This document shows positions 1 through 64,000 of a stretch of 64,000 nt of DNA, in pieces. Where the stretch lies: IMG/VR virus record IMGVR_UViG_3300026521_000471, positions 160,468-224,467 of that record. The stretch is one strand, 5' to 3'. The position numbers and the translations under genes are program-made. The notes beneath the pieces are model-generated. The model ran no database searches. It had not been told where the DNA came from and saw only the letters and a list, made by a program, of their open reading frames with translations. How positions within the stretch are numbered: position 1 is the first letter of the stretch; every line of letters begins with the position of its first letter.

Positions 1-1
1 T

Positions 2-931
2 GATATTGAAATATTAGATTCTGAATCAACATACAAATATTTTAAAAAAAGAAAAATCCCAGGTTTTAACCATGCACCATTTAGCCATTCAAAAATGGAG
101 ACATGGGCTAGTTGTCCTAAAAAATTTGAATTTAATTACATCATTCGTCCACCTAGGGAATCTACACCCAACCCTATTTTAGAAAAAGGAACTTTATTTC
201 ACGCTGTTTTAGAGTTTGATATGGTAGATAAACTTGATGATTTTGATATTCCTGATAATTTTGAGGCTCTGTCTCGTGATGATTGTGGAAAAATTATTAC
301 TCAAGCATTAGAATTTTCAGAAAATTCAGAAATTTACCAATGGATTAAAAATCTAAAAGGTAAAAAAGTACCAGAACAAGAAATGTTCCTTGGACCAAAT
401 CTTGAACCTGTAGAATGTTTAGAAGATTCTTTAATACGAGGCTTTATAGACTTAATAATTTGGGATGATGAAACTGGTTCGTGTTATATATTTGATTGGA
501 AAACAGGCGGCAAATCAAAAGAGGCTCTAAAAAAGTGGCCTAAATCAAAAGACCAATTAGAATTATATGCCATTTGGGCTCATGAAGTTTATGGTGCTAG
601 TTATATAGAAACTGCGTTTGTTTATGTAGAACATAATCATATGGCTAAATATACATTTGAATCTAAAGATATTCCTATACTCAAAAAAAAGTTTTTAAAT
701 AAAATAAATAATATTGAAAAAGATAAAACTTTTAATAAATCTATATCACAACTTTGTGCATGGTGCGATTTTAAAGAATTATGCTTAGGTATTCCAGCAG
801 ATAAAAATCCAAGAGAAATAACTAAGGATGAAATATTTTCCGCAGCTAAAGGTACACCTAAAAAAAATAAATCAAATTCTAAAAATACTGCTTTCTTAAA
901 TAAAATTAGAAAAGGTCGAAATAAAGAATGA
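2..931 (+). CDS. PD-(D/E)XK Cas4/AddB-like exonuclease, 5'-truncated by window edge
   Basis: Frame is open from position 2 (PFSHSKMETWASCPKKF); GTLFH, RGFIDL..FDWKTG, QLELYA and C-terminal CAWCDFKELC Fe-S motif. Confidence 0.85.
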   Translation, partial: DIEILDSESTYKYFKKRKIPGFNHAPFSHSKMETWASCPKKFEFNYIIRPPRESTPNPILEKGTLFHAVLEFDMVDKLDDFDIPDNFEALSRDDCGKIITQALEFSENSEIYQWIKNLKGKKVPEQEMFLGPNLEPVECLEDSLIRGFIDLIIWDDETGSCYIFDWKTGGKSKEALKKWPKSKDQLELYAIWAHEVYGASYIETAFVYVEHNHMAKYTFESKDIPILKKKFLNKINNIEKDKTFNKSISQLCAWCDFKELCLGIPADKNPREITKDEIFSAAKGTPKKNKSNSKNTAFLNKIRKGRNKE

Positions 932-1536
932 AACTCGAAACATTAATTTCAACAGTTAAAGATAAAATTATATACAAAATGGATTTCTATCAATCTATTA
1001 TTATTATTAATGTTCCAAAGCAAAAAATTTTAAATAAAGGTACTATAATTTTTTTGCTAAATAAACAATCAGGTGTATTATCTGGAGAATGGTTTAATAA
1101 TAAAAATAGCAATATAAAATTATTTGGAATTCTAAATAATAAATTTATAAAATCCATATTAAAAAATAAAAAATTAAGATTATTAAATAGTATCTTACCT
1201 GATGTATTAGTCAATAAAGATTTTATAATAGAATATAAATTTCTTTCACCAGAAGAGAAAAAATTATTGAAAGAGTATATAATATCTTCTGAAGAACAAA
1301 TACACAACAAGTATATGACATTTGATAATAAATTTAATAAAGTCTCTTGGGAACAAAGCATTAAACTATCTTCTAACTATTTTGTAGAATGGTGTAAAGA
1401 TAGCTCAAATATACAAGATTGTATTAAAAATGCAATCAACATTGCTAATAAAAATTTAGATATAAATTTAAAACGCAGAGCAATTTTAAATAAATGTTTT
1501 ATAGATATTAGAAAATGGAGAGAAAAAAATGGCTAA
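928..1536 (+). CDS. hypothetical protein
   Basis: 202-aa ORF overlapping both neighbours. Confidence 0.6.
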   Translation: MKLETLISTVKDKIIYKMDFYQSIIIINVPKQKILNKGTIIFLLNKQSGVLSGEWFNNKNSNIKLFGILNNKFIKSILKNKKLRLLNSILPDVLVNKDFIIEYKFLSPEEKKLLKEYIISSEEQIHNKYMTFDNKFNKVSWEQSIKLSSNYFVEWCKDSSNIQDCIKNAINIANKNLDINLKRRAILNKCFIDIRKWREKNG

Positions 1537-2077
1537 AAAAAAGAAAAATATACCTATCCATATTACAAAACGTGATTCATCAACATTTGTTTTAAATAAG
1601 ATTTCGTCTAGTATGTTATATCATGTACAACAAAAATTCGCATATTTACCACCAGGTTATAAATTTCAACCTAGATTTAGACTTATGGGTATTAAAGGTG
1701 TACAAGTTAAGCTAGTACACGCAGATGGTTCATTCCCAATGGGATTATTTTCAGAAGTTGTAGAATATTTAACAGAGGTGCAAAAAAAGAAAGTTACTAT
1801 GAGCAGTGAAGTAATGGAACATTTTTTACCACTAACTGATTTTTTTGAAGATGGTATAAAAGATGATATATTCTCAGACTATGAATTCGATGGTAATCCT
1901 GTAATATTAAGAGATTATCAATTAGGTGCAGTTGAAGCCGCTTTTGAAAATAGAAACGGCTTATTAAATTTATCTACTGGTGCAGGTAAGTGCTTAGGTG
2001 GTGAAACTAAAATACGAGTAAAATTAAGTAGTGAACTAATTAAAAAATATAAAGTTATTATAAAAGGCGAATTATGA
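1529..2077 (+). CDS. UvsW-like SF2 helicase N-terminal half fused to a 28-aa split-intein N-fragment
   Basis: GYKFQPRFR, Q-motif LRDYQ, Walker A STGAGK followed directly by intein block A CLGGETKIRV, stop 28 codons later. Confidence 0.8.
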   Translation: MAKKKKNIPIHITKRDSSTFVLNKISSSMLYHVQQKFAYLPPGYKFQPRFRLMGIKGVQVKLVHADGSFPMGLFSEVVEYLTEVQKKKVTMSSEVMEHFLPLTDFFEDGIKDDIFSDYEFDGNPVILRDYQLGAVEAAFENRNGLLNLSTGAGKCLGGETKIRVKLSSELIKKYKVIIKGEL

Positions 2078-2364
2078 AATTATGGATGAATGGATATGAT
2101 ACGACCATAGATGATTTTCCACAAATCATCTATAAAAATAAAATTTTATCATATGAAGAACAAGCCTTTTTAACTAATAAAATTTTTGGCTTATTTCAAT
2201 TAACACATCGAGATAAATTTAAAGAAATAAATGAAATAAAATTAAATACAAATGAATTACCATTTAAAAAATTATATCAATTAATTCATTCAGATGATAA
2301 ATATGAATTTGAAGCTGAATATATGGTATATCTATTAAATTATTTCTCCGTGGAACTAGATTAA
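2074..2364 (+). CDS. hypothetical protein
   Basis: ATGA overlap with upstream gene. Confidence 0.55.
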   Translation: MKLWMNGYDTTIDDFPQIIYKNKILSYEEQAFLTNKIFGLFQLTHRDKFKEINEIKLNTNELPFKKLYQLIHSDDKYEFEAEYMVYLLNYFSVELD

Positions 2365-2567
2365 TGATAACTGAAATTATAAGATTTAACTGTCATGTAT
2401 TAAAGGTAAATAAATATAACAAAATAACTCCTGATGAATTGTTATTAGAATATAAAACTCGTAACAACCTTATTTTAGAAAATACGGAAGTATATGTTGA
2501 AAGCTGTAAATGGGCTGCTGGAAGTACTAGTACTATTATAACAAAAGTGAAAAGGATAGAAAAATGA
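2364..2567 (+). CDS. hypothetical protein
   Basis: Translationally coupled on both sides. Confidence 0.5.
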   Translation: MITEIIRFNCHVLKVNKYNKITPDELLLEYKTRNNLILENTEVYVESCKWAAGSTSTIITKVKRIEK

Positions 2568-3013
2568 CTTATGCTCAAAATAAAAAGGCTAGATTTAATT
2601 ATGAAATCATAGAAATATTTGAAGCAGGGATTGTACTAACAGGTGGTGAAGTAAAATCTGTAAGAGATAGTACAATTTCTCTTAAAGAAAGCTATGTTAA
2701 AATAAAAAATAATGAATTATTTTTAACTCAAGCTCATGTTTCAGTCCCTACATACATACCATCATATGCAGTATTTGATGAAGTCCAAGATAGAAAATTG
2801 TTAATGCATAAAAGAGAGATTTTAAAACTTAAAAATAAATTGAAAGAACAGGGTTTGACTTTAATTGTATTATCAATTTATCAACGTGAAGGCACAAAAA
2901 AGATAAAAGTACAGTTGGCATTAGCTAGAGGTAAAAAATTATATAATAAAAAACAAACTATCAAAGAACGTGATATTAAACGAGATATGGAAAGAACATT
3001 AAAAAAATTCTAA
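2564..3013 (+). CDS. smpB: SsrA-binding protein SmpB
   Basis: NKKARFNY, EAGIVLTGGEVKS, RKLLMHKREI, ARGKKLYNKKQTIKERD. Confidence 0.96.
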   Translation: MTYAQNKKARFNYEIIEIFEAGIVLTGGEVKSVRDSTISLKESYVKIKNNELFLTQAHVSVPTYIPSYAVFDEVQDRKLLMHKREILKLKNKLKEQGLTLIVLSIYQREGTKKIKVQLALARGKKLYNKKQTIKERDIKRDMERTLKKF

Positions 3014-3017
3014 TAGG

Positions 3018-3025
3018 TATAAATA
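3018..3025 (+). promoter_or_regulatory. T4 gp55-type late promoter
   Basis: TATAAATA ~30 nt before GGAG RBS/ATG 3054. Confidence 0.55.
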
Positions 3026-3053
3026 ATTATAAAATAATCTTAGGAGCAATAAA

Positions 3054-3347
3054 ATGGCAAGAAAGAAAAAGATTCAAGAAGAAGTAGAAGTACCAGTTGT
3101 TGAAGTAACTGATGAAGAGATTCAAGAAGAAGTAGAAGTAGAAGTAGAAGTACCAGTTGTTGAAGTAACTGATGAAGAGATTCAAGAAGAAGTAACTGAT
3201 GATTTTGATAATATTGCAATTACTGATTATGCTATGGTATCAAATGAATTAGCAAAAAAAATACTTGAGAAAAAAGGTAAAAAAGTATTATTTGAAGAGC
3301 CAGAAGACGTTCAATCTAGCTTTCATATGAAACCATTAAAAAAATAA
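3054..3347 (+). CDS. acidic low-complexity protein with internal repeat
   Basis: IQEEVEVPVVEVTDEE repeated; AGGAG RBS. Confidence 0.65.
   Translation: MARKKKIQEEVEVPVVEVTDEEIQEEVEVEVEVPVVEVTDEEIQEEVTDDFDNIAITDYAMVSNELAKKILEKKGKKVLFEEPEDVQSSFHMKPLKK
3071..3203 (+). repeat. coding tandem repeat (~48-60 bp unit, ~2.5 copies)
   Basis: gattcaagaagaagtagaagtaccagttgttgaagtaactgatgaaga repeated. Confidence 0.8.
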
Positions 3348-3556
3348 TTTTTTATTGTAAAATAAAATTATATTAAATAAAAAAATGACTTTAAATTTTT
3401 AAGTGTTTAGTCATCACTTCATTAAATCAAAATATATTATGTTAGTCTCTGTATGTTAATAATAAAGTATATTCGTTAATATACGGAGGTTAATCCTCAA
3501 AAATATTTTTATAGACTTAAAAAATAATTGTGTTAGTCTATCACAAAGGAAAAATC

Positions 3557-4345
3557 ATGTATAACAAAAAATTAATAGCTTGTATAAAAGCTGATGGTAA
3601 AATTTTAAGAGAACAGGGTGAAAACGTATATCTCCCATTTGGTACAGAGTACCAAATTTTTCTTAAAAATGAAAACGATAGAAAGGTTGAAATATCCATA
3701 ACTATTGATGGTGAAGATGTTTTAAATGGTAGTAAACTATTATTATCTCCAGGTAAAAATATGGAACTAAAAGGTTTTATTAGAGATATAAATGGTGGTG
3801 AAGATAATAGAGCTTTTAAATTTATAGAAAAAACTCAAGAGATTAGTGAATTTAGAGGTGATAAACCAGAAGATGGTCTTGTTAAAATTACTTATCAATT
3901 TGAACAAGAATCTATTACTAATAAACTTAGGGATTTTTGGTATTCTGATGATAGAATATATACAAATCATACTAACCCAAGTTTTGGACCTGGATTTATT
4001 GAAACATCGACTACACCTACATATGGAACAACAAGTATATCATCAAATGAAGTATTTTGTAGTACTGAGATGGTATCCAACAATATTAGTACAAATGCTT
4101 TAAGAAATAATGATATGGGTATTACCGTAGAAGGTACTGCTACTAATCAAAAATTCCAAGAAGGTAATATCGGATATTTAGAAAATGAAACACATTCGAT
4201 AATTCTTAAGCTAGTTGGTGTAAATGGTAATGAAAAGATTTCTGAACCTATAACTGTCAAAACAAAAAAGCAATGTCCATCTTGTGGACGAAAATATAAA
4301 AGTTCATTTCAATATTGTCCACAAGATGGGACATATTTAAGATGA
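3557..4345 (+). CDS. phage protein with C-terminal zinc ribbon
   Basis: ATG 3557 follows AAAGGA RBS (track start 3530); CPSC..CPQDG terminus. Confidence 0.7.
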   Translation: MYNKKLIACIKADGKILREQGENVYLPFGTEYQIFLKNENDRKVEISITIDGEDVLNGSKLLLSPGKNMELKGFIRDINGGEDNRAFKFIEKTQEISEFRGDKPEDGLVKITYQFEQESITNKLRDFWYSDDRIYTNHTNPSFGPGFIETSTTPTYGTTSISSNEVFCSTEMVSNNISTNALRNNDMGITVEGTATNQKFQEGNIGYLENETHSIILKLVGVNGNEKISEPITVKTKKQCPSCGRKYKSSFQYCPQDGTYLR

Positions 4346-4372
4346 TTTGTATAATATATAAAAAGGATCAAA

Positions 4373-4639
4373 ATGAGTTATAAATTAGATTTATTAAATT
4401 CTACAAATAATAGTTTTTTGGGTTATATTGGTGCAGCTGTTTTAGGATACATTCTAAGTCTAATGTTTAATTTGGTATTATCCAATCAGGTGGGGACTGC
4501 CATAGTATTATATACTACCTATATGATATTTATCATAATTAGTCAAGTAATGTGTGAGAAAAATATTAAATATTTATGTCAATTTAATGAATTTTGGTAT
4601 TCTCTAGAACAATTAATCATTAATAAATTACATAGATAA
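4373..4639 (+). CDS. small membrane protein
   Basis: Two hydrophobic segments; TGTATAAT and AAGGA upstream. Confidence 0.6.
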   Translation: MSYKLDLLNSTNNSFLGYIGAAVLGYILSLMFNLVLSNQVGTAIVLYTTYMIFIIISQVMCEKNIKYLCQFNEFWYSLEQLIINKLHR

Positions 4640-4647
4640 AATTTAAT

Positions 4648-5067
4648 ATGGCGTTAATTCAGAATCAATTCTATTCACAAATATCATTAGCAACAATTAG
4701 TAAAATTGCTAAAAAACAACCATATAAACAGAAATTAGAATTTTGGGAATGTGATGTTAGATTTAATTTAAAAAATTCCAATTTTAATTTTGAAGTTATA
4801 GAGCCAAAAATTAATTTTGCTTTATATTCCGATAATACAAATAATGTGACTTTTGATAATACAGTTTATAATACTGAATTAAAACGTTTCTGGACAAAAG
4901 AAGAAGCTGAAAATTTTATTATTTTCAGCTTAATGCAAGTTTTTAAACCATTAAACAATTATATTTTAAATAATAAAATTGATAAAAAATTTACAAATAT
5001 AATCGAAAACAACCCTGACAAAATATTAAAAGAAATAGAATCTGGATATAAATGGTTTATTAATTAA
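4648..5067 (+). CDS. hypothetical protein
   Basis: 139-aa ORF in operon. Confidence 0.55.
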   Translation: MALIQNQFYSQISLATISKIAKKQPYKQKLEFWECDVRFNLKNSNFNFEVIEPKINFALYSDNTNNVTFDNTVYNTELKRFWTKEEAENFIIFSLMQVFKPLNNYILNNKIDKKFTNIIENNPDKILKEIESGYKWFIN

Positions 5068-5121
5068 TTTTTAAGTTTATTTCTTTTATAATTATGTATA
5101 AAATTATATAAGGAATATTAT

Positions 5122-6375
5122 ATGGCTATTTTACAGCTCCATTCTGATGATCCAAATTTTGGATACATTATCAAAAAAAACCCAAATTCATCTATGCAAA
5201 TAAGAAGTATACGTAAAGGTACTGCTTTTACATGGTATTCTCATAATGGTACCGACTTTAATATTTATTTTAAAGATGCTGATAATGATGTATCGTTTGG
5301 ATCGCAAGAATTCGATTATCTAAATATTTCTAAATATAATTCACCGATGTTTATTATCAATGCAATAAGTGAGTTTTTTTCAAGTACTGTTAGAGAAGAA
5401 TCAGAATTAGATATAAAAAGTTCAAAATATTTTTATATTAACTTACTTGAAATCAAAAGAATAAAACAATTAATGGATTTTAAGAAATATTTCCCTGATT
5501 TTGAAATTGAAATTACCGAACAAGTTGGGAAAAATTATACTATTAAAGTAATAACTGAAAATAGTTGGTTTATGTTATTAAATTATATTAATCTTATGAT
5601 GATTTTTATTGCATTATCAAGTAACGACTACGTACATTTAGATAGTTCAAATATTGAAAAATATCTAAATGCTATGAATCGATTGGATGCACCATTTTTT
5701 ATACGTTATTTAGTAAGTAGAAATCTTATTAAAAGTAAAAACCAATTTAAAAAATATAAACAATTACTTGAAAAATCAAAAAGATATAATATCAATATGG
5801 CATATGGTAATACGGCTATGCAACGGAAAGACAAAATAGAACGTTTATTATCATTTGATAAATCGATTCTTGATATTGGGTGTGGAGAAGGTTTTTATGC
5901 TATAGATTTTTCTAAAAAAATAGAAAAATATTCTTATAATGCCATTGACATTAATCCTAATCTATTAGAGTCGATCAAGATAAAAGCTTCAAAAAAAGAA
6001 ATTACAAATATTAATCTCTTTAATAGTCTAGAAGATTTTATAAAGATTTACAATGATGAGTTAGTAGATATAATACTAACTGAAGTTATTGAACACATGC
6101 CAAAAGATGAATCAAAAAGATTAATAGAGACAGTATTGATGTCTATTAATTTTAATACATTCATTATTACCGTACCAAATAAAGACTTTAATATTTTTTA
6201 TGAATTAGGTGATGAAATGAGACATGATGATCATGACTGGGAACCTACATTTGATGAATTTAAAAATTTTATAGCTAATTTTAATAATGATGGTTTATCT
6301 TTTGAATTTATAGAAATAGGTGATACTATCGATGGTATCTCTACAAGTATCGGTTGTATAATTAAAAAGGTATAA
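5122..6375 (+). CDS. hen1: Hen1-like 3'-terminal RNA ribose 2'-O-methyltransferase
   Basis: N-terminal FGYIIKKNP; MTase ILDIGCGEG, EVIEH, VPNKDFN, RHDDHDWE. Confidence 0.88.
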   Translation: MAILQLHSDDPNFGYIIKKNPNSSMQIRSIRKGTAFTWYSHNGTDFNIYFKDADNDVSFGSQEFDYLNISKYNSPMFIINAISEFFSSTVREESELDIKSSKYFYINLLEIKRIKQLMDFKKYFPDFEIEITEQVGKNYTIKVITENSWFMLLNYINLMMIFIALSSNDYVHLDSSNIEKYLNAMNRLDAPFFIRYLVSRNLIKSKNQFKKYKQLLEKSKRYNINMAYGNTAMQRKDKIERLLSFDKSILDIGCGEGFYAIDFSKKIEKYSYNAIDINPNLLESIKIKASKKEITNINLFNSLEDFIKIYNDELVDIILTEVIEHMPKDESKRLIETVLMSINFNTFIITVPNKDFNIFYELGDEMRHDDHDWEPTFDEFKNFIANFNNDGLSFEFIEIGDTIDGISTSIGCIIKKV

Positions 6376-6377
6376 AA

Positions 6378-7262
6378 ATGCTATTAACATTTGGAGGATA
6401 TGGTGGTGAATATTGCTGTGGTGAACTCAGTAAGCTTCATATTAACAATATAAAAGAACTACTTAGACGTTTTGAATACGAAGATATTATTGGACATTTC
6501 GATACAATTTTTAGTAGTAGTGGATGGGAAAGACAATATTATGATTTTGATGATATTGAACATATTTCTAGCTGTGCCATTGATGGTAGTATTTCTATTA
6601 ATCCTAATGAACGCGAACATACAAAGTATGATTCTATTAATATTAGTGATTTAACTATCAATATCAATGATGATGACTTTTTATCTGATGGTTGGTATAT
6701 TTCATCAGCTTCCATAGAAAAAGGTATTTTTTTTGAAGCAGAAATTTTAGATGATGTCAATGAATTTAATAAAGATTTACTGATCATAGATGCAAAAGAT
6801 ACAGATTATATTGGTACTGGAGACATTTTAGTTACTGATGTTTTTTACAATAATAAAGTCCTCGAAATGAACTATGATGTTATGGATACATTCGGTAAAG
6901 GTTTCTATCAAAGTATTTTTCATGTTAAAGATAGGATACATTATGACGGAAAGGAAAAACTCCTAGACGATTTTAAAAACTCTTTTAATATTATTGAAAT
7001 GGTTGGTATGGATCGTGAAGATATAATCTTTGAATATTTAGAATATGTAGAAGCTGCAAATAATAAGCATTTAATAAAAGATGATCGAATTATAGTTTGG
7101 GCTAGTCCATTCTTATATGAACATTTTGAAAAAGAAGATGTAGACCTTTTATGGATGACTGAAAAGAATATTAAATTCGCATTGAAAAATGGTTTAAAAG
7201 ATGAAATACCACCAAATATTTTTGAACGTATTATTATGAGGTTTCCAGAATGGCTAATTTAG
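6378..7262 (+). CDS. hypothetical acidic protein (C-terminal FPEWLI)
   Basis: 294-aa ORF in operon. Confidence 0.6.
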   Translation: MLLTFGGYGGEYCCGELSKLHINNIKELLRRFEYEDIIGHFDTIFSSSGWERQYYDFDDIEHISSCAIDGSISINPNEREHTKYDSINISDLTININDDDFLSDGWYISSASIEKGIFFEAEILDDVNEFNKDLLIIDAKDTDYIGTGDILVTDVFYNNKVLEMNYDVMDTFGKGFYQSIFHVKDRIHYDGKEKLLDDFKNSFNIIEMVGMDREDIIFEYLEYVEAANNKHLIKDDRIIVWASPFLYEHFEKEDVDLLWMTEKNIKFALKNGLKDEIPPNIFERIIMRFPEWLI

Positions 7263-7540
7263 TATATGGTATTACCATTGATAGAAAATTATTTCATGGC
7301 AAAATTATAAAATCCAGTTTGAAATCTATGATTTCTATTAAGACAGTTGATAATAGAATTTTAAATTTTCCTAAGTCTCATAAATTATTTAAAACAAAAG
7401 AAGAACGAGATATAGAAATTTTTTTAAATAATAATAATTTAAGCATAGATAAAGTTGCAGAGTTATATAATATTAACAAAAAAGAGGCAATTTTAGCTTA
7501 CCAATCAGCTATTAAAAAATTTCCCGAAAAATTTATATAA
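7250..7540 (+). CDS. hypothetical protein (C-terminal FPEKFI)
   Basis: Overlaps upstream gene. Confidence 0.55.
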   Translation: MANLVYGITIDRKLFHGKIIKSSLKSMISIKTVDNRILNFPKSHKLFKTKEERDIEIFLNNNNLSIDKVAELYNINKKEAILAYQSAIKKFPEKFI

Positions 7541-7549
7541 AGGATCATT

Positions 7550-8143
7550 GTGAATATTAAAAGCAATATAAAATCTAACATTAAAGGTAAATCCTTAATA
7601 AGAACAAAATCTTACATTATACCGACTACTGTAACATTTCTTATAGGTTGTTTTATATGGTTATTAGATGGTAGCTGGGGAGTATATTTAACATTTTTAA
7701 TTATAGGTATCATTACCCACTTTATTTATGTAGGTATAAATGAACATTCAAGATATAATCATGATCTGCATTGGGATAATGAAGCCTATTATAATTGGTT
7801 TGCCATTGTTGGTTTACCAATGATATTAATTGGTATTTTTTACCCATTTGCTATATCCCCAGCAATCCACGACTATTATCATGCAGAACGAATTGATGAA
7901 GAAATACCTATCGACAAAAATATTTCTCTTATGTACAATGACTACCATAGTACATTTATATTAATGGTTGAAGGAGAAAAACAACCTCTTCTAATTGATA
8001 AAGGTGGTTCTAGCGATACTTACAATCGTATGAAAGCTAGCTATCTTGATAAAAAAATAAAAGTAGTTAAAAAAAGATATAAATCTTGGACTGATGACGA
8101 AATTCAAACAGTTTATCAGTTAGATGGTTACACATTCAAATAA
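7550..8143 (+). CDS. membrane protein (about 3 TM)
   Basis: AAGGA RBS before GTG; hydrophobic segments. Confidence 0.6.
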   Translation: MNIKSNIKSNIKGKSLIRTKSYIIPTTVTFLIGCFIWLLDGSWGVYLTFLIIGIITHFIYVGINEHSRYNHDLHWDNEAYYNWFAIVGLPMILIGIFYPFAISPAIHDYYHAERIDEEIPIDKNISLMYNDYHSTFILMVEGEKQPLLIDKGGSSDTYNRMKASYLDKKIKVVKKRYKSWTDDEIQTVYQLDGYTFK

Positions 8144-8152
8144 AGGATTTTT

Positions 8153-10843
8153 ATGAATAAAATTAAAACACAAGTACATACTATAATAATGCTTATTGGA
8201 CCTAGTGGTTCTGGTAAAACAACATTCGCTAATGAAATTCTAATACCCACATTACAAGAATATAAAGGTAGTGGAAATGACAATTTAAAAACAAATATAC
8301 AATATATTAGTTCTGATGATATTAGAAAAGATATTTTAGGATATAATTATAGTAAAATAGATGAAATTATGACTGAAAGTTCAACACAAGCATTTGAAAT
8401 ATTATTTACAAAATTAAGAGCTGTTACTAGTTATCCAATCAATGCTGAATTTGTTATTTTAGATACAACTGGATTAAGTGAAAAATTTAGAAATGATGTT
8501 TTAGATATAGCAAAAGATAATAATTATAATGTCGATATTATAGTTTTCGATTATAAGAATATTGATGAATATCAGAAAAATTTTTCTGATGAAGTTTATC
8601 AACAACCTAGTACTAATGGCAAAATTATTTCTAAGCATATAAAAAGATTAAAAACAGAAACATTAAAAACATTAAAAAAAGGTGTATATAAAAATATTCA
8701 TAAAATTAAAAATAAAGATTTTCTTTTAGAAGTTGAACAGGAGAATCCATATGATTTAACACCTACTATGTTAAAACCTCTTTATAGTGTAGATGTATGG
8801 GATTGGAAAAAATATACTGATAGAATATTAAATAGTACTTATGATTGGATTACTATTGGTGATGTTCATGGATGTATTCATGAATTAAAACAATTACTTG
8901 AAAAATATGGTTTTATAATTGAAGACAATGAAATCATAGATACAAACAAAACAAAAAATATAGGATTGATTTTTGCAGGTGATTTAATTGATAAGTCGTC
9001 AGAAGAAGATTTAACTGAAACTATAAGATTTATACATAAAAATATGATAAAATTTCAAGATCGTTTTCAATTAATATTAGGTAATCATGAAGAGATGGTC
9101 TGGAAATGGATAACAAATCATAAAGATTTAGAAATTACTCCAGAACGATTGGATCAGAAAAAAAGATACTATAATACAGCAATTTTACTAGAGAAAAATG
9201 AAGAGTTAAAATCTATGTTTTTAGATATTTTTCATAATATGAAAGGTTGGGTTAAATTTATAGGATTAAACAAAAGAAGTTTTGTAGTTACACATGCACC
9301 ATGTGAGGTTAAATATCTCGAAAAAATGGATCGTATTTCATTAAAACGTCAATATAAATGCGCTAGTAGAAGTAAAAACAAAGATAAGACTAATGATGAA
9401 CTAACACCATATTTAAAAGAAGAAGCAGTTAATAACCATCCAGTTCACATATTTGGTCATATGGGACAATCATCTGTTAGATCTTTTAAAAATAAAGTTT
9501 GTATTGATACAGGCTGTGTATATGGTGGAAGATTAACTGGATACAGTATAGGATACGGTAAACCATTTATTCAAAGTGTAAAATCATTATCTCCTAAGAG
9601 TGCAAGAAACGACTTTGGAAATAATCTATTTGAAGATATAGGTAAAGCTATAAAAGAAGTATCTATTGAAGATTTAAATCCATACAACCAAAAAAGATTA
9701 GATTATATAGTAAAAAATGGCATAGGATACATAGGAGGTACAATTTCACCTTCAAATAAAAACATCGAAAAAAATTCACTAGAATCTTTAGATAGTGGAC
9801 TTAATTATTTCAAAGATAAAGTAGATAGTGTAGTTCTACAACCTAAATATATGGGGTCTAGAGCACAACTGTATCTCTTTAAAGATAATATTGAAAAATG
9901 CTATGCTACAAGTAGAAATGGATATAAAATTAGAGAGGACTTAACTGATTTATTCTCATCTAAATTAATAGAATACAAGCATATTTTTGATATGTATAAT
10001 GCTGATGAGATAATTATAGATGGTGAATTATTACCATGGGCTCTTTTAGGAAAAGGTTTGATAGAAACACATTTTAAAACTGCGGATATAGCTATCCAAA
10101 CAGAAATCGACTTTCTGGATGATAATGGGTTTGATAAGGCTTTTTTAAGTTTAAAGGATGAATTTAATGAATCAGAATTTTTAAAAGATAAAAATATTTT
10201 AGCTAAAAAAGAATTAGCTAAAAAATATGGTCACAAATATCACTCTTATAAAGATTTAAAATTTGAAATTGATAGATTCATACCTTTAAGTAAACACAAA
10301 AAAGCTTGGAAAATTTTCAATAAACAAATAACCCTTTATGGAGATGATACAAATACAGATTTTAAAGGTTTTAGATTATTAAAAGTAATATCAAATAACA
10401 ATATAATCGATTTGGATCTAACCCCTAGCGAACACTTTAAACTATTAAATTCAGATGATATTCATATTGTTGATTTCAATGATAAAGACTATTTAGTTAA
10501 AGCTGAAAGATGGTATGATGATTTAGTGAGTAATCAAAATATGGAAGGTTGTGTAATAAAACCGGAAGTAAAGTTATTAGAATCTTGGATTGCTCCATAT
10601 TTAAAAGTAAGAAATGAAGAATATCTTTCTATCATTTATGGGTATGATTATAAATTCCCTGTCAAATTTAATAGATTATTAAATCAAAAAAATATTTCTA
10701 AAAAATTAAGACTCTCTATATCAGAGTATAAATTAGGAGAAGAAATGCTTAAAGCTCCTATGGGTAGTAAAGAACAAATACAGATTATAGCCAATCTATT
10801 ATTTGAAAATGAAAAAGAAGAAAGCGTCGATCCAAGATTATAA
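8153..10843 (+). CDS. pnkp: bacterial-type Pnkp (kinase-phosphatase-ligase), partner of Hen1
   Basis: P-loop GPSGSGKT; metallophosphoesterase GDVHG, GDLID, GNHE; ligase KYMGSRA, DGELLPW, EGCVIKP; terminus VDPRL. Confidence 0.93.
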   Translation: MNKIKTQVHTIIMLIGPSGSGKTTFANEILIPTLQEYKGSGNDNLKTNIQYISSDDIRKDILGYNYSKIDEIMTESSTQAFEILFTKLRAVTSYPINAEFVILDTTGLSEKFRNDVLDIAKDNNYNVDIIVFDYKNIDEYQKNFSDEVYQQPSTNGKIISKHIKRLKTETLKTLKKGVYKNIHKIKNKDFLLEVEQENPYDLTPTMLKPLYSVDVWDWKKYTDRILNSTYDWITIGDVHGCIHELKQLLEKYGFIIEDNEIIDTNKTKNIGLIFAGDLIDKSSEEDLTETIRFIHKNMIKFQDRFQLILGNHEEMVWKWITNHKDLEITPERLDQKKRYYNTAILLEKNEELKSMFLDIFHNMKGWVKFIGLNKRSFVVTHAPCEVKYLEKMDRISLKRQYKCASRSKNKDKTNDELTPYLKEEAVNNHPVHIFGHMGQSSVRSFKNKVCIDTGCVYGGRLTGYSIGYGKPFIQSVKSLSPKSARNDFGNNLFEDIGKAIKEVSIEDLNPYNQKRLDYIVKNGIGYIGGTISPSNKNIEKNSLESLDSGLNYFKDKVDSVVLQPKYMGSRAQLYLFKDNIEKCYATSRNGYKIREDLTDLFSSKLIEYKHIFDMYNADEIIIDGELLPWALLGKGLIETHFKTADIAIQTEIDFLDDNGFDKAFLSLKDEFNESEFLKDKNILAKKELAKKYGHKYHSYKDLKFEIDRFIPLSKHKKAWKIFNKQITLYGDDTNTDFKGFRLLKVISNNNIIDLDLTPSEHFKLLNSDDIHIVDFNDKDYLVKAERWYDDLVSNQNMEGCVIKPEVKLLESWIAPYLKVRNEEYLSIIYGYDYKFPVKFNRLLNQKNISKKLRLSISEYKLGEEMLKAPMGSKEQIQIIANLLFENEKEESVDPRL

Positions 10844-11118
10844 TAGTATTTTTGTATAATTCTAATAAATAATTAGTCATATCGACAAAAGGAGATAATT
10901 ATGTTACATTCAATTAGTAGATCTTATTTAAATTTTATTCTTACTCGGATAGCATTTACGTAAATACATTTATTGAATCTTCTATAAAAAATATCTTTGA
11001 TTTAGGTGGTGATTTATGAGTTTAATAATCATCTCCTATATAATAAAATGGTATAAAAAGAAAAAATAGAAGTCAAATCACTATGGTAACATGATTTGTA
11101 TATTTATCGGATGAAATT

Positions 11119-11457
11119 TCATCTAATTTGATTATCATCCGATATTAAAGGGTTTACTCGATAACCTTTGTAAATTTTATTTTTTAACGAATCATTCACA
11201 CAAGCATCATACTTTTTTAAAAACTGATTTGATATTTCTAAATATCTATTTTGTAATTCATATGATTTTACATTATTAACTTTATTTAAAAAATTTATTA
11301 CTTCTTTTTTATATATTAAACATGAATCTTTAATATTTCTTTGATCAATTATAATTATTTTATTTTTGATATATGAAATCCCTTCAGATGCATTATACCA
11401 TTGATCATCAGCGTTTAAAAATATTATACTAATTAATATTATTAATATCTTTTGCAT
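11119..11457 (-). CDS. secreted/periplasmic protein
   Basis: Signal-peptide-like MQKILIILISIIFLNA; overlaps upstream TM gene. Confidence 0.55.
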   Translation of the reverse strand: MQKILIILISIIFLNADDQWYNASEGISYIKNKIIIIDQRNIKDSCLIYKKEVINFLNKVNNVKSYELQNRYLEISNQFLKKYDACVNDSLKNKIYKGYRVNPLISDDNQIR

Positions 11458-11822
11458 TGTTCAGTATCCTCCATTAATCTTTCTATCGGTTCCCATTTAG
11501 CATTTGTACTGATTTTTTTATATTTTTTCTTGAGAGATTGTAATATACTATAATTTTCTAAATACTCATCCCATTCCGTATCACTTACTGCACATGGATT
11601 ATGTTCAGAACGACGCACTATATCTTTCAATATCATCATTTGAGTAATCTCTATTCGTTCAGTATTTTCCGATATACTATCTAATATACCCTCATAACTA
11701 ATATACCCACCAATACCGACTGTAATAACAAAAGATAAAAATCCGTATAAGGCAACGACTGTATTCGTCATTTTATTAAATTTATCAAAAAATGAATTAT
11801 TATTTTCTTTATTTTTAGACAT
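11442..11822 (-). CDS. single-TM protein, late promoter
   Basis: N-terminal TM helix; TATAAATA at 11844-11851 (-). Confidence 0.6.
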   Translation of the reverse strand: MSKNKENNNSFFDKFNKMTNTVVALYGFLSFVITVGIGGYISYEGILDSISENTERIEITQMMILKDIVRRSEHNPCAVSDTEWDEYLENYSILQSLKKKYKKISTNAKWEPIERLMEDTEQCKRY

Positions 11823-11962
11823 TTTATTACCTCTATTTTTCTTTATTTATATTTAAGTATTTTTTTTGTATAATATAATATAAATAAAAACACACTTTGT
11901 GTATTATTAAAACTGTTATTGGATCTAACACAAGTTAGAATGAATAACTAAGGAGAACTAAT

Positions 11963-12601
11963 ATGAAAAAAATACTTATAGTAGTAGACTACCAATTTGA
12001 CTTTGCTAGCCCAACAGGGGCTCTATCAGTACCCAATGCTGATAAAATAGTTGATAACATCCAATCTTATATCAATGATAAATCGTATGAAAATATAATT
12101 TATACTTTTGATACTCATACATCTGATAAATATAATGGTTCTGATGAATCTAAAATTTTTCCTTCAATTCATTGTGAATTTGGAACAATCGGTTGGAATT
12201 TTTATAAAATTAAACCCAGATATAAAAATTGGGATAATTTTATTGCAAATCGTGGAATCGATGAAGGTACAGTACCTTTTAACACCTTTATAGTTGAATC
12301 GGAAATGTTTTTTACAAAAGATGTTTTTGATATTTGGCAAGGAAATTCAATCTTTAAATCTATTTTTACAAATACCTTTAAACCAAAGGACACAATTATA
12401 GACATTGTAGGTGTAGCTACAAATTACTGCGTATTTATGAATGTTATGGGTCTAGTAAAAAATGGTTATACAGTTAATGTTCTTTCAGATGCTGTTGAAG
12501 GGATTAAATCATTTCCAGATGGATCAATAGATGATAGTTTTCAAACAAATATCAATGTTATGAAAAATAAAGGTGTAACTTTTTCTGGAGACATAAAATG
12601 A
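11963..12601 (+). CDS. pncA: nicotinamidase (isochorismatase family)
   Basis: VVDYQFDF..GALSVP, DTH, HC..GT.GW, GVATNYCV. Confidence 0.88.
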   Translation: MKKILIVVDYQFDFASPTGALSVPNADKIVDNIQSYINDKSYENIIYTFDTHTSDKYNGSDESKIFPSIHCEFGTIGWNFYKIKPRYKNWDNFIANRGIDEGTVPFNTFIVESEMFFTKDVFDIWQGNSIFKSIFTNTFKPKDTIIDIVGVATNYCVFMNVMGLVKNGYTVNVLSDAVEGIKSFPDGSIDDSFQTNINVMKNKGVTFSGDIK

Positions 12602-13494
12602 TTATGAAAGTAATAGAAAGTTCAGAAGAGAATGTTTGGAAATATATTTTTAATGATAATGAAATAGTTTTGGAAAGTGTATTATATAAATACGGTTCAT
12701 TCGATAAAAGAACTGTTATTTGTTGTTCTGTACAAAGTGGTTGTCCGGTTGGATGTACATTTTGTGGAACAGGTGCAAATTTCTTAAAAAATATTTCATC
12801 AGATCAAATAGTTGAGCAAATAACAACTATTTTTAAAGATAAAAATATCGAGGATATAAACAGTAGATGTGAAAAGCTTCAAATAATGTTTATGAGTATG
12901 GGTGAACCATTTCTTAATTACAAAAATGTTAAAGAAGCAATAATTAAATTGAATAAATTATACCCTAATGCCGACTTATTAATATCTACTGTTGGTATTA
13001 ATGATGATAAAATTTTTAAAGATTTTATTTCATTATCTAAAATGATTAAAAAAGTTGGTTTACAATTTAGTATTCATAAATCAAATGATACAGATAGAGA
13101 TAAATTAATACCCTTTAAAAAGAAATATACACTTAGGGAAATCAGAGATAGAGGTACTATTTGGCATAAAGAAACAGGGAGACAAGTATATCTCAACTAC
13201 TGTGTTGATGGTACAAATAATAGTCAAAATGATATTGAGAATCTTAAGAATCTCTTTTCTCCAATTATTTTTAATATGACATTTAGTGTTATTTGTGAAG
13301 CAGATGAAACAATGAAAGATAGTTCATGTAGAAATTTGAATACGATTAGAGATTTTGAAAAATCTTTTATTGAAGAAGGGTATAATACCAGAATATTTGA
13401 TCCTGCTGGACAGGACGATATTGGTGGAGGATGTGGCCAATTATGGTTCGTTCAAGATTATCTTAAAAATAAAAAAATGAAAGCAGAGGTATAA
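12598..13494 (+). CDS. RlmN/Cfr-family radical SAM RNA methyltransferase-like
   Basis: SVQSGCPVGCTFCGTG, MSMGEPFLN, DIGGGCGQL. Confidence 0.85.
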   Translation: MIMKVIESSEENVWKYIFNDNEIVLESVLYKYGSFDKRTVICCSVQSGCPVGCTFCGTGANFLKNISSDQIVEQITTIFKDKNIEDINSRCEKLQIMFMSMGEPFLNYKNVKEAIIKLNKLYPNADLLISTVGINDDKIFKDFISLSKMIKKVGLQFSIHKSNDTDRDKLIPFKKKYTLREIRDRGTIWHKETGRQVYLNYCVDGTNNSQNDIENLKNLFSPIIFNMTFSVICEADETMKDSSCRNLNTIRDFEKSFIEEGYNTRIFDPAGQDDIGGGCGQLWFVQDYLKNKKMKAEV

Positions 13495-13498
13495 AATT

Positions 13499-14452
13499 AT
13501 GGAAAAAATAGAAACACTAACCGATATGGTAGAAGTAATCAGAGAAATAAAAACACCGACAAGTCAAAAAGCTAATATGGTTGTAGGAAATATTAGAGCA
13601 CAAATTAAAAATTACGTACAACGTAATAATCTTAAATCACTTGTAGTAGGTGTGAGTGGGGGTCTTGATTCAGCTGTTGTAGCGGCTCTTTGTCAAGAAG
13701 AATTTACAGGAGTACCTCTAATTGGTCTTTCTATTCCTATGAGTTCAACTAACGCTCACAAAGAACAGGCAGAATGGGTAGGTAATACCTTTTGTACGGC
13801 TTTTGAAGAATTCAACTATTGGGATGAAACTTTTCAGTACAATGAAGAAGAAGGTACTGATATGATGAGTGAAGTATTTAATACCGTTTCAGCAACAGAT
13901 AAAGTTGCTGAAAAAGCAGGATTTAAAACGGAAGATTTTCCAAAAAATGTTCTTCAAGGTAATATTAAAGCGAGGCTTAGAATGATAACTCTTTATGACC
14001 TTGCAAGAAAAACAAACGGTATGGTTCTTTCAACAGATAACCTTTCTGAATTTCAAATGGGATTTTGGACTATTTGTGGTGATGTAGGTGATTTTGGACC
14101 TATCCAAAATGTTGGTAAGGGGTTTGAGCTTCCAGCCATAGCAAGAGCTCTTGGAATAAGAGCAGATATTATCACTCAATCGCCTAGTGATGGACTAATG
14201 GTAACTGAAGAAAATACAGATGAGGCTCAACTTGGAGCTAATTATGAGGAAGTTGATACTATTATGAGTATTTATCTTGGCAATATCAATAAACCAAAAG
14301 AAATTATAGATAAACTTAAAAGTAACCTATTTAATATTATTAATGATAAAAAGAGTGCTAAGAAAATTTCAAATGTAATTACACGTTATGAAAATTCACA
14401 CTTTAAACGTAATGGTACAATCAACCTTACAAGAGAACAGATCGGAATCTAA
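13499..14452 (+). CDS. nadE: NH3-dependent NAD+ synthetase
   Basis: GVSGGLDSAV, GNIKARLRM, STDNLSE, GFWTICGD, PSDGL, DEAQLG. Confidence 0.93.
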   Translation: MEKIETLTDMVEVIREIKTPTSQKANMVVGNIRAQIKNYVQRNNLKSLVVGVSGGLDSAVVAALCQEEFTGVPLIGLSIPMSSTNAHKEQAEWVGNTFCTAFEEFNYWDETFQYNEEEGTDMMSEVFNTVSATDKVAEKAGFKTEDFPKNVLQGNIKARLRMITLYDLARKTNGMVLSTDNLSEFQMGFWTICGDVGDFGPIQNVGKGFELPAIARALGIRADIITQSPSDGLMVTEENTDEAQLGANYEEVDTIMSIYLGNINKPKEIIDKLKSNLFNIINDKKSAKKISNVITRYENSHFKRNGTINLTREQIGI

Positions 14453-14477
14453 ATTCCGATCAAAAAAAAGGATATTT

Positions 14478-14822
14478 ATGGTTTACCGTTCTAAAGCTGA
14501 TTTAGAGGAAATTAGAAAGTCACAAAATAATATTAAATTATATGCTGTATATTCACATCTTGCATTACCCGTATTTAAAATCAAATCATTAAGTAAAAAA
14601 TATGTATATTGGGAAGATAATTCAAAACATCCATATCCTAGTAATTCAGCAGGTTATATATTAACAGACAATTTATATGAAGGTTGGAAAATATATAAAG
14701 ATACTTATAATAAACGGAAAAAATTTATTGAAGACCAATATAAATCAGAAATACAAAAATTAACAATGGCAGAATCTATACTAGATTCTCTTTCAAAATC
14801 AAATCCAGAACTTTTTATCTGA
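14478..14822 (+). CDS. hypothetical protein (C-terminal NPELFI)
   Basis: AAGGA RBS before ATG 14478 (track start 14388). Confidence 0.6.
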   Translation: MVYRSKADLEEIRKSQNNIKLYAVYSHLALPVFKIKSLSKKYVYWEDNSKHPYPSNSAGYILTDNLYEGWKIYKDTYNKRKKFIEDQYKSEIQKLTMAESILDSLSKSNPELFI

Positions 14823-14851
14823 TTTTAAGTATAATTCCATTATAATCCACT

Positions 14852-15172
14852 ATGTTAAATAATTTAAAATTAAAGTTCATTTATACATTTATCAATTTTA
14901 AAATACAAAGGGTAGGACATATGTTAAATCTCAAAATAGATCCAGATAATAAATCCATAAAATTATCTATTTTATTACTTGGTGAAGATGAACCATTAGA
15001 TATAGATATTAAATCTTATGAACTAATAGAAGAAAATAATAAATCTTATATAAAAATAAATGATGTAGAAACTAGTAAAACATGGATGAATATCCTAATA
15101 TTAGAATTTGTTGAAAATAATAAGATAGAAATTTCAAATAAAATTTCAAAACTATTGAAAATAATTATATAA
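14852..15172 (+). CDS. hypothetical protein
   Basis: 106-aa ORF. Confidence 0.55.
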   Translation: MLNNLKLKFIYTFINFKIQRVGHMLNLKIDPDNKSIKLSILLLGEDEPLDIDIKSYELIEENNKSYIKINDVETSKTWMNILILEFVENNKIEISNKISKLLKIII

Positions 15173-15185
15173 AAAAGGACATAGC

Positions 15186-15389
15186 ATGACACATAATGAA
15201 TTAACAAAATTAAATAATTTAGTAGAAAACCTAAATACAAAATTTAATGAAAATAAAACATTAGAGGGTTTTATACGTTTTACGAAAAAAATTAATATGG
15301 TTGAGACAGTTTCATTTAAACAAGTTAAGTATGAGATTGATTTAATGTATGAACGTCTTTTAGAAGAACAAGAAGAAAATACATGGTAA
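15186..15389 (+). CDS. hypothetical protein
   Basis: AAGGA RBS. Confidence 0.55.
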   Translation: MTHNELTKLNNLVENLNTKFNENKTLEGFIRFTKKINMVETVSFKQVKYEIDLMYERLLEEQEENTW

Positions 15390-15398
15390 AGGATAACT

Positions 15399-16538
15399 AT
15401 GAAAAAAAGTATGAGAGAAGAATCTTTAGGAACTAGACTTAAAGGTTATGAAAGAGAGTTTGAATCAGTAATCGATCCAAAGGATTTTATTATTTGTAGA
15501 ATTGATGGACATAAATTTAGCAAATATACAAAAGGTATGAAAAAACCATTTGATAAAATGTTGTCAAATACAATGGAGGAAACTACTAAAGACCTTGTTG
15601 AAAAATTTGGAGCCGTAACGGGCTATACGCAATCTGATGAAATTTCATTGGTTTTTGTCCCTCAATTCAAAGAAAGATTAATACCTATTGAAACCAAAGA
15701 ATTATTTGTTCTTAATGATGAAGAAGCAACCTATAAAGTTTATGACAAAGAATACAACTTGCTAGGTTCATTAGATATTAGTTATGAAGATATGGATGAT
15801 GAATATTTCAGTATTAACTTTTGGGTAGTTTCTGATACTAATGATGAAATTATCGATCAATGTTCTTGGCAAAATAGAAACTCTAAAACTGAGGCTAAAG
15901 CATTAGAAACGCTTTTAAAGTATATCATTAAGAAAGTTGAAATAACAAATGAGCAAATTTTTGGAGGAAGAGTTCAGAAATTAACTTCTTTGATTGCGGC
16001 ATATACTACTATGCAGTTTAATAAACACTTTTCTAAATTTTTAGAAAAAACATACGAAGATTATGAAGAAAAATTAGAAAAGGGCGAAATCGATACGAAT
16101 AGTTTAGAGGCCATGAAATACCTTAAAACAATGGATGAAAAAGTAGGTAATGCTTGGTTTGATGCTAGAGTTTATGGCGTATCATCTAAAGAAGAAGCAT
16201 TTAACAGTATTATGTGGCGAATTCGTGATGCCGAGAAGAACTCTAGATCAATGTTTGCACAGACATACTGCTCTCATAAATCGCTATTAGGAAAAAATGG
16301 TCTTGAACAGGTTGAATACTGTAAAGAAACTACTGGTAAAGATTGGGAAGAAGTTGAAGATAAATACAAATATGGCATTTTAGTTAAAAAAGAAAAATAT
16401 CTTAAACCTATTTCTGAAGGGACTATGGATTATGCTCAAAATGATTTTGTAGAAAGATCCAGAATTATTAGTTGGGCTGAAAAAATTACTACTTTCTCTG
16501 GTGAAAAAGTTGAAATGGTTGTTAGGAAATATAAATGA
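15399..16538 (+). CDS. Thg1-like 3'-5' nucleotidyltransferase (tRNA-His guanylyltransferase family)
   Basis: RIDGHKFSKYT, KPFD, YTQSDEISL, FGGRVQKL, FDARV, WRIRDAEKNS. Confidence 0.9.
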   Translation: MKKSMREESLGTRLKGYEREFESVIDPKDFIICRIDGHKFSKYTKGMKKPFDKMLSNTMEETTKDLVEKFGAVTGYTQSDEISLVFVPQFKERLIPIETKELFVLNDEEATYKVYDKEYNLLGSLDISYEDMDDEYFSINFWVVSDTNDEIIDQCSWQNRNSKTEAKALETLLKYIIKKVEITNEQIFGGRVQKLTSLIAAYTTMQFNKHFSKFLEKTYEDYEEKLEKGEIDTNSLEAMKYLKTMDEKVGNAWFDARVYGVSSKEEAFNSIMWRIRDAEKNSRSMFAQTYCSHKSLLGKNGLEQVEYCKETTGKDWEEVEDKYKYGILVKKEKYLKPISEGTMDYAQNDFVERSRIISWAEKITTFSGEKVEMVVRKYK

Positions 16539-16801
16539 TTTCTAATCCTCCAGAAGATTTAGTAGAGGTTGTGAAACTTCTACTAACAGATAATCTTAAA
16601 GATTTTAAACCTTTAGATGATTTTATTAAAACAGATGAAAATGATTTGATAAAATATCATTTTAGTTTGGGTATGGAGTTAAGAAATCATTATAGTTTAT
16701 GGACGAAAAGATTCGAAGATAAAAATGGCTTTGAAATTCATCCAGATGACGTATCATTTGAATTTATAAAATATGCTCATACACAATTAAAAATTAATTA
16801 G
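16535..16801 (+). CDS. conserved hypothetical protein
   Basis: YHFSLGMELRNHYSLW..HPDDVS motif. Confidence 0.6.
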   Translation: MISNPPEDLVEVVKLLLTDNLKDFKPLDDFIKTDENDLIKYHFSLGMELRNHYSLWTKRFEDKNGFEIHPDDVSFEFIKYAHTQLKIN

Positions 16802-16809
16802 GAAAATTT

Positions 16810-17238
16810 ATGAAACCTACGTCTATTGGAATTATTCCCTATCGGTTTTCTGAAAACGGGGTATCTATTCTTTTAATGCGGTCTTCTAAGAAAAATGATA
16901 GATTCGATTTTGTTAAAGGTAAGATAGAACCTTATGAAACTAGAGTAGACTGTTGTTTACGAGAAGTTCAGGAAGAAATAGGTGTTTCACTTTCCAAAGA
17001 AGATTTAGACTTTTCTGTTAAGCAATACAATAAGAAGAAAAATATTGAATTATTCTTTATTCATTGGGATAAATATTTGTATAAGCAATTTAAATTAGAT
17101 GAACGAGAAGTTTTTGAACTAAAATGGTTTAATTTGAATGAAATACCTACAATTTCTCAGAACCAACGTTTGATTATTACGAAAATAAATGAAAGATTTA
17201 ACAAATTACATCAACTACTAAGGAGTAACTATGTTTGA
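16810..17238 (+). CDS. Nudix hydrolase
   Basis: KGKIEPYETRVDCCLREVQEEIG Nudix box. Confidence 0.88.
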   Translation: MKPTSIGIIPYRFSENGVSILLMRSSKKNDRFDFVKGKIEPYETRVDCCLREVQEEIGVSLSKEDLDFSVKQYNKKKNIELFFIHWDKYLYKQFKLDEREVFELKWFNLNEIPTISQNQRLIITKINERFNKLHQLLRSNYV

Positions 17239-17376
17239 TGAATTAAAAATTACTTGTCTTAAAACTGGCGAATTTAAAATACTTAATATATGGGAAAGTA
17301 GACTATCTATTCATGACCTCAATATTATAACATTGTTTTACAAAAATCATAAAGATTTTACTATTGAAGTTGTTGA

Positions 17377-17898
17377 ATGAACGCCTTGTTCTTAGATATT
17401 GATGGAGTTTTAAATAATTACCATCTTAAAGAACCATTTACTTTTCCAAACGGTTATACACAGCAACCAGTTAAAGGCACTCAAAATAAATGGAATGGTT
17501 TAATGGGTATGGATTATGATAAAGTTAATTTATTAAATGAAATACTTGAAAGTAACGAGTGGAAAGTAATAATATCAAGCTCTTGGTATTATTCGGATAG
17601 TACTGTTAATGCGTTAAAACATTTTGGTTTTAAATATTCAGATAGAATTATTGGTGGTACAAATAGAAAATCATATGGTAGAGGAAAACAAATCCTAGAT
17701 GCTGTTGAAGATTTTAAAGTAACAGATTTTATTATTTTAGATGATGAACTATTTGATATTACTGGAAACTCTGAATTTGTTAGTAATAATATGCGAGAAA
17801 TATTTAGAGATAGAGTGTTTAAAACAAATCCATACATAGGTTTAACTGAAAAGACAGTCTCTAATATTTTAAAAAGATTAGACTATTTTATAATTTAA
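17377..17898 (+). CDS. HAD phosphatase of the Swiss-Army-knife RNA-repair type
   Basis: LFLDIDGVLN, VIISSSW, RG.QI, FIILDD. Confidence 0.8.
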   Translation: MNALFLDIDGVLNNYHLKEPFTFPNGYTQQPVKGTQNKWNGLMGMDYDKVNLLNEILESNEWKVIISSSWYYSDSTVNALKHFGFKYSDRIIGGTNRKSYGRGKQILDAVEDFKVTDFIILDDELFDITGNSEFVSNNMREIFRDRVFKTNPYIGLTEKTVSNILKRLDYFII

Positions 17899-17900
17899 GG

Positions 17901-17908
17901 TATAAATA
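17901..17908 (+). promoter_or_regulatory. T4-type late promoter
   Basis: TATAAATA before GGAG RBS/ATG 17937. Confidence 0.55.
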
Positions 17909-17936
17909 TATTAAAAATAGAATATGGAGAATATTT

Positions 17937-18191
17937 ATGAAATTTTCAACAGTAAAAGAAATGGAAGAGACATTGAAAAAAATTAAATCAAAAAAAGAAT
18001 TATCTCAAGATATATCATTTAGAAGTCAAGGTGAAGAAATTTTTCTTGAATTTATAGGTGAAGGAACAAGACAAAATCTTAAAGATATGATATGGATAGG
18101 TAGAGAAACAGCAGATAATCTAAGGATTTCATTTGATGATAATGGCGATGATTCAATTAATATCCTAGAATATTCTTTAAATAGAGGATAA
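17937..18191 (+). CDS. hypothetical protein
   Basis: GGAG RBS, late promoter. Confidence 0.6.
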   Translation: MKFSTVKEMEETLKKIKSKKELSQDISFRSQGEEIFLEFIGEGTRQNLKDMIWIGRETADNLRISFDDNGDDSINILEYSLNRG

Positions 18192-18195
18192 TAAA

Positions 18196-19347
18196 ATGCG
18201 AGTTGATAATATCTTAATAAAAACAGAGTATGGAGATATAGAAATCTCAGGAAGAGTAGATAGCGGTGAATTTATTCCAGATGATTTAGATATTTCAACG
18301 GAATTAGGTGAATTTTTAGGAAAATGGATTGAAGCTGGAAATTTATTTTTTTCAGATAATGAAATTGATATGGTCGGTCAAGATATTGATGATGATTTAA
18401 TCGATGAATTAAAAAATTTCGTTACATTGAGTGATTTTTCAGATCCTATGAGAGCATTAGCTTTACATCAACATACAGGATACGATTTTACAAATATTGA
18501 TGAAGATAGAAACCCATACACATTTACATCTGGAAGAGAAGAATATATGGTTTTGACCGATGATGAAGCTGATGAAATGGCTAAAGAACGGGTTGAAAAT
18601 TTATTAGATGATGTAGGATTTGATGGATTTAGTGATTGGGCTAAAGATCATGCATTAGATAATTTTATTGATACTGATTGGTTTGACGATGCAAAAATTG
18701 AAATGAGTATGAGCTATGCTGAAGATATTAAACACGAGGGTGCAAATTCGGATGAATACATTAATAGACTACATGAAGAAATGGTAGAATTAGGTGTTCT
18801 TTTTGAACCGGAATGGCCTGAAGAACCAGATGAATCAGATTATACCTATGAAAGAGAGGAATTTGATAGTTCAGATTTTTATGATAATGAACCAGTAGAA
18901 GATGATTATGAAACTGAAGAAGAATGGGAAGAAGCACATAGTAAATGGGAAGATGATTTATCAAATGCTGAAAAAGAATGGGAAGAAGAACAAGACCGTT
19001 TAGAAGAAGAAGCTCAAGAAGAATATGACGATGCGATTGAAGCTTGGGAACGTGAAAAAGAAGAATATGAATCAGATTTAGAAAATGATATAGATAATAA
19101 TATTGAAGAGTTTGCTGAAAAACGTGTAGAAGATGAAGACGGCATCGAATATTGGAAAAATAATATTGGTGATATTTCCGATGTAGTAAAAGAACAAGGT
19201 TTATTAGACGAAGACGCTTTTATAGAATGGATTGTTGAAACTGATGGTAGAGGTACTAATATTGCAACTTATGATGAGGCGGAGTACGAAGAAACTGTAA
19301 CCTTAAATGGTGAAACTGAAGATTTTTATATTTACAGAACCGAATAA
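18196..19347 (+). CDS. extremely acidic protein, function unknown
   Basis: D/E-dominated 383-aa ORF. Confidence 0.7.
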   Translation: MRVDNILIKTEYGDIEISGRVDSGEFIPDDLDISTELGEFLGKWIEAGNLFFSDNEIDMVGQDIDDDLIDELKNFVTLSDFSDPMRALALHQHTGYDFTNIDEDRNPYTFTSGREEYMVLTDDEADEMAKERVENLLDDVGFDGFSDWAKDHALDNFIDTDWFDDAKIEMSMSYAEDIKHEGANSDEYINRLHEEMVELGVLFEPEWPEEPDESDYTYEREEFDSSDFYDNEPVEDDYETEEEWEEAHSKWEDDLSNAEKEWEEEQDRLEEEAQEEYDDAIEAWEREKEEYESDLENDIDNNIEEFAEKRVEDEDGIEYWKNNIGDISDVVKEQGLLDEDAFIEWIVETDGRGTNIATYDEAEYEETVTLNGETEDFYIYRTE

Positions 19348-19417
19348 ATTACCACTTTATATTTTTTTAAGACTCTTTTAGATATAATTATTATATATTA
19401 AATAAAGGGGTCTTAAA

Positions 19418-20821
19418 ATGGCTTTATTAACTTACGATGAAGTATTAGAAATCACAAAAATAAATGAAACTTTTAAAATGAAACACCAAAAAATAGGTAA
19501 CACAGAAATTGCAATGTGTACTTATTTTTTAGCAAATGCAGGTGATTTTTTTGATGCAAAATTAGATGGCTCTATGGTTAGAGCCACAGAATTAAGAGGT
19601 ATAACATTTGTAAAAGCTCCAAATTCAGACTGGAAAACATATTTGTTTATCGATAAATTTTTTAATATCGGTCAAACAAATGGAACTAATATAACAAATA
19701 TGGAACTTTCTATCAATGACTCAACTGAAATTTGTAATATTAATAAACTTTTTATCGATGAAAATGAGAAAACATATCGTGCAATAGATTTAAAGTTAAA
19801 TATGATTGTTGCTGAATTTGATAGAAATACTGAAACTCATGGGGATTTTTTTCAAATTTTATCACTAGATAAAAAAGTTTTACCTACATTGAAACCTGAA
19901 AATTCTTGGATGTATGAGGATGTAAAAGATTTAGAAATTGTAAGAATTGCAAATAAAGAAGATGGATCCGCAATAAGATTTCTTTTAATTGAAGGAAAAT
20001 TAGTGGCTAAAACAAAATTTTCTTTTGAATCAGAACAATGCAAATTAGCTATGGAAATAGTTGAAAAAGATCCTAAACTTAAAGCATTTATTTTAACAAC
20101 TTTAGAGTTTGGATATGCAGCAATTTTTGAAATAGTTTCACCATTTAATAAAATCGTTTTAACATATCCAGAAACATCTCTTAGATTGTTGCAACTAAGA
20201 GATGAAAATAATGATGGGTTATATCTAAATATATATGATAATACATTAGTAAAAGCATTTAATATCTTGACTGCCAATCAAGAACCTTTATACACACTTG
20301 ATGAGTTACTTAAATTAAAAGAAACCGTTGAAGATAAAGAAGGTTGGGTAATTACATTTGAAAATGGAAAAATGGCAAAGGTAAAAACTGATTGGTATAT
20401 GTCACTTCATGGTATTTTAACTGATGGGTTAAAAGAACATAAAATAATTGAAAAGGTTTTAGACGAAACGATTGATGATACTATAGCAATGATACCAGAA
20501 GAAAATATTGAAGAACGAGATTTTATTGATGGTATCTCTGAAATTATAATTAATCATGTAAATCATTTAGTGTCAGATGCAGAAGCTAAATTTAAAAATT
20601 CATGGAATGGAAATAAAAAAGAGTTAGCACTAAAATTTAAGGATGATAAACGTGCTTTTCCATATATAATGAGTTTTGCAAATGGAAAAAATATTGAAGA
20701 AATTGAAAAACAAGTTATAGATAGAGTTAAATTTGAATGTAGACGTTTAGAAATGGCTAAACAATACCTTAAAAATTTAGGTTTTGACAAAGAACTCGAA
20801 ATAAAAATTGAGGATGATTAA
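19418..20821 (+). CDS. T4 Rnl1-type RNA ligase
   Basis: ELRGITF, KFFN, motif I KEDGS, FEIVSPFNKIV, EGWV, KVKTDWY. Confidence 0.9.
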   Translation: MALLTYDEVLEITKINETFKMKHQKIGNTEIAMCTYFLANAGDFFDAKLDGSMVRATELRGITFVKAPNSDWKTYLFIDKFFNIGQTNGTNITNMELSINDSTEICNINKLFIDENEKTYRAIDLKLNMIVAEFDRNTETHGDFFQILSLDKKVLPTLKPENSWMYEDVKDLEIVRIANKEDGSAIRFLLIEGKLVAKTKFSFESEQCKLAMEIVEKDPKLKAFILTTLEFGYAAIFEIVSPFNKIVLTYPETSLRLLQLRDENNDGLYLNIYDNTLVKAFNILTANQEPLYTLDELLKLKETVEDKEGWVITFENGKMAKVKTDWYMSLHGILTDGLKEHKIIEKVLDETIDDTIAMIPEENIEERDFIDGISEIIINHVNHLVSDAEAKFKNSWNGNKKELALKFKDDKRAFPYIMSFANGKNIEEIEKQVIDRVKFECRRLEMAKQYLKNLGFDKELEIKIEDD

Positions 20822-20823
20822 TC

Positions 20824-20991
20824 ATGAAATACGGTTTTAGTTTATTTGAATTAATTATTGTAGTTGTAATATTGGGAATTCTAGCAGCAGTTGCTATTCC
20901 TAGATTATCAAATTCTTCATCAAATAATGATAAAATTTCATACAAAAAAATAATTTTTACTAATGGTGATGGTGGATCCGCCGAGAATTGA
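20824..20991 (+). CDS. 55-aa type IV prepilin-like peptide (not in ORF track)
   Basis: MKYG|FSLFELIIVVVILGILAAVAIP N-methylation motif; GAGG RBS at end of ligase gene. Confidence 0.75.
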   Translation: MKYGFSLFELIIVVVILGILAAVAIPRLSNSSSNNDKISYKKIIFTNGDGGSAEN

Positions 20992-21351
20992 ACTCGGGTC
21001 TGCCACTACTTCCATTTAAATCTCATTTACAAGTTTAGTTTGATTTTTAATACTTTAATACTTAGATAACCAAACAAATCGGTATTAAAGGCACTTGATA
21101 TAATTTTCGTCTAAAGGTATCAAGTTTAACTTTAGCTTATCTATTTTTTATTATACACTCTGTATTTATTAGTAAATAGACAACTAATAAACTGAGTGAT
21201 TCCGGGCTCCCAGAGGGAGGATTAAGCAGCTACTCTCGCAGTCTGTGGAATATAAAGTTTTGTGTTTGCATTTAAGCTTTTTTGATGATTAAGTCATCAC
21301 TCTACTTGCAATTTAAATTTCTTATAGCAACATCGATCCCAATTCGGACCC
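20970..21351 (-). ncRNA. ssrA: tmRNA, 382 nt, tag (A)ANTKLYIPQTARVAA*
   Basis: 5' GGGUCCG pairs with 3' CGGAUCC-ACCA with G3.U wobble; T-arm CCGAG-UUCAAUU-CUCGG; tag ORF 21269-21222 ends AA-stop. Confidence 0.96.
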
Positions 21352-21358
21352 ATAAAAA

Positions 21359-21389
21359 ATATCAGTATATAGAAATTATATACTGATAT
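21359..21389. terminator. hairpin just upstream of tmRNA 5' end
   Basis: atatcagtatat / atatactgatat stem followed by T6 on the minus strand. Confidence 0.5.
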
Positions 21390-21669
21390 GATAATATCCT
21401 TTATTTTATACCCAAGGTAACAAAGAACCCTTTACATAAAAAAACACATACGATATTAATTTATCTTTTTACTTGTAAGTAAATTAGAGCGTTATCAATT
21501 AAGATAAATACGTTCCATAAGAGTTATTTTCTCTAGGTCAATCTCTAAGATAAAATTTTAAAGAGTAATTTAAATCTCTTATATATTTATTTTACAATTT
21601 TTAATTTAATTATAAGGTATTTTTTGATATAATATATTACAAATTTTAAATAATTAAGGAGATTGTCCT

Positions 21670-23169
21670 ATGGCAAAATTTAACCAAGGTACTAAAAGTA
21701 TCCCAAATAGTAAAAATATGGCTGGAGGGGTATCATATGATCGCCCAATAAAAAAAGAGGTTGCGACTGTTGTTTTAAACTCTATGCTTAATGGTGATTC
21801 ATATTATGAAAAAGAAGGTGAACGTTTAAAACGAATTGAAACTCTTATCACTACATCAAAGTCTGATGCTGAGTTTGTAGCAAAAGCTATGGTGTTTACT
21901 AGAACAAATGGTCGTCTTAGAAGTATTTCACATTTCATGGCAAATATTTTAGCAGAAAATGTAAAAGGTAGTGACTTTTTACGTTCAGCATTAACAAAAG
22001 CTATTGTAAGACCGGATGATATGACAGAAATGTTATCACTTTGGGATACAAGAAATCCAAATAAAATGGTTCCGAATTCACTTAGAAGAGCCTTTAAGAA
22101 AGCTTTGGAAACTAAATTTGATGAATATCAATTTCGTAAATATGCTCAACCAAAATCAAAAGTGAAACTAAAAGATGTCGTTAAACTAGCACATCCTTCA
22201 CCTAAGAATTTTGATGATGAAACTATTTTTAAAAGAGTTATCGAAGATCAATTAAAGGCTGTTGAAACAGCACAAACTATCAATGCATCTAAAACTGGTG
22301 AAGATCGAGTTGAAGCATATATGAAAGAAATTAAATCTGGTAAAATGGGTTATATGGCAGCATTAAAAAATATTAGAACATTGATGGAAAATAATATTTC
22401 AGAAGATGACTTAAAACAATGGTCTAATTTTATAACTGATCCTAAAAGGGTACAAAAATCAATGGTACTTCCATTTAGATTTGTTGATGCATGGAATGCT
22501 GTAAAAGATTTACCTATTAATGAATTTAAGAAAAATATTGTTAAGAAAGCACTTGAGAGAGCTTTTGCCCTATCAGCTGGAAATACAAATATTGCTTCTG
22601 ATGATGAAAAAGTGGCTATTTTACTTGATGAATCAGGTTCTATGGGCGGATATTCAAATAATGACCGTAAAACACCATTTTATATTGGTAAAGTATTATC
22701 AGCTGCGATGAAAGTAGGTATGGATGATGATAAGTGTCTGTTTTATACTTGGGCAGATACATGTACAAGAAGAGATATAAAAGGTTTGTCATCTTTTGAT
22801 TTTATCAATAATTTAAATACTAGAGGTGGAGGTACTGATGTATCAGCTCCTTTAAAAGAGTTAATTAAAACAAAAACATTTGTTGATAAAATTATAATCT
22901 TTAGTGATATGCAGATGTATGGTGGATGGGGAAATATTGGAGATCAACTCAAAAATTATTTAAAAACATATCGTAAAGAAGTCAATCCAAATGTAAAAGT
23001 ATTATTTTGGAATTTAGAAGGATATGGTGGTGGTTCACCATTAGATATTGAAAAAACATCTGATATTTTTGAAGTAGCTGGTTTTTCAGATAGCATGCTT
23101 CAAATTATACCTAAATTATGGAGTGATAAAGATTTTTTAATTAAAGAGATTGAAGCTATATCACTTTAA
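21670..23169 (+). CDS. TROVE + vWA protein (Ro60/Rsr family)
   Basis: NMAGG.SY, RPDDMTE, EYQFRKY, LKDVVKLAHP, MAALKNIR, LPFRF; vWA LDESGSM, GGGTD, IFSDMQ. Confidence 0.92.
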   Translation: MAKFNQGTKSIPNSKNMAGGVSYDRPIKKEVATVVLNSMLNGDSYYEKEGERLKRIETLITTSKSDAEFVAKAMVFTRTNGRLRSISHFMANILAENVKGSDFLRSALTKAIVRPDDMTEMLSLWDTRNPNKMVPNSLRRAFKKALETKFDEYQFRKYAQPKSKVKLKDVVKLAHPSPKNFDDETIFKRVIEDQLKAVETAQTINASKTGEDRVEAYMKEIKSGKMGYMAALKNIRTLMENNISEDDLKQWSNFITDPKRVQKSMVLPFRFVDAWNAVKDLPINEFKKNIVKKALERAFALSAGNTNIASDDEKVAILLDESGSMGGYSNNDRKTPFYIGKVLSAAMKVGMDDDKCLFYTWADTCTRRDIKGLSSFDFINNLNTRGGGTDVSAPLKELIKTKTFVDKIIIFSDMQMYGGWGNIGDQLKNYLKTYRKEVNPNVKVLFWNLEGYGGGSPLDIEKTSDIFEVAGFSDSMLQIIPKLWSDKDFLIKEIEAISL

Positions 23170-23193
23170 TATTAGATAGGGAAACCTATCTAA
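23170..23193. terminator. bidirectional terminator hairpin
   Basis: ttagatagg-gaaa-cctatctaa between convergent genes. Confidence 0.7.
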
Positions 23194-24020
23194 TCAATGG
23201 GTGACAAATCAACTAATTCTTGATTTCCTTCTTCATCAATTTCAATCTCAAATTCTCTACCTTCTAAATTTTCTTTAGCATACTCATCACTATAATAATA
23301 GTCCCACGAAGTTTGTAAAGAGTTTTGTAATGTATCATAATGTTCTTCTAAAAGATTATTAACTTCTTCAACATAAAGCTCTATTTCATTTTCTATTTGA
23401 CTTTCTATTTCAGCTCGTATTTCAGAAGTTAAATCATAAAATTCATTCAAATCCATATTATAAACATCTTGAAAAAACATTTTTGATGCTTTAATGCCAT
23501 CTTTAATACTATTCAATGAGTCTTTATATTCCGGTTCATAACCTAATTCATTTAACCATTTTTCAATTGACTGTTCAACTTCAAAAACTATTTCGATTTG
23601 TTCTCCATCCTCTAATGGATCTAAAAAAATCCTTGATTCGATTTCACTATCTATAACATCAGTATCGATATAATAATCTTCAGTTTCTAATTCATAATTT
23701 TGAAAACTATATGGAAGATCATAAACAAATGATTCTTTTTCAAATTCATCCAAACGAGATGACTTAATTTCTTTAATAGATTTATGACCATCATCGATTG
23801 TACCTCTATATTCTAATTCATTTCTATAAAGGTCGAATGTAAAACTATCTTCATCTATATCTATCCCAAATTCAGTTTTCATAGTATTGACAAAATCATC
23901 AAAAATCCACTCATACCAATCTTCAGGAACTAAAAATTCATCTTCCTGAAAATTAACAATTATTTCTTCTTTTAATTTTTGAGGTAAATCCTCAAATTTT
24001 ACAATTTCAGTTTTAAACAT
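23190..24020 (-). CDS. extremely acidic protein, late promoter
   Basis: D/E-rich; TATAAATA at 24050-24057 (-); GGAG RBS. Confidence 0.7.
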   Translation of the reverse strand: MFKTEIVKFEDLPQKLKEEIIVNFQEDEFLVPEDWYEWIFDDFVNTMKTEFGIDIDEDSFTFDLYRNELEYRGTIDDGHKSIKEIKSSRLDEFEKESFVYDLPYSFQNYELETEDYYIDTDVIDSEIESRIFLDPLEDGEQIEIVFEVEQSIEKWLNELGYEPEYKDSLNSIKDGIKASKMFFQDVYNMDLNEFYDLTSEIRAEIESQIENEIELYVEEVNNLLEEHYDTLQNSLQTSWDYYYSDEYAKENLEGREFEIEIDEEGNQELVDLSPID

Positions 24021-24065
24021 AATATCTCCAATTAAGTTTTTATTATGTTTATTTATACCTTATTT

Positions 24066-24341
24066 CTAATCATTACGGATGATACCAAATATTTCATCCA
24101 TTTCAATAATTAATAATTTTTCTTTATCTAATTCAATTTCAGTACCAGAAAATTTTCCAAAAACAACTGTCGTACCAATATCTACACCGAAATCTTCTTT
24201 AGTATCATCGTTACATGCTACAATTTTTCCAAAAGATGGAGTTTCTTTTGATGAATCAGGTATAATAATACCACTTGCTGTTGTTTTCTGAGCTTCCTCT
24301 ACTTTTACCGCTACTCTAGTTCCTAATGGTTCAAAATTCAT
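24066..24341 (-). CDS. groES: co-chaperonin GroES
   Basis: PLGTRVAV, KTTASGIIIPDS, FGKFSGTE. Confidence 0.92.
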   Translation of the reverse strand: MNFEPLGTRVAVKVEEAQKTTASGIIIPDSSKETPSFGKIVACNDDTKEDFGVDIGTTVVFGKFSGTEIELDKEKLLIIEMDEIFGIIRND

Positions 24342-24365
24342 TTTAATTCCTTATTTTTTATTTTA

Positions 24366-24656
24366 TTATACAAATTTTTCAGGGTATTTTTCTAACATTT
24401 TAGTAAACATTTTATGAAGATCATTAATATTTACTTTAAACTGCTCTTCTATAACCTTATTAATACTTAATATAGTTTTTAACATGGCTTCATCTTCTGA
24501 TTTTTCTAATAAATGTTTAGATTTTCTTTTTGTATTTCCTCGACCAACATCAATAATACAAAACTTATTTGTAATCCTTAAAATTTTTCCAGTAGAAATT
24601 TTTCCAGACCACTCATCTTGATACCAAACTTGCATACCTATTTCAAAATCTTTCAT
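24366..24656 (-). CDS. hypothetical protein (C-terminal YPEKFV)
   Basis: AAGG RBS; SH3-like N-terminus. Confidence 0.6.
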   Translation of the reverse strand: MKDFEIGMQVWYQDEWSGKISTGKILRITNKFCIIDVGRGNTKRKSKHLLEKSEDEAMLKTILSINKVIEEQFKVNINDLHKMFTKMLEKYPEKFV

Positions 24657-24693
24657 TTAAAACCTTATTAAAAAACTTATATTATATATATTA

Positions 24694-25767
24694 TTATACA
24701 ATGAATGTAGCAATAAATGCCCATATCAATAATAAAATCTGCCAACCAATTATAGCTTCAAAATAACGACGTATTGGAGTACCAAAATACCCACTACCAA
24801 TAGATAAACATTTATGCATCGGTGATATATTATAGGCAAAAAATTCAAGAACTAAAAACCATACTAAATATTGTACACCATAAATGGTTGTTAATAATGC
24901 TACAATTCCTGCAAACTTTCCACTACTACCCATTAACCAGCTCGAAATAAATGCGAAGCTACTTATCGCTATTAATCCAGACATAGTACTAATATCAAAT
25001 ATATTTTTATGACTATTAATAAATTCTATAATTTCTGTATTGTGACTTTTAAAAAATACTGATAACATTAGAATTACACTCAATAATAAAACTAACCACC
25101 AGTTTACATACCCAAATAACTCTTTAATATTATATGATTTTGTTAGTATGATATAATAAATTGTAAGAATACCAAATATTATGGCTCCATTAAAACCGAA
25201 TGCTAATAATCCAACACCTACAATCAAAGGTATTGCACCAGTTATGAAACGTTTAATATCATATTTATCAAAAATTGACGCATCTAATATTATATCACTT
25301 TCGTCAAATTTCCAAAATATATACCATACGATATATAAGAAAGTGATTAAAATTAATGGCCACACATACCCTATAAATGCTCCCCAACTTAATCCTAAAG
25401 CTGCCATCGGTAAAATTACTGTTTTCTCTAAAGGAGACCATAGATAATAATGATGTGTTGATAAATAATCTATAATACCAAATTTAGATCTAGATTTCCT
25501 ACATTTTCTTTCGCCTTGATTACAATTATCCTTACTGCAACATGGGGCTAAATTTGATAATATACCTGCAGAAACAGTCACTCTACCAGGTATCGGCAAT
25601 ATACCACCGATAAATGATATTAAAGCAATTACACCCCTTTTACTTGGAATTTTTTCAGATATATACTTAAATACATCCACCATCAAATTATGTGTTTTCA
25701 TAATTCCTGAACTTATCATTACACCGATAAGAAAAATTAAATATGTTTGTACTAATAAATATGACAT
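24694..25767 (-). CDS. multi-pass membrane protein, possible ion-transporter superfamily permease
   Basis: About 10 hydrophobic segments, GGILPIPGR, Cys-rich loop. Confidence 0.6.
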   Translation of the reverse strand: MSYLLVQTYLIFLIGVMISSGIMKTHNLMVDVFKYISEKIPSKRGVIALISFIGGILPIPGRVTVSAGILSNLAPCCSKDNCNQGERKCRKSRSKFGIIDYLSTHHYYLWSPLEKTVILPMAALGLSWGAFIGYVWPLILITFLYIVWYIFWKFDESDIILDASIFDKYDIKRFITGAIPLIVGVGLLAFGFNGAIIFGILTIYYIILTKSYNIKELFGYVNWWLVLLLSVILMLSVFFKSHNTEIIEFINSHKNIFDISTMSGLIAISSFAFISSWLMGSSGKFAGIVALLTTIYGVQYLVWFLVLEFFAYNISPMHKCLSIGSGYFGTPIRRYFEAIIGWQILLLIWAFIATFIV

Positions 25768-25801
25768 ATTTCCTCCTTTTGTATTAAGTATTTTACAAAT
25801 T

Positions 25802-26068
25802 ATGATATTTTATATAATAAATATACTTAAAATTAAGGAAAATTTAATGTATTTTGCAATAATTAATGAGAAAAATGAATATCTAAAAGTAGAATTTGTC
25901 GATAATATATTTTGTTTAAATAATAAAGGGGTGGTCTTTACTAGTAGTTCATTAGAAGTAATAAAAAAAGTATTGGATGGGGGTGAGGGTACATTAGAAA
26001 TACCCTCAAATAGTTTTAAAAATCTTAAAGCTGTACAATTAGCAATTAATATAACAGCCGAGTATTAG
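25802..26068 (+). CDS. hypothetical protein
   Basis: Likely start at ATG ~25847 after AAGGA. Confidence 0.45.
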   Translation: MIFYIINILKIKENLMYFAIINEKNEYLKVEFVDNIFCLNNKGVVFTSSSLEVIKKVLDGGEGTLEIPSNSFKNLKAVQLAINITAEY

Positions 26069-27105
26069 AATTCATCCCAACCATCAACAGCAGAAGATTG
26101 ATTATATGATGTTACAGTAGATTCAAAGAAATTACCTTTAACATCACCATCACCTTCTGTATCGGCAATTTTTTCTAAATGCCCATAAGGATTTTTTTGA
26201 TATTTTTCATCTAAATAAAGTTTTGGGGCACCAATAGCTTCTAATCGTTTATTTGCCATCCATTTTGTGTATCTATCTGTACTTTCTTCACTTATTCCCA
26301 AAATATCATTTCCAATAATATGGTTAGTCCATTGAATTTCTTGATTTGTTGCAATTTCAGTCATTTCTAAAATTATACCAACATTATACATATCTGGAAA
26401 TTCTTGCTTTATAGCATATATAATATTTTCAAATAATACACAATGCGTTAATTCATCACGATTAATATAACGAATTACATCCGATGATCCGGGCATTAAG
26501 TTTCTACTAGCTAAATTATAAAAAAAGTTAAAACCATTATAAAAATAAAGCCCTTCTAATAAGTAATTAGCAATAAGAACTCTAAAATAATTTTCATCAG
26601 AAGGATCATCGATAAATTTTTGATAAATTTCAGCGATATATTTATTTCTTGTTAATAACACATCATCGCTTCTCCAAAAATCATAAATTTTTTCTCTCTT
26701 ATTTTTAGGTATTACTGTTTCTATTGTATATGCATATGATTGTGAATGGATTGCTTCTTGATATGTTTGTATGCTCAATACCAATCCAACTTCGGGAGCA
26801 GTTATCATATCACTAATATTTGGTAAATTATTTACTTGAATACTATCCAAAAAAACTAAGAATGATAAAATACCATCATATGCTTTTTGTTCAGCTTTAG
26901 TAAGCTTCTTATAATCATTTGAATCAATACTCAAATCAACTTTTTCTGGAATCCAAAAATTAGCCATCATACTTCTATAAAGTTTATTCGCCCAAGTATA
27001 TTTAACATCATTTAAATTAAATAAATTAGTTGGATCCCCTTTAATAATTGTTCTACTTTGAATACTATCATCACCTAATGGATTAAATAATTTTTTCTTT
27101 TCCAT
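26065..27105 (-). CDS. nrdB: ribonucleotide reductase class I beta subunit
   Basis: NFWIPEKV, FLDSIQ, QEAIHSQSY, LEGLYFYNGF, INRDELTH, NFFES. Confidence 0.95.
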   Translation of the reverse strand: MEKKKLFNPLGDDSIQSRTIIKGDPTNLFNLNDVKYTWANKLYRSMMANFWIPEKVDLSIDSNDYKKLTKAEQKAYDGILSFLVFLDSIQVNNLPNISDMITAPEVGLVLSIQTYQEAIHSQSYAYTIETVIPKNKREKIYDFWRSDDVLLTRNKYIAEIYQKFIDDPSDENYFRVLIANYLLEGLYFYNGFNFFYNLASRNLMPGSSDVIRYINRDELTHCVLFENIIYAIKQEFPDMYNVGIILEMTEIATNQEIQWTNHIIGNDILGISEESTDRYTKWMANKRLEAIGAPKLYLDEKYQKNPYGHLEKIADTEGDGDVKGNFFESTVTSYNQSSAVDGWDEF

Positions 27106-27198
27106 TTATTATCCTTCTGTTATTATTTTAATATTATTTTACATTTTTTCAATAATCTATTCAAAACTACTATAAATACTTTTAAAATAGGAGATAAT

Positions 27199-27702
27199 AT
27201 GAAAATAATAGATGAAATAGTTAAAAAACTTAATCCAGGTGGTATTAGTTATTATGCTGATAGGAATAATACTTATGACCAAAAGACTATTACTGATACA
27301 ACAGCTGAATTTGATAAATTTATTAAAAATGAAAAAAATTGGGGAGAATTAATTAGTGCTATATATAGTACACACTCTGATTTTAAATCGGGTAAATATG
27401 CTGTAGCACCGTCAAAGCAGAAAGGTGTATTTACTGTGATTAATACAAAAAATCCAAAAGAACCAGCTTTTGATGTTAAAGTTGAGGTTGTTAAAAATAC
27501 ATTAGTTATTAATAATCTTAAATCCAAATCTAAAGATACAAAAATAGAATTAGGTACTATGGTTGAATCTACTCAACCAACAACAACACCTCAAGAATTT
27601 GTAGATAATATTATAGAAAATCTTAATAAAAATAAAAATTCTTTTAAATCTCCAAAAGCAGTTGTTGATTATTTAAAAAAAATAATTTCAGATTACAAAT
27701 AA
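27199..27702 (+). CDS. hypothetical protein, late promoter
   Basis: TATAAATA 27171-27178; AGGAG RBS. Confidence 0.65.
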   Translation: MKIIDEIVKKLNPGGISYYADRNNTYDQKTITDTTAEFDKFIKNEKNWGELISAIYSTHSDFKSGKYAVAPSKQKGVFTVINTKNPKEPAFDVKVEVVKNTLVINNLKSKSKDTKIELGTMVESTQPTTTPQEFVDNIIENLNKNKNSFKSPKAVVDYLKKIISDYK

Positions 27703-27749
27703 ATTTAAGGTATTTTCTGATATAACTTTAAAAAATAAAGAGAGAAGTA

Positions 27750-27926
27750 ATGTCTAGTAATAATAAAAATAATACAGTAAATGAAAAAGAAGTATTAAGA
27801 CAAAATATTCTAATGGATATTTATCTCTATGAAAAAGAGTTATTAGATAATAATTTAAGAAATGAAGATAAACAATACATTAAAGAAAAAATTGAAGAAG
27901 CTGAAAATCTTTTTAAAAGTATTTAA
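27750..27926 (+). CDS. small hypothetical protein (not in track)
   Basis: 58-aa ORF after TGATATAA promoter-like site. Confidence 0.4.
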   Translation: MSSNNKNNTVNEKEVLRQNILMDIYLYEKELLDNNLRNEDKQYIKEKIEEAENLFKSI

Positions 27927-28405
27927 GATACAAAATATAAAGATGTTAATTCATCAACAGCTATAATTATTGATGTATCAATTATATCTGAATCTATTTT
28001 TATTCTTATATTTAATTTAACATAATAAAGATTATTATCCCATACTGTCTCACTTTTAGAATAATCCAATTTTAATAAATTATTTTGAGAGTGAGAAAAA
28101 ATATCTAAAATATCAGTTATGAATACCTTAGTTGGATCATCAAACTCAATTCTTTCTTTTAAAAAATATATAAGTTTTTTGTCGATTAAAAAAGAAATCT
28201 TCCCACCAATTAAATTAGAAACTCTAGCATTAATTTGCTTACCATCTTTTAGAATAATTGGTGATAATCTTATCTTACTTAATTTAATATCAATATTAAC
28301 ATTTGCTAATTTCCAAGCAGACTGCCTAATAGAAAATATCATATCTCTAATTAAGTCTTTAAATACCTGTGTCTTACAAGGAGTTTGTAAATCTGCAACT
28401 TTCAT
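27923..28405 (-). CDS. hypothetical protein
   Basis: TATAAATA at 28425-28432 (-). Confidence 0.55.
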   Translation of the reverse strand: MKVADLQTPCKTQVFKDLIRDMIFSIRQSAWKLANVNIDIKLSKIRLSPIILKDGKQINARVSNLIGGKISFLIDKKLIYFLKERIEFDDPTKVFITDILDIFSHSQNNLLKLDYSKSETVWDNNLYYVKLNIRIKIDSDIIDTSIIIAVDELTSLYFVS

Positions 28406-28527
28406 ACCTAACTCATTTTATTTTTATTTATATTAAAATTATAGAGTCTTGTTATTAAATATATGAAAGCTGAGGGAGGGGGAGTACACCTTATTAATTA
28501 TTGTGCCGATAGGCACAAACGCAAGCA

Positions 28528-28685
28528 ATTTTTTAAAAAATTATAATTTTTTTAAAGTTCTTATAAATTTAAAATTATTTTATACAAATTGCCCAATTAG
28601 TTACTTACGTTTGTACTCTTTTATTTATATAATTTTTTAGACCATTTTAAAACTTTCTGATAAAAATTATAATTTTTTAAAAAAT
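28528..28685. repeat. 24-bp perfect inverted repeat in non-coding DNA
   Basis: attttttaaaaaattataattttt (28528-28551) / aaaaattataattttttaaaaaat (28662-28685). Confidence 0.7.
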
Positions 28686-28783
28686 AAAAAAGCGTAAGTA
28701 AAAAGTAGAGGATTATAAGTATTATAACTCTTTGAAACTATTACCCCACCACCTTGCATAATGCATAATAAACTACTGTAAAT

Positions 28784-29062
28784 TTAAAGGGTTTTATTAG
28801 ATTCTTGAAGTTTTAAATTTCTTTCTATTTCTAATACAGATGTATGTTCTAATAACATTTGATAAACTTTTGTATAATCTTCAAGTTCTTTTTTACTATA
28901 TAAAGTTTTAGAATTTGGAGATGTAACCAATGTTTTTAATGCTTTATAAATTTTTAAGAGAGATTCATTACTCATAACTATGTTCTCATCAAGAAGCTTT
29001 CGTACCTCTATAACTCGACCACTCAAACAATGTGAAATAAATTGTATATCATTTTTATACAT
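28784..29062 (-). CDS. hypothetical protein, late promoter
   Basis: TATAAATA 29093-29100 (-); GAGGG RBS. Confidence 0.55.
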   Translation of the reverse strand: MYKNDIQFISHCLSGRVIEVRKLLDENIVMSNESLLKIYKALKTLVTSPNSKTLYSKKELEDYTKVYQMLLEHTSVLEIERNLKLQESNKTL

Positions 29063-29464
29063 TTTAACCCTCTCTTATAATCACCATAATAATATTTATA
29101 AAGCTAAAATAATTGTTTGGTTTGTAACGTTTGAATCATCTTTTTTAAAATTGGTTGAACTAATTTAAAAACCAGTTTAATTTTTTCTTTGCATTTTTTA
29201 TATGGTTATGATTGTGTGTTCACTTTTAAATGTGCTGATGCGTTGACGGCAAAAAATTAGAAAGTATATCTTATGAATTTAGATGGATTTAAAAATATTT
29301 ATCTTTTCAAGTATGTTAGAATTATTTAGAAGAGAGTTACTGAAATATTAAATCAGTTAAAGAAATATAGGAATAGTTAAAGAAATATAGGAAGGTAGGG
29401 TTCTCCCACACTACCTTAAACTCGGCTTAACTTTTCATCCAAAAAATAGCCTTTTTCAGGGAAA

Positions 29465-29600
29465 CGGTCGGTCAAAAAACACGCTATCCGAAAAAACACA
29501 CCCCCTAAAAAAACACGCTTTGTTAAAAAACATGACTCTTTTTTTTAACGATCGGTCAAAAAACACGACCGATTTTGAGAAGGGTTATCAAAAAACACCC
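29465..29600 (+). repeat. iteron-like AAAAAACA(C/T) repeats, 17-bp phasing
   Basis: Copies at 29474, 29491, 29508, 29525, 29558, 29590; tcggtcaaaaaacacg occurs twice. Confidence 0.7.
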
Positions 29601-29609
29601 TCTCTTTTT

Positions 29610-29840
29610 TTACCAATATAACTCAGTAACTCTCTTTGCTATTTTGAATTGTTCCTCATATGGTAAGTTTGAAAACTCTGCCGCCAATTCTTCATCACCA
29701 CCGTGGATACTAACATAATCTAATGAAGCATCTGCTAACATTTCCGTTGTTAAATTCTCACCATTGATAGCTGCCACCTCTTCCATATCACATGCAATTG
29801 TTTGAATTGTATTTGATAATAAACTTTGGTACTTACTCAT
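29610..29840 (-). CDS. small acidic early protein
   Basis: Promoter cassette upstream. Confidence 0.65.
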   Translation of the reverse strand: MSKYQSLLSNTIQTIACDMEEVAAINGENLTTEMLADASLDYVSIHGGDEELAAEFSNLPYEEQFKIAKRVTELYW

Positions 29841-29886
29841 TATATCTCCCTTTGATTAATTATAGTATATTATACCATAATTTTAA

Positions 29887-30465
29887 TTAGTTGTCAAGAG
29901 TTTCTAAGTATTTAGACATCTCTTTGAATTTATCTTCATAATCCATATATGTATATTCCACGAATAAAACAATTTCGGCAAAACTATCTAAAATTTCTTG
30001 TACATCTTTCATATCGAGACCTAAAAGTGCATATGGTGAATGTTTGTGAGCGATAATGTTTCTAAGCTTGTTAAACATTTGTAATAAATGTTTATCATTA
30101 TTTGGAATATCTAAGAGATTCAATAATTGAGACATTGTTAAATCTGATCTTTTTACTATTTTGAAATCATTAGCATCACATGCATATCTCATTAGTAAAA
30201 TAGTAGTAAGTTTAGTATGAGTATTTAATACTAAATCATTAGCTATTAATATATCATAAGTTGCTTTATCAATTTTTCTAAGTATTGATTTTGGGGTATT
30301 TGGAGTTTGTGGCATCATTATATATTTAAAATTTTTTATTCCAGAACGAACACACGTACTAAAATCTCCTGTAAAAATAGCTATATCTAAAGGCATTGAT
30401 ACACTATAAGATTTTATTCTTTCAATTAGTAAAAGTTGTTCCATACTATTCAATCTTTTTAACAT
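29887..30465 (-). CDS. hypothetical protein with RNxxxH (HEPN-like) motif
   Basis: LRNIIAH matches HEPN Rx4H; nothing else recognised. Confidence 0.5.
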   Translation of the reverse strand: MLKRLNSMEQLLLIERIKSYSVSMPLDIAIFTGDFSTCVRSGIKNFKYIMMPQTPNTPKSILRKIDKATYDILIANDLVLNTHTKLTTILLMRYACDANDFKIVKRSDLTMSQLLNLLDIPNNDKHLLQMFNKLRNIIAHKHSPYALLGLDMKDVQEILDSFAEIVLFVEYTYMDYEDKFKEMSKYLETLDN

Positions 30466-30511
30466 TGTTTACCCCTTTGATTAATTATACCTATATTATA
30501 ACATATTATAG

Positions 30512-31276
30512 TTAATATGTCAATAGTTCCGGTTCTCTTTTTGCAATTTTCAATAATACTAATAGTGTATAATAACTATCATTACCCCCATTATGTAAAT
30601 GAATTGGTTTTACCCCTATAATACTCTCTACTAAAGTTTTTAAATTGTGGGTCTTATTTTCTAATAGATATAATGGTGCAAATCGTTGAGTATCCAATAC
30701 TGCTATATTATCAATATCAATATCACAACTGTATAAAAATGGTTTATCATTACCAAAAGCATGTCCTACTAAAAAGTCTGTACCTTTGAAAAGTACTCCA
30801 ACTATTACTTGTATTGCTTCTAATGGTAATATTTGAGATTCTCCATAATCGAAGTGGAATTTATTATCTGGTACAAATCGACCATTTTTAAATTGTTTAG
30901 TTTCTAATACTATAAAATGATATGCTTGGATTTTTTCATCTTCAAAAATAGTAATACCTACTTCTGTAAGTTGTCTTGTTGTTTCGTGGAATTCTAAATC
31001 CATAGAAAATAATTTTTTACCTTGGATTTTTTCATTTAATTCTGATAACACTTCTGGGGCAGAACTAACTTTTTGTTCCCATTTGAGTTGATTTTTGATT
31101 CTTCTTTTTAACCGTTTGATAGGTTTATTATATTTTGCAAATTTTCTTAGTAATAATTTATCTTCTGGAGTATAAAGAGTATAATCAATAGTATGTAAAT
31201 ATTCGATTTTATTTTGTTCTTCTGGAGTGATATTTGATTGAAGTTCTTCTTCTAAAATTGTTAATTGAGTTTTCAT
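30512..31276 (-). CDS. DEDDh 3'-5' exonuclease-like protein
   Basis: SMDLEF, LVGHAFGND, LDTQ, LHNGGNDSYYT. Confidence 0.8.
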   Translation of the reverse strand: MKTQLTILEEELQSNITPEEQNKIEYLHTIDYTLYTPEDKLLLRKFAKYNKPIKRLKRRIKNQLKWEQKVSSAPEVLSELNEKIQGKKLFSMDLEFHETTRQLTEVGITIFEDEKIQAYHFIVLETKQFKNGRFVPDNKFHFDYGESQILPLEAIQVIVGVLFKGTDFLVGHAFGNDKPFLYSCDIDIDNIAVLDTQRFAPLYLLENKTHNLKTLVESIIGVKPIHLHNGGNDSYYTLLVLLKIAKREPELLTY

Positions 31277-31335
31277 TATATCCCTTTGATTAATTATAAT
31301 ATATTATACCATAAAAAGGGAAATAATACAAGCTT

Positions 31336-31914
31336 TTATATCCTCTCACAAGGATTTTTAGCTTTTAATTTTGTTAGTTTTTTATCTACTGTTTTAATGA
31401 GTTGTCTAGGATGAATATACCCTTTTGATCTCTCTGCTATAAATGAAGCTCCTTGTAACGAGCTAAGATCTTCTTTTACTTGTTTAAATGATTTGACAGT
31501 ATCTCTTACAATAATTGCAAATTCATCGCCACCAATTCTATATACTTGGTCAATAGAGAATTTTTTTCTAAGTTGCTCTGCTACTGATATAATTAGATTA
31601 TCTCCTGCTTCCATACCTTCTATTTTATTAATATTATGAAGGTTATTAATATCAATCAATACAAATGTAAATTGAGCATCTGTAAATTCATGTTCTTCAA
31701 ATACTCTATCTAATTTATCATTGAAATCTTGTTTACCCATAAGACCTGTCATTGAATCAAATTTATATTTTTTAACTAATCTTTCTAGGTATGTAATACG
31801 CTCTAAATAAAAACCAATTGCCTCACATGATTGAGGTTGGCCACATGGTGTATCTAAAGAAACTTCTCCATCTTTTGAAGAGAAAATGATTTTGTCCTTT
31901 TTTTGAGTTTTCAT
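31336..31914 (-). CDS. GGDEF-domain diguanylate cyclase
   Basis: DSMTGL, IDINNLHNINKIEGMEAGD, YRIGGDEFAI. Confidence 0.85.
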   Translation of the reverse strand: MKTQKKDKIIFSSKDGEVSLDTPCGQPQSCEAIGFYLERITYLERLVKKYKFDSMTGLMGKQDFNDKLDRVFEEHEFTDAQFTFVLIDINNLHNINKIEGMEAGDNLIISVAEQLRKKFSIDQVYRIGGDEFAIIVRDTVKSFKQVKEDLSSLQGASFIAERSKGYIHPRQLIKTVDKKLTKLKAKNPCERI

Positions 31915-32071
31915 AAATGTCCTTTTATTTAATGTTACCTATATTATAACATATTTTGCATTAAAAGTCAAGAGTTTTGGGGTAAATTTTGCAGAAAAAA
32001 ATGAGAGGGGAAGAACCCTCTCTAATTATGGCGATGGAAGAGATAATCTCTTCACATTTATATTATACAAT

Positions 32072-32986
32072 TTATGCATTTGTTAAAATGTATTTCGCTG
32101 CATCCTTCCACATTGGATTACCACTATATGAAAATGCTACTTTGATAAGTTTTTCAAATGTTCTCATATTGAGTTCTTTTGCTTCAAATTTATGTTCATC
32201 GATAAACTCTAGCACTTCTTCTTTTAGTGATAAATCATAATCCGGCAAAATATGAGTTACAATAGCTTTCATTCTATCGATACGATCTTGGATACTCATT
32301 GTAACATCAACTGCAAGTGTTCTACCTCTTACAGCTTTATCAATTTTCGGTAAAGAGATATTTGAGATAAAAATCACTTGACCTTCAAAATCAAATGAAC
32401 TTGGTAAACCATCATCAATAAAACCTTTTGATAACCAACTAATAGTTCTCTTTGCATATGAGTCCAGAGCACCTTTTAGAATGTTAAGTGATACAGGATC
32501 TTTCAATACACTATCACAATCATCAAAGATAACCACTTTATCTTTATTTTCATAAAGAGTTGCATACAATGCTTTTGGTGTTGCATAACCTTTGATAATA
32601 ACATAATCAGCATCTTCTTCAAGATTATTTTTATCAAGGATTTCAAGAACGGTATGAGATTTCCCTAAACCACTTTGTCCGCAGATAAGTAGTGAACTTG
32701 TAATGTTTGATAATGTCATATTTACAAATTGATCAAGGAAAGCAAAACGCTCATTAATATCAAATTCTGATTGTGCTTCTGTAAGTGGTGTAAGTGGTGT
32801 TTGAGAATTTGATTGAACTGCTTTATCCAATACAGTAATTGTTCTTGTTTCGATACTAGGTTTACAAATATGTCCACCTAAACTAAATGTACCATCTGCT
32901 TTGAGTTTACGAGTATGGACTTTTGCTCCTGTGTTTATTGTAAATTGAACTTCGTTTTGTGAATGATCTACATAATTTAATACCAT
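32072..32986 (-). CDS. AAA-type ATPase
   Basis: GQSGLGKS, VIFDDCD, NILKGALD, IFISN. Confidence 0.8.
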   Translation of the reverse strand: MVLNYVDHSQNEVQFTINTGAKVHTRKLKADGTFSLGGHICKPSIETRTITVLDKAVQSNSQTPLTPLTEAQSEFDINERFAFLDQFVNMTLSNITSSLLICGQSGLGKSHTVLEILDKNNLEEDADYVIIKGYATPKALYATLYENKDKVVIFDDCDSVLKDPVSLNILKGALDSYAKRTISWLSKGFIDDGLPSSFDFEGQVIFISNISLPKIDKAVRGRTLAVDVTMSIQDRIDRMKAIVTHILPDYDLSLKEEVLEFIDEHKFEAKELNMRTFEKLIKVAFSYSGNPMWKDAAKYILTNA

Positions 32987-33049
32987 TGTTAGTATTCCTT
33001 TTCTTTAATTATGCCATATTATAACATAACTTGACTAAAAAGTCAAGTT

Positions 33050-33508
33050 TTACGCTAATTCTTCTTCAAAAAGAAGCTCATAAATCAATGCGCTAGTAAG
33101 AGATTTACCGTTTACAGTAATTCGGATATTAATGTTTTGCACATACAACATAAGTTCGTTTCGTTTCCATGCTGCAATTTCTTCCTCTGTTGGTTCGCAG
33201 TTATCAACATTTACAAATTTATTTGTCCATAAGAATTCATCATCTGCATATGTTCTCAATTCATCTTTTAATGAGTCTAAATCAAAATCTACTAACACCT
33301 CTTTTTCAAAGTACTCTTCTAGATTTACAAGCAGTTCTTCTCTTAGATTTTCTGGTTCTACATGCCATAACATTTTCTCATTAGACCAATGATTTACATG
33401 ATCTAATTCACCTTCCAAATAATCATCTTGAAATACATCTACAAATGAAGAAATCTCTACTGTAAAAGTATCACTCACTAAATTTCTAATTTTTTGAATA
33501 GTTTCCAT
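33050..33508 (-). CDS. acidic hypothetical protein
   Basis: 152-aa ORF. Confidence 0.6.
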   Translation of the reverse strand: METIQKIRNLVSDTFTVEISSFVDVFQDDYLEGELDHVNHWSNEKMLWHVEPENLREELLVNLEEYFEKEVLVDFDLDSLKDELRTYADDEFLWTNKFVNVDNCEPTEEEIAAWKRNELMLYVQNINIRITVNGKSLTSALIYELLFEEELA

Positions 33509-33713
33509 TTTTATTCCCCCACTTTATTTTTTAACTCTTTGATTTTTGGTAAAACTTCTGATATATTTTGAGCTCCAACTTCCAACATAACCTGCATAAT
33601 AATATCCGATAATTTAACAGTTGCTTCAGACCATTGATTTTCTAATTTTTTATTTGACATTGTTTACACCTTTTATTTAAATTACTATATTATACTATAT
33701 TTTTAGAAATAAA

Positions 33714-34265
33714 TCAAGCCGTTTCATACTCTTTTTGAGATAAAACCTCTTTACATTTATTACAGCGATAAGTAGCTGTGCCTCTTAGGATTTTATTATG
33801 TCTCACAGTAGATAAGTTATGAGTATCACAAGCACAATAATAAGTATGAGTGTTTTTTCTTTTTGATTCTAAAATTGTACTACCAGAAAATAGTGATGTT
33901 GAAGCTTTACCACTTATACCAAAATGTGAACAAACCGCCTTAAACTCTTTACCATGTGGCATAACTCTCTTATACCCATTTCGACCTGTTGGGTATAAGT
34001 TTCTAACAACAGCATGGGCAAATTCATGAATCACTACCGCTGTTATATAAGTATCACCAAACTCTAAAAGTAACTCTTTGTTTAATTCAATGTAATTAAT
34101 TGTTTCACCGTATGCAGACGATTGATAAAATTGACCTAATGCTCTAACACTTTTTAATGTATAAACCACATCATAATCAAATTCTACATCCCATTCTTTT
34201 TTAGCATATTTAGCCAATTCATCTAGTTTCTTATCAACTTTTGTAGAGAGAGTTTTGAAATCCAT
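33714..34265 (-). CDS. SprT-like zinc metalloprotease
   Basis: HEFAH, PHGKEFK, YYCAC, RHNKI, YRCNKC. Confidence 0.88.
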   Translation of the reverse strand: MDFKTLSTKVDKKLDELAKYAKKEWDVEFDYDVVYTLKSVRALGQFYQSSAYGETINYIELNKELLLEFGDTYITAVVIHEFAHAVVRNLYPTGRNGYKRVMPHGKEFKAVCSHFGISGKASTSLFSGSTILESKRKNTHTYYCACDTHNLSTVRHNKILRGTATYRCNKCKEVLSQKEYETA

Positions 34266-34572
34266 CTTTTACACCTTTTCTTTAATTATGCCATATTATA
34301 CCATAAAAATAAAAAAATATCAAATTAAAAACATGATTTCTTTGTCTGTTAGTGGACGTCCTAATTGCTTGATAGTTTGTTCAATTAATAACTTATGAAA
34401 TTTTTTATCGATCTCTTCTTTTGTTAATCTTTTATCTTTACAGCTTTTAGACATTTTATTACCTTTATAATTAGATTTAAAGATGAGGACTACTATCGAT
34501 AAACATAAAATCATCTATCCCCCCATGATAAACAAAGTAAGTATTTTAAATCCTCACCTTCAAATCTAATAG

Positions 34573-34830
34573 TTAAACTATTAGAAATGGTTGTGCATAA
34601 GTTCCATTAGAAATTCTTTTATAACTTAGGTCGGTTTCAAAAGCTCTAATTTCATATGTATCATCATCTGTAAGCACCAATCTTACAGATGATTCCTTAC
34701 CATAGACTTCCTCAGTTTCTGAATCAACCATACGAATTTTACTATCTATGGTTAATACTCTACCGTTAATATCTTTGATTTTTAAAGCAATCATTTTAAT
34801 TATCCTCTTGCTCTTCACCAGTTTCATCAC
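34573..34830 (-). CDS. hypothetical protein
   Basis: Real start probably near 34794. Confidence 0.5.
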   Translation of the reverse strand: MMKLVKSKRIIKMIALKIKDINGRVLTIDSKIRMVDSETEEVYGKESSVRLVLTDDDTYEIRAFETDLSYKRISNGTYAQPFLIV

Positions 34831-35317
34831 TTACAACTACCACACCTTCACCATAAGTACTTTCAACAACCATTTTAATTGGTGCCATATCAGGCATTAC
34901 AACTGGATAATCCTTTGGATAGTGTTCAAGTTTAGAGATAAGATCAGCAACTGTAATAACTGATGGGATATGTTCTTGTATAAATTCTTTTAGCTCTTCT
35001 TGAAAATCTTCAAGTACACCTACTTCTCTCAAATCTGTTTCAAGCTGAAAATCATAATCGGTATTATTGATATTAATTTCGCTCTCAAGCACAGTAACAA
35101 TCATATCTTGAATAGTACCATAGATTAGTTCTTCTTCACCAACATTAACACTATCGATAAATATTTGGAGTGAATTCATATTAATAGTAATTCCTTCATC
35201 CATTTGATACTCAACCATTGCTTCAAAAGTACAGCCAATTTTATGACCATCTATTACACCTTCGATTTTATCACCTACCATAATACCATATGTTTGATAC
35301 ATAACTTCTGCATTCAT
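34796..35317 (-). CDS. acidic hypothetical protein
   Basis: AAGG RBS. Confidence 0.6.
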   Translation of the reverse strand: MNAEVMYQTYGIMVGDKIEGVIDGHKIGCTFEAMVEYQMDEGITINMNSLQIFIDSVNVGEEELIYGTIQDMIVTVLESEININNTDYDFQLETDLREVGVLEDFQEELKEFIQEHIPSVITVADLISKLEHYPKDYPVVMPDMAPIKMVVESTYGEGVVVVSDETGEEQEDN

Positions 35318-35320
35318 TTT

Positions 35321-35524
35321 TTATACCTTTGCTGTTTCTTTTTGAGCTATCTCTTTAATAACTCTTAGATAACCATTTAGATTCAATAACATAAGCTCTT
35401 TGAGAGTGATTAGTCTCTCTCCTCTATTAAGTATAAGTTCTTCACCTTTTAGGAACTGTTGAGATGGTATTTCTACCAAATCATTAGCTTCATTTACTTT
35501 AACTAAAATATCTAAATGACTCAT
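35321..35524 (-). CDS. hypothetical protein
   Basis: AAGG RBS. Confidence 0.55.
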   Translation of the reverse strand: MSHLDILVKVNEANDLVEIPSQQFLKGEELILNRGERLITLKELMLLNLNGYLRVIKEIAQKETAKV

Positions 35525-35534
35525 TTTTTATACC

Positions 35535-35963
35535 TTATGCGTGGATGTCTAGTTGTGAAACTGTTTTGTATTCTTCACAACCGAATTTAGATTCTGCAAT
35601 TTTTCTTGCTAGTAATGAACTTGTACTAGCTTCTCTTTGGAATGCTTGTAATAAAACATCATTCTCATTTTTTAGTTCTTTAATACGCTCTTCTTGCTTT
35701 CTGATAGTTTTTAAATGTTTATCATTTGTCTGCTCATAACTAAAAAGAGCATCATCTTGTGCTTTATATTTCATAAGCTTTTTGATTTCCTCTGATTGCT
35801 TTTTAACAACACCCATTAAAAACTCTGATGACTGTTCTTTTAACTCTTTATTTTCAGCTTTTAGTACTGCTACCTCAGCTAATAAATCGTTATAATCTCT
35901 TTTGATATTTTCCCAATCAGTTTTTGCAATTTTAACATATTTTGAACTAAACATTTTATACAC
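35535..35963 (-). CDS. coiled-coil protein
   Basis: Promoter cassette upstream; start probably at MFSSKY. Confidence 0.6.
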   Translation of the reverse strand: MYKMFSSKYVKIAKTDWENIKRDYNDLLAEVAVLKAENKELKEQSSEFLMGVVKKQSEEIKKLMKYKAQDDALFSYEQTNDKHLKTIRKQEERIKELKNENDVLLQAFQREASTSSLLARKIAESKFGCEEYKTVSQLDIHA

Positions 35964-35995
35964 CTTTTCTTTAATTATGCCATATTATAACATAT

Positions 35996-36298
35996 TTACG
36001 ATCTTTTGTCAACCATTTTAGGTGTTTTACTTGACGAATTGAAAAAATTTCCTTGAGGTGTTTTTTCATAAAATTTAATATATTTGTATCCTTTGCGAGT
36101 AATACGATAAACATTATCAACTACTTCCACCAAACCTTTCTCTCTCATAGCTTGATAGGTCATACCTTTTTTCTCAACCGTTTTAACTTGTTTAGTAGTT
36201 ATCTCTTCACCGTTATTCAACTTTACTAAACTATCCCAGTAGTAAGTAGTACCACTCTTTGTAATAGGTCTTGTTAGGGAATATCGTTCTTTTCTCAT
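35996..36298 (-). CDS. basic protein, possible winged helix
   Basis: KGLVEV..YRITRKG motif. Confidence 0.55.
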   Translation of the reverse strand: MRKERYSLTRPITKSGTTYYWDSLVKLNNGEEITTKQVKTVEKKGMTYQAMREKGLVEVVDNVYRITRKGYKYIKFYEKTPQGNFFNSSSKTPKMVDKRS

Positions 36299-36352
36299 CT
36301 TGTATCCTTTTTATTTAAGTTAGATATATTATATCATAATTTAGTTTTTTTA

Positions 36353-36721
36353 TCAAGCATTTTCGAGGTTTTCTAATCGTTCTTGAAGTTTTTTAATTTC
36401 TTTTTGTAACCGTCTAGTTAGTTTTTTAGCAATTTTTTTATACTCTTTTTCCATATGATTTTGAGCTTCTTCTTTACTATAAAAATATCTATCTTTAACA
36501 GATTCATAATCTTTAATAATCTTACCTGTTTCTACATTTTCTAAGAGAACAGCTTTTGCATATCTACCATCGTAAATACCTTTAAAAATATACTCTGTAA
36601 CCTTCTTAGTTTTAGACGATTTAACAAAGTCCAATCCCGTATCATCCAACTCAAATTCTGTCGGGTAATAAATATGATCACCTTCTACTAGATTCTTCTT
36701 TAATACGATATTAGATTCCAT
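36353..36721 (-). CDS. hypothetical protein
   Basis: AGGAG RBS. Confidence 0.6.
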   Translation of the reverse strand: MESNIVLKKNLVEGDHIYYPTEFELDDTGLDFVKSSKTKKVTEYIFKGIYDGRYAKAVLLENVETGKIIKDYESVKDRYFYSKEEAQNHMEKEYKKIAKKLTRRLQKEIKKLQERLENLENA

Positions 36722-36730
36722 ATTTTTCTC

Positions 36731-37354
36731 CTAATTAAATTCTTCATATTCTAAAGTTGTTTCTTGATATGGTTCGTCCATATCAATAGTTTGATAATTA
36801 CCTTCTTCTCTAAAAATATCGGGTGAGTGTGTACTAATTACAAATTTTGTTAATGGGCTAAAATTCATTATAATTCTAGGCCATTCTCTTGCAATTGCAA
36901 TATGTAATGATGTTTCTGGTAAATCTAAAAAGTAATAATCTGGTTCTGATAGAACTACCTTATATAGCATTACAAACATTCTAGTATATCCATTACCAAC
37001 CATACGTAAAACACTTCTAAGAAGATTACTATCATTCAAAGCATCTTCAACACTACCACCAACCCAACGTTTTAAATCATCTTGGAAGTCAAGCGAAAAA
37101 TCAGATAATTGTTTACATACAATTTTCAGTTCTTGGTCTGTTGCATTTTCAATCAATTCTGGTGCTTCGTACAATGCCATAAGAGCATCATATACAACAT
37201 ATGAATAACCTTTAGATTCACACCAAGCTGCCATTTTCATTATGGTTAATGTTTTACCGGTACCATTATATCCGATCAGATATGTTAAATCTTTATTAGT
37301 CCAAAGAAGTTTAGACTTAGGTAAATGTGATGGTAAGTTGAATAACACGTTCAT
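36731..37354 (-). CDS. small ABC/AAA_21-like ATPase
   Basis: GYNGTGKT, LDLPETSLH, ISTHSP. Confidence 0.75.
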   Translation of the reverse strand: MNVLFNLPSHLPKSKLLWTNKDLTYLIGYNGTGKTLTIMKMAAWCESKGYSYVVYDALMALYEAPELIENATDQELKIVCKQLSDFSLDFQDDLKRWVGGSVEDALNDSNLLRSVLRMVGNGYTRMFVMLYKVVLSEPDYYFLDLPETSLHIAIAREWPRIIMNFSPLTKFVISTHSPDIFREEGNYQTIDMDEPYQETTLEYEEFN

Positions 37355-37370
37355 AATTTTATCCTCTCTA

Positions 37371-37838
37371 TTAAAATACGAAGAGTGTTTTTAACTCTTC
37401 AGGTAAATATGAAGTATCACTATGATACTCAGCCATAAAAATTTTAGCTTCGGGATTAACAGCTTGGTATTTAACAACCTCTTCTACTATTTCTGAATAA
37501 GGGTTATTTTTCACATAATCCAAAAAAGTATCATCATCGTATGGTCCTCTTAATCCTAATAAGACTTTAATCTTATATGATGAAAGTGTATAAGCTCTTA
37601 AAATTTCCAAGTAATCAGGAATAATTTCTCTCATAGATTTATTGGTTCTCTCTTGAAACCAAATATTGAGCTGATATAAAATATTTTGCTCATCAGTTGC
37701 AGGTGAAAGAAAAGCACTAAGCATGAATTCAGCTAATTGATCTATCTCACCATATTCAATAGTTTCTTGATTCTCTTTTAAAAATGAAAATAATTCTTCA
37801 AAAGAATCAAATATTTGAATATTATTTTTCATCTGCAT
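37371..37838 (-). CDS. hypothetical protein (C-terminal LPEELKTLFVF)
   Basis: 155-aa ORF. Confidence 0.6.
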   Translation of the reverse strand: MQMKNNIQIFDSFEELFSFLKENQETIEYGEIDQLAEFMLSAFLSPATDEQNILYQLNIWFQERTNKSMREIIPDYLEILRAYTLSSYKIKVLLGLRGPYDDDTFLDYVKNNPYSEIVEEVVKYQAVNPEAKIFMAEYHSDTSYLPEELKTLFVF

Positions 37839-38031
37839 ATTCCCAATTTAACTCAATATCGTAACGATTAGGTCTTCTCGGTTCTACATCCTTACCATTG
37901 ATTGCAACAACATATTCTTGACCATTAATAATCTCAATAGTAGCTGTATCATTAAGAGCATGTAAAGCGCTAAAACATAAAACAAATGTTAAAAATAAAC
38001 CCGCTAATGGATGTCTTTCAAAAAAATTCAT
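37822..38031 (-). CDS. small membrane/secreted protein
   Basis: N-terminal hydrophobic helix; promoter cassette. Confidence 0.6.
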   Translation of the reverse strand: MNFFERHPLAGLFLTFVLCFSALHALNDTATIEIINGQEYVVAINGKDVEPRRPNRYDIELNWEYADEK

Positions 38032-38108
38032 TTTTGATCCTTTTCTTTAATTATACCATATTATAACATATTCAAAGAAAAAAATCAAGTTATTCTAGGG
38101 AATAACCC

Positions 38109-40235
38109 CTAAAATAACTCTTTATTTGTGTTTGTTAAAGTATAGAGTACATCCATCTGTTGAATATATTTAATGACTGCTGAGTCTTTAATATAATGCC
38201 CACATCCAACCAACATTTCATACTTTTCAAGACATACTAGAGTAAGTGATGATAAATCTTCTTGGTGAGGTTTTAAATCCAAGACCATCATCATATATTT
38301 AGCATCTCTTCCAAGATCATGTTCTTGGTTATGTTTCACCGCTTGAGCTAAGTGATTAATTTCAGATGATTCATCAATGTTTTTTATAATTGAATTCAAA
38401 AGGGTAGCATCATTTAAAAGTTTCTGTACTAATGAATATTGGGTACTAGATGTCGAACCAAAATAATACTCCATAGTCATACCACTTGCATCAAACTGCT
38501 CTTTAATATGATCAAAAAGATTAACAAGATTATGATCTTTTTTTCTCATAGCTTTTCTAAGACCAACAATAGGTTTATCACTATCAATAAGCTCTAATTT
38601 TATGGCTGCAGATACAATACTTTTTATATCTGTAACTTCTTCTTCATTATAGTAAGTGTTAAATCTATCAAGTTCAACATAATATCCGTCGAGTTTTGTT
38701 AAATCTGCATCAACAGTTTTTAGTGGCCATCTATCAGTTTGATTCCAACCGTAATCAGAATATACAGGGATTTGAATTTCTTCATCCCCAGTATTTGAGA
38801 CTTTTTTTGCTCTTCTAACTTTATCAAGAGTAGAAACCTTTATCATATCAGGATTACCCAATTTCTCACTTAATTCATCAAATGAAAGGGTAGTCTTGAT
38901 AATATATGGTCTTAGACGACCATTATAATCGGTAATGAATTGCTTAACTCTTGCATCTATTGCTTTATCATCTGGAGTTGCATAAAATAACAATCCTTTT
39001 TTTGCACTAACAATATTTACATGCCAATAATAAGTCTCTGTTTGTGCATCCCAATTTCTCGATTTTGAGTATTCCTGCTTACGGAATTTACCATTGTAAT
39101 TTTTTTCAAAATATCTATACTCAACAACATCATCAGCATCAAGTCTTAATTCCGTTGATGAAACATCAATACCTCTCCATCTTGAATCACTACTTTCATC
39201 CACATATTTACGAATATCCGAATGATACCCAAAACTAGACATAATACTCTCATATTTCAATCTAGCTTCCCATTCAGTTGGAGCATCTTCGATAGCCTTT
39301 GCAATCATAGCAGGTAATTCTTCTAAAACCTTTTGAGCATATGAAAGAATGTTATTAACCGTTGCTTCATCATAAGATAATGCTTCTCTACTTGGAGCAA
39401 TATTTACATCACCAATATTAACTTCAAATAAAATACTCATTTCTAATAGTTCTTTAATCGCTCTACTAGATTGCTCATATTTAGTACCCATATCTCTAGT
39501 AGATATAGGATATGAAATTTGCCCTTGAATAACTCTAGCGTGATAATACCCGCTGCGCTGTTGCCCTACCATTTTCCATTTTGTACCTTCATAAAGATAC
39601 TCTTCATCCGTCTGCCATTCAAAGTTAGAGTTACCTGAAATTGTAGGTTTTACTTTAAAATATTTGAGTTGGTTATTTACCTCTCTCGCAAAATATCCAA
39701 TATCTTCTTCTTTGATAGCAACTTCGATTTCAATACCATTTTCTTCATCTGTTTCCTCTGAGTGAAACTTTGCAACTGAAGGAATTCTACTAGAATCTAA
39801 AAATGCAGAATAGATGGTTTTAGTTCCGCTGTAGTAACTAGTAATAGTAAATGAATCAGATACACCAAAAGGTGATTTACTACCCAGTCCTAAACACCCA
39901 ACTACATCATTGTTATTTGTTTTTGTTGATTCAAAAAATGTAGTATAAACAGAATTGATCTCTTCATCTGAAAGACCTGGACCAAAATCACGAATTTTAA
40001 AAGTTGGATCAAGTGAATTTGGTAATTTGATATGAAATGGCTCATCTGATTTACCAACCATAACATGAGCATCATATGCATTCGTAGATAGCTCTCTAAT
40101 CATAGACCCTAGTGGATTTGAATAAAGATTTGAGCTCAAAATCTGGAATGCTTTTGCACTCGCTTTGATAGTAAATTCCTTTACATTTTGAGCTCCGCTT
40201 ACTTGAACATCTTGGACTTCATTTGCTAAAATCAT
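38109..40235 (-). CDS. rIIA: RIIA-like protein (GHKL ATPase N-terminus)
   Basis: KAFQILSSNLYS, IRELSTNAYDAH, IRDFGPGLS, GCLGLGSKSPF, IAPSREALSY. Confidence 0.9.
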   Translation of the reverse strand: MILANEVQDVQVSGAQNVKEFTIKASAKAFQILSSNLYSNPLGSMIRELSTNAYDAHVMVGKSDEPFHIKLPNSLDPTFKIRDFGPGLSDEEINSVYTTFFESTKTNNNDVVGCLGLGSKSPFGVSDSFTITSYYSGTKTIYSAFLDSSRIPSVAKFHSEETDEENGIEIEVAIKEEDIGYFAREVNNQLKYFKVKPTISGNSNFEWQTDEEYLYEGTKWKMVGQQRSGYYHARVIQGQISYPISTRDMGTKYEQSSRAIKELLEMSILFEVNIGDVNIAPSREALSYDEATVNNILSYAQKVLEELPAMIAKAIEDAPTEWEARLKYESIMSSFGYHSDIRKYVDESSDSRWRGIDVSSTELRLDADDVVEYRYFEKNYNGKFRKQEYSKSRNWDAQTETYYWHVNIVSAKKGLLFYATPDDKAIDARVKQFITDYNGRLRPYIIKTTLSFDELSEKLGNPDMIKVSTLDKVRRAKKVSNTGDEEIQIPVYSDYGWNQTDRWPLKTVDADLTKLDGYYVELDRFNTYYNEEEVTDIKSIVSAAIKLELIDSDKPIVGLRKAMRKKDHNLVNLFDHIKEQFDASGMTMEYYFGSTSSTQYSLVQKLLNDATLLNSIIKNIDESSEINHLAQAVKHNQEHDLGRDAKYMMMVLDLKPHQEDLSSLTLVCLEKYEMLVGCGHYIKDSAVIKYIQQMDVLYTLTNTNKELF

Positions 40236-40301
40236 TTAATTTCCTTTTCTTTAATTATGCCATATTATAACATAATTGAAAAGAAAAGTCAAGTTTTCTC
40301 A

Positions 40302-41390
40302 CTAAAATGCAAGTAAACGTTTATAATCAATTTTAGCTTCTTTAATAGTTTCTGTAACAATGATAAAATTCCCATTATCAAACACTTTTACGGGTCCATC
40401 TTGAAGAGTAATATCATCATTATCTACATATGAATCGATACCTTTATATTTCTCATCAAATTTTTCTTTATCTTTAACAATATTTGAAATATAAAGATCA
40501 TATGATTCCCATTTTGCATCATCTTTTAAAGGAATTTCACTATTATCAGCTTTATCAAGAACCTTTCTAACAAGTACAGTTTCAAACTCATCAGGTCTTT
40601 CAACATTAAGCGATTCAACAATTTCCGATAAAGTTTCATTATATCTGATATGTTCTTCTACAATAGATTGAAGTACATCAAAGCTAAATGATGTTCTTGA
40701 CTTGACATAATCCATAAGATCAGAAATAAAATCTTTGGATAATTTTTTATCATAACAATATTCTTTTATTGCTTCAAGCTCCATTTTATCATACTCAAAA
40801 CGGTAAAAAAATCGTCCTGGTCGATTAATGATAAAATTATCGAGTCTATACATATCATTTTCAAGAACAACAAATAGAATTTTAGATTCAGTCATTGCAC
40901 CAGTTGCACCATCAAACATCGTAAGCAACTTTTCTTGCAAATCATTATTATCATCATCAGCTTTATAAGTTTTTGCAAATTCATCAAGAATCATGATACA
41001 ATCACCAATTTTATTAACAAACGACATAAAATCATCTCCATAAAACGGCTCTTGCACAAGAATAACTGGGAGGTTTAACTTGCTTATAACTCTATTCCCC
41101 AAGACTTGAGATAGTAATGACTTCCCTGCACCTTTCTCTCCAACAAGGATAACACCGGTATTTTTAGTTCTATCTTGATAAGTTCTAAGGATTTTTTTAG
41201 CTCTCTTTTTTGCATTACCATATACTTTTTTAGGAAGGATAAAATTATCACCCTCTTTAGTTAAAAAATAACCCATGAACTTATTAAAACTTACTGAATA
41301 GATAGCCGGTTCAATTTTTGATTTTACTTGATCATCATTAAAATCAAAAATTTGAACTGTATTCCCATTATGATTGTATTTAATTGACAT
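40302..41390 (-). CDS. AAA+ ATPase
   Basis: GEKGAGKS, ILDEFAK, LLTMFDG, INRPGR. Confidence 0.85.
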   Translation of the reverse strand: MSIKYNHNGNTVQIFDFNDDQVKSKIEPAIYSVSFNKFMGYFLTKEGDNFILPKKVYGNAKKRAKKILRTYQDRTKNTGVILVGEKGAGKSLLSQVLGNRVISKLNLPVILVQEPFYGDDFMSFVNKIGDCIMILDEFAKTYKADDDNNDLQEKLLTMFDGATGAMTESKILFVVLENDMYRLDNFIINRPGRFFYRFEYDKMELEAIKEYCYDKKLSKDFISDLMDYVKSRTSFSFDVLQSIVEEHIRYNETLSEIVESLNVERPDEFETVLVRKVLDKADNSEIPLKDDAKWESYDLYISNIVKDKEKFDEKYKGIDSYVDNDDITLQDGPVKVFDNGNFIIVTETIKEAKIDYKRLLAF

Positions 41391-41402
41391 TATTAGATTC
41401 CT

Positions 41403-41684
41403 TTATGATCTGATTGTTTTTAGAGAGCCTTCAAAAAGACTTTCAATATTGTTATTTTCTAATGACTCTTTAGGGATAGCCATCAACACATCTTCAAAAA
41501 ACACAGAAATATTTGTAGCTTCATTCTGTTCATGGTATTCTTTTTGAATAAAACGGTAAATATCTTTTAACTCTCTTTGTCTACTAACTCTATCAATATA
41601 CTGATAAAGAAAAATATTACGAGCAAAAAAATAAACGATAATAGCTCCTGCTGCAAATCCTAATACACCTACTATAAAAATCAT
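41403..41684 (-). CDS. single-TM protein
   Basis: Hydrophobic N-terminus. Confidence 0.55.
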   Translation of the reverse strand: MIFIVGVLGFAAGAIIVYFFARNIFLYQYIDRVSRQRELKDIYRFIQKEYHEQNEATNISVFFEDVLMAIPKESLENNNIESLFEGSLKTIRS

Positions 41685-41914
41685 TTGTTTTCCTTTTGCA
41701 TTTCTTCTAATGTATATTTGTATTCATGCACAGACAAAAAATCTTTCAATGAGTCAAATGATGGTTCAACTTCATCAATTATTTCAACATCGATACATCC
41801 GTCATATTCATGGTATTTTTTTAAGGTTTTGTAAATAACCAAAGCGTCTATACTATCACCCTTAAATACACAAGTGGTAACCCCATCATCTATTAAATTA
41901 ACGATTTTTTGCAT
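41681..41914 (-). CDS. hypothetical protein
   Basis: Coupled to downstream gene. Confidence 0.55.
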   Translation of the reverse strand: MQKIVNLIDDGVTTCVFKGDSIDALVIYKTLKKYHEYDGCIDVEIIDEVEPSFDSLKDFLSVHEYKYTLEEMQKENK

Positions 41915-42104
41915 AACTTAAACCTCAACTTTGACACGTTTAAATTCAAGCTGCAATTTAACAGATTTTGGAGCAGTATAATTATAAGTTGGAGCCTCTC
42001 TACGAAGTTTATCTCTTTTAGAAGTTTTACCTCTTTTGAAATTCATTTCATATCCTTTTCTTTATTTATGCCATATTATAACATAATTAGAAAGAAAAGT
42101 CAAA

Positions 42105-42440
42105 TCAATTTTCTATAATTTCTTCACCTATTTTCATACCCCCTGCTTTAAGAGCAAAAAACTCACAAGCTATCTTTGAAATATCTCTGACTGAAAGTGC
42201 AGTATCTACCCACGCAGTACTAATATGATCTTGCAATTCATCTTGAAGTACCATGTAACTTACTAATACTTTATCGGGTTTTGAAACTTTCTCCCCCATA
42301 GGGATAATACAGTTATGTTTGCCATCTTCAACTAACCATAGTCCATTTGAAGGAAAACCAGTAAATTCCATACCAATTTCCTCAAATGTACCATCGGGTT
42401 TTTGCTCGTAGAGTTTTTTACTCATAGACCAATTCCTCAA
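42105..42440 (-). CDS. hypothetical protein
   Basis: Likely start MSKKLY. Confidence 0.55.
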   Translation of the reverse strand: MRNWSMSKKLYEQKPDGTFEEIGMEFTGFPSNGLWLVEDGKHNCIIPMGEKVSKPDKVLVSYMVLQDELQDHISTAWVDTALSVRDISKIACEFFALKAGGMKIGEEIIEN

Positions 42441-42864
42441 ATTTTGGCACCGTTACATATGAAACTGAATGAACATCTCTAATCAGAGATTTAACACCAT
42501 ATTTAACACGGTTTTTAAACCAGTTGATATACTTTTCATCTTCAGGATCAATTCCCCCAAAATAATGAGTACGTCTCATAGAGCTAAACATACGGTTTAT
42601 ATTGTAGCTATCTTGATTATCGAATAACCCTTCAACCTTTTCATAGATTTTATTTTGTAATGGTCTATAACCTAATTTACCTTCCATTACTCGCATTAGT
42701 GCTTCCATAGAATATTCTTCTAATCTATAAACTAATTTAGTGACAGCTTCAGCTTTGTTAAAGTCCGCATTCACACAAAATTCAAATGCAAGATATTCTA
42801 ATCTCGATGTTAAATCCTCATGACTCATTGTTCTAACTTCTGGTCTAATTTCGATTGGTTTCAT
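42418..42864 (-). CDS. hypothetical protein
   Basis: AAGGA RBS, promoter upstream. Confidence 0.6.
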   Translation of the reverse strand: MKPIEIRPEVRTMSHEDLTSRLEYLAFEFCVNADFNKAEAVTKLVYRLEEYSMEALMRVMEGKLGYRPLQNKIYEKVEGLFDNQDSYNINRMFSSMRRTHYFGGIDPEDEKYINWFKNRVKYGVKSLIRDVHSVSYVTVPKFEELVYE

Positions 42865-42921
42865 ATTTTTTTCCTTTTATTAATTATAATATATTATACT
42901 CTGGTTTCACTTAATTTTGGT

Positions 42922-43164
42922 TTAACTTATAACTGTAACATTAATAGCTTTTAACCCTTTATCTGCATTTTCATACTGCCATAAATCCGATGTTTCAATT
43001 CCAATAACATCAACATAATTATGATCATCACCCGTAACTGTAACCATCTCAATTTTAACTTTTGATTTAATAGTTTCTTTGAACCAGTTTACAACCTCTA
43101 TTTCATCTCCAATTTTAATCTCACGATTATTAGAATCATAAATACCAATAAACATCTCTTCCAC
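42922..43164 (-). CDS. YopX-like small protein
   Basis: FIGIYDSNNREIKIGDEI resembles YopX TGLKDKNGKEIYEGDI. Confidence 0.5.
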   Translation of the reverse strand: MEEMFIGIYDSNNREIKIGDEIEVVNWFKETIKSKVKIEMVTVTGDDHNYVDVIGIETSDLWQYENADKGLKAINVTVIS

Positions 43165-43310
43165 CCCTACATATTAAGTTCCTATATTATAACATATCTC
43201 GAAGAGAAAGTCAAGTCCTCCTCTTTTAATATTCTTTATATATTCTTTAGGCAAAGTACAAACGTTTTTTGCCGGTGTTTATAAGGTCTTAAAAGATGGT
43301 TATAGAAAAA

Positions 43311-43476
43311 AATCAATATTGGTTTGTGTTATAATCAATATTGGATTGTGGTAATAAGGCATTAAATCAATATTAGATTGTGTTACCGACTAAAAATCAA
43401 TTTTATTTTGTGGTTGTGTATATCTTACTTTTTCAATATTAAAGCACTAATAATATTGATTTTTAGTCAATATTAA
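43311..43476 (+). repeat. iteron array / putative replication origin upstream of rep
   Basis: AATCAATATTrGwTTGTG copies at 43311, 43333, 43365, 43395 (degenerate); half-sites tcaatatt / aatattgatt at 43433-43474. Confidence 0.8.
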
Positions 43477-43517
43477 ACATAAATAAAAATGTATAATTTA
43501 TAAAAAGGATACCACAA

Positions 43518-44678
43518 ATGAATATTGAAAAATTGGAAATTAATAAGCCTAGTGAATTGACCCAAGTTGTTTTTACACAACAAATAAAAAAAGAGCTTAA
43601 TATTTATAAAATGTCGGCATTACAAATAGATCTTATAAATGTCATGTTTTATAAGATACGAAAGGAAATTGGTAAGCATAAATTAGAAATAGATGAATCA
43701 CAACCATCAACACTTTTTGAATTTACATTAAATGATTTTAATAATATGCTACAGAAATATAACAATAATCAATATGGTGAAATTATTGAACAATTAGATT
43801 CATTATCCGATATAAAAATCATAATTAATAGTATTGGTAAAAATAAAGATATTGATGAAATGATCATTACTAGATTCATTCAAGAAATAAGAGTATCAAA
43901 GCATAGAAAAACCGAAAAGAAAAAGATTAAATTAGCAATTTCAAATACAATTATAAAAAGATTTATAGATGTTAAAAAATATTTTTCAAAAATGTTTTTA
44001 ACTATACAATTCTCTATGAAGTCTAAATATTCTAAATTGTTATATGAATTATTAAAAGATTATGAAGGTATAAATACAAAACAATTTGAGTTGAATGTTT
44101 TAATGGACTTGATCAACGTTAGTGAAGATTCGCAGAGAGTATGGTCAATATTCAACCAAAACATTCTCAAAAAGGCAGTTAAAGAAATCAATGAGAAATC
44201 GGATATAAAAGTTTCGTATGAACCTATTAAAGAAAGACCTGATAATGGCAGGTTACAAGTAACTAAAATTAAGTTTATAATAGAAGAGCAACAATGTGCT
44301 TTAATAGATAGTCAAGAGCCTGAAATGTCAATAGAAGAACAATTGCTTTATAATAAAAAAAGGGCTATAGCAGAAGAAAGATTAGAAAAGGCAAAACAAT
44401 TCCAAGAAATCAATAATGAAGAAGCATGGATTAAAAAGACTATTAAATCTATTACAGATGATTATGTTGAATTACAGGATTTAATAGAAGAGTCTAAAGA
44501 AGTTTTAGATAATACAGATTTATCAAAATTCAATGATTTATTGTTAATAAAATATGGCGATTTAGTTGGTATGGTAGATTATAAATTATGTTATGTTTTT
44601 GATGATACACAAGCACCACTTACAAGTAATGCTTATGAAACTTATTTGGTTTTAGAAGAATTAAAATCTAATCCATAG
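43518..44678 (+). CDS. Rep_3 (RepB/RepE-like) replication initiator
   Basis: MKSKYSKLLYELLKDY, FNQNILKKAVKEINEKSDIKVSYE, VTKIKF; iterons upstream. Confidence 0.85.
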   Translation: MNIEKLEINKPSELTQVVFTQQIKKELNIYKMSALQIDLINVMFYKIRKEIGKHKLEIDESQPSTLFEFTLNDFNNMLQKYNNNQYGEIIEQLDSLSDIKIIINSIGKNKDIDEMIITRFIQEIRVSKHRKTEKKKIKLAISNTIIKRFIDVKKYFSKMFLTIQFSMKSKYSKLLYELLKDYEGINTKQFELNVLMDLINVSEDSQRVWSIFNQNILKKAVKEINEKSDIKVSYEPIKERPDNGRLQVTKIKFIIEEQQCALIDSQEPEMSIEEQLLYNKKRAIAEERLEKAKQFQEINNEEAWIKKTIKSITDDYVELQDLIEESKEVLDNTDLSKFNDLLLIKYGDLVGMVDYKLCYVFDDTQAPLTSNAYETYLVLEELKSNP

Positions 44679-45246
44679 AAGTATGATAAAGCATCCAGAA
44701 TGTAACTAAAAACATAGTTATAGCATCAGTATGAATATCTGAATTAAAGAAATAATCGTTGATATCTTCATATCTAATATGGACTACATTTATATCTTCC
44801 TCTGCTAGTCCACCACCTTCAGAAACTTGCATATCATTTGTTACTTCTGCAATAAATGTATGGGATTCTGTACCAGCAGTACCTACTGAACTTTTTAATG
44901 TTTTGAGAAACTTGATATTATCCATTGGTACATCAAAACCACATTCTTCCAATATCTCTTCTTTAACAATTTGCTTTATATCTTTATTTTTATCAACAAG
45001 ACCCGCACATGCTTCCGTTACTCTACCACCTTGTGAATCATCATTACATAAAACCGGAACTCTTACCTGTTCAACAACAATAATTTCACCCGATTCCATG
45101 TTATCTATAAGAACATGTACAGAATCATGAGACTTAATACGCTCCCATACAAAAGGTTCTCCATCTCTCTCAGCTTTAACAAGTTCTGTTTTTACAAACT
45201 TCGGCGATTTATTTTCCACAATATCTTTTATTACAACAGTTTTCAT
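44668..45246 (-). CDS. Nudix hydrolase (ADP-ribose / NDP-sugar pyrophosphatase type)
   Basis: HDSVHVL, QVRVPV, EACAGLVD..KEEILEECG, GGGL..EDI. Confidence 0.88.
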   Translation of the reverse strand: MKTVVIKDIVENKSPKFVKTELVKAERDGEPFVWERIKSHDSVHVLIDNMESGEIIVVEQVRVPVLCNDDSQGGRVTEACAGLVDKNKDIKQIVKEEILEECGFDVPMDNIKFLKTLKSSVGTAGTESHTFIAEVTNDMQVSEGGGLAEEDINVVHIRYEDINDYFFNSDIHTDAITMFLVTFWMLYHTSMD

Positions 45247-45247
45247 A

Positions 45248-45496
45248 TTAACCCTTTATCATTTCAGTTATTTTATTTGCTATCTCTCTAGCATCTTCAT
45301 CGTCATCAAAAGCATAATCTAAATCTGCTAAATCTGATATAAGTCTTCTTAATTCAACGATTTCTTCTTTTGAAGCTTTATCACTCCAGTCCATAATATC
45401 TGTATAATCGATATTTACAACACCATCAAAACCTTGTGCTAAATCCATTAATACACTACATACATCAGCAGGTATTCTATCAGTAACCATATTCAT
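45248..45496 (-). CDS. small acidic protein, paralog of 58656-58907
   Basis: Shared DLAQ, IDY.DI, I.D.A.LD..F.DDE. Confidence 0.65.
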   Translation of the reverse strand: MNMVTDRIPADVCSVLMDLAQGFDGVVNIDYTDIMDWSDKASKEEIVELRRLISDLADLDYAFDDDEDAREIANKITEMIKG

Positions 45497-45592
45497 CTTA
45501 ATCTCCCGTTGTCAAAGCTATCATCAAAAAGAAAAAAGCAAAAGCCATTTGGTCATAAACCACACATAAAAAAGCCAATACCCACCAAATCA

Positions 45593-45805
45593 TTACGAAA
45601 GACCAATATCATTTTCATCAGCAATCATAACTACTACTGAGTATGATACTTCCATAATCTTACTAACCTTATCAGCTGGTGTAAATAACAAAGAGCTAGC
45701 AATATTTTTATAAAGAGTTTTTGGTGATAAACCATAAGGGTCTGTACTAACAGCTTCTTCCAACATTAATTTTAAACTCTCTGGAATTTCGTTATAATCT
45801 TTCAT
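45593..45805 (-). CDS. hypothetical protein
   Basis: Promoter cassette upstream. Confidence 0.6.
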   Translation of the reverse strand: MKDYNEIPESLKLMLEEAVSTDPYGLSPKTLYKNIASSLLFTPADKVSKIMEVSYSVVVMIADENDIGLS

Positions 45806-45870
45806 AAGTATCCTTTTATTTAATTATGTCATATTATAACATAAAATAGGTAAAAAGTCAAGTTATTTTG

Positions 45871-46614
45871 TTAAAATATAAACATATCTTGTAATTGTTG
45901 AGGTAAAAAGCTATTATCTCCACTCATCTCTGCAACTTTAATTTTTATATTTGCATCATAATCTTTATGTTTTAAAATTCGGAGTTGTGCTCTACTTAAT
46001 CCATCTGAATCTATAGCTAGGAACATATAGTCGGCAGTATAACCTAAACTATTAAAAAAATTCATATTTAAATCAGCTTCATAAAAATTATTTTGTAATT
46101 CTTTAAGAGATGATAAAGAAGATCCAGTATGCATATCAGAAAGAATTTCACCAAAAAATCCATAATGATTTTTAAACGTAGATATAATATGTTTCTCTAA
46201 TCCATTTAAAAGCAAATCAAATGCAAACCGTTGATAATTACTCACCTTATTTAATTTATCTGCTACATCATTAATGATTTCTTCATCTAATGCATCATTT
46301 TCTATAAACATCTTCATAGGATTTTTTAAACTATCGTCTTTATTTTGATAATAATCAACTAGCAGAGAATATATAAAACTTTTTGAAATTTTAAAATGAT
46401 GTTTTCTTTGTTGCAATTGTTCTATCTGCATGTCCCTTTCCTTTTTAGCTTGAGTAACAGCTTTATAACTTTCTATGATTTCATCATACTCATCAGGGTA
46501 TAACTCTTCATTATTAATTTCAAAAGGTATTTCACACAATCCATCAGAAAAGAGAGGACAACCATCCCCACAATTTCCATTCATTCCAATAGACTCACAA
46601 GTATATGTAATCAT
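45871..46614 (-). CDS. hypothetical protein, Cys4 N-terminus (C-terminal LPQQLQDMFIF)
   Basis: Promoter cassette upstream. Confidence 0.65.
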   Translation of the reverse strand: MITYTCESIGMNGNCGDGCPLFSDGLCEIPFEINNEELYPDEYDEIIESYKAVTQAKKERDMQIEQLQQRKHHFKISKSFIYSLLVDYYQNKDDSLKNPMKMFIENDALDEEIINDVADKLNKVSNYQRFAFDLLLNGLEKHIISTFKNHYGFFGEILSDMHTGSSLSSLKELQNNFYEADLNMNFFNSLGYTADYMFLAIDSDGLSRAQLRILKHKDYDANIKIKVAEMSGDNSFLPQQLQDMFIF

Positions 46615-46693
46615 AATACACCTTTTCTTTAATTATGTCATATTATATCATTATTTGAGTAAAAAGTCAAGTTAATATGTTGGGGGATTCTAA

Positions 46694-46716
46694 TTGATAA
46701 TGATTATTATTATCAA
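46694..46716. promoter_or_regulatory. Fur-box-like palindrome A
   Basis: GATAATGATTATTATTATC, 18/19 to classical Fur box. Confidence 0.65.
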
Positions 46717-46904
46717 TATTGATAAATGTATTTTAAGTTTAGTTTAAAATAAGTTGGGTGTTAAATTTAAGTGGATTTTAATAAAAGGTGGAATTTCTCT
46801 TTAAAAGAAATTCCGGCGAAATAATAAAAATCATAACGAACTTTTTCTTTGTTTTGATTTATATTAATTTTATTTATGTAAGAAAATATTTTTTTATTAA
46901 TTTT

Positions 46905-47171
46905 TTAATAAATCTTAGGGTTTATTACCGTTATTTCATATATTTTTGTTCTAATATTATAAGTTACACCCATAACAAAAGGTTTTTGGCGGAATTTTAT
47001 ATTTGGTAAAAAATGCACAATATCAAAAAAAATATCATTTGGAATGAGTCTATCAAATTCCCCATGCTTATATTTTAAAATTATAAAATCATCTTTAGAT
47101 TTTTTTATTGCTGCATCTTTATAAAATCTAGAGAGTAATTTTTCAATATCTTCTTCTTTAACATTTTTCAA
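46905..47171 (-). CDS. hypothetical protein
   Basis: TTG start after GAGG. Confidence 0.45.
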   Translation of the reverse strand: MKNVKEEDIEKLLSRFYKDAAIKKSKDDFIILKYKHGEFDRLIPNDIFFDIVHFLPNIKFRQKPFVMGVTYNIRTKIYEITVINPKIY

Positions 47172-47172
47172 A

Positions 47173-47388
47173 TTAAAAATCCTCTAAAAGCATTTTAACC
47201 GTATCCTCAAAACTTTCTTTAATCATTGATCGTCTAATCATCTCTGTTTTTATTGCAGCCAATAATTTTTCAGCCTTTAATCGTTCATCATGAGCATCAT
47301 CAGTCCCATCAAAAACATGATCGAATAATCCTGCATCAGTTACATTATCTCCTACTTTTGTAAAAGGTCCTTTTCCAGTCATTTCCAT
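47173..47388 (-). CDS. hypothetical protein
   Basis: GGAG RBS, promoter upstream. Confidence 0.6.
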   Translation of the reverse strand: MEMTGKGPFTKVGDNVTDAGLFDHVFDGTDDAHDERLKAEKLLAAIKTEMIRRSMIKESFEDTVKMLLEDF

Positions 47389-47444
47389 AATAATTTCTCC
47401 ATTCTTATTAATATATTATACCACAATTTACTAAATAAATCAAG

Positions 47445-49466
47445 CTATTTAGTAGCTGTAGCATATTTCATTGCAGTTTTAAACTGTTTTTCATCTGTTA
47501 AGTCTAAATACCCTTTCCATTCCATTGCTCCAGGCATCATATCAATTCCTGCTGCAAAATCTGCAGGATTACCAGGTAAAGCTGAAATTCGACCCTGTGC
47601 AGTTTCAATACTAATTCCAGTCATGGTTAAAAATTTCTTAACTGAAATCGTAAATTTAACATCCTCTGACATTTTAAAGATTCTACTACCAAAATATTTA
47701 TCTATAACTTTTTTTGCTTTAAGAGTTCTTGCAACCTGAGCTTCAGCAGAACTTGTAGCTTGTGATAAAGCGTGATCTCTAATCATTTCATCTGCTAATT
47801 TATTATTTGTAACCAATTTAAGTGTTGGTACTTTAAGTTTAATATCTTTCTTAGATAATGCTATATCTTCATGCAAGGTATCAACATTAATTTTAAACTG
47901 TTTTGCTATTTCAGATCCAATATTCTTAAACGTTTCCGCAATTATTTCATTAAAAGTATAATTGAATTTAACTGGAGCCTCAGTATATTTATCCCACCCA
48001 AAATCATTTAATAACATATTATTTAATTTAGCTTTTTGCATATCATAATTTTTCTTAATAGTTTGCAAAGTAAGAGTAATTACCGGATTGTCAAAATGTT
48101 TTATAATCGCGTCTAAAACATTATCTGGAGTAACACCTACTGTATAACCAGGTTTTAAACCATATTTAATACAATTATAAACATCTGTAAAAGCATCTTT
48201 AATTTTTGGAATTTGATCTTCATTAGGTTTGAATCCATATCGTAACCATACATAACCACCCATACCAATATTTGCATGTAGCTCAACTTTTTTAATTCCA
48301 GCAGCTTTATATAATTTCAACATATCAGTAATTGCTGATTTAGATAAACCTGTCTTTTGAGCCGATGGTGGAACTTCAAATAGTGTGTGTTGTACCTTCT
48401 CAATCTCCCCATTATCACCAATAGTAAATGTTCTAGTAAAGTTTGTTTCCTCTTGAATATCTTGAAAACTTACTACTAGTTGATTACCAATCATTTTACT
48501 AGTTGTTAAAAATTCTCTATTTAATTCATTAGGAATAAACTTTGCAAAATTTACAAGAATATCAGATACCATAACACTTACTACTTTCTTGATTTTTTTA
48601 GCTTTTTTCTCTGGATATTTACTTAAATCAATATCATTAATTGCAGCATGTAATTGATTCTCAACAATATCAGCTTTAGCCTCAACTTCTGGTGAAATTT
48701 TTGCTTCCTTAAATTTAATTTTTGAATATTCTTCAATATCAACTAAATCTATATCTAACTCATGGGTTAATGTTTCTACTTCAGACATCTTTGAATCCAA
48801 AACATCATTATTTTTAGAAATTCGTTCATTTACAGTTTTGCTAATAATATCAATTTCTTCAGTACTCATAGAACGTAATTTAGAATTTAAATCCGGTTCT
48901 AAATCATTTTGAGTATCCTCAGCAGGTATAACTTCCTCATCATTTTGGTTGATTTGTTGAGGTTTTACATCATTTTCAAAAACAAGTATTCTTGTTAGTT
49001 CTAATGTATCCCTACCCCTTAATCCCGGCTTTTCGTGTAATAAAGTTTTTGCAAACTTAATTATAACTTTTTTCTGATAATCGTTTAATTCACCATGCTT
49101 TGTTTTTGCAAAAGCTGTTCCTAAAACTGATGGTTTATAGCTATTAATCTTTGCATAACGTAATAGAGTTTCAAATAATAAATCGTATAATTTTTTCTTA
49201 TGAGGTTTTAATGCAGCTATCGATTTTTTAGTCTTTAAAACTTTTCTTAAACTATTGTATCTAGTAGTTATTTCTTTTAAGTTTTCACTTTCTTCAAATG
49301 CTTTTTTTACTTTAGGTCCGGTAGGTAGGGACTCATAATCTCTTAATTGACATGTAAGAATTAACCTTAAAATATTAACAGGTTCTGAATATTTTTTAAA
49401 TTTTGTACCGTCTACTGGAGTATAATTTTCTCTCTCAAGCAATTCTACTATTCTTGCCATTTTCAT
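47445..49466 (-). CDS. large protein with central GNAT-like acetyltransferase domain
   Basis: FEVPPSAQKTGLSK (Q/RxxGxG/A-like), GIKKVELHANIGMGGYVWLRYGF. Confidence 0.6.
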   Translation of the reverse strand: MKMARIVELLERENYTPVDGTKFKKYSEPVNILRLILTCQLRDYESLPTGPKVKKAFEESENLKEITTRYNSLRKVLKTKKSIAALKPHKKKLYDLLFETLLRYAKINSYKPSVLGTAFAKTKHGELNDYQKKVIIKFAKTLLHEKPGLRGRDTLELTRILVFENDVKPQQINQNDEEVIPAEDTQNDLEPDLNSKLRSMSTEEIDIISKTVNERISKNNDVLDSKMSEVETLTHELDIDLVDIEEYSKIKFKEAKISPEVEAKADIVENQLHAAINDIDLSKYPEKKAKKIKKVVSVMVSDILVNFAKFIPNELNREFLTTSKMIGNQLVVSFQDIQEETNFTRTFTIGDNGEIEKVQHTLFEVPPSAQKTGLSKSAITDMLKLYKAAGIKKVELHANIGMGGYVWLRYGFKPNEDQIPKIKDAFTDVYNCIKYGLKPGYTVGVTPDNVLDAIIKHFDNPVITLTLQTIKKNYDMQKAKLNNMLLNDFGWDKYTEAPVKFNYTFNEIIAETFKNIGSEIAKQFKINVDTLHEDIALSKKDIKLKVPTLKLVTNNKLADEMIRDHALSQATSSAEAQVARTLKAKKVIDKYFGSRIFKMSEDVKFTISVKKFLTMTGISIETAQGRISALPGNPADFAAGIDMMPGAMEWKGYLDLTDEKQFKTAMKYATATK

Positions 49467-49533
49467 TCCTTTATCTGTTTTAATCTATTTATTCAAAAAA
49501 TAACTTTATTTTTAAAAAAATGGGGGGTGCTAA

Positions 49534-49620
49534 TTGATAATGATTATTAAAATCATTATCAAATAATTTTAAGATTAAATTAAGGGTCTAAATGATTTTG
49601 ATAATAATAATCATTATCAA
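49534..49620. promoter_or_regulatory. Fur-box-like palindromes B and C
   Basis: ttgataatgattattaaaatcattatcaa (49534-49562); GATAATAATAATCATTATC (49600-49618, 18/19 match). Confidence 0.65.
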
Positions 49621-49765
49621 TTTGACCCCGACACCTCTTGAAATTCTAAAATAACTTTTCTTATTTCGATTGCTAAGGTAGTTGAAAAAATTCCCTGATA
49701 AATCCTTGACTTATTTACTTTATTTTGATATAATATATCTATAATAAATAAAAGGAAAATAAACT

Positions 49766-50611
49766 ATGGAGATGAATGTGATTAAAGCAATAGAGGAAGC
49801 AGAAGTAGTTATTATTACAGCAGGTGCTGGGATCGGGATTGATTCTGGCCTACCAGATTTTCGTGGAAATGAAGGAATGTGGAAAGCTTACCCACCACTA
49901 AAAAAGAAAAATATTGACTTTATGTCAATTGCTAATCCAAAACAATTTAAACAATATCCTGAACTTGCTTGGGCTTTTTACGGTCATCGTTTTGACACTT
50001 ATAAAGCGACAACTCCAAATATTGGTTTTGCAGCCTTGAAAGAGTTAGTTAAAGATAAAAAAGATTATTTCATTGTTACATCGAATGTTGATGGACAATT
50101 TCAGAAAGCCGGATTTGATAAAAATAAAGTATATGAAGTGCATGGAAGAATCAATAAGTTTCAATGTACTGATTGTAATGCAGAACCTTGGGATGCACCG
50201 GAAGATACAAAGTTTGATGTGGATCCCAACACGTTTAAAATTAAAGGGGAACTTCCAAAATGTCCTAAATGTGGTGCAATGGCTAGACCAAATATTATGA
50301 TGTTTAATGATTTTGGATTTAATACGAAAGAAACTTCTGAACAAGAAAAACGTTTCAATCAATTCATGCATAAGTATGACAAAAACGGTACAAAAATAGT
50401 AGTTATTGAAATTGGTGCTGGTACAGCAATACCAACTATTAGAAATATGGGTGAATTTATACAAGAAAAAATACCGGATGCGCAGCTTGTTAGAATTAAT
50501 CCTAGAGAATCTCATGGTCCAATAGGTACAATATCAATTCCAAAAGGTGGCGTTGAAGCATTAGGTGAAATTCTACCTAAGAAAATAGCAGATCTATTTT
50601 TTGTGAAATAA
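49766..50611 (+). CDS. Sir2-family NAD-dependent deacylase
   Basis: TAGAGIGIDSGLPDFRG, TSNVDG, EVHG, CTDC/CPKC, RPNIMMF. Confidence 0.92.
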   Translation: MEMNVIKAIEEAEVVIITAGAGIGIDSGLPDFRGNEGMWKAYPPLKKKNIDFMSIANPKQFKQYPELAWAFYGHRFDTYKATTPNIGFAALKELVKDKKDYFIVTSNVDGQFQKAGFDKNKVYEVHGRINKFQCTDCNAEPWDAPEDTKFDVDPNTFKIKGELPKCPKCGAMARPNIMMFNDFGFNTKETSEQEKRFNQFMHKYDKNGTKIVVIEIGAGTAIPTIRNMGEFIQEKIPDAQLVRINPRESHGPIGTISIPKGGVEALGEILPKKIADLFFVK

Positions 50612-51832
50612 TTATCCCATTGTATAACTAATAGAGCAATTCTTTATATATTCTGTGGTTTCTACAATATCATAGTGACCTTTTTTCATAAATGATTGGA
50701 TCTTCATCCTAGTGTCTCTGGCACTAGTAGATACCTCAACACCTTTTTCTATATCATAGAGCTTATAATTATTATTAACTGTTATAAATTGATTATCTTT
50801 ACTATAATCTTGTAAAACCACTAAACCTTCGTGCTCATAGTTATTATATTTGATATTATTCAACCATTCTTGTAATAACACTTTAGCTTCATATTCATCT
50901 CTTAATTTAAAAGCTTCTTTTCGTAGCTTATGTTTGTATGCTTCAGGATTTTCTATAGCATCTTTTGTTTTGAATCTCGTTATTTCTTTAAACTTACGAT
51001 TTATATCTCTTTCTACATAATATGCAACTTTTCTATTCATCAAAAATTCTTTACTAAAGTACGTATCTGGATCTTCAACTTCAGGTGCAACATGTGTTAC
51101 TATTCTAACTTCAGCTGTTTGTACTCTATTTGTTTCAGCAACAGTTGATTTAATTTTATTATATTCAAAATATAAATTTGTTTTTTCATTTAACTCTTTA
51201 GAAACCCTCTTTAAAATATTGCTATTTAACCTTGACCAAGTAAGCTCTTTATATTCCAAACCAAAATCGATCATTCGCACTAATTCTTCTATTGAATAAG
51301 TGCTTACAGTTCTATCTTTTTTATAGAATTTTTCATAAATTATTTTGCTATATTTGCTTTTCAATCCATACTTATCAATTCTATACAACAATGCAAATAA
51401 ATGCAGATTATTTCTCAATAACTTAACTAAAGTAGTATTTACAATAATATTCAATCTTTTATTAATGTCATTATCAGTACTACTTATATTATATTGATAA
51501 ACAAATGTTGCTTTAGACATAAGAACACTATTATCATTTTCATGGTATATTGTTGCAACAGATTTTGAAAGCGATTCAAGTGTTTGCATGATAGTTTCAA
51601 TACGCAATTCTAAAAAACCCAATGATGAAGATAATTCATGCATATTAGTATCTATCACGTATCCTAATTGATTTCGATCAATACCTTCCGTAGCAAAAGC
51701 ATCATCTCGTTCAACAATATTAATAAGTACATTAACTAAGTCAATTTCAGATTTTGTAATATTCCAAAAGAGATGTTTAAATTTAGATTGCAACCATAAG
51801 ACCTTTATAATTTTTAAATTATTTATACTCAA
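50612..51832 (-). CDS. second Rep_3-like initiator protein
   Basis: LKSKYSKIIYE, WSRLNSNILKRVSKELNEKTNL; paralogous to 43518-44678. Confidence 0.7.
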   Translation of the reverse strand: MSINNLKIIKVLWLQSKFKHLFWNITKSEIDLVNVLINIVERDDAFATEGIDRNQLGYVIDTNMHELSSSLGFLELRIETIMQTLESLSKSVATIYHENDNSVLMSKATFVYQYNISSTDNDINKRLNIIVNTTLVKLLRNNLHLFALLYRIDKYGLKSKYSKIIYEKFYKKDRTVSTYSIEELVRMIDFGLEYKELTWSRLNSNILKRVSKELNEKTNLYFEYNKIKSTVAETNRVQTAEVRIVTHVAPEVEDPDTYFSKEFLMNRKVAYYVERDINRKFKEITRFKTKDAIENPEAYKHKLRKEAFKLRDEYEAKVLLQEWLNNIKYNNYEHEGLVVLQDYSKDNQFITVNNNYKLYDIEKGVEVSTSARDTRMKIQSFMKKGHYDIVETTEYIKNCSISYTMG

Positions 51833-51949
51833 TATTTTACAAAAAACTAAAAAATATTTTTTAAGTTTTTTTAGTTTTGGGGTTATTTTTATATTCCTTT
51901 AAGTAAATTTGTGATATAATATTTCATATTAAAAATAAAAAGGAAAAAC

Positions 51950-53074
51950 ATGCTACCACACATCATTAATGGGAATGGGACAATCAGTATTATGTTGGAT
52001 GGGACTATGAAACCTATCGATACAGCGCATAAAAATTATGAAGCCATTAAAGAGGCTCTTAAAAACCAAGAATGGGATTTAGTACCAGAATTAGTAAATA
52101 TTGCTCAAGAAGTAGAAGATGCAATCAATGCAAGTGATATTGGTGAAAATACAGTTACTATTAAGGATGGAGAAGTACTATATAATGGTAGTCCTATCCA
52201 TAATACACTAACTGATCGTATTATTTCAATGGCAAAAGAAGGCTTTGATATTAGTCATATGGTTAAATTCTTAGAAAATCTTATGAAAAACCCTTCATAT
52301 CGTGCTGTAAATGAACTTTATGATTTTCTTGAAGTCGGTGCAATTCCAATTACTGAAAATGGAACATTTCTCGCTTACAAAAAAATCAGAAATGATTGGA
52401 AAGACATTTATACAGGGACGATTGATAACTCAATAGGTGCAGTTATTTCAATGCCTCGTAATCAGGTAAATGAAGACTCTAATCAAACTTGTAGTACTGG
52501 GTTACATGTTTGTAGTTACGATTATCTTCCTTCATTTGGTTCAACTGGCGATGATAGAGTTGTTATCTGCGAAATAAATCCGTCGGATGTTGTTTCTATC
52601 CCAAAAGATTATAACAATACTAAGATGCGATGTTGCGAATATAAAGTAATCGGTGAAGTTGAAGATTATCAAGCTGAAAACACTTTAGCTAAACAATCAG
52701 TAGTCGAAACTTCAGATGTTACAGAAGGTAAAATCGATGGTACTGTTGATACTGTTGCTGAAGAAGCAAAGGCTATCGGAAAACAAATTACTGATGGATT
52801 AGACGATTGTACTATCGATGATGCATGGATCAGAGCAGTTCTAAATGATAAAGGTTTGCCAAATGAAACTATGAAATCATTTAATAGAAAAACTCTAAGA
52901 AATGATACAACAGGCATTGGTAAGATGATTGCACGATTAATCAAATCTGGTGATCTAGATAAATCTATTCTAGATGAGATCCTCGAAAAAGATACTTCTG
53001 AAGATGTATGTGGTCGTTGTGGTCATGATTTAGATGGAATGAGTGAATGTCCGAGTTGTGGATACTACAATTAA
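51950..53074 (+). CDS. rIIB: RIIB-like protein
   Basis: FLENLMKNPS, ELYDFL, GTFLAYKKI, MPRNQV, CSTGLHVC, DVVSIPKDYNNTKMRCCEY. Confidence 0.9.
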   Translation: MLPHIINGNGTISIMLDGTMKPIDTAHKNYEAIKEALKNQEWDLVPELVNIAQEVEDAINASDIGENTVTIKDGEVLYNGSPIHNTLTDRIISMAKEGFDISHMVKFLENLMKNPSYRAVNELYDFLEVGAIPITENGTFLAYKKIRNDWKDIYTGTIDNSIGAVISMPRNQVNEDSNQTCSTGLHVCSYDYLPSFGSTGDDRVVICEINPSDVVSIPKDYNNTKMRCCEYKVIGEVEDYQAENTLAKQSVVETSDVTEGKIDGTVDTVAEEAKAIGKQITDGLDDCTIDDAWIRAVLNDKGLPNETMKSFNRKTLRNDTTGIGKMIARLIKSGDLDKSILDEILEKDTSEDVCGRCGHDLDGMSECPSCGYYN

Positions 53075-53207
53075 ATCTACCTTAAAATAACTTCAAATTT
53101 TGGTCATAGATAATATTCTATGACCATTCTTCATTTTTTTACCTCTAAACTTGACTTTTAATTTAAATTTTGATATAATATAGTAATTTTAAATTAAAGG
53201 AACATTT

Positions 53208-54068
53208 ATGTCAGAAGTACAAATCCCATTATCCGAACAAGAATCTTTTAAATCGTTTGAAGAAGCCTATCATTCAGTTCAAGGAACAAGAACATCTATG
53301 GTTATGAAATTTAAATCATATACCGGTCCTAGCTATGGTATTGATGACTTATTTTCTGTTGCAGATGAAGCAATCGTTAAAGCATGGAATGATTGGGATC
53401 CATCAATGTCAAAGTTTAATACATATGTTCAAAATCATATTCAATGGGGTATTTGGAATTTTTTAAATGCTATGAATAGCACCTTTAAAACTAATGCAGT
53501 AACCACATATGAATTGACTCAAGAAGGTGACTCATATAAGGAGATAAAGGAGAGAGGTTTAACAAAATCTAAAGAATTCAATGATTTGCATGAGCTTGAT
53601 GGGAGTGAACAGGCAAAAGATCGATTTAATAGAGATCTATTCAATGAGTATGTTCGTTTTGAAACATCAAAAAGACGACCATTTAAACTTGCAACTGCAT
53701 CAAATTTTCAAACTCAAGATGCCGATGATTTTGATATTATGGAAACTGCGGTAGGGACTCCATTTGCAGAAAAATCATGGATAGAAGATTTAAATATGAC
53801 AGAAGCAGAAGTTGAACTTGAAATTACCAAATTAGATAGAGACAAGCGTAGAGTAGCAGAAGCATTACTAAATGGTGAAACTATATCTGATTTAGCAAAA
53901 GAGTTTGGAGTTTCAAAAATAGCATTTATGCAGATGTTTGCACCTGAAACATCCGGAACTAGAGGTAAAGCAAAAATATCAAGAAAACAAGCACGACTAG
54001 CTCATGCAAAAAAACAACGAGCTTTAAAACTTGCGCAAATAAATGAAAAAAGTGCCAATGAGGCTTGA
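53208..54068 (+). CDS. sigma70-family-like factor
   Basis: Region-2-like DDL..ADEAIVKAWNDWDPSMSKFNTYV; region-4-like HTH GETISDLAKEFGVSK. Confidence 0.7.
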   Translation: MSEVQIPLSEQESFKSFEEAYHSVQGTRTSMVMKFKSYTGPSYGIDDLFSVADEAIVKAWNDWDPSMSKFNTYVQNHIQWGIWNFLNAMNSTFKTNAVTTYELTQEGDSYKEIKERGLTKSKEFNDLHELDGSEQAKDRFNRDLFNEYVRFETSKRRPFKLATASNFQTQDADDFDIMETAVGTPFAEKSWIEDLNMTEAEVELEITKLDRDKRRVAEALLNGETISDLAKEFGVSKIAFMQMFAPETSGTRGKAKISRKQARLAHAKKQRALKLAQINEKSANEA

Positions 54069-54121
54069 TTTATTTCCTAATTTTAGATATAATTATATAT
54101 ATTTAAATTAAAGGAACAATT

Positions 54122-54511
54122 ATGAAAGTTTGGACTGAAAATTATGGAGCTGATGCAGATGGTAACAGAGGTATTTTAACAACTTTTGCAGAGTTAGAGC
54201 CAGAGGATGATGAGGTAGTTATTGAAGAACTATATGAATCATTTATTGAAGATAGAGGCGATTTACCAAAAACGATGAATGTTTATATAGATGACTTTGA
54301 ATTTGAAGTTGATACTGAAGATTATCGTGATCAATTAGTTGGGCGTTTAATGGAAGATGAAGATACAGATTTAGAAGATAAATTCCTAGTTCTTTATTGG
54401 CTTAAAGAGAATGAGACTGATGATTATAAGAACGAACTCGATTTGGTAACTGCTAAATTAACAGCAAAAGTAGCTGATACAACCGAACGATTGATTGAAG
54501 AATATCTCTAA
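54122..54511 (+). CDS. acidic hypothetical protein
   Basis: Promoter cassette upstream. Confidence 0.6.
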   Translation: MKVWTENYGADADGNRGILTTFAELEPEDDEVVIEELYESFIEDRGDLPKTMNVYIDDFEFEVDTEDYRDQLVGRLMEDEDTDLEDKFLVLYWLKENETDDYKNELDLVTAKLTAKVADTTERLIEEYL

Positions 54512-54574
54512 AAAGCTTGACTTTTTAGTCAAGTTATGTTATAATATGGCATAATTAATCAAAAGGATAACAAA

Positions 54575-54850
54575 ATGGTAAAAGTTAAAGTTTCAAATAT
54601 GGTAGGTAATAGTGGTAGAGAAGTAGCAAATCAATTTATCATCGAAACAGATGAAGGTAGATTTTTTCAATCATACGAAACGATCATAGCATTTATTGCA
54701 AATGATGGTTCTGTTACACTAAACAATATTTATGATCATTCAACTACAACTGGGAAATACAGAAATGCATTCTTAGGTGATAGTGGTGTTGCTGAAACAA
54801 GAAAAAAAGTTGCAAGTGGAGAATATAAACTTGCGGATTTAAATTCATAA
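54575..54850 (+). CDS. conserved phage hypothetical protein
   Basis: ANQFII..FQSYETIIA..STTTGKYRN.FL. Confidence 0.65.
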   Translation: MVKVKVSNMVGNSGREVANQFIIETDEGRFFQSYETIIAFIANDGSVTLNNIYDHSTTTGKYRNAFLGDSGVAETRKKVASGEYKLADLNS

Positions 54851-54861
54851 GGATAGAGGTC

Positions 54862-55080
54862 ATGACAATTTTATTAACAGCATACAACCCTAACTTTAGT
54901 GATAAAGTTAAAGCTAATATTAGTGCTAAAGTTGAGCCTACTATGGTTTCAACCCATAGCGATAGTCAATCATTCGATTTGGAAGCTGCAGTAAATATTA
55001 TTACTCATTTTGGAAATGATAATGATCAAGAGATTCTAGAAAATTTGAATCAACAACATGTGGATTATATTGAATTTTAA
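54862..55080 (+). CDS. hypothetical protein
   Basis: RBS present. Confidence 0.55.
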   Translation: MTILLTAYNPNFSDKVKANISAKVEPTMVSTHSDSQSFDLEAAVNIITHFGNDNDQEILENLNQQHVDYIEF

Positions 55081-55150
55081 TTCAAAATACTTGACTTTAT
55101 ACCTAAATTAGGGTATAATATATTATATAAAAAGAAAAGGATAAAAACAA

Positions 55151-55465
55151 ATGCCATTAACAAAAGAAATCAAAATGGGAATTTACACTAAAGGTTCTGG
55201 GATTAGACTTATCGGTGAATTAGATTTAATCACTCAAGATGAAGGCCATAAAGATGAAGCGATTTATTTGGTTACAATGGCCATGATGAGAGACCCGAGA
55301 GAACCAATCGGTGAAAAAGAGATGAAAGAATACGAAAATGCTGTCAAATCTATGTTTAGAGATCATAGACATGATTATAAAGCTAAAGATCGTGCTGAAG
55401 CAGATAAATTCATTGAATATAATATAGGGTCTTGGGAAGAAGTAAGATCTCTATCTAAAATCTAA
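55151..55465 (+). CDS. hypothetical protein
   Basis: Promoter cassette upstream. Confidence 0.6.
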   Translation: MPLTKEIKMGIYTKGSGIRLIGELDLITQDEGHKDEAIYLVTMAMMRDPREPIGEKEMKEYENAVKSMFRDHRHDYKAKDRAEADKFIEYNIGSWEEVRSLSKI

Positions 55466-55552
55466 AACCCTTTGTGGACTTTTTGAGCCGGTAAGTCCCT
55501 TATAAAGAAACATGGCAATTCCTTTGTAAGAAACTCTATACACTATAACACT

Positions 55553-55661
55553 TTGTGGAAAGAGATGGGAACATCTGGTGGAGGGGCTATCTCTTCCACA
55601 ATAGTAAGAATAGTGAAGATGAATTTGGGTGGTGTGCACTTTTTCATCTTCACTATTCTTA
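55553..55661. other. two adjacent long hairpins (candidate structured RNA)
   Basis: 13-bp stem with one bulge (55553-55601); perfect 19-bp stem (55605-55623/55643-55661). Confidence 0.65.
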
Positions 55662-55685
55662 TTGTATAATAAATAGTAGAAAACT

Positions 55686-56708
55686 ATGGAGTTATATATG
55701 CCTCAATCAAAAACAATCAAAATACAAGTTTGGACAGATTTAAATTATTGTAGAGTAATTGGTATATGGTATCCTGAAGAACCAGAAGATGCTATTGATT
55801 TTAATGATGCACCATATCTGTTAGTATTATCTAGTATTTTTGAACCTCGTACTGAAGTTATGGGTAATAATCCTATTGCACCAGGTCAACATCCAATACC
55901 TAAAGATTTTTTAGAAAAACAAATAAGACATATAAGTTATCTTTTTGCAAATGATTTTGGTACTTTTCAACCATATTCAAAAGGGATAGCAAAAACATTT
56001 TTAGCTAAACAAACTGTATCATATAAAAAAGTAAAAGAGTTTGATATGACCGTTACACCTGCATCTGGCTCTATATCATTAAAGGCATTTAGAGATAGTA
56101 TTGACCAATATACAGAAGAAGAACAAGAAGCTATCCAAGTAATGACTATTGGTGAAAATCCTCAAGATGCTCATGCTAAAGATATTGAAGATTTTATACA
56201 TATAGAAAAAAGCGATAACATTGAACAATATATCTCAATAACAAAACTTACCCCAGTTTATGGTATAGATGATCCATATATTGTTAAAACAAGTCTCCCT
56301 GAAGATCCTGCATTTTCATCTCTTCCTCCAGGTACAGAAGATGCAGAAGCATCACAAGAATTTATAGAAACCGTTGAAGCTGCAAAAACAGAAGATACAA
56401 TCAATAGAGAGACTTTAATAACTTATGATACTTTGTCTGAAACACCTCAACCCGTTCTTGATGAAAACGGTGAGCAAGTTCTTAATGAAAACGGTGAACC
56501 TGTTACCGAATTAAGAGAACCAACAAGAGAAGAAGTTTTAGAGGCTTTATTAAAAGATAAAGAGGCTCAAATTGCAGCCCTTCAACCTCAACCAGTAAAG
56601 GAAAAATTACCTCAACCATTATCAGAAGCAGATCTATTCCCAGAGGAAGCTGCAGACCAATTAGAAAGAGAAACCCTCAATACAACATTCACACCAAAAG
56701 AGATGTAA
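55686..56708 (+). CDS. acidic Pro/Glu-rich protein, possibly late/virion-associated
   Basis: AATAAATA and GGAG before ATG 55698; VLDENGEQVLNENGEP repeat. Confidence 0.6.
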   Translation: MELYMPQSKTIKIQVWTDLNYCRVIGIWYPEEPEDAIDFNDAPYLLVLSSIFEPRTEVMGNNPIAPGQHPIPKDFLEKQIRHISYLFANDFGTFQPYSKGIAKTFLAKQTVSYKKVKEFDMTVTPASGSISLKAFRDSIDQYTEEEQEAIQVMTIGENPQDAHAKDIEDFIHIEKSDNIEQYISITKLTPVYGIDDPYIVKTSLPEDPAFSSLPPGTEDAEASQEFIETVEAAKTEDTINRETLITYDTLSETPQPVLDENGEQVLNENGEPVTELREPTREEVLEALLKDKEAQIAALQPQPVKEKLPQPLSEADLFPEEAADQLERETLNTTFTPKEM

Positions 56709-56712
56709 TTTT

Positions 56713-56741
56713 TTGATAATGATTTTAATAATCATTATCAA
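56713..56741. promoter_or_regulatory. Fur-box-like palindrome D
   Basis: ttgataatgattttaataatcattatcaa, exact reverse complement of B. Confidence 0.65.
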
Positions 56742-56824
56742 TTAGCCCCCATTTAAATTAATAAACTTGACTTTTTACCTATTTTATGTTATAATATGGC
56801 ATAATTAAAGAAAAGGTGTAAAAG

Positions 56825-57169
56825 ATGATTATCACAACAAATAATGATATTAAAATCTACCAAATTTTTGAAGATATATATGATGGTATTGATAATTTTA
56901 TGGATATAGAAAGTCGTAATGTTATTGAACTTACAAAAATTATTATTAATAAAAACTCTCAGTTTAAGACACCAATATTTTTAGACAGTTATAGTAAAAG
57001 AATTGATAAATCATTTAAAAGAGAAACTGTGTGGTTTATTAAATGTGATAGTATAGTTTTTGATTGTAAAAGTGAAGAAATTGCAAATGCACTTTTTGAC
57101 AAAATTGCCTTAGTTTTAGAATTTGGCGATGAACCTTTAAAAACTGTCGATGACCTTTTTGTATTTTAG
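56825..57169 (+). CDS. hypothetical protein (C-terminal DDLFVF)
   Basis: Promoter cassette upstream. Confidence 0.6.
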   Translation: MIITTNNDIKIYQIFEDIYDGIDNFMDIESRNVIELTKIIINKNSQFKTPIFLDSYSKRIDKSFKRETVWFIKCDSIVFDCKSEEIANALFDKIALVLEFGDEPLKTVDDLFVF

Positions 57170-57178
57170 GAGTACATT

Positions 57179-57583
57179 ATGAAAATAACAAACAAAAAAT
57201 TACTATCAGAAATAAACAAAGTTCTCCCTTACAGTTGTTCTGCAGCCGAATCTAATAGTACTGATAGAGCTATATATGTTAGATGTAGTTCTTTACAGAC
57301 AAAACAATTAGAGCAATTAAAAACAAAAATCCTAAATCATCTCAAATCTCTACCATATATGGATGAAAGTGTGGATATTATATCTAGAGTTACAATCACT
57401 CAAAAACCTGTTCTAGATGGTTTCTATGTATTTGTATGGGGTAATAAAGAGGATGAAAAAAGTTTTCTAACTGCAAAACTTACTTTAGAAACTGAATCGT
57501 TATTAGATATTAAAAAACAGGAATTAGCATTACGAGAAAAAATGCTTTCTACCGTAGAAGCATTAGCTGCATTAAAGGACTAA
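57179..57583 (+). CDS. hypothetical protein
   Basis: AGGAG RBS. Confidence 0.6.
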   Translation: MKITNKKLLSEINKVLPYSCSAAESNSTDRAIYVRCSSLQTKQLEQLKTKILNHLKSLPYMDESVDIISRVTITQKPVLDGFYVFVWGNKEDEKSFLTAKLTLETESLLDIKKQELALREKMLSTVEALAALKD

Positions 57584-57585
57584 AA

Positions 57586-58140
57586 ATGGATAATTTAATT
57601 TTAAAATCATCTAATAAATTTAAAATCGATGAATTTAAACGCATCATAGGTGATACTCTTATAATTGAAAATGGAGAAGATTTACCTGAAGTTGATGGTA
57701 CTGCTGTTGAGGTTGTAATTTATAAATCAATTGCAGCAGGTAAAAATGTAATTGTCGAAGATACAACACTCACTATTGAAGGTGAAGAGGTAGTCGACAT
57801 CAAATGGAAAATTGAAGAATTGCAAAATAAATATTCACTAGTGCCAGCTATTTGGAAAACTTATCTTGCTTATAATGATGGAGAAGAAATTCGAGTATAT
57901 GAAGGTATAGTCAATGGTGTTATAATTCCAGATAGCAAAGATAAAGGATACGGATTTGATCCTTATTTTTTACCTGATGGAAGTGATCGTACTCTTGCTA
58001 AACTTTTAGATGACGGTGAAAAGGACAAATATAGTGCTAGACAAAAAGCATTGATCAATTTAGTTACTAATCATTTATTTGATAGAATACCAACAAAAAC
58101 AGTCCCTGTTTGGTCAGGAAAATATCAAAATCAAACTTGA
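57586..58140 (+). CDS. Ham1/RdgB-family non-canonical purine NTP pyrophosphatase
   Basis: SSNKFKIDE, DLPEV, VEDT.L, GYGFDPYF, KDKYSAR. Confidence 0.88.
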   Translation: MDNLILKSSNKFKIDEFKRIIGDTLIIENGEDLPEVDGTAVEVVIYKSIAAGKNVIVEDTTLTIEGEEVVDIKWKIEELQNKYSLVPAIWKTYLAYNDGEEIRVYEGIVNGVIIPDSKDKGYGFDPYFLPDGSDRTLAKLLDDGEKDKYSARQKALINLVTNHLFDRIPTKTVPVWSGKYQNQT

Positions 58141-58194
58141 CTTTTTACCTATTTTATGTTATAATATGGCATAATTAAAGAAAAGGTGTAAAAG

Positions 58195-58446
58195 ATGAAA
58201 AAGCTAGTTATATCAGTTGTTACAGATGAAGGTAAAAAATATATCAAAAAAGGATTCTTAGGTTCAAAGACAGTTAGTACAGTTGAACTAGAAGATGCAA
58301 CATTATATTCAAAACCTGATGATGTTGAATGGGTTTTAGCAAATTATGAACTACCTTCTCCAGTTATTGAAGTAGTCGATATTCAAATTTCAAAATCATT
58401 GGAATCTGCAAAAGAAAAATATTTAGCATATGCCGAAATGCTTTAA
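58195..58446 (+). CDS. hypothetical protein
   Basis: Promoter cassette upstream. Confidence 0.6.
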   Translation: MKKLVISVVTDEGKKYIKKGFLGSKTVSTVELEDATLYSKPDDVEWVLANYELPSPVIEVVDIQISKSLESAKEKYLAYAEML

Positions 58447-58456
58447 AGGATAAAAG

Positions 58457-58663
58457 ATGAATTTAGAAGAAAGAATTAATAAAAGAGCAAAAGAGATAGA
58501 AGCCTCATTTCCGATGGATGTTGAAGCTGTTGCAATTGATGTTGAAGAAGATGGCAACAACACTTATGTAAGTTGGATTGTTTTAGATAATAGTATCTAT
58601 GATGTCACACATGCTCAAATTAGAAACTTCGATGAAAAATTAGAAGGGGTAGAAAATGAATAA
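58457..58663 (+). CDS. small acidic protein
   Basis: AAGGA RBS. Confidence 0.55.
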   Translation: MNLEERINKRAKEIEASFPMDVEAVAIDVEEDGNNTYVSWIVLDNSIYDVTHAQIRNFDEKLEGVENE

Positions 58664-58907
58664 TATATCTTCATTACCAGAAGAGGTAGATCATTTCTTA
58701 GCAGACTTAGCACAATATGGTTCAAATCCAGAAATAGACTATAATGATATTATTAATTTTGCAAATGCAAATGATACAGATAGTATTCTATCAATAAAAG
58801 CTCATATTGCAGATATAGCAGAGTTAGATTTTGATTTTGAAGATGATGAAGTAATTATCTCTTTAGATGCAATAGCTTCTTTAGTAAAAAATACTGAAAA
58901 CTCTTGA
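58656..58907 (+). CDS. small acidic protein, paralog of 45248-45496
   Basis: Visible similarity. Confidence 0.65.
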   Translation: MNNISSLPEEVDHFLADLAQYGSNPEIDYNDIINFANANDTDSILSIKAHIADIAELDFDFEDDEVIISLDAIASLVKNTENS

Positions 58908-58961
58908 CTTTTTACTCAAATAATGTTATAATATGGCATAATTAAAGAAAAGGTGTAAAAG

Positions 58962-59192
58962 ATGAAAAGATTCAAAGTGATTAAAGAATCGGAAAACTTT
59001 GGAAGAGAAGTTGTTTATGAAGCAGATAATAGAGAGGATGCAGAAACTTCTCTTATCGATTGTATAGCATGTACAATCTCAAACTTCGATGAGTATAGTT
59101 GTGATGATATTGATGAAATTCAATATCAAGGTTTTGAAGGTTATGGTAATGGAATCATATACATAGAAGATGATGGTATCAAACCATTTTAA
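58962..59192 (+). CDS. small acidic protein
   Basis: Promoter cassette upstream. Confidence 0.6.
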   Translation: MKRFKVIKESENFGREVVYEADNREDAETSLIDCIACTISNFDEYSCDDIDEIQYQGFEGYGNGIIYIEDDGIKPF

Positions 59193-59208
59193 TAAGAAAG
59201 GGTAAAAA

Positions 59209-59523
59209 ATGTTAATTTTTTCTAAACAAGTCTTTGAAGTTGATTTTGAAATTGAAGATACTTCTATTGAAGGAAAATACCAATATTCTACACAAACTGA
59301 CAACTTTGTCGGGTATGAGTATAATACAGAGGTTGAACTAAATTCAGATATTAAAGTTGAATCAGACATTGCAACAACCATCCTCGATAGTGATGATATT
59401 GAAAATATTATCGAGGAAATGGATATTGATTATGCAATGGACGAAATTCTTATCATATCTAAACAGGATATAGCAGATTATATCGGTGCAGATACAATTA
59501 AATCAATTAAAGTACAGGAGTAA
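59209..59523 (+). CDS. small acidic protein
   Basis: AAGGG RBS. Confidence 0.6.
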   Translation: MLIFSKQVFEVDFEIEDTSIEGKYQYSTQTDNFVGYEYNTEVELNSDIKVESDIATTILDSDDIENIIEEMDIDYAMDEILIISKQDIADYIGADTIKSIKVQE

Positions 59524-59526
59524 AAT

Positions 59527-59721
59527 ATGAATCCTAAAGCATTTAACATCATCTTCTGGGGAATTTTCTCAATATCACTCATTTCTATCATAGTACAAAT
59601 GGTAGTAGTAGGGTGGTTAGGTGTAACGGCAGTTAAAGAAGTTCAAGATAACAATGGAAGTGTAGGACAAACTATCGGTAAATTTATCGGTGATGTTCAA
59701 AAAGGCATGAAAAGTAACTAA
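59527..59721 (+). CDS. small membrane protein
   Basis: Hydrophobic helix; AGGAG RBS. Confidence 0.6.
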   Translation: MNPKAFNIIFWGIFSISLISIIVQMVVVGWLGVTAVKEVQDNNGSVGQTIGKFIGDVQKGMKSN

Positions 59722-59784
59722 ATTGCTTGACTTTTTACTCAAATAATGTTATAATATGGCATAATTAAAGAAAAGGTGTAAAAA

Positions 59785-60060
59785 ATGAATATCGAAAGAG
59801 TAGTAAATACAATAGCAAACAATTTAGTTGACCAAGAGGTTTTAAATGAAGCATTAGAGGCTATCGAAAATGATGATATGGATAACCAATCATATTGGCA
59901 AGCAGCAGGCTCAATCGTTGAACCGGAATTAAATTCGGAAGATGAAGAAGAGTATTTTGAAATGTTGGAAAATGATCCTCAAAACTGGATAGGTTTTATC
60001 ACTAGCATCGATGAAAGATTTCTTCCAATTGCTGAAAAAGTTGTAGAGTACGGATATTAA
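59785..60060 (+). CDS. small acidic protein
   Basis: Promoter cassette upstream. Confidence 0.6.
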   Translation: MNIERVVNTIANNLVDQEVLNEALEAIENDDMDNQSYWQAAGSIVEPELNSEDEEEYFEMLENDPQNWIGFITSIDERFLPIAEKVVEYGY

Positions 60061-60061
60061 A

Positions 60062-60277
60062 ATGTTTTCTACAATCTGGAAAAAAATCACAAGTCCCTTA
60101 TACAAAAAAGGGACTGTAAATTTTGGTAATGGTCAAATAGATGCATTACAAAATAAACTAACTAAAAGAGTTATTATCGATCTATCAAATGATACAATGA
60201 ATCAACTCTTCAAAGAAAAAAAATCTTATGATACATTTTATAATGAAGATGGGTATGGAATGGAAGGGATAAAATAA
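60062..60277 (+). CDS. hypothetical protein
   Basis: Coupled in operon. Confidence 0.5.
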   Translation: MFSTIWKKITSPLYKKGTVNFGNGQIDALQNKLTKRVIIDLSNDTMNQLFKEKKSYDTFYNEDGYGMEGIK

Positions 60278-60690
60278 TGTTACCATTACTATTATTTATT
60301 TTAGGTGCTTCGTTAGGTGATACATATACATTAGGCGCAGTTATTGCTAATGGTGCAAATGTAGTTTCGTATCTATATTTATTTTTAATCATTATTGTAG
60401 TCTTTATTGTTGGTCTATCAGGAACTTCATTAGGACTACAAATGTCAAGAGGTTCTTCTTCATTACAATCATTAATGATGGGTATGGCTGGTTCAGGTAT
60501 AGGTGTTTTAACAGGTCTTTGGATTATTCTTAGAACAGTTATTATGTATATACTTTTATACTATATATCAATGACAGACCATTTCATTACAGAGTTCAAT
60601 CAGTTACCTGCTACAACTATTATGGCGATACTATTGTTCTTTATTCTTTACTATACAAGAACTACAAAAGTATCAATTAAAAGATCTTGA
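60277..60690 (+). CDS. multi-TM membrane protein
   Basis: About 4 hydrophobic segments. Confidence 0.6.
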   Translation: MLPLLLFILGASLGDTYTLGAVIANGANVVSYLYLFLIIIVVFIVGLSGTSLGLQMSRGSSSLQSLMMGMAGSGIGVLTGLWIILRTVIMYILLYYISMTDHFITEFNQLPATTIMAILLFFILYYTRTTKVSIKRS

Positions 60691-60748
60691 CTTTATCCCC
60701 TTTTTATGGTATAATAATATATCATAAAAATAAAGGGAGATAATAAAA

Positions 60749-61054
60749 ATGAAAATTCAAAAAATAGAAGCTTACAAAACAACAGATGATAAAATCTTTG
60801 ATAATATAGAAGATGCAGAAGATCATCAATATATCCTAGAACTACCAGCAAATGAAAATCAACATTTATCTAAAAGAGAACAAGAAGTATTTAACTATCT
60901 AACTAAAACCTCTTTAGAAAATAAAGAGATAGCAGAAAAACTTGGTGTTACTCTTACTACTATCAAAGCACATAGCAAAAAAATCTATGAAAAAACAAAT
61001 ACAAAAAATCGTATAGAATTACTTATAAATCTTCAAAAAGAGTTGACTTATTAA
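60749..61054 (+). CDS. LuxR-type HTH regulator
   Basis: LSKREQEVF..NKEIAEKLGVTLTTIKAHSKKIYEK..NRIEL. Confidence 0.88.
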   Translation: MKIQKIEAYKTTDDKIFDNIEDAEDHQYILELPANENQHLSKREQEVFNYLTKTSLENKEIAEKLGVTLTTIKAHSKKIYEKTNTKNRIELLINLQKELTY

Positions 61055-61103
61055 TTATACTATGGTATAATATAGTATATTTAAAGAGAAAAGGATTTAA
61101 AAA

Positions 61104-61775
61104 ATGTTTACATCAACACTAACTCATAACCAACTTATCAAAAGTGGATTAATCATAAATGGTAATTTTAGAGGATCTATCGCATCTAAAGAGTTAATAA
61201 CATTATCAAAAAGAGCAGAATCATATGTTAAAAGTATTATGGGAGAAGATCACTCTTTATCACCATTATATCTATTTGCCGATTCAAAACATAATGGTGA
61301 AATCCTTACTAAGATTTGGAGAGAGTTAGTAATTAATACAGAGTTTGACTCGACGGAAAATGTTGAAAAAATCTCAAGCAGTAAAGCATATAAAATATCT
61401 GTACCGGCATACTTCATTACAGAAGTAGTTATCAAAAAGAAAGGGTATGTTACAAAAGTAAATAATTTCATAAAACGATTTTATACAGCAATAAGTGTTT
61501 ATGAATCTGCTCAAAAAACATTTGAAGAAAGAGAAGGAGTGAGACTAGACTGTTATCCTCCTATACAAAGACAATCAAGTAGAGAACTATATGAATTGGT
61601 GGATGCATATATTACAAAATTGGTCTCACTTATTGAAGAAAAAACATTTGAAAACAAACTCAAAGAGTTTAACTTTGTAGATAGCATTTTAATAGACGGC
61701 AAATACCTTTCTTCAACGGCGGAAGGCAAACTATATTTTGTAGATAAAAAAGAGAAAACTATCGAAAAAGCTTGA
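61104..61775 (+). CDS. hypothetical protein
   Basis: Promoter cassette upstream. Confidence 0.6.
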   Translation: MFTSTLTHNQLIKSGLIINGNFRGSIASKELITLSKRAESYVKSIMGEDHSLSPLYLFADSKHNGEILTKIWRELVINTEFDSTENVEKISSSKAYKISVPAYFITEVVIKKKGYVTKVNNFIKRFYTAISVYESAQKTFEEREGVRLDCYPPIQRQSSRELYELVDAYITKLVSLIEEKTFENKLKEFNFVDSILIDGKYLSSTAEGKLYFVDKKEKTIEKA

Positions 61776-61829
61776 TTAATAAATCAAGCTGTGGTATAAT
61801 ATACTATAATTAATCAAAAGGGTAAAAAA

Positions 61830-62261
61830 ATGAATATCAAAAGTTTAATAGAAACACATAACATAGTTACAGAGAAGGAAATTACTTATAAATTACCTTC
61901 TTATGGTTGTGATGAAAATTTAAAAGTCGATAATAAACCACAATCATTAGAAAGTGATAGAGTTTTTGAAATTCTTTTTAGTTTTGGTGGAGGTATGGGT
62001 GGTGCAAATAACACTCATTTTGGTTCTGATTTATCAGTAGAGGACGACTGTATTGTTTATAGAAATATACTTACAAATGAAAAAATCACACTTTATAAAA
62101 GATGGATAGTTTCTATTGTTGAGAAGGATTTACACCTATTCAAATTTTCGGATAAAGTATTAGCTCTCTATACATTACCAGTTGATACTAATCCGAATCA
62201 AATTAAATGGATACAATTCAACAGTAATAGACCTGATGAAAATTGCATCTATAAATTCTGA
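61830..62261 (+). CDS. hypothetical protein
   Basis: Promoter cassette upstream. Confidence 0.6.
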   Translation: MNIKSLIETHNIVTEKEITYKLPSYGCDENLKVDNKPQSLESDRVFEILFSFGGGMGGANNTHFGSDLSVEDDCIVYRNILTNEKITLYKRWIVSIVEKDLHLFKFSDKVLALYTLPVDTNPNQIKWIQFNSNRPDENCIYKF

Positions 62262-62577
62262 TATAGATGCTTGATTTATTTACTTTTTTATGTTATAATA
62301 TAGGTAACAAAAGGGAAGAGAAAGAGGAAGAAAAATTTCCCTAAGAAAAAATAAAAATCCCTTATTTTAAAGGGGTTTTGGAGGGGTAGAATGATATTTC
62401 TTGGATATGGGTAAAAAAGTAACAAAATTTTTGAATAAATCGAATTTTTTTGTTAGTTTAATAAGACTTTAAGGGAAGGTATGTTAAGTGTTAAAATGGT
62501 TTTTTTGCTTAAGGAGTGTTTAAGGTGTCATATCTGCCCGTGAAACCATAGGAATTAAGATTTTTACTTCCAAAAAC

Positions 62578-62695
62578 TTCCAAAAAAGATTAGTTTTTAC
62601 CTCTATTTTACTCTGATTTTTAGTTCCAAAAAAGATTAGTTTTTACCTCTATTTTACTCTGATTTTTAGTTCCAAAAAAGATTAGTTTTTACCTC
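62578..62695. repeat. 46-bp tandem repeat, ~2.6 copies
   Basis: ttccaaaaaagattagtttttacctctattttactctgatttttag at 62578, 62624 and partial at 62670. Confidence 0.9.
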
Positions 62696-62731
62696 CTGAT
62701 TTCTTCAAAAATACATCAATTAATATCTTAA

Positions 62732-62956
62732 TTAATAACTCATCACCCAATTAGGACAATCTGTATCATGTTGAAATCCTACACATTCACATCCACCTTC
62801 TGGGATATATTCAACTCTAATTCTAACATAACCTTTATATTTTCCATTTTCATTTATTTCATTCGGATCTATTTCAAGAATACTCTCTTCAATATCTCTC
62901 TGAATATCATTAACATCATCACCATAATATTTTTTATATAATAAATCTTGACTCAT
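62732..62956 (-). CDS. hypothetical protein
   Basis: AGGA RBS; C-terminal C-x-C..H..C. Confidence 0.55.
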   Translation of the reverse strand: MSQDLLYKKYYGDDVNDIQRDIEESILEIDPNEINENGKYKGYVRIRVEYIPEGGCECVGFQHDTDCPNWVMSY

Positions 62957-62982
62957 TTTTTCCTACTTTCTTTATTTGATTT

Positions 62983-63387
62983 TTAATCTAAATCTTCATA
63001 ATAAGATTTTGCTAAGTCATATGGTCTTACAAAACCTCTTACATCTACTGTATCAATAATACCCACCTCTTCTATAAAAATTAATTCATAAGAATCATCT
63101 TTAAAAGTAACTTCAATCATAGGTAGCTTTGTTCTATTGTTTCTTCTATGGAAAAAAATTACAGATTTATCACCTGTTTCAAAATTGAAGTATAAGGGTC
63201 TATTATATTGTTTTGTTTCCATCAATTCTTGAATTTCTAAAAATAAATCTGTATATAATTCATAGAAAGGATTATTCTCTGAAATATGTATTTTTGAATG
63301 TTTTGGGAATAAATGTACAGATCCTTTTATTCCTGTATTATTCTTATACACACCATCATATATAAAAATAGTTGGTTGGTTTTTCAT
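62983..63387 (-). CDS. hypothetical protein
   Basis: 134-aa ORF. Confidence 0.55.
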   Translation of the reverse strand: MKNQPTIFIYDGVYKNNTGIKGSVHLFPKHSKIHISENNPFYELYTDLFLEIQELMETKQYNRPLYFNFETGDKSVIFFHRRNNRTKLPMIEVTFKDDSYELIFIEEVGIIDTVDVRGFVRPYDLAKSYYEDLD

Positions 63388-63632
63388 TTTATTTCTCTCT
63401 TTAAAAATTATATTGAAAAAATTCGATTAAACCCACTATAAAAAATGTAAGTGTGCTACATAAACCCATTACCAATATTGTTATTAATGAACTAATAATC
63501 ATAGATTCAATTAATGCATCTACAATATTTACTTTTTTCCTACCATAAAATTTCTTTGTCAATACAATCATATTAAACTCTCATTTATTAATTATATTAA
63601 TTATATCATAATAGTCTTTAACTAAGTTTAAA

Positions 63633-64000
63633 TTATGATTTTATATGATTTATTTTTCTAATTATGCTTCTTATATCACAATGATAAAACCCACTACAAT
63701 TCCAACAATTATATTCTACTATTTTAATTTCATCTGTATTTTCAAAAGTACATAAATCCATAACATAAATTTCCGCAGGATTATATTGAAGTCCAAAATA
63801 TTCTGCTGCATTTTTAATATTATCAGGAACGAAAGAATCTGGATTTACTTTTCCATTTAGCATGTATCTTGAACATCCTAAGATTTCATTCTTATACATA
63901 AAAAATCTATATTCTTCTTTTATCTTTTTAATAGGAGAAACAATAACACTTTCCTCTCCGATACTTTCAATATTTCTATGAGGAGTTCTCATAAGATAAT
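63633..64000 (-). CDS. ATP-grasp (R2K/DUF4343-like) protein, 5'-truncated
   Basis: EYRFF, YVMDLC, IVEYNCWNCSGFY. Confidence 0.7.
   Translation of the reverse strand, partial: YLMRTPHRNIESIGEESVIVSPIKKIKEEYRFFMYKNEILGCSRYMLNGKVNPDSFVPDNIKNAAEYFGLQYNPAEIYVMDLCTFENTDEIKIVEYNCWNCSGFYHCDIRSIIRKINHIKS

Follow-up and report, generated by a model that had tools for sequence, protein, structure and literature searches.

Naturally split inteins of the atypical class carry very short N-terminal fragments (IntN) of 15 to 37 amino acids (aa), and four natural ones, AceL TerL, GOS TerL, VidaL, and PolB16, are named in the literature. In the so-called fractured genes (gp41-1, NrdJ-1, and others; Dassa et al. 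2009, PMC2677866), the two halves are adjacent, a free-standing homing endonuclease gene lies between them, and the intein is split canonically, leaving a long IntN. The P-loop is a documented hot spot of intein insertion, with DnaB, MCM, RFC, and others given as hosts in the survey by Novikova et al. (2016, PMC4760082). Here, we describe a UvsW-type helicase gene, from a large and uncultured phage of hydrothermal vents, that is broken within its Walker A motif, together with its distant partner gene. The pair constitutes a real, naturally split intein, and we put the probability that it is active in trans-splicing at roughly 85%.

The stretch of DNA analyzed (the window) is the final 64 kb of a 224,467-bp IMG/VR virus record (27.9% G+C; CheckV completeness, ~85%). 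An earlier note on this DNA had read the open reading frame (ORF) at window positions 1529 to 2077 as a UvsW-like gene that breaks at Walker A after GAGK, continues with a cysteine codon at 1991 to 1993, and stops after 28 residues, and this reading was confirmed: the ORF (plus strand) encodes 182 aa, the codon of Cys155 is TGC, and 28 residues run from Cys155 to the TGA (Table 1). The 154 residues of the N-extein scored 32.4 bits against Pfam UvsW_N (cutoff, 25.3), also matched PHROG DNA helicase families, and aligned with residues 19 to 143 of T4 UvsW (1rif/2oca), the alignment stopping at the Walker A lysine. Among 39 aligned N-halves, G151, G153, and K154 of the P-loop were invariant, as were C155 and L156 (C1 and L2 of the intein), and T160 was nearly so. 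The sequence GGAG is found 9 to 12 nucleotides 5' of the ATG of the N-half; since the N-half overlaps the upstream ORF and its stop codon overlaps the next ATG, the gene sits within a tightly packed operon. Searches of Pfam, PHROGs, and the ESM Atlas gave no homing endonuclease or intein signal for the two small ORFs downstream; of group I introns and other RNA elements, Rfam detected nothing but the tmRNA in window positions 1 to 24000, and promoter and terminator scans of this AT-rich DNA gave nothing above shuffled expectation.

Table 1. Features of the two helicase genes and their immediate surroundings (window positions, except for the C-half, which is given in record coordinates)
Feature	Position	Strand	Remarks
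202-aa ORF	928..1536	+	Overlaps the start of the N-half; part of the conserved string PD-(D/E)XK nuclease, ~204-aa ORF, N-half
N-extein	1529..1990	+	UvsW-like SF2 helicase, residues 1-154; N-terminal UvsW domain and beginning of the ATPase core, ending with the Walker A lysine
Walker A, first half (G-A-G-K)	1979..1990	+	Read from the sequence; GAGKT is completed by the Thr that opens the C-extein in the partner gene
IntN, 28 aa	1991..2074	+	Cys1 and beta-hairpin CLGGETKIRVKL, then Lys-rich helix SSELIKKYKVIIKGEL
TGA stop closing IntN	2075..2077	+	Overlapped by the ATG (2074-2076) of the following ORF
Two small ORFs, 96 and 67 aa	2074..2567	+	Between the N-half and smpB; position kept in relatives
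C-half, 469 aa	G000:C1:145054-146463	-	IntC of 140 aa ending HHN, then Thr and a 329-residue C-extein

Whether the stop codon that closes the N-half is real was assessed with independent assemblies. Runs from hydrothermal vent and epibiont metagenomes contained near-identical sequence, and Logan contigs from four such runs of three studies showed 0 differences from the record over window positions 1000 to 3109, and three of these contigs bridged the stop with more than 31 bases on each side. Short "joints" also appeared among the contig comparisons; their sides measured 20 to 22 bases of low-complexity DNA, and they were not credible. Beyond 2075 to 2077, the frame of the N-half holds many further stops and is closed, so that the break is explained neither by a single nonsense mutation nor by readthrough, and a readthrough or frameshift event at 2075 was rejected on the same ground. 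The overlap of stop and ATG was also present in relatives at approximately 70% identity. An assembly or sequencing error at 2075 in a contiguous, intein-containing helicase gene, which the earlier note had kept in view, is thereby contradicted, as the independent assemblies reproduce the stop exactly; the closed downstream frame, the location of the remaining intein elsewhere with an ATG of its own directly after a stop, and the family-wide pattern of the early stop likewise speak against it. Nothing was found in its favor, its probability is negligible, and for practical purposes the error is refuted.

The search for the missing part of the helicase was extended to the whole record. No Hint match and no UvsW C-half was present in the 64-kb window, in agreement with the earlier note, and Hint matches in the 224-kb record were confined to two places upstream of the window, at 146 and 150 kb. 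The note had proposed a distant gene in which an IntC is fused to a helicase C-half starting with serine or threonine, and had held the N-half to be a pseudogene if the genome had no such gene. Such a gene was found in the same record by a ResIII scan and then read directly: it lies 14,004 to 15,413 bases upstream of window base 1 and is divergent from the N-half at a distance of 15.5 kb. Its IntC ends with GTVHHN, followed by Thr+1 (T141), and a TAA immediately precedes its ATG; the frame is thus closed right at the start codon, and the IntC cannot reach further upstream. The C-extein (residues 141 to 469) contains ResIII and Helicase_C domains above the cutoffs (Helicase_C, 35 bits), the motifs DEVH, LTGT (motif III), and QSIGRGLRR (motif VI), and aligned with residues 144 to 471 of T4 UvsW (E = 9e-16), its best match in the PDB. 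A genome scan with Pfam Helicase_C returned no match at all despite this 35-bit domain; the loose first look of that scan misses weak domains, and its negatives are therefore weak. When K154 is joined to T141, GAGKT is restored and the predicted spliced helicase measures 483 aa, the length of intein-free relatives with GAGKT being 483 to 489 aa (about 488). By alignment, the two exteins, which map to residues 19 to 141 and 144 to 471 of T4 UvsW, abut at GAGK/T with neither gap nor overlap and make up one complete UvsW-type SF2 helicase. No homing endonuclease gene was found beside either half, the nearest GIY-YIG gene (142280 to 143017) lying past phoH and not between the halves. Under standard annotation, both pieces appear as "hypothetical protein" or plain helicase.

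Assignment of the C-half N-terminus to the inteins was based on profiles, predicted structure, and catalytic residues. Scores of the IntC against the curated models Pfam Intein_splicing (31.2; threshold, 35.8) and NCBIfam intein_Cterm (12.7; threshold, 15.6) were both below threshold; these matches are partial in length, and low scores are therefore expected for a fragment. A profile of 48 IntC sequences matched VidaL best (E = 2.6e-11), followed by gp41-1 (6.6e-10) and PolB16 (1.3e-7). An AlphaFold2 model of the IntC with 10 extein residues, built from 48 homologues, reached a pLDDT of 88.5 and a pTM of 0.79, and when it was compared with the PDB by Foldseek, the 50 best matches listed were all inteins or bacterial intein-like domains, with 57 matches at E <= 0.001, among them RadA (E = 1.5e-6; TMq, 0.73), VidaL (rmsd, 2.1), gp41-1, Npu DnaE, and the Cat atypical intein. 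Judged from this model, the IntC has the HINT fold. Across the 48 IntC sequences, whose mean column identity was 41%, H74 (block B), H138, H139, N140, and T141 were invariant, and D120 and H128 of block F were nearly so; block B reads TTDNH here, the family usually having CAxxH. The features of a class 1 intein were thus found, namely, Cys1, the block B His, the block F Asp and His, the His-Asn of block G, and Thr+1. With an IntN of 28 aa and an IntC of 140 aa, the pair belongs to the atypically split, short-IntN class and falls within the published range; the earlier note was right both in this label and in placing the insertion at the GK/T of the P-loop.

Two other accounts of the halves bear on these residues. 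If the halves were dead for splicing and served only as a tight noncovalent dimerization module that yields a two-subunit helicase, subthreshold scores with the Pfam and NCBIfam intein models would be in keeping, and the charge complementarity of the two fragments (see below) would serve plain association equally well. However, an unspliced complex would keep 168 residues within the Walker A loop, between its Lys and Thr, and residues needed for chemistry only (Cys1, the block B His, the block F Asp and His, the His-Asn pair, and Thr+1) are invariant or nearly so in 39 to 48 diverged sequences, while the remaining intein is only ~41% conserved; we consider this account improbable. The N-half might also be a free-standing UvsW N-domain protein whose tail has a role other than that of an intein, with the C-half working alone, and the UvsW N-terminal domain is indeed separable, with a Pfam family of its own. 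This we regard as extremely unlikely: the tail opens with the invariant block A Cys-Leu exactly after the Walker A Lys and aligns with the N terminus of cis inteins inserted at the same site, and the C-half, lacking the first part of Walker A, cannot bind ATP by itself.

We next consider how widely the split is kept. A total of 71 N-half clusters (90% identity), of metagenomic origin, were found in the protein database, with lengths of 124 to 218 aa (mostly 158 to 188 aa), and all 71 read ...STG(A/S)GK/CL..T..., with the stop codon 14 to 32 residues past the Lys and a single exception with a 63-residue tail. The split C-half clusters inspected (~65, a count that takes in the middle pieces of three-piece relatives) all begin with an IntC of 122 to 148 aa that reads HHN/T. 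Four relatives (P0086, P0111, P0112, and P0113) have a cis intein at the same GK/C...HHN/T site, and many intein-free helicase relatives read GAGKT. The split was kept down to approximately 45% identity with conserved neighbors: at ~70% protein identity, the N-half stands in the order PD-(D/E)XK nuclease, ~204-aa ORF, N-half, ~100-aa ORF overlapping the stop, ~70-aa ORF, and SmpB, and the C-half is accompanied by PhoH and a DnaB-type helicase. The location of the halves on opposite strands, 15.5 kb apart, in a record that is only ~85% complete might suggest that a rearrangement broke a helicase gene and left two decaying pseudogenes. Against this, neither ORF is disrupted, every helicase motif is present, the same split recurs throughout the N-half and C-half clusters with its neighbors conserved, and the 224-kb record yielded no further copy of UvsW; decay is therefore very unlikely. 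These comparisons show the split architecture to be under long-term purifying selection.

The earlier note had expected the two halves of such inteins to be usually nearby, and this did not hold. Besides the present record, JACCDW010215491.1 (261 kb) carries both halves on one contig, divergent and 10.7 kb apart, and in Ga0486129_000021 (89 kb; subclass with a 15-aa IntN) they lie on the same strand, C-half first, at a distance of 11.2 kb. In all three genomes in which both halves were placed, they were thus 10.7 to 15.5 kb apart, which indicates that the separation is old; in none of these genomes are the halves adjacent. Viral contigs searched with the N-half alone and with the alignment returned no relatives; in a collection of cultured phages, none was close, all matches being below 60% identity and the best of them falling on ordinary jumbo-phage UvsW genes. 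A tree of 47 inteins, built quickly by maximum likelihood, contained two deep clades (SH-aLRT, 99 each), both of which mix cis and split members, and its well-supported branches force at least two changes between the cis and split states.

The position of the split was examined with structural models. The model of the IntC begins with a coil (residues 1 to 7) and a helix (8 to 19), followed by a beta-rich body. An AlphaFold2 model of the cis relative P0111 (pLDDT, 91; pTM, 0.87) shows, in order, a one-residue beta1, beta2 (17 to 21), an extra helix (27 to 35), beta3 (42 to 45), and the canonical alpha1 (46 to 56). The extra helix of P0111 (SEFGKYLLK) resembles the tail of the IntN (SELIKKYKVII), and its beta3-alpha1 corresponds to the start of the IntC; P0086 and P0113, which are also cis relatives, lack this helix, as does the subclass with an IntN of 14 to 16 aa. 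The P0111 model and the alignment of cis inteins support a split between beta2 and beta3, and we infer that it is topologically of the S1 type, as in VidaL and PolB16, but with an IntN extended by a conserved helix that those two do not have, and not of the S2 type of AceL and GOS TerL; the placement of the IntN helix is taken from a modeled cis relative of ~24% identity.

The two fragments differ strongly in charge. The net charge is +4 for the IntN and -18 for the IntC of the present pair; mean values are +2.8 for 65 long IntNs and -13.5 for the IntCs, the first 30 residues of the IntC carry -7, and the equivalent first 28 residues of four cis inteins have charges of 0, -3, 0, and 0. Electrostatic steering is known from natural split inteins of other kinds, and the complementary charges computed here would fit it, an observation that is suggestive only.

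For the trans-splicing pair, we propose the following pathway. The helicase would be made as two polypeptides, N-extein(154)-IntN(28) from one gene and IntC(140)-C-extein(329) from the other, both genes being co-expressed, and the polypeptides would be joined by protein trans-splicing. The cationic IntN would dock on the strongly acidic IntC and complete the HINT fold, after which Cys1 would undergo an N-S acyl shift aided by the block B His (H74 of the IntC), the thioester would be transferred to Thr+1 (T141), and Asn140 would cyclize with the aid of H139, H138, D120, and H128. The predicted products are a 483-aa helicase with an intact P-loop and a free IntN/IntC complex. The pair is also a plausible candidate for a new orthogonal intein, as the earlier note had proposed.

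The intein family extends well beyond UvsW. A profile search of 1.84 billion representatives returned 798 proteins at E <= 1e-10, and 90 with the domain at the N terminus were chosen from the best 150 (50%-identity representatives) of these 798. All but one (89/90) begin with an IntC of ~138 aa that ends with HHN at residues 127 to 153, the next residue being T in 76 of them, S in 12, and C in 1. By Pfam, the exteins of these 90 proteins comprise ClpB-like AAA_2 (16/90), SF2 helicase (Helicase_C; 14/90), AAA_5 (12/90), RecA (RecA/UvsX; 5/90), and PhoH (5/90) domains, as well as clamp-loader-type AAA+ (DNA_pol3_delta2 and Gp44_lid) and several other P-loop families with one or two members each. 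The same genome encodes a canonical split intein in a DnaB-type helicase, with its IntN at G000:C1:149130-150551; its partner was not found in the 224-kb record by a DnaB_C scan or by tblastn with the C-exteins of intein-free relatives. As a speculation to which we assign rather low odds, the family may be a large clade specialized on the site between the Lys and the Thr or Ser of Walker A that has spread over many P-loop NTPase genes and switched between cis and split more than once; the atypical UvsW and canonical DnaB split inteins of this genome might then be mutually orthogonal posttranslational gates that make helicase assembly depend on two transcription units, with the IntN helix as a subclade-specific capture element.

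Natural split inteins with a very short IntN are valued for protein semisynthesis and for protein editing in live cells, and to these the present locus contributes a pair with Cys1, Thr+1, and an IntN of 28 aa. The 71 IntN variants (nearly all of 14 to 32 aa), their IntC counterparts, the cis relatives that share the insertion site, and the intein-free alleles form a natural series that permits direct tests of IntN length and of the extra helix against association and splicing rate; because a canonical split intein in DnaB is present in the same genome, natural orthogonality is testable as well. For phage biology, the locus shows that an essential recombination helicase is held as two distant pieces in a widespread group of phages from vents and epibionts.

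Among described systems, VidaL (PDB 6VGV/6VGW; Lake Vida metagenome) is the closest by sequence profile, being the best PDB match to the family profile and also a top structural match. It is Cys dependent, in keeping with the Cys1 found here; its short IntN of 16 aa is split after beta2 (S1 site), and its block B CAxxH equals the family consensus. However, pairwise searches link VidaL neither to the UvsW intein nor to the subclass with a 15-aa IntN, and the UvsW intein differs in its 28-aa IntN, in the extra helix after the hairpin, and in ending with HHN, in contrast to the SHN of VidaL. The VidaL inteins were named after T4-like helicase and UvsX hosts, and if they came from such genes, the present family would represent the wider natural context of the VidaL tool. 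AceL TerL (25-aa IntN) and GOS TerL (37 aa) are also natural, phage-derived inteins that pair an IntN of comparable length with a long IntC, but their hosts are terminase genes and their split (S2 site) follows the canonical alpha1, whereas in the UvsW intein the models put the canonical beta3-alpha1 in the IntC and the IntN helix would be an insertion. PolB16 OarG (PDB 8CPN) has the S1-type split proposed for the UvsW intein, also combines a short IntN (15 aa) with a long IntC, and matches the family in sequence and fold; unlike the UvsW intein, in which Cys1/Thr+1 are found and the block B His is invariant, it is cysteine-less (Ser1/Ser+1), is hosted by a PolB gene, and can dispense with the block B His. 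The fractured genes resemble the present locus in that phage replication or repair genes, found in metagenomes, are broken at an intein (PMC2677866), but the UvsW halves are separated by 10.7 to 15.5 kb, neither has an endonuclease gene next to it, and their split is atypical. Like the P-loop inteins, the UvsW intein is inserted directly in the Walker A loop; the P-loop insertions given in PMC4760082 are those of DnaB, MCM, and RFC-S, UvsW is absent from its tables of top hosts, and a passage on split inteins there concerns PolIII alpha. In the library searched, no paper describing a split intein in UvsW was found. Atypically split inteins themselves were already known; the present one stands apart from those named above by the UvsW-type helicase host, the distinct architecture of the IntN, and the location of the two halves at distant loci.

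Besides the split intein in UvsW, the phage carries a second one, in a helicase of the DnaB/gp41 type, whose gene lies approximately 10 to 11 kb upstream of window base 1 and between the two UvsW halves. The N-terminal part of this helicase ends in ...ADQYNR|C and is followed by a canonical N-terminal intein fragment (IntN) of ~96 amino acids, with SGRH as its block B, and then by a stop codon. The same arrangement of DnaB N-part, IntN and stop was also present in dozens of relatives. Across the 224-kb record, whose completeness is ~85%, searches turned up neither a partner C-terminal intein fragment (IntC) nor a DnaB C-extein. Also located between the UvsW halves is a phage-encoded dCache-GGDEF-EAL protein (cyclic-di-GMP signalling).

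At the PhoH locus, a complete PIN-PhoH gene (475 amino acids, minus strand) is adjoined on the opposite strand by a gene for a SegE-like GIY-YIG endonuclease, beyond which lies a 98-amino-acid copy of the PhoH C terminus (87% identity). This layout resembles what the invasion of a homing endonuclease would leave behind.

Features in the window and elsewhere on the record (G000:C1, whole-record coordinates; L012, a stretch of that record), and related proteins (P-numbers)
Feature	Location	Strand	Remark
DnaB/gp41-type helicase N-part + IntN	G000:C1:149130-150551 (= L012:11130-12551)	+	outside window
PIN-PhoH + SegE-like GIY-YIG + PhoH fragment	G000:C1:141926-144437 (= L012:3926-6437)		outside window
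dCache-GGDEF-EAL protein	G000:C1:151851-154028	+	725 aa; outside window
SmpB	window 2564-3013	+	Pfam 165 bits
Hen1 methyltransferase	window 5122-6375	+	RNA-repair-type
Pnkp-like kinase/ligase	window 8153-10843	+	RNA-repair-type
Thg1-like protein	window 15399-16538	+	RNA-repair-type
T4 Rnl1-type RNA ligase	window 19418-20821	+	RNA-repair-type
tmRNA	window 20970-21351	-	ARAGORN; Rfam 115.5 bits
Ro60/TROVE protein	window 21670-23169	+	RNA-repair-type
Rep3-type (plasmid-like) initiator, first	window 43518-44678	+	
Rep3-type (plasmid-like) initiator, second	window 50612-51832	-	
Relatives with second UvsW C-extein intein	P0028, P0030, P0035		611-618 aa
Relatives with second UvsW C-extein intein	P0069-P0085		317-384 aa
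Relatives with second UvsW C-extein intein	P0043-P0068		~268-299 aa

Since both the tmRNA, with the tag peptide ANTKLYIPQTARVAA, and SmpB are encoded, the phage has a full trans-translation pair. Near the SmpB gene of a related phage, a ribosomal protein L33 homologue is encoded (L010:5693-5860, contig JACCDW010215491.1). The window also holds a cluster of five RNA-repair-type genes, all on the plus strand, and two genes for Rep3-type initiators, less than 8 kb apart.

In some related phages, a second intein is found deeper in the UvsW C-extein, either contiguous or itself split; in the latter case, the helicase is therefore encoded in three pieces, the C-terminal one usually starting with MKIKKIEEI. 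The family to which the UvsW intein at Walker A belongs also occurs as an N-terminal IntC of ~138 amino acids, ending in HHN|T/S/C, on varied P-loop NTPases (proteins P0314-P0459, alignment A4), with ClpB-like AAA, AAA_5, RecA, PhoH, clamp loader, SNF2 and ABC exteins. The presence of this IntC on so many P-loop NTPases suggests that Walker-A inteins of the atypically split kind form a large reservoir.

Follow-up and report, generated by a model that had tools for sequence, protein, structure and literature searches.

Phages and cells can use a short terminal peptide to bring unrelated proteins to one partner or place. In bacteriophage T4, the C-termini of the DNA polymerase gp43, a family-B enzyme, and of gp33 and gp55 carry a short hydrophobic and acidic epitope that is interchangeable between these otherwise unrelated proteins and is recognized by one hub, the sliding clamp gp45 (PMC2988020). 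In gp55 this epitope is a tail on a flexible linker (PMC2988020). The internal proteins of T4 (IPI-III, Alt) are encoded in hypervariable loci by tandem, fast-evolving and mutually unrelated small genes that are united only by a capsid targeting sequence, which is N-terminal and is cleaved after Glu by the prohead protease. In the same way, encapsulin cargo-loading peptides and the eukaryotic PTS1 (SKL) and KDEL signals are short C-terminal peptides, usually on disordered linkers, that are read on unrelated cargo by one receptor or shell. Finally, dozens of copies of a tiny module can occur within one jumbo-phage lineage, as for the approximately 35 zinc ribbons of Bacillus phage G (PMC7824862).

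Here, a short C-terminal motif is described in an uncultivated jumbo phage from a hydrothermal vent, in which about one gene in ten ends in [F/Y]-P-E-x-hydrophobic-I/L/V followed by the stop codon. As in T4, a protein resembling a family-B polymerase is among the carriers, but the sequence differs from that of the T4 epitope, there are 39 carriers rather than 3, and the tag continues a predicted ordered helix instead of following a flexible linker. As in the T4 internal-protein loci, arrays of 2-5 small, fast-diverging genes without body similarity share only the tag, which is however C-terminal, and no capsid or protease gene was identified. The consensus also differs from those of the encapsulin, PTS1 and KDEL peptides. 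Compared with the zinc ribbons of phage G, the repeated unit is only about 15 residues long, is always at the very C-terminus and is attached to dissimilar bodies, so that it is not a domain of its own. Literature searches and a survey of jumbo phages (PMC7824862) gave no description of this tag.

The motif in the window and in the whole genome

The window analysed is a stretch of 64 kb that forms the end of a 224,467-bp IMG/VR virus record (GC 28%, 85% complete). An earlier note had claimed, from the sequence alone, that four dissimilar proteins of the window share a C-terminal tag that follows a helical stretch, with a weaker fifth case. The relevant features are the following.

5122..6375 (+), Hen1-like RNA methyltransferase, upstream neighbour of the first two tag genes
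6378..7262 (+), 294-aa tag protein ending IMRFPEWLI, lying between Hen1 and Pnkp
7215..7259 (+), 15-residue C-terminal module of the 294-aa protein, with the tag FPEWLI at 7242-7259 and the stop codon at 7260-7262
7250..7540 (+), 96-aa tag protein ending IKKFPEKFI, whose start overlaps the end of the 294-aa gene
7493..7537 (+), 15-residue module of this 96-aa protein, with the tag FPEKFI at 7520-7537 and the stop codon at 7538-7540
8153..10843 (+), Pnkp-like polynucleotide kinase-phosphatase, 896 aa
14478..14822 (+), 114-aa tag protein ending SKSNPELFI, just downstream of the NAD synthetase gene
14775..14819 (+), 15-residue module of the 114-aa protein, with the tag NPELFI at 14802-14819 and the stop codon at 14820-14822
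24066..24341 (-), phage Cpn10 (GroES-like)
24366..24656 (-), 96-aa tag protein ending LEKYPEKFV, immediately upstream of the Cpn10 gene
24369..24413 (-), 15-residue module of that protein, with the tag YPEKFV at 24369-24386 and the stop codon at 24366-24368
30512..31276 (-), DEDDh 3'-5' exonuclease ending KREPELLTY, not part of the feature

The observation made in the note holds for its four main cases, and the phenomenon is much larger than it had reported. All four open reading frames exist and end as described. For the third one the longest reading frame starts at 14388, but the orthologue alignment supports the start at 14478 that the note had given. The fifth case was rejected as chance. 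It is a DEDDh exonuclease (PF21762, E 6.7e-25; PF01612, E 1.5e-6) in which PE lies at -7/-6 instead of -5/-4, and PE at C-terminal offsets other than -5 occurs only 0-4 times per offset in 380 genes, which is chance level.

The enrichment of the motif at gene ends, which the note had named as a check, was examined in the whole record. Among 380 called genes, 36 end in P(-5)E(-4)xx[ILV]-COOH, whereas 0.85 are expected from composition (Poisson p = 4e-45). Shuffling of the last 10 residues gave a mean of 1.3 and a maximum of 7 in 2000 trials, and only 2 of 403 rejected (non-gene) reading frames have P at -5 and E at -4. The stricter [FY]PE..[ILV] was found 28 times at the terminus and 6 times internally, the latter being close to an estimated chance value of about 4. 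At the DNA level, the pattern TWYCCNGARNNNNNNNTNTRR gave 30 hits against 1 for the reversed control. Three more members that had been missed by gene calling were found by hand (KKYPEFFI, EEYPECMI and KEYPDLII), giving a total of 39, of which four lie in the window. Exactly three residues follow PE in all 39, P is invariant (39/39), E is nearly so (38/39), the last residue is I, L or V in 39 of 39, and the residue at -3 is hydrophobic in 72%. In PDZ numbering these last two places are positions 0 and -2, at which a class II PDZ ligand would have hydrophobic residues on a free C-terminus, a resemblance that rests on the sequence pattern alone.

In control sets, no tags were found in 135 genes of six unrelated IMG/VR loci, which had been reached through six chance matches in a scan of IMG/VR for FPEWLI followed by a stop codon, nor in the 25 genes of a further record, L017. 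No relatives of the phage were found in INPHARED or IMG/VR. Related contigs were retrieved from metagenomes with the Pnkp-like protein as query, at 54-94% identity. This protein has PHROG kinase and phosphatase hits, while its Hen1-like neighbour has PHROG methyltransferase hits and orthologues in the records L027 and L028 that carry PF22032 Hen1_N.

Dissimilar bodies and predicted structure

The dissimilarity of the bodies that the note had claimed was also confirmed. With the last 7 residues removed, no BLASTP hit was obtained between any two members at E<0.01, and with the last 25 removed there was no excess of Smith-Waterman similarity. Among the 39 members, no Pfam-A or PHROG family is matched by more than one. 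By hhalign, only the last 29 columns of the family of the 96-aa protein at 7250..7540 could be aligned to the 294-aa family (E 1.7e-4), and only the last 11 to the 114-aa family. The carriers include a family-B DNA-polymerase palm fragment (PF00136, 30 bits against a cut-off of 23), a DnaJ-type zinc finger, SH3/Tudor-like barrels and a predicted new fold. Most of them are small (79-127 aa).

The claim that the tag follows a helix is supported by two AlphaFold2 models, whose folds differ. The 294-aa protein (pLDDT 91.9) is predicted to consist of a beta-rich N-terminal domain (about residues 1-190) and a helical C-terminal extension (191-294), with a helix at 279-288, a kink at F289/P290 and a last turn at 290-293. 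The 96-aa protein at 7250..7540 (pLDDT 81.8) is predicted to form an SH3/Tudor-like barrel with strands at 4-41, followed by helices at 50-59, 66-72, 77-90 and 92-95. Foldseek against the PDB gave no significant match for either model, with only weak Tudor/PWWP/KapB/YorP matches for the 96-aa protein, and the ESM Atlas gave no usable hit. In the two models the tag itself is a confident helix-kink-one-turn element (pLDDT 78 and 91) and not a floppy tail. Per-position signal runs from -15 to -1, with hydrophobic residues at -14/-13 and -10/-9, polar residues at -15, -12 and -8, and an aromatic residue at -6. Nevertheless, a search of the PDB with a 22-residue profile of the module retrieved only ordinary internal helix-Pro-Glu-helix junctions (best E 0.18), so that the local structure is generic.

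Conservation in metagenomic relatives

The signal is carried by the protein and not by the DNA, since CCA, CCT, CCG and CCC are all used for Pro and both GAA and GAG for Glu, and since the relative L014 keeps the tag although its GC content is 39% against 27%. FPEWLI is the most conserved 6-mer of the 294-aa family (rank 1 of 289) and FPEKFI that of the 96-aa family of 7250..7540 (rank 1 of 91), while in the PolB-like family the tag ranks 26th of 278, behind the catalytic motifs. Orthologues of the 96-aa protein at 24-57% identity keep [FY]PE[KM]F[IV], and those of the 114-aa protein at 79% and 33% identity end NPELFI and FPEYFI. For the 96-aa protein at 24366..24656, a 75%-identical homologue (P0002) ends KYPEKFV and is also followed by Cpn10, which the Cpn10 of the window matches at 80 of 90 aligned residues.

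All 16 other full-length members of the 294-aa family in hand end in PEWL[ILV] or PEWFI, except one ending ADWLI. On the contrary, about 50 remote homologues match only the N-terminal ~185 positions and have neither the C-terminal extension nor the tag. Three distant PolB-like orthologues carry one or two extra residues (W, WA) after the tag, so a free carboxylate exactly at this place is not always required. Moreover, tagged proteins diverge faster than their neighbours, being 56-82% identical to the near relative against a neighbour median of 89%, and 26-32% identical to the distant relative against a median of 54%.

Candidate partners

No partner was found. In the 224-kb record, no match was obtained at E<=1 with the gp45 model PF02916, the beta-clamp C-terminal domain (PF02768), PCNA_N (PF00705) and DNA_pol3_delta2 (PF13177), nor at E<=0.1 with the other gp45 model PF09116, although the record is only 85% complete and a host clamp is not excluded. 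Models of the terminase large subunit, the tail sheath and the T4-type capsid protein gp23 likewise returned nothing. A phage GroEL, the Cpn10 and an M16 peptidase are present, but nothing links them to the tag. A complex prediction for the adjacent 294-aa and 96-aa tag proteins gave an ipSAE of 0.00, which is not evidence either way.

Possible role of the tag

Taken as a whole, the analysis establishes that the motif is real, acts at the protein level, is specific to the terminus, is under purifying selection across a phage clade and occurs on different body types, and that in at least one family it sits on a clade-specific C-terminal extension of a wider domain family. What it does is inferred only, and this includes binding to any partner. 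The note had proposed a docking or sorting signal recognized by a common hub such as a phage scaffold, protease or chaperone; this interpretation is partly supported, as conservation on unrelated proteins is what a shared recognition signal predicts, but neither the existence of a hub nor its identity is shown. In the preferred view, to which a probability of about 0.45 may be given, the tag is the end of a lineage-specific module of about 15 residues, made of an amphipathic helix, an aromatic residue, a Pro-Glu that kinks the chain and starts one final helical turn, two mostly hydrophobic residues and a terminal Ile, Leu or Val. It would work as a compact hydrophobic-acidic knob docking all these proteins, encoded for the most part in translationally coupled tandem arrays, onto one common partner, by the logic through which gp43, gp33 and gp55 all bind gp45. 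The partner may be a host protein or may be encoded in the roughly 15% of the genome missing from this record. The absence of any match to the five clamp and clamp-loader models in the record and the ordered helix preceding the tag do not fit the T4 case, and 39 clients is many more than any known phage hub has.

A less likely but serious rival is that the tag is an intramolecular cap without any hub, which simply closes a C-terminal helix onto the core of each protein, its abundance reflecting a lineage-specific expansion of small genes by tandem duplication and occasional fusion, with bodies diverged beyond recognition. The ordered state of the tag in both models, the hydrophobic stripe at -14/-13, -10/-9 and -6 expected of a helix packed on its own domain, the tandem arrays that are the usual footprint of duplication, the 29 columns shared by two families, which hint at a slightly larger helical element, the frequency of helix-PE-helix junctions in solved structures and the precedent of phage G all speak in its favor. 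However, a nearly invariant PE on bodies as different as a beta-barrel, an all-helical protein, a zinc finger and a polymerase palm is more than a generic cap needs. The tag is also more conserved than the core of its own proteins, it belongs in the 294-aa family to an extension and not to the ancestral domain, and the trimmed bodies show no residual similarity.

Other readings seem unlikely. A degron or processing signal read by a ClpXP/Lon-type protease, the phage M16 peptidase or a prohead protease could time the removal or maturation of a cohort of small proteins. Non-polar C-termini are classic bacterial degradation signals, as in the ssrA tag and in the Sauer-lab work on C-terminal determinants, [FY]-P-E resembles, in sequence alone, the hydrophobic-x-Glu sites cut by T4-type prohead proteases, and the genome encodes, besides the M16 peptidase, a DUF2201 metallopeptidase whose gene ends where a five-gene tag array begins. 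Yet the tag has no sequence match to known degrons and does not end in an LAA-like tripeptide, its ordered structure in the models argues against an exposed unfolded tail, and marking a polymerase-like protein and members of an RNA-repair operon for destruction is not obviously useful. The same proteins would be odd cargo for a signal that routes the cohort into the capsid for co-injection or out of the cell. The hypervariable internal-protein loci of T4 are mirrored by the arrays found here, but the T4 signal is N-terminal and cleaved. In parallel, the acidic residue followed by three mostly hydrophobic residues after an amphipathic helix loosely resembles, in sequence pattern alone, the extreme C-terminus of protease-type type I secretion substrates, which are served by a cognate ABC exporter. 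An origin at the nucleic-acid level, as a by-product of a Shine-Dalgarno sequence for the overlapping downstream gene or as a recombination linker between gene cassettes, is largely refuted by the codon usage given below.

A more speculative and rather doubtful possibility is that the tag is a true C-terminal address code, analogous to PTS1 or KDEL, sending about 40 rapidly evolving proteins, roughly 10% of the proteome, to a single receptor or destination in the infected cell or virion. It would then be the first proteome-scale C-terminal sorting or docking signal described in a bacteriophage, and a handle to tag cargo or to recover the hub. Most genes of jumbo phages are small reading frames of unknown function with no handle for study, whereas here about 40 are tied together by one selectable element of 6-15 residues, through which a common partner, place or fate could be assigned to a tenth of the proteome of an uncultivated vent phage clade. 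If a hub exists, the tag is a portable docking peptide for engineering and a new example of how phages organize large sets of fast-evolving effectors. If none exists, it is a clear case of a minimal structural cap surviving when everything else in a gene family has diverged, which is useful for detecting remote paralogues.

Codon usage in translationally coupled genes

In tag genes whose stop codon overlaps the next start, Glu is GAG in 11 of 15 and Pro is CCG in 7 of 15, which gives GGAG about 8 nt before the ATG, whereas the counts in uncoupled tag genes are 1 of 21 and 0 of 21 (p = 2e-5 and 8e-4). However, 21 of 36 tag genes are not coupled and still carry the motif, using GAA and CCA/CCT, coupled genes without the tag have E at -4 in only 8 of 65, synonymous codons vary freely and the tag survives the 12-point GC shift in L014. 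The codon bias is therefore a secondary adaptation and not the cause of the motif, and it provides a natural example of a codon pair that doubles as a Shine-Dalgarno site.

Content of the viral record

The record is a linear IMG/VR virus contig of 224,467 bp, of which the window covers bases 160,468-224,467, with a CheckV completeness of 85% and a GC content of 27.9%. It encodes rIIA and rIIB, GroEL and a Cpn10, an aspartyl-tRNA synthetase and EF-Tu, a Pnkp-Hen1 RNA-repair operon, RNA ligases and a Thg1-like enzyme, NAD synthetase and ribonucleotide reductase, a DnaB-like helicase and topoisomerase II, two sigma factors, PAS-GGDEF, GGDEF-EAL and NIT-MCP signalling proteins, as well as an M16 peptidase, a DUF2201 metallopeptidase and a TnpB. 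Nevertheless, none of the three structural-gene families that were searched for, namely the terminase large subunit, the tail sheath and the T4-type capsid, was found in the record, and they may lie in the missing 15% or be too divergent to detect. Roughly 40 kb are missing here, and this part would be expected to hold the capsid, portal, protease and any clamp. Sequencing runs that contain the stretch are labelled hydrothermal-vent and epibiont metagenomes, and Campylobacterota are candidate hosts.

Frequency and position of the C-terminal motif

The four main ORFs described in the earlier note were found to end exactly as it stated, and its observation of a shared C-terminal tag on dissimilar proteins holds. 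On the contrary, the fifth and weaker case that it listed is out of register and is a DEDDh exonuclease, and it is treated here as chance. Across the whole genome, 380 genes were called with a greedy longest-ORF procedure giving 92% coverage. Among them, 36 have Pro at -5 and Glu at -4, followed by two residues and I/L/V, whereas 0.85 are predicted from composition and shuffled termini reach at most 7 (Poisson p = 4e-45). PE at every other offset within the last 15 residues occurs 0-4 times and only 2 of 403 rejected ORFs have the motif. In the same way, [FY]PE..[ILV] occurs 28 times at the terminus and 6 times anywhere else.

In parallel, an independent count of the corresponding DNA pattern gave 30 hits against 1 for the reversed pattern and revealed two members that had been missed by gene calling. 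A profile search of all stop-to-stop frames had already turned up a PD variant. These three were confirmed, which brings the set to 39. In addition, a 180-aa protein encoded at genome 151272-151817 ends in SFVNPQLFV, which is tag-like with Gln in place of Glu and may be a decayed or variant member.

Members are mostly small, as 32 of 162 genes of 60-130 aa carry the tag against 4 of 177 longer genes. They are concentrated in the first 66 kb of the genome, with 27 of 126 genes against 9 of 254 elsewhere, and they often sit in tandem arrays of two to five.

Protein-level signal and codon choice

All four Pro codons and both Glu codons are used in the tag and the stop codon varies. Moreover, the distant relative L014, a related metagenome contig with a GC content of 39%, keeps the tags. 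A secondary nucleotide effect was nevertheless observed. In tag genes whose stop overlaps the start of the next gene (ATGA), Glu is GAG in 11 of 15 cases and Pro is CCG in 7 of 15, and CCG GAG forms a GGAG Shine-Dalgarno sequence about 8 nt upstream of the ATG. In uncoupled tag genes, which use CCA/CCT GAA, the corresponding counts are 1 of 21 and 0 of 21 (p = 2e-5 and 8e-4). These codons doing double duty were noted at genome 4322-114018, outside the window, and may be compared with the stops at 7260-7262 and 7538-7540 within it. Coupled genes without the tag have Glu at -4 in only 8 of 65 cases. The ribosome-binding site therefore shapes codon choice but does not create the motif.

Extent of the shared element and diversity of the carrier proteins

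When each position from the C-terminus was compared with untagged genes, the 39 sequences were found to carry signal from -15 to -1 and none beyond. Positions -15, -12 and -8 are polar while positions -14/-13 and -10/-9 are hydrophobic. Position -6 is Y or F in 31 of 39 sequences, P is present in 39 of 39 and E in 38 of 39, positions -3 and -2 are mostly hydrophobic, and position -1 is I, L or V in all. In-register similarity over -25 to -7 is far above that of controls (p = 3e-41).

The bodies of these proteins are otherwise dissimilar. With the last 7 residues removed, no pair gave a BLASTP hit at E<0.01, and with the last 25 removed, local-alignment scores among tagged proteins did not differ from tagged-versus-untagged or shuffled scores. 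No Pfam or PHROG family is matched by more than one of the 39, and the single hits include DNA_pol_B and the DnaJ CXXCXGXG zinc finger. Profile-profile comparison of orthologue alignments aligned only the last 11 columns between the 96-aa and 114-aa families, or the last 29 between the 96-aa and 294-aa families (E 1.7e-4), and found nothing between the PolB-like and 294-aa families.

For the 96-aa protein (window 7250-7540), AlphaFold2 predicts an SH3/Tudor-like barrel plus three helices (pLDDT 81.8), while for the 294-aa protein it predicts a beta-rich domain plus a helical domain with no PDB neighbour (pLDDT 91.9). In both models the tag has the same local form, that is a long helix, a kink at the aromatic-Pro and then a single helical turn, at pLDDT 78 and 91.

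Conservation of the tag among relatives

No kin was found in INPHARED or IMG/VR. However, JGI, GenBank and Logan metagenome contigs were found to include relatives, among them a 94%-identical contig of 221.5 kb (Ga0256837_1000002), a contig of 261 kb at 57% identity (JACCDW010215491.1), both figures being for the Pnkp protein, and fragments. Orthologues keep the tag. The 294-aa family ends in PEWL[ILV] or PEWFI in all but one (ADWLI) of the 16 other full-length members in hand. The 96-aa family keeps it at 24-57% identity and the 114-aa family at 33% identity, with NPELFI changed to FPEYFI. The 75%-identical homologue of the Cpn10-adjacent protein also keeps it, as do the two tag genes upstream of the PolB-like gene in a contig whose PolB-like protein is only 36% identical. 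The tag is the most conserved 6-mer in two families, whereas the tagged proteins evolve faster than their neighbours.

About 50 remote homologues of the 294-aa protein match only its N-terminal 185 positions and end differently. In that family the tag therefore belongs to a clade-specific C-terminal extension. Yet two facts count against a strict requirement for a free terminus, as three distant PolB-like orthologues carry W or WA after the tag and one lacks it.

Possible mechanism

The invariance of Pro-Glu on unrelated bodies, the fixed distance to the end and the fact that the tag is more conserved than the cores of its proteins suggest that the tag itself is the selected function and is read by something common. 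While the motif, its terminal position, its protein-level nature and its conservation are established by the sequence comparisons, the existence of a common partner and any binding to it are only inferred. The view of the earlier note that the tag is a docking or sorting signal recognized by a common hub is thus supported only in part.

The closest precedent is found in T4, in which highly similar hydrophobic-acidic C-termini of the DNA polymerase, gp33 and gp55 all bind the gp45 clamp and can be swapped (PMC2988020), and it is suggestive that a PolB-like protein carries the tag here. On the contrary, none of the five clamp and clamp-loader models tried matched the record, the tag is modelled as ordered rather than tethered, and 39 clients would be unprecedented. 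A docking knob for a common but unidentified partner is therefore proposed only tentatively, with a probability of about 0.45. A purely structural cap spread by a lineage-specific expansion appears less likely but remains possible, whereas a degron or processing signal, sorting into the virion or out of the cell, and nucleic-acid explanations are all unlikely. The one complex prediction, run between the two adjacent tag proteins, gave no verdict and favours neither view.

No description of this motif was found in Pfam, PHROGs, the PDB or the papers searched. Shared terminal tags on unrelated phage proteins are already known, and what differs here is the sequence, its scale of about 10% of genes and its predicted ordered helix-kink form.

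Genomic neighbourhood and other features of the genome

Within the window, two of the tag genes are part of a phage-borne Pnkp-Hen1 RNA-repair operon. The window holds this operon and other genes as follows.

5122-10843: Pnkp-Hen1 RNA-repair operon, also seen in the related contigs L027, L028, L014 and L011
15399-16538: Thg1-like guanylyltransferase
19418-20821: RNA ligase
21670-23169: RNA-binding protein
24066-24341 (-): Cpn10, a GroES-like co-chaperonin

The 294-aa and 96-aa tag genes sit between Hen1 and Pnkp, followed by a 197-aa gene, in several relatives that keep this region (contigs L011, L016 and L027), while other contigs carry only one of the two (L014, L015, L028) or neither (L012, L013, L017). 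The 114-aa gene follows NAD synthetase, and the 96-aa gene on the minus strand precedes Cpn10. Contigs identical to this phage were found in a biofilm metatranscriptome library over window 5211-5369, 6186-6538, 7614-7880 and 10717-11000, which shows presence only and is not proof of transcription. Downstream of the tag genes at genome 4989, 29219, 132634 and 50713 and at window 14822, several tag genes are followed within 30 nt by TGTAAAAT... or ...TATAAT-like words that look like sigma-70-type promoters for the next unit.

The only family-B polymerase signal in the record is a 283-aa protein (genome 64573-65424; L005:4573-5421 in the numbering of locus L005) with motifs B and C only, and no exonuclease domain was found anywhere. 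It may be half of a split or highly divergent polymerase. The 509-aa gene upstream (genome 61025-62554) has no family match, and the synteny of a 506-aa gene, two tag genes, an AAA_33 kinase and the PolB-like gene is kept in the related contig L019.

The genome also contains an unusual set of cellular-type genes for a phage, a TnpB-like gene and a second lineage-specific expansion.

Genome 42531-43682, 94364-96214, 26842-28137, 75026-77212 and 151851-154028: EF-Tu, aspartyl-tRNA synthetase, a PAS-GGDEF cyclase, a NIT-MCP-CZB chemoreceptor and a dCache-GGDEF-EAL protein
Genome 45833-47023: TnpB/IS605 OrfB-like gene (Cas12f1-like TNB domain)
Genome 97868-103519, 112040-113350 and 126668-129322: six paralogues of about 440-530 aa, all matching phrog_10773 (unknown function)
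Genome 121726-123351: GroEL

Finally, the phage encodes both this GroEL and the GroES-like Cpn10 of the window, and the two genes lie far apart in the genome.

What the first reader, a model, noticed from the sequence alone, without database searches (positions are those of the whole stretch)
11963..14452. pncA - radical SAM - nadE operon: candidate deamidating NAD+ reconstitution route
Seen: nicotinamidase and NAD synthetase flanking an RlmN-like gene, tightly coupled; two Nudix enzymes and a sirtuin lie elsewhere in the window. Known: phage NARP1 (Adps+Namat) and NARP2 (Nampt+Nmnat) rebuild NAD+ after TIR/SIR2 defences by amidated routes, whereas PncA+NadE belong to the Preiss-Handler-type route and need PncB and NadD/NadM. 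Inference: a third type of phage NAD-restoring pathway. PncA would also remove the sirtuin inhibitor nicotinamide. PncB and NadD are not in this window.
Basis: partly seen in the sequence, partly recalled or inferred. Interest (0 to 1): 0.65.

Follow-up and report, generated by a model that had tools for sequence, protein, structure and literature searches.

The report
Phage nicotinamide-to-NAD salvage genes
A 224-kb phage carries three of the four enzymes that turn nicotinamide back into NAD+ by the deamidated route, two of them flanking an RNA-methylase-like gene; this route is already reported in large phages, but the repeated pairing of that methylase with NAD genes appears unreported.

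Summary
Window 11963-14452 holds three tightly coupled + strand genes: a nicotinamidase-like protein (PncA), an N-terminally truncated RlmN/Cfr-like radical SAM protein, and an NH3-type NAD+ synthetase (NadE).

- The phage also encodes a divergent nicotinate phosphoribosyltransferase (PncB) about 57 kb upstream, outside the window. A Pfam search missed it. It is conserved in the closest relative.
- No NadD was found in the 224 kb held (CheckV 85% complete), so a host adenylyltransferase is needed.
- Related phage contigs carry a compact PncA-PncB-NadE-NadD(-Nudix-HAD) module. The window holds a split, reduced version of it.
- Preiss-Handler genes in jumbo phages were already reported in 2024, and "NARP3" now names PnuC+NadR. 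This is therefore not a new "third type". No paper in the searched library tests it as a counter-defence.

One result was unexpected. The RlmN-like gene directly abuts NAD salvage genes of three different kinds in separate phage lineages, and a fourth kind (PnuC-NadR) lies six genes away. It also occurs in many phages without such genes. The trio sits in an RNA-repair island (Pnkp/Hen1, Thg1, Rnl1, tmRNA/SmpB, Ro60). Most likely this is a co-expressed island that counters abortive infection.

The parts
11846..11874 (+). promoter-like site (TTTATA-17-TATAAT) in the 140-nt divergent intergenic region upstream of PncA
   Evidence: Consensus scan. The number of such sites in the region does not exceed shuffles, so this is weak evidence. 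An AAGGAG ribosome site lies at 11950-11955.
11963..12601 (+). PncA-like nicotinamidase (212 aa)
   Evidence: Pfam Isochorismatase 54.3 bits. All PDB sequence hits are nicotinamidases or close isochorismatase-family kin. AF2 model with pLDDT 80 and pTM 0.83; the top 24 Foldseek PDB hits are all nicotinamidases. D9, D50, H52, H70 and C156 are invariant in 10 phage homologues. dN/dS 0.17.
12598..13494 (+). N-terminally truncated RlmN/Cfr-like class A radical SAM methylase (298 aa)
   Evidence: TIGR00048 RlmN 1e-35, matching profile positions 73-342 of 355. PDB RlmN 6fz6 3.5e-20 and Cfr 9p0p. CX3CX2C and both mechanistic cysteines are invariant in 28 homologues. More than 120 clusters at 60-99% identity. 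dN/dS 0.11.
13499..14452 (+). NH3-type NAD+ synthetase NadE (317 aa, no glutaminase domain)
   Evidence: Pfam NAD_synthase 148 bits; TIGR00552 142.8 bits (cut-off 63.65). PP-loop SGGLDS at residues 53-58 is invariant. Best PDB hits are short NH3-dependent NadEs, 3fiu first. dN/dS 0.20.
16810..17238 (+). Nudix hydrolase, homologous to the Nudix that follows NadD in the canonical phage module
   Evidence: Pfam NUDIX 7e-16. A module Nudix is present in 13 of 23 NadE lineages. The profile built from module Nudix proteins hits this ORF at 7.9e-5.
17377..17898 (+). HAD_SAK_2 phosphatase-like protein, homologous to the HAD at the end of the canonical phage module
   Evidence: Pfam HAD_SAK_2 2e-18. 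Present in 8 of 23 NadE lineages. The module profile hits this ORF at 3.7e-16.
44668..45246 (-). YffH/AdpP-family Nudix (ADP-ribose pyrophosphatase type); context, a possible ADPR recycler
   Evidence: TIGR00052 92 bits (cut-off 79.55).
49766..50611 (+). CobB-like sirtuin; context, an NAD+ consumer
   Evidence: PF02146 5e-26. NF001753 136.8 bits, below its cut-off of 243.
2564..23169 (.). surrounding RNA-repair and translation-rescue island: SmpB 2564-3013, Hen1 5122-6375, Pnkp 8153-10843, Thg1-like 15399-16538, Rnl1-like ligase 19418-20821, tmRNA 20970-21351 (-), Ro60/TROVE 21670-23169

Best explanation
The three genes are real and co-transcribed, and they belong to two functional sets that share one island. 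PncA deamidates nicotinamide to nicotinate. A divergent phage PncB, 57 kb upstream and outside the window, makes nicotinate mononucleotide. An adenylyltransferase makes deamido-NAD; NadD was not found in the phage DNA held, so the host enzyme is presumed. The phage NH3-type NadE then amidates deamido-NAD to NAD+. This is a split, reduced version of a compact phage module, PncA-PncB-NadE-NadD(-Nudix-HAD), seen in related large phages. Its likely use is to rebuild NAD+ from nicotinamide during infection. That would serve two purposes: it would counter NAD+-cleaving abortive-infection defences, and it would feed the phage's own NAD+ users (a LigA-type adenylation-domain protein and a sirtuin). 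The RlmN-like gene sits in the slot that PncB holds in the canonical module. It is most likely an RNA adenine C-methylase of the neighbouring RNA-repair set, co-expressed as part of an island that counters abortive infection. Shown here: gene identities, active-site residues, synteny, selection and distribution. Inferred: every enzyme activity, the use of host NadD, and any counter-defence role.
For: Gene identities and residues. Phage PncB: found by tblastn; NAPRTase_N 33.1 bits (cut-off 32.6) and NF006696 at 1.8e-50; best PDB hit is E. faecalis NAPRTase 2f7f; the motifs TDFYQ, RRA, GTSN, GTMAHA and IDTYD align. It is conserved and syntenic in the 221.5-kb relative at 90% identity with dN/dS 0.08. 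Canonical module: among 23 dereplicated NadE lineages in IMG/VR, PncB occurs in 20, PncA in 19, NadD in 18, Nudix in 13 and HAD_SAK_2 in 8, in a conserved order. Module PncB and NadE score above curated cut-offs, as does the L094 NadD. The window keeps the order PncA ... NadE ... Nudix ... HAD_SAK_2. Phage NAD+ users: a LigA adenylation-domain protein and Sir2. RNA-repair island. The same trio occurs in two close relatives. In a 496-kb relative PncA and NadE stay together while the RlmN-like gene lies 2.4 kb away.
Against: No NadD or NMNAT was found in the 224 kb held. The only HIGH-motif nucleotidyltransferase resembles TagD/RfaE, and 15% of the genome is unsampled. PncA and PncB score far below the NCBIfam equivalog cut-offs. 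The catalytic lysine of PncA is placed by inference at K119, not at the position that standard alignments give. The host is unknown; SmpB similarity to Clostridia is only a weak hint. The RlmN-like gene abuts NAD genes too often for a simple passenger.
Confidence: 0.6

Rival explanations
1. The genes are a metabolic supply line only. They raise NAD+ for the phage's own NAD+-using enzymes (LigA-type protein, sirtuin) and for general metabolism in a large phage, with no specific role against NADase defences.
For: The phage encodes NAD+ users. NadE alone is common in cyanophages and pelagiphages, where a metabolic role is usually assumed. The 2024 survey frames such genes as independent NAD+ synthesis.
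Against: The route starts from nicotinamide, which is the product of NADase defences. The set lies in an island of RNA-repair genes that answer abortive-infection nucleases. An ADPR-pyrophosphatase-type Nudix is also encoded. The two roles are not exclusive.
Confidence: 0.3
2. The RlmN-like radical SAM enzyme is a working partner of phage NAD+ pathways. It might methylate an adenine nucleotide related to NAD+ or ADP-ribose, or an RNA whose damage or capping depends on NAD+. On this reading the trio is a true three-enzyme operon.
For: Of 52 dereplicated lineages, 7 have the RlmN-like gene directly next to an NAD gene, 9 have one within two genes, and 14 have one within 10 kb. Seven direct-abutting arrangements were seen: five next to Nampt-family genes, with NadM-Nudix or with Prs-like genes, and two Preiss-Handler, several with 4-nt overlaps; PnuC-NadR lies 6 genes away in one lineage. 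Where a viral record has both genes, they lie within 10 kb in 10 of 16 records, against about 2.4 expected (binomial 2e-5, lineages not fully independent). NAD-adjacent genes are scattered over the RlmN-like tree. The RNA-binding N-terminal domain of RlmN is missing.
Against: Only 4 of the 16 RlmN-like viral records at 90% or higher completeness have any PF04095 gene, although that model missed this phage's own PncB. RNA-repair genes are equally frequent neighbours, in 14 of 52 lineages. In the 496-kb relative the gene is not inside the NAD pair. No small-molecule substrate is known for this enzyme class (established knowledge).
Confidence: 0.15
3. The enzymes do something other than the standard steps. 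The PncA-like protein may be another amidohydrolase of the isochorismatase family, or NadE may act as an NMN synthetase (NaMN to NMN, as in Francisella).
For: PncA scores 48.7 bits against the 174-bit equivalog cut-off and has an unusual 80-118 segment. The best PDB hit of NadE is 3fiu, which I recall as the Francisella NMN synthetase (the identification is from memory). In phage Phass-1 a gene annotated as nicotinamidase sits beside a Prs-like plus Nampt-like pair, where removing nicotinamide would seem counterproductive.
Against: The nicotinamidase-type metal ligands and nucleophile are invariant, and nicotinamidases outrank all other isochorismatase-fold structures. 3fiu scores only marginally better than ordinary NadEs. 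Either order of amidation still needs an adenylyltransferase. In 18 of 23 lineages NadE sits next to a NadD-type enzyme.
Confidence: 0.1

Closest known systems
Preiss-Handler gene clusters of gut 'NAD-jumbo phages' (Microbiome 2024, PMC11662467)
   Same: Large phages encode pncB, nadD and nadE as clusters, and pncA is mentioned. The IMG/VR module found here, PncA-PncB-NadE-NadD, is the same kind.
   Different: In the window's phage the set is split. PncA and NadE flank a radical SAM gene, a divergent PncB of the ~450-aa type lies 57 kb away, and no NadD was found. The 2024 work is a metagenomic survey, without tests against defence systems.
NARP2 (Nampt + Nmnat) phage NAD+ reconstitution
   Same: It starts from nicotinamide, uses a type II phosphoribosyltransferase and PRPP, and ends in NAD+. 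It is proven to counter NADase defences.
   Different: NARP2 stays amidated and needs two enzymes. Here nicotinamide is first deamidated and the amide is restored last, which takes four steps and more ATP. No Nampt or Nmnat is in this genome.
NARP1 (Adps + Namat) and NARP3 (PnuC + NadR)
   Same: They are phage operons that restore NAD+, and the RlmN-like gene is found next to or near such gene pairs in other phages.
   Different: No Prs-like gene and no PnuC or NadR are in this genome, and the chemistry differs. NARP3 already holds the name of the 'third' pathway.
Bacterial pyridine nucleotide cycle / Preiss-Handler salvage (PncA, PncB, NadD, NadE)
   Same: The same four reactions, and the same enzyme families and key residues.
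   Different: The genes are phage-encoded, divergent (below equivalog cut-offs for PncA and PncB), and incomplete without NadD.
RlmN / Cfr class A radical SAM RNA methylases
   Same: The CX3CX2C cluster motif and both mechanistic cysteines are conserved, and RlmN and Cfr are the best matches.
   Different: About 70 N-terminal residues of the RlmN profile are missing and the score is below the curated cut-off. The family is phage-borne and very conserved (68% mean column identity) and lies next to NAD-salvage or RNA-repair genes.

Membership tests
Nicotinamidase (PncA) | Isochorismatase-like fold, closest to nicotinamidases | tested here: met
   Pfam PF00857 54.3 bits, cut-off 27. AF2 model with pLDDT 80; Foldseek PDB ranks 1-24 are all nicotinamidases/pyrazinamidases.
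Nicotinamidase (PncA) | Catalytic Asp-Lys-Cys triad | tested here: inconclusive
   D9 and C156 align with the catalytic residues and are invariant. Standard alignments put S113 at the lysine position. K119, in the conserved FFTKDVFDIW segment at the end of strand 114-117, fits the isochorismatase K-x-x-aromatic spacing, but this placement is inferred.
Nicotinamidase (PncA) | Asp-His-His metal site | tested here: met
   D50, H52 and H70 align with D52, H54 and H71 of the P. horikoshii enzyme (numbering from memory) and are invariant in 10 phage homologues.
Nicotinamidase (PncA) | Curated equivalog score (NF008623) | tested here: not met
   48.7 bits against a cut-off of 174.
NH3-dependent NAD+ synthetase (NadE) | Family score above the curated cut-off, and a PP-loop SGGxDS motif | tested here: met
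   TIGR00552 142.8 bits, cut-off 63.65. SGGLDS at residues 53-58 is invariant.
NH3-dependent NAD+ synthetase (NadE) | Single domain without a glutaminase (CN-hydrolase) domain | tested here: met
   317 aa with only the NAD_synthase domain.
NH3-dependent NAD+ synthetase (NadE) | Substrate NaAD rather than NaMN | not testable with these tools
   The best PDB hit 3fiu and ordinary NadEs score alike. Enzyme kinetics are needed.
RlmN/Cfr radical SAM methylase | CX3CX2C cluster and the two mechanistic cysteines | tested here: met
   C42/C43, C49, C53, C56 and C279 are invariant in 28 homologues and align with RlmN.
RlmN/Cfr radical SAM methylase | N-terminal accessory (RNA-binding) domain, and the curated equivalog score | tested here: not met
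   The match covers profile positions 73-342 of 355. The score is 123.3 bits against a cut-off of 290.
Nicotinate phosphoribosyltransferase (PncB), encoded outside the window | NAPRTase N-terminal and catalytic domains with conserved motifs, including the GT-x-AH histidine | tested here: met
   NAPRTase_N 33.1 bits, cut-off 32.6; NF006696 at 1.8e-50 but 172 bits against a cut-off of 503. The motifs align with 2f7f and with a bona fide phage PncB. PF04095 itself gave no hit.
Complete Preiss-Handler route from nicotinamide | All four enzymes present: PncA, PncB, NadD and NadE | tested here: not met
   NadD is absent from the 224 kb held. TIGR00482 gave no match at E<=1. A profile of 51 phage NadDs gave a best E of 0.004, on a TagD-like protein. 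The genome is 85% complete.
NARP1 | Adps (Prs-like) plus Namat (Nampt-like) | tested here: not met
   No PF13793 match. The PncB-like protein scores only 26.6 bits to the phage Nampt PHROG.
NARP2 | Nampt plus Nmnat | tested here: not met
   No Nampt. The only cytidylyltransferase-like protein is TagD/RfaE-like and fused to a cupin.
NARP3 | PnuC plus NadR | tested here: not met
   phmmer and tblastn with a phage PnuC and a phage NadR found nothing. Only single seeds were used, so this is a weaker test.

The most novel reading that the evidence does not exclude
Two linked claims. First, the phage Preiss-Handler set (here PncA, a remote PncB and NadE working with host NadD; elsewhere the full PncA-PncB-NadE-NadD-Nudix-HAD module) is a genuine fourth NAD+ reconstitution route against NADase defences. 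Second, the truncated RlmN/Cfr-like radical SAM enzyme, which abuts NARP1-like, NARP2-like and Preiss-Handler operons in separate lineages, is a functional accessory of NAD+ reconstitution or a new counter-defence enzyme, not a housekeeping rRNA methylase.
Probability: 0.2. Interest if true: 0.8.

Novelty: new variant of a known kind. Interest (0 to 1): 0.5.

Why it matters
NAD+ depletion is a common end point of bacterial anti-phage defence. Three phage routes that rebuild NAD+ have been proven experimentally, and none of them uses the deamidated route. If the PncA/PncB/NadE set restores NAD+ during infection, it adds a fourth route. That route would be immune to anything aimed at Nampt-type enzymes, and it shows that a phage can keep only part of a pathway and lean on an essential host enzyme.

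The recurring placement of one conserved radical SAM gene beside non-homologous NAD+ pathways gives a concrete and cheap experiment: run each pathway with and without the radical SAM gene. The result could reveal a new enzyme function or a new counter-defence.

Tried and rejected
- A single-protein scan of viral contigs with the RlmN-like protein found nothing. An alignment was needed.
- The Pfam PF04095 search of the phage genome was a false negative for PncB. tblastn with a phage PncB found it.
- The cytidylyltransferase-like plus cupin protein at G000:72817-73527 was considered as NadD/NMNAT. I rejected it because its best matches are TagD, RfaE domain II and the heptose adenylyltransferase PHROG.
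- The PncB-like protein was considered as Namat of NARP1. I rejected this because there is no Prs-like gene, the match to the phage Nampt PHROG is weak, and its PDB relatives are NAPRTases.
- An NAD+-dependent RNA 2'-phosphotransferase (Tpt1) or a Macro domain was considered as the link between RNA repair and NAD+. Neither is present.
The cluster look-up showed that this was wrong.
There is therefore no read-level or expression evidence, and read laying was not used.
- Rfam found only the tmRNA, and no Y RNA beside Ro60.
- No complex prediction was run, because I do not claim that PncA and NadE bind each other.
Full report
SETTING. The window is the last 64 kb of a 224,467-bp IMG/VR virus record (G000:C1:160468-224467; CheckV 85% complete). 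G+C is about 27%. rIIA and rIIB homologues and a ribonucleotide reductase subunit confirm a large phage.

OBSERVATION.
- The first stop and the second start overlap in ATGA.
- Four bases separate the second stop from the third start.
- AGGAG-type ribosome sites precede the first and third genes.
- A promoter-like site lies in the divergent intergenic region upstream. Such sites are no more frequent here than in shuffled sequence.
- Against a relative with 89-91% identical proteins, dN/dS is 0.17, 0.11 and 0.20, so all three genes are maintained.

THE THREE PROTEINS.

(1) PncA-like protein.
- It matches Pfam Isochorismatase, and its only NCBIfam hit is nicotinamidase, at 48.7 bits against a 174-bit cut-off.
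- All its PDB sequence hits are nicotinamidases or close kin.
- An AlphaFold2 model (pLDDT 80, pTM 0.83) has nicotinamidases as its first 24 Foldseek matches, ahead of every other isochorismatase-fold enzyme.
- D9, the metal ligands D50, H52 and H70, and the nucleophile C156 are invariant across ten phage homologues.
- The catalytic lysine is the weak point. Standard alignments place a serine there. I assign K119, in a conserved FFTKDVFDIW segment at the end of a predicted strand, by analogy with the K-x-x-aromatic spacing of isochorismatases. This is inference.

(2) Radical SAM protein.
- It matches RlmN (1e-35) and Cfr, but only from profile position 73 onward. The N-terminal accessory domain is therefore missing and the score is below the curated cut-off.
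- The cluster motif and both mechanistic cysteines are invariant.

(3) NadE.
- It passes the curated nadE cut-off, has the PP-loop SGGLDS, and has no glutaminase domain.

THE REST OF THE ROUTE.
- A Pfam NAPRTase search of the whole genome found nothing.
- tblastn with a PncB from a related phage then hit G000:114641-116005, a 454-aa ORF.
- This ORF passes the Pfam NAPRTase_N cut-off and hits eight NCBIfam nicotinate phosphoribosyltransferase models (best 1.8e-50, below cut-offs).
- Its PDB relatives are the E. faecalis and human NAPRTases, and it keeps the family motifs, including the GT-x-AH histidine.
- It belongs to a family of about 450-aa proteins found on contigs of up to 431 kb.
- In the closest relative it is 90% identical, lies at the same distance from the trio beside the same GGDEF and RlaP genes, and has dN/dS 0.08.
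- No Prs-like gene is present, so this is not NARP1.
- NadD was sought four ways and not found. The only HIGH-motif transferase resembles TagD/RfaE and is fused to a cupin.
- The phage therefore encodes three of four steps. From established knowledge, NadD is nearly universal in bacteria, so host supply is plausible. The missing 15% of the genome could also hold it.

RELATIVES.
- A census of the NadE clade in IMG/VR gave 82 relatives, 80 loci and 23 lineages at 80% identity.
- Among those lineages, PncB is present in 20, PncA in 19, NadD in 18, Nudix in 13 and HAD_SAK_2 in 8.
- The usual order is PncA-PncB-NadE-NadD-Nudix-HAD.
- Module PncB and NadE, and one NadD, score above curated cut-offs.
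- The window keeps the order PncA, NadE, Nudix, HAD_SAK_2. The RlmN-like gene sits in the PncB slot, and a Thg1-like gene and small ORFs are inserted.
- In a 496-kb relative PncA and NadE are separated by two small ORFs, and the RlmN-like gene lies 2.4 kb downstream.

LITERATURE.
- NARP3 is now PnuC+NadR.
- A 2024 survey of gut jumbo phages already reports Preiss-Handler clusters (pncB-nadD-nadE) and phage pncA.
- NadE alone is annotated in cyanophages, a pelagiphage and other cultured phages. PncA-like genes occur in Atu_ph07, Phosso and Phass-1.
- I found no paper in the searched library that tests this route against NADase defences.

THE RLMN-LIKE GENE. This family is large and unusually conserved. 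More than 120 clusters share 60-99% identity, mean column identity is 68%, and 247 relatives occur in IMG/VR. It also occurs in cultured Stenotrophomonas, Xanthomonas, Aeromonas, Salmonella and Vibrio phages.

Neighbours within 10 kb in 52 dereplicated lineages:
- NAD salvage genes occur in 14 lineages and RNA-repair genes in 14, with both in 8.
- The single commonest neighbour is a Nampt (NAMPT_N plus NAPRTase domains), in 8 lineages. It is often accompanied by a NadM-Nudix fusion, which makes a NARP2-like pair.
- Two lineages, and the cultured Vibrio phage 496E54-1, have a Prs-like plus Nampt-family pair, which is NARP1-like.
- Five lineages have Preiss-Handler genes, and one has PnuC-NadR.
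- I counted seven arrangements in which the gene directly abuts an NAD gene, several with 4-nt overlaps.

Genome-wide picture:
- Where a viral record holds both the RlmN-like gene and a PF04095 gene, they lie within 10 kb in 10 of 16 records. About 2.4 would be expected (binomial 2e-5, with the caveat that lineages are related).
- On a tree of 56 RlmN-like proteins the NAD-adjacent genes are scattered: 5 NARP2-adjacent rows need 5 changes, and 3 NARP1-adjacent rows need 3.
- Against a strict dependence, only 4 of the 16 RlmN-like records that are at least 90% complete have any PF04095 gene. That model can miss divergent PncBs.
- No paper in the library mentions radical SAM together with NARP1. 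The 2021 jumbo-phage review mentions neither RlmN nor radical SAM.

SURROUNDINGS. The trio lies in a + strand array with SmpB, Hen1, Pnkp, a Thg1-like protein, Nudix, HAD_SAK_2, an Rnl1-like ligase, a tmRNA and a Ro60/TROVE protein. No Tpt1 or Macro domain links RNA repair to NAD+ chemistry. NAD+ users in the phage are a 304-aa protein with only the LigA adenylation domain, just upstream of the window, and a CobB-like sirtuin. A YffH/AdpP-type Nudix could recycle ADP-ribose.

MECHANISM AND VERDICT. The best reading is a split, NadD-less Preiss-Handler salvage set that rebuilds NAD+ from nicotinamide with help from the host. It is housed in an island of genes that answer abortive-infection damage, namely RNA cleavage and NAD+ loss. 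The RlmN-like gene is most simply a co-expressed RNA methylase of that island. Its repeated operon-level pairing with non-homologous NAD+ pathways is not explained by this and deserves a test.

Gene identities, residues, synteny, distribution and selection are shown here. Every activity, the use of host NadD and any counter-defence effect are inferred. The finding is a new variant of a known kind, and the pathway idea itself is not new. The host is unknown; the phage SmpB is 45-52% identical to those of gut and rumen Clostridia, which is only a hint.

Noticed in passing
window 12598-13494; loci L068, L073, L052, L046, L059, L084, L037, L012; L262:3222-6915 (Vibrio phage 496E54-1): The truncated RlmN/Cfr-like radical SAM gene directly abuts NARP2-like (NadM-Nudix + Nampt), NARP1-like (Prs-like + Nampt-family) and Preiss-Handler genes in separate, phylogenetically scattered phage lineages, and PnuC-NadR lies six genes away in one more. 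I found no report of this in the searched library.
   Followed up: partly
window 2564-23169: A large RNA-repair and translation-rescue island: SmpB, Hen1-Pnkp pair, Thg1-like protein with DUF6794, Nudix, HAD_SAK_2, Rnl1-like ligase, a phage tmRNA (tag ANTKLYIPQTARVAA) and a Ro60/TROVE protein. Rfam detected no Y RNA beside Ro60.
   Followed up: partly
G000:C1:114641-117691 (outside the window; L095:4642-7692): The divergent PncB-like gene is followed by a GGDEF diguanylate-cyclase-like gene and an RlaP nucleotidyltransferase. The same trio is conserved in the closest relative. In another phage a homologue lies near NADAR, Prs-like and nucleoside deoxyribosyltransferase genes (L177).
   Followed up: partly
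L179:8998-12100 (Phage Phass-1, human gut): A gene annotated as nicotinamidase sits directly upstream of a Prs-like plus Nampt-like (NARP1-like) pair. A true nicotinamidase there would remove the substrate of that pathway, so this isochorismatase-family protein may do something else.
   Followed up: no
window 43518-44678 (+) and 50612-51832 (-): Two Rep3-type (plasmid-like) replication initiator genes in a phage that also has rIIA (38109-40235 -) and rIIB (51950-53074 +) homologues.
   Followed up: no
G000:C1:157358-158272 (L096:2359-3273), 2.2 kb upstream of the window: A 304-aa protein that holds only the adenylation domain of NAD+-dependent DNA ligase, next to a dCTP-deaminase-like gene. 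It is a possible NAD+ consumer of unknown substrate.
   Followed up: no
window 18196-19347: A 383-aa protein with an extremely acidic, Asp/Glu-rich C-terminal half and no family match. It is conserved in the close relative and lies between HAD_SAK_2 and the RNA ligase.
   Followed up: no
L073:9971-10918 and L073:14686-15534: One viral contig carries two copies of the RlmN-like gene within 5 kb.
   Followed up: no
L135:9259-9951 and equivalents: A 230-aa P-loop (ABC-ATPase-like) ORF recurs between PncB and NadE in several canonical phage modules. Its role is unknown.
   Followed up: no

What the first reader, a model, noticed from the sequence alone, without database searches (positions are those of the whole stretch)
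29610..62300. Bidirectional array of promoter-delimited gene cassettes (best candidate for an undescribed system)
Seen: about 30 copies of one ~60-bp module, CTTGACTTTTTA-N-TGTTATAATATGGCATAATTAAAGAAAAGGTGTAAAAGATG and variants. Each gives -35, extended -10, start site and RBS to 1-4 small genes. All copies at 29.8-47.4 kb point left and all at 49.7-62.3 kb point right; two are identical over 66 bp. Cargo is typical host-takeover or anti-defence material (acidic microproteins, SprT, nucleases, ATPases, GGDEF, sigma-like, LuxR). Known analogy: PeSL mobile promoter cassettes of T4-type phages. Inference: an integrase-free, integron-like platform in which recombination between repeats excises, duplicates and shuffles self-expressing cassettes.
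Basis: partly seen in the sequence, partly recalled or inferred. Interest (0 to 1): 0.85.

Follow-up and report, generated by a model that had tools for sequence, protein, structure and literature searches.

The report
Repeated early-promoter cassettes in a jumbo phage
A 33-kb stretch of an uncultured 224-kb phage carries about 30 copies of one strong promoter-plus-ribosome-site unit that switches on its early genes; these copies also recombine with each other, much as already described for T4-type phages.

Summary
A profile finds 29 significant and 2 weak copies of a ~60-65-bp unit. It consists of -35 TTGACT, a 17-bp spacer, an extended -10, a fixed ~20-nt leader and a Shine-Dalgarno site, with 26-33 nt between the -10 and the start codon. 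All copies lie between 29.8 and 62.3 kb: 16 point left and 13 point right. None lies in 1-29.6 kb.

The segment is the early region of an uncultured AT-rich jumbo phage. Its genes include rIIA, rIIB, a sigma-like protein, a LuxR-type regulator, Sir2, GGDEF, SprT, an exonuclease, ATPases and many acidic small proteins.

A sister genome (~88% nt identity) is collinear, with every unit in place, but has nine indels or replacements. In 6-8 of 27 orthologous units the -35/spacer patch matches a paralogue in the same genome rather than the orthologue, which indicates short-patch gene conversion. One cargo swap has both crossovers in the -10 core. More distant relatives carry the same unit with cassette order permuted next to a collinear backbone.

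No integrase, no attC-like sites and no general stem-loop are present. This is a variant of the PeSL-type early-promoter cassettes of T4-like phages, not an integron-like system. Interest is moderate.

The parts
29610..47446 (-). Left arm of the early region: about 33 genes transcribed leftward, led by 16 promoter units
49704..62322 (+). Right arm of the early region: about 24 genes transcribed rightward, led by 13 promoter units
29840..29901 (-). promoter-leader unit, precedes a 76-aa acidic protein
   Evidence: (E 1e-9)
30468..30523 (-). promoter-leader unit, precedes a 192-aa protein
31277..31326 (-). promoter-leader unit (-35 TTGTAT), precedes the DEDDh exonuclease
31919..31975 (-). promoter-leader unit, precedes the GGDEF protein; terminator-like hairpin just upstream at 32003-32022
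32991..33050 (-). promoter-leader unit with a hairpin across the -35; precedes a 304-aa ATPase-like protein
33663..33721 (-). promoter-leader unit, precedes 49-aa and 152-aa genes; the 49-aa gene is absent from the sister, with a crossover at the -10
34267..34323 (-). promoter-leader unit, precedes the SprT-like protein
35955..36014 (-). promoter-leader unit, precedes five small genes
36302..36359 (-). weaker promoter-leader unit, precedes a 100-aa protein; the window-only 122-aa gene abuts its upstream edge
38031..38091 (-). promoter-leader unit overlapped by a 15-bp-stem terminator (38087-38120); precedes 69-, 155-, 207- and 122-aa genes
40235..40296 (-). promoter-leader unit, precedes rIIA (38109-40235)
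42047..42103 (-). promoter-leader unit, precedes 42-, 77- and 93-aa genes and the 362-aa AAA ATPase
43162..43217 (-). promoter-leader unit with a divergent leader, precedes 80-, 148- and 111-aa genes
45808..45864 (-). promoter-leader unit; its spacer is 13/13 identical to units 56764 and 58134 but 5/13 to its orthologue (converted)
46616..46672 (-). promoter-leader unit; its spacer is identical to units 58900 and 59724 but not to its orthologue (converted)
47398..47446 (-). weaker promoter-leader unit, precedes 71- and 88-aa genes
49704..49762 (+). promoter-leader unit, precedes Sir2; the deletion that removed a Rep3 gene ends exactly at its -35
53148..53205 (+). promoter-leader unit after the terminator at 53101-53126; precedes the sigma-like 286-aa protein
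54061..54120 (+). promoter-leader unit, precedes a 129-aa acidic protein
54513..54574 (+). promoter-leader unit with a hairpin across the -35; precedes the DUF8033 protein
55088..55145 (+). promoter-leader unit, precedes 104-aa and 340-aa genes
56764..56823 (+). promoter-leader unit, identical over 66 bp to the unit at 58134
58134..58193 (+). promoter-leader unit, precedes the 83-aa gene; this unit and gene are replaced in the sister by a different cassette set
58900..58960 (+). promoter-leader unit; -35/spacer patch replaced relative to its orthologue
59724..59784 (+). promoter-leader unit; spacer replaced relative to its orthologue
60684..60742 (+). promoter-leader unit, precedes the GerE/LuxR-type regulator
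61040..61095 (+). promoter-leader unit; left crossover of the cargo swap lies just after its -10
61768..61828 (+). promoter-leader unit with a 9-bp hairpin across the -35; lies inside the window-only cargo
62268..62322 (+). last promoter unit, with no ORF downstream; right crossover of the cargo swap lies just before its -10
42873..42899 (-). marginal unit copy (E 0.6)
51903..51946 (+). marginal unit copy (E 0.011) in front of rIIB
49467..49703 (.). central divergence region between the arms, with two palindromic operator-like sites and a 25-codon remnant of a Rep3 gene (49620-49694)
43518..44678 (+). Rep3-type initiator, antisense to the left arm, with 22-bp iterons upstream (about 43304-43410)
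50612..51832 (-). second Rep3-type initiator, antisense to the right arm
51950..53074 (+). rIIB homologue
   Evidence: E 1e-80
38109..40235 (-). rIIA homologue (GHKL-type N-terminal domain)

Best explanation
The segment is the early (host-takeover, hyperplastic) region of an uncultured AT-rich jumbo phage of about 224 kb. Its roughly 58 genes sit in two divergent arms. Some 29-31 copies of one expression unit head groups of 1-5 genes. The unit consists of an A-rich upstream stretch, -35 TTGACT, a 17-bp spacer, an extended -10 (TRTGNTATAAT), a fixed ~20-nt A-rich leader and an AAAGG SD about 7 nt before the ATG.

Inferred: the host's primary-sigma RNA polymerase fires all units right after infection, with little termination between them. 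This gives a burst of small acidic proteins, rIIA/rIIB, nucleic-acid enzymes, a phage sigma-like factor and a LuxR-type regulator, which presumably set up the next phase.

Shown: the -10/leader core is the longest identical DNA shared within the genome and between diverged relatives, and it acts as a substrate for general homologous recombination. The evidence is short gene-conversion patches between units, cargo replacement with crossovers in the -10 core, and permuted cassette order in distant relatives.

Recombination is most likely a by-product of promoter repetition that makes this region plastic, as with PeSLs of T4-type phages. It is not a dedicated site-specific system.
For: Promoter geometry and enrichment. 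Restriction to 29.8-62.3 kb, including the rest of the 224-kb contig for exact copies. Early-gene cargo (rIIA, rIIB, sigma-like, GerE, Sir2, GGDEF, SprT, DEDDh, Ham1, NUDIX, acidic small proteins). The sister genome is collinear at 86-90% identity with all units in place and nine indels or replacements. Gene conversion: in 6 of 27 orthologous units a paralogue in the same genome is closer than the orthologue, and in 8 of 27 this holds for the 13-nt spacer. Six spacers differ from the orthologue at 5-8 of 13 sites, where about 0.5 such cases are expected, although the flanks are about 95% identical. The cargo swap 223aa-P-143aa against 517aa has both crossovers at the -10 core. The same unit occurs in relatives with only 50-56% rIIA identity. 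There 10 of 16 cassette adjacencies are broken against 0 of about 6 in the adjacent backbone. The longest exact matches between the window and L139 are in the units (33, 32 and 27 nt, against at most 22 nt in array genes).
Against: No transcription data and no known host, so promoter activity and early timing are inferred from sequence. Breakpoints fall in units no more often than expected for intergenic DNA (4 of 9 against 53% expected, p=0.81), so selection for intact genes could explain their placement. Several events are unrelated to the units: the Rep3 tandem, the TnpB insertion and a 130-bp intragenic deletion. No clean two-units-to-one deletion was seen. Five other assemblies of the same phage show one fixed order.
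Confidence: 0.75

Rival explanations
1. The repeats are only strong promoters kept alike by selection for strength. Their similarity is convergent or ancestral, and they play no part in recombination or genome plasticity.
For: Near-consensus hexamers, 17-bp spacing, a TG extension and a fixed SD distance are what selection for strength would give. Gene order is fixed between the closest genomes and across samples. Breakpoints are not enriched in units over the intergenic background.
Against: Spacer sequences, which are weakly constrained, match paralogues at 13/13 but orthologues at only 5-8/13, while the flanks are about 95% identical. Each genome has its own variant shared by several paralogues: GGTGTAAAAGATG against GGTGTATAAGATG. 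The -35 form is lineage-specific: TTGACT here, TTGACA in L139 and L140.
Confidence: 0.12
2. A dedicated integron-like platform without an integrase: a specific factor recognises the repeat and excises, duplicates and reinserts self-expressing cassettes, for example through mini-circles.
For: Cassettes carry their own promoter. Cargo is replaced between retained units. Cassette order is permuted in distant relatives. Mini-circles are documented for PeSLs in phi1 and RB49 (PMC2839356).
Against: No tyrosine or serine recombinase hit in any array protein of at least 180 aa. There is no attC-like folded repeat. There are almost no duplicated cassettes: only three weak paralogue pairs. Unique cargo has no second copy in the other genome. 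The order is stable in all assemblies of the same phage.
Confidence: 0.06
3. The conserved stretch downstream of the -10 (ATGGCATAATTAAAGAAAAGG) is a regulatory target. It could be an operator or an RNA leader bound or cut by a phage factor that shuts off or tunes all early genes at once, as RegB, RegA or stoperator-type control does. This would account for its conservation and is compatible with the main explanation.
For: The leader is conserved at 0.6-1.3 bits per position beyond the SD. It is retained almost unchanged in L139, whose rIIA is only 56% identical. The array encodes a sigma-like protein and a GerE-type DNA binder.
Against: No binding protein or nuclease was identified. The leader has no convincing dyad symmetry or structure. 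Leader variants exist in about a third of the units. Inter-phage recombination could also spread it.
Confidence: 0.25

Closest known systems
PeSL (promoter-early stem-loop) cassettes of T4-type phages (Arbiol et al. 2010, PMC2839356; Comeau et al. 2014, PMC4122927)
   Same: A repeated ~60-100-bp unit with a consensus sigma70-type early promoter, SD and start codon. It is concentrated in a plastic region full of small orphan genes. Indels and replacements between close relatives lie next to the units. Homologous recombination between units is the proposed driver.
   Different: A stem-loop or terminator is not a general component here (9 of 29 units, the same as control windows). The leader between the -10 and the SD is itself conserved. 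All units sit in one 33-kb block of two divergent arms rather than in several hyperplastic regions. The phage has no close relative among sequenced phages. Short-patch conversion of the spacer is documented here; mini-circles are not.
[quoted passage not shown]
   Same: A dense cluster of small early genes in short operons, each with a strong primary-sigma promoter and a strong RBS. A phage sigma factor is made early to redirect transcription; that last point is from my own knowledge of SPO1 gp28.
   Different: No sequence relationship was detected. This region is about 33 kb with ~58 genes, against 12.4 kb with 26 genes. It also holds rIIA/rIIB and Rep3-iteron replicons. Whether it lies in a terminal redundancy is unknown.
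Integrons
   Same: An array of short gene cassettes separated by a repeated sequence, with variable cargo.
   Different: No integrase, no attI or attC sites, and no common Pc promoter. The repeat is a promoter, and the exchange looks like general homologous recombination.

Membership tests
PeSL cassettes | Consensus sigma70-type -35 and -10 early promoter | tested here: met
   26 sites with at least 11 of 12 matches and a 17-bp spacer, nearly all with a TG extension
PeSL cassettes | [quoted passage not shown] | tested here: inconclusive
   Upstream consensus is A-rich, but information content is only 0.1-0.7 bits against a 72% AT background
PeSL cassettes | Stem-loop acting as terminator or attenuator within or next to the promoter | tested here: not met
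   9 of 29 units fold at or below -10 kcal/mol against 24% of control windows; Mann-Whitney p=0.77. Clear composites occur only at 38031-38120, 32003-32022, 53101-53126 and 62245-62270, with hairpins over the -35 at four units
PeSL cassettes | SD and start codon at the 3' end of the unit | tested here: met
   26-33 nt from the -10 to the start codon in 26 of 28 units; AAAGG SD
PeSL cassettes | Concentrated in a plastic region upstream of orphan genes | tested here: met
   All copies lie in 29.8-62.3 kb. Most cargo has no family hit. The array is rearranged against a collinear backbone
PeSL cassettes | Indels or replacements between close relatives associated with the units | tested here: inconclusive
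   5 of 9 events have a breakpoint in or within 5 nt of a unit, and one swap has both crossovers in the -10 core. There is no enrichment over intergenic DNA
PeSL cassettes | Mini-circles formed by recombination between neighbouring units | not testable with these tools
   Needs raw reads or inverse PCR
PeSL cassettes | Host genome is a T4-type myovirus | not tested
   rIIA, rIIB and a T4-type RNA ligase domain are present. No structural or replication core genes were examined, and there is no near DNA match to any sequenced phage
Integron | Integron integrase (tyrosine recombinase) next to the array | tested here: not met
   No recombinase family hit in any array protein of at least 180 aa. 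Five proteins remain without any hit
Integron | attC sites: imperfect inverted repeats that fold as single strands | tested here: not met
   The repeat has no general hairpin
Integron | Promoterless cassettes read from one common promoter | tested here: not met
   Every cassette group has its own promoter unit
SPO1-type host-takeover module | Cluster of small early genes with strong primary-sigma promoters and strong RBS | tested here: met
   description of the family in PMC6873191
SPO1-type host-takeover module | Located in the terminal redundancy of the genome | not testable with these tools
   The window is the last 64 kb of a metagenomic contig; the physical ends are unknown

The most novel reading that the evidence does not exclude
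The unit is a clade-wide portable adaptor for both expression and exchange. Its 30-nt -10/leader core is kept identical across phages that share only 50-60% protein identity, because co-infecting phages swap self-expressing cassettes through it, possibly as mini-circles. A phage-encoded factor (an annealase, or a leader-binding regulator) may act on this core specifically.
Probability: 0.2. Interest if true: 0.65.

Novelty: new variant of a known kind. Interest (0 to 1): 0.4.

Why it matters
It extends the PeSL idea, that repeated early promoters double as recombination hot spots reshaping the accessory early genes, from T4-type phages of Gram-negative hosts to an unrelated, uncultured AT-rich jumbo-phage clade. 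It also adds direct sequence evidence for short-patch gene conversion between promoters. The region is a ready catalogue of about 58 early genes, many of them small acidic proteins likely to act on host targets. Each has a compact, portable, very strong promoter-leader unit that could serve as an expression part. It does not reveal a new class of genetic system.

Tried and rejected
- A degenerate promoter pattern in IMG/VR hit over 120 unrelated contigs and was useless for finding relatives.
- The exact 30-mer of the unit is absent from 185,579 reference genomes, so it gave no host clue.
- Host identification through the sister's TnpB failed; the only hit was a 28%-identical archaeal MAG. The NadE atlas search gave only viral clusters.
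- The central 673-aa protein has no hit in Pfam, PHROGs, PDB, phage records or the atlas.
- IMG/VR relatives of rIIA (L125-L131) have 36-55% GC and no units.
- I tested whether stem-loops are a general part of the unit. They are not.
- I tested whether breakpoints prefer units over other intergenic DNA. They do not.
- I looked for inverted repeats joining the two outer boundaries of the array and found none.
- I looked for structural variants in other assemblies of the same phage and found none, apart from one 46-bp repeat copy.
- No terminal inverted repeats or target duplications around the units were seen by eye. This was not formally tested.


Full report
**Origin of the window.** An exact 30-mer of the repeat occurs in IMG/VR only in contig IMGVR_UViG_3300026521_000471, which is 224,467 bp long. 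Mapping the rIIA-like gene places the window at the last 64 kb of that contig. GC content is 25-33%. There is no near DNA match to any sequenced phage. NadE-like proteins cluster with viral proteins.

Upstream of the finding (1-29 kb) lie RNA-repair and nucleotide genes: Pnkp/Hen1, an RNA ligase, Ro60/TROVE, a Thg1-like protein, NadE, a radical-SAM protein and the small subunit of ribonucleotide reductase. A tmRNA gene is also there.

- The strict pattern TTGACW-N14-20-TATAATA gives 20 hits against 0.32 expected.
- A scan for at least 11 of 12 consensus positions gives 26 true sites. All have a 17-bp spacer and nearly all have a TG extension. All lie between 29.9 and 62.3 kb.
- A 65-column profile finds 29 significant copies: 16 on the minus strand at 29.8-47.4 kb and 13 on the plus strand at 49.7-62.3 kb. 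It also finds two marginal copies, and nothing significant in 1-29.6 kb.
- Every exact copy in the whole 224-kb contig maps inside this block.
- Two copies are identical over exactly 66 bp.

**Anatomy of the unit.** The consensus is an A-rich stretch, C-TTGACT, a 17-bp spacer ending in TATG, then TATAAT, then ATGGCATAATTAAAGAAAAGG, a few bases and ATG. Conservation continues through the leader, not only through the hexamers. The -10 lies 26-33 nt from the start codon in 26 of 28 units. The implied 5' UTR is therefore only about 20 nt and consists of little more than the SD.

Each unit heads 1-5 genes. Terminator-like hairpins between cassettes are few. I therefore infer that transcripts read through and add up along each arm.

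**Cargo.** Family searches support:
- rIIA (38109-40235; thousands of homologues, T4-like annotated hits) and rIIB (51950-53074; E 1e-80);
- a sigma-factor-like protein (53208-54068) and a GerE/LuxR regulator (60749-61054);
- Sir2, GGDEF, SprT, a DEDDh exonuclease, Ham1, NUDIX and three AAA-type ATPases;
- many proteins of 40-150 aa with pI 4.1-4.7.

Two Rep3-type initiators lie antisense to the arms, one with clear 22-bp iterons. Only three weak paralogue pairs exist among the roughly 58 proteins. The near-identity of the units therefore stops at the start codons. This is the profile of a phage early or host-takeover region.

**Sister genome.** The rIIA search found a 90%-identical protein on a 221.5-kb contig. 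Walking along that genome gave the whole array (L133, L135/L136, L137/L138).

The two genomes are collinear at 86-90% nucleotide identity, and every unit is in the corresponding place. Nine differences were found:
1. A 49-aa gene present only in the window. One junction is at the -10 of its unit and the other at the RBS of the next gene.
2. A 122-aa gene present only in the window, abutting the upstream edge of a -35.
3. An extra Rep3 plus a 189-aa gene in tandem in the sister.
4. A third Rep3 in the centre of the sister. The window keeps a 25-codon remnant of it, and the deletion ends at the -35 of the Sir2 unit.
5. An extra 232-aa gene in the sister.
6. An IS605-type TnpB in the sister.
7. 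P-83aa in the window against 76aa-P-113aa-P in the sister.
8. A 130-bp deletion inside a 64-aa gene.
9. 223aa-P-143aa in the window against a 517-aa gene in the sister.

In event 9 the left junction lies just after TATAATATA of the upstream unit and the right junction just before TTATGTTATAAT of the downstream unit. Both crossovers therefore map to the most conserved core. Unique cargo has no homologue elsewhere in the other genome. These events are gain, loss or replacement, not relocation.

**Do breakpoints prefer the units?** Six of 17 breakpoints lie in or within 5 nt of a unit, against 6.6% expected for the whole array (p=6e-4). However, units fill 53% of the intergenic DNA, and 4 of 9 intergenic breakpoints fall in units (p=0.81). 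Breakpoint position alone therefore cannot separate unit-mediated recombination from plain selection for intact genes.

**Direct evidence that the units recombine.** I compared 27 orthologous unit pairs.
- In 6 pairs a paralogue in the same genome is closer than the orthologue over the core.
- In 8 pairs this holds for the 13-nt spacer.
- Six spacers differ from their orthologue at 5-8 of 13 sites. About 0.5 cases with five or more differences are expected at 13% divergence, and far fewer with more.
- The same spacers match a paralogue at 12-13 of 13 sites, in some cases a paralogue on the other arm in inverted orientation.
- The flanks on both sides remain about 95% identical, so the replaced patch is confined to roughly -40 to -12 or to the unit as a whole.
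- Several paralogues share a genome-specific leader variant: GGTGTAAAAGATG in the window and GGTGTATAAGATG in the sister.

This is concerted evolution by short-patch gene conversion. Selection for promoter strength does not explain it.

**More distant relatives.** Contigs carrying rIIA at 56% and 50% identity (L139, L140) hold 10-11 copies of the same kind of unit, with -35 TTGACA. In L139 the -10/leader core is essentially the same. The longest exact matches between L139 and the window are in the units: 33, 32 and 27 nt. That compares with at most 22 nt in array genes and 26 nt in the well-conserved backbone.

In both relatives all cassettes point one way, from rIIB to rIIA. In the window and the sister the rIIB side is inverted, which requires at least one inversion. 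Ten of 16 adjacencies among shared array genes are broken, while about six backbone genes (28.4 to 23.2 kb) are perfectly collinear. Two short contigs at 72-79% nucleotide identity show the L139-type order.

Eight of ten broken junctions have a unit directly upstream in at least one genome, against three of six conserved junctions. I counted these by hand. The numbers are too small for significance.

**Stability in the short term.** Five other assemblies of the same phage, from different samples, have the same gene order. The only difference seen is one copy of a 46-bp tandem repeat. Rearrangement is therefore an evolutionary-scale process, not a frequent one.

**Comparison with known systems.** The closest described system is the PeSL of T4-type phages. 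PeSLs are repeated sigma70 early promoters with an AT-rich upstream region, a stem-loop terminator, an SD and a start codon. They are concentrated in hyperplastic regions, and recombination between them gives indels, swaps and mini-circles (PMC2839356 and PMC4122927).

Here the promoter, the SD, the location and the association with variable cargo are all met. The stem-loop is not a general feature: 9 of 29 units fold at or below -10 kcal/mol against 24% of control windows (p=0.77). Only a few true terminator-promoter composites exist. The conserved leader, the single block with two arms, and the phage lineage also differ.

The SPO1 host-takeover module is a functional analogue (PMC6873191). 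Integron membership fails on all three defining features that I tested.

**Verdict.** It overreaches in calling this an integron-like platform. I rate it a new variant of a known kind, of moderate interest.

Noticed in passing
window 20970-21351 (-): A full-length tmRNA gene (Rfam 115 bits; tag peptide ANTKLYIPQTARVAA) lies between the RNA ligase and the Ro60/TROVE gene of the phage.
   Followed up: partly
window 5122-23169: An RNA repair and quality-control cluster: Hen1 methyltransferase, an 896-aa Pnkp-type kinase/phosphatase/ligase, a Thg1-like protein, a T4 Rnl1-type ligase domain and Ro60/TROVE with vWA. NadE and a radical-SAM protein are nearby. No Y RNA was found at Rfam gathering score.
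   Followed up: partly
window 43304-44678, 50612-51832, 49620-49694; sister L135 235-3512, 8463-9656, 10847-12028: Plasmid-type Rep3 initiators, one with 22-bp iterons, lie antisense inside the early arrays. Their number varies: 2 in the window and at least 4 in the sister. The window keeps a 25-codon remnant of a deleted central copy. The cumulative GC-skew minimum (about 50-52 kb) falls at the divergence point. This may mark one or more phage replication origins.
   Followed up: partly
window 46672-46719, 49512-49559, 49593-49629, 56714-56750: Four copies of a ~30-bp palindrome resembling a Fur box (TTGATAATGATT...AATCATTATCAA), each followed by CAATTAG and a run of five C or G. Each lies upstream of a promoter or in the central region, and the motif is conserved in the sister. 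It may be an operator for a host or phage repressor.
   Followed up: no
window 62268-62720: The last promoter unit has no ORF. It is followed by a GA-rich ~75-nt stretch ending in a small hairpin (62359-62374), then by about 185 nt (62392-62575) that is ~96% identical to the sister against ~88% background, then by a 46-bp tandem repeat (62578-62695) whose copy number differs in another assembly (L154). It could be a small RNA or a cis-acting site.
   Followed up: partly
window 29355-29610: The non-coding block at the outer end of the left arm is ~94% conserved with the sister, while the neighbouring 300 bp is ~65% identical. On the minus strand it holds six copies of GTGTTTTTTG, several of them in the loops of short hairpins. 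It may be a termination zone or a protein-binding array.
   Followed up: partly
sister L137 6706-7893 (window equivalent 55501-55654): An IS605-family TnpB (395 aa) is inserted in the sister's right arm. The JGI assembly of the sister breaks exactly there.
   Followed up: partly
window 45248-45496 (-) and 58656-58907 (+): A pair of acidic ~82-aa paralogues (36% identity) sits on opposite arms. A sister-only 76-aa protein is 30% identical to the product of window 54862-55080.
   Followed up: no
window 49.7-62.3 kb versus L139 and L140: In relatives with 50-56% rIIA identity the rIIB-side and rIIA-side cassettes are on one strand. Here the rIIB side is inverted, which implies an old inversion with end points near 49.5 kb and 62.3-62.7 kb.
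   Followed up: partly
window 3076-3194: A 60-bp tandem duplication (2 copies, 98% identical) lies inside the ORF at 3054-3347, which encodes an acidic repeat.
   Followed up: no
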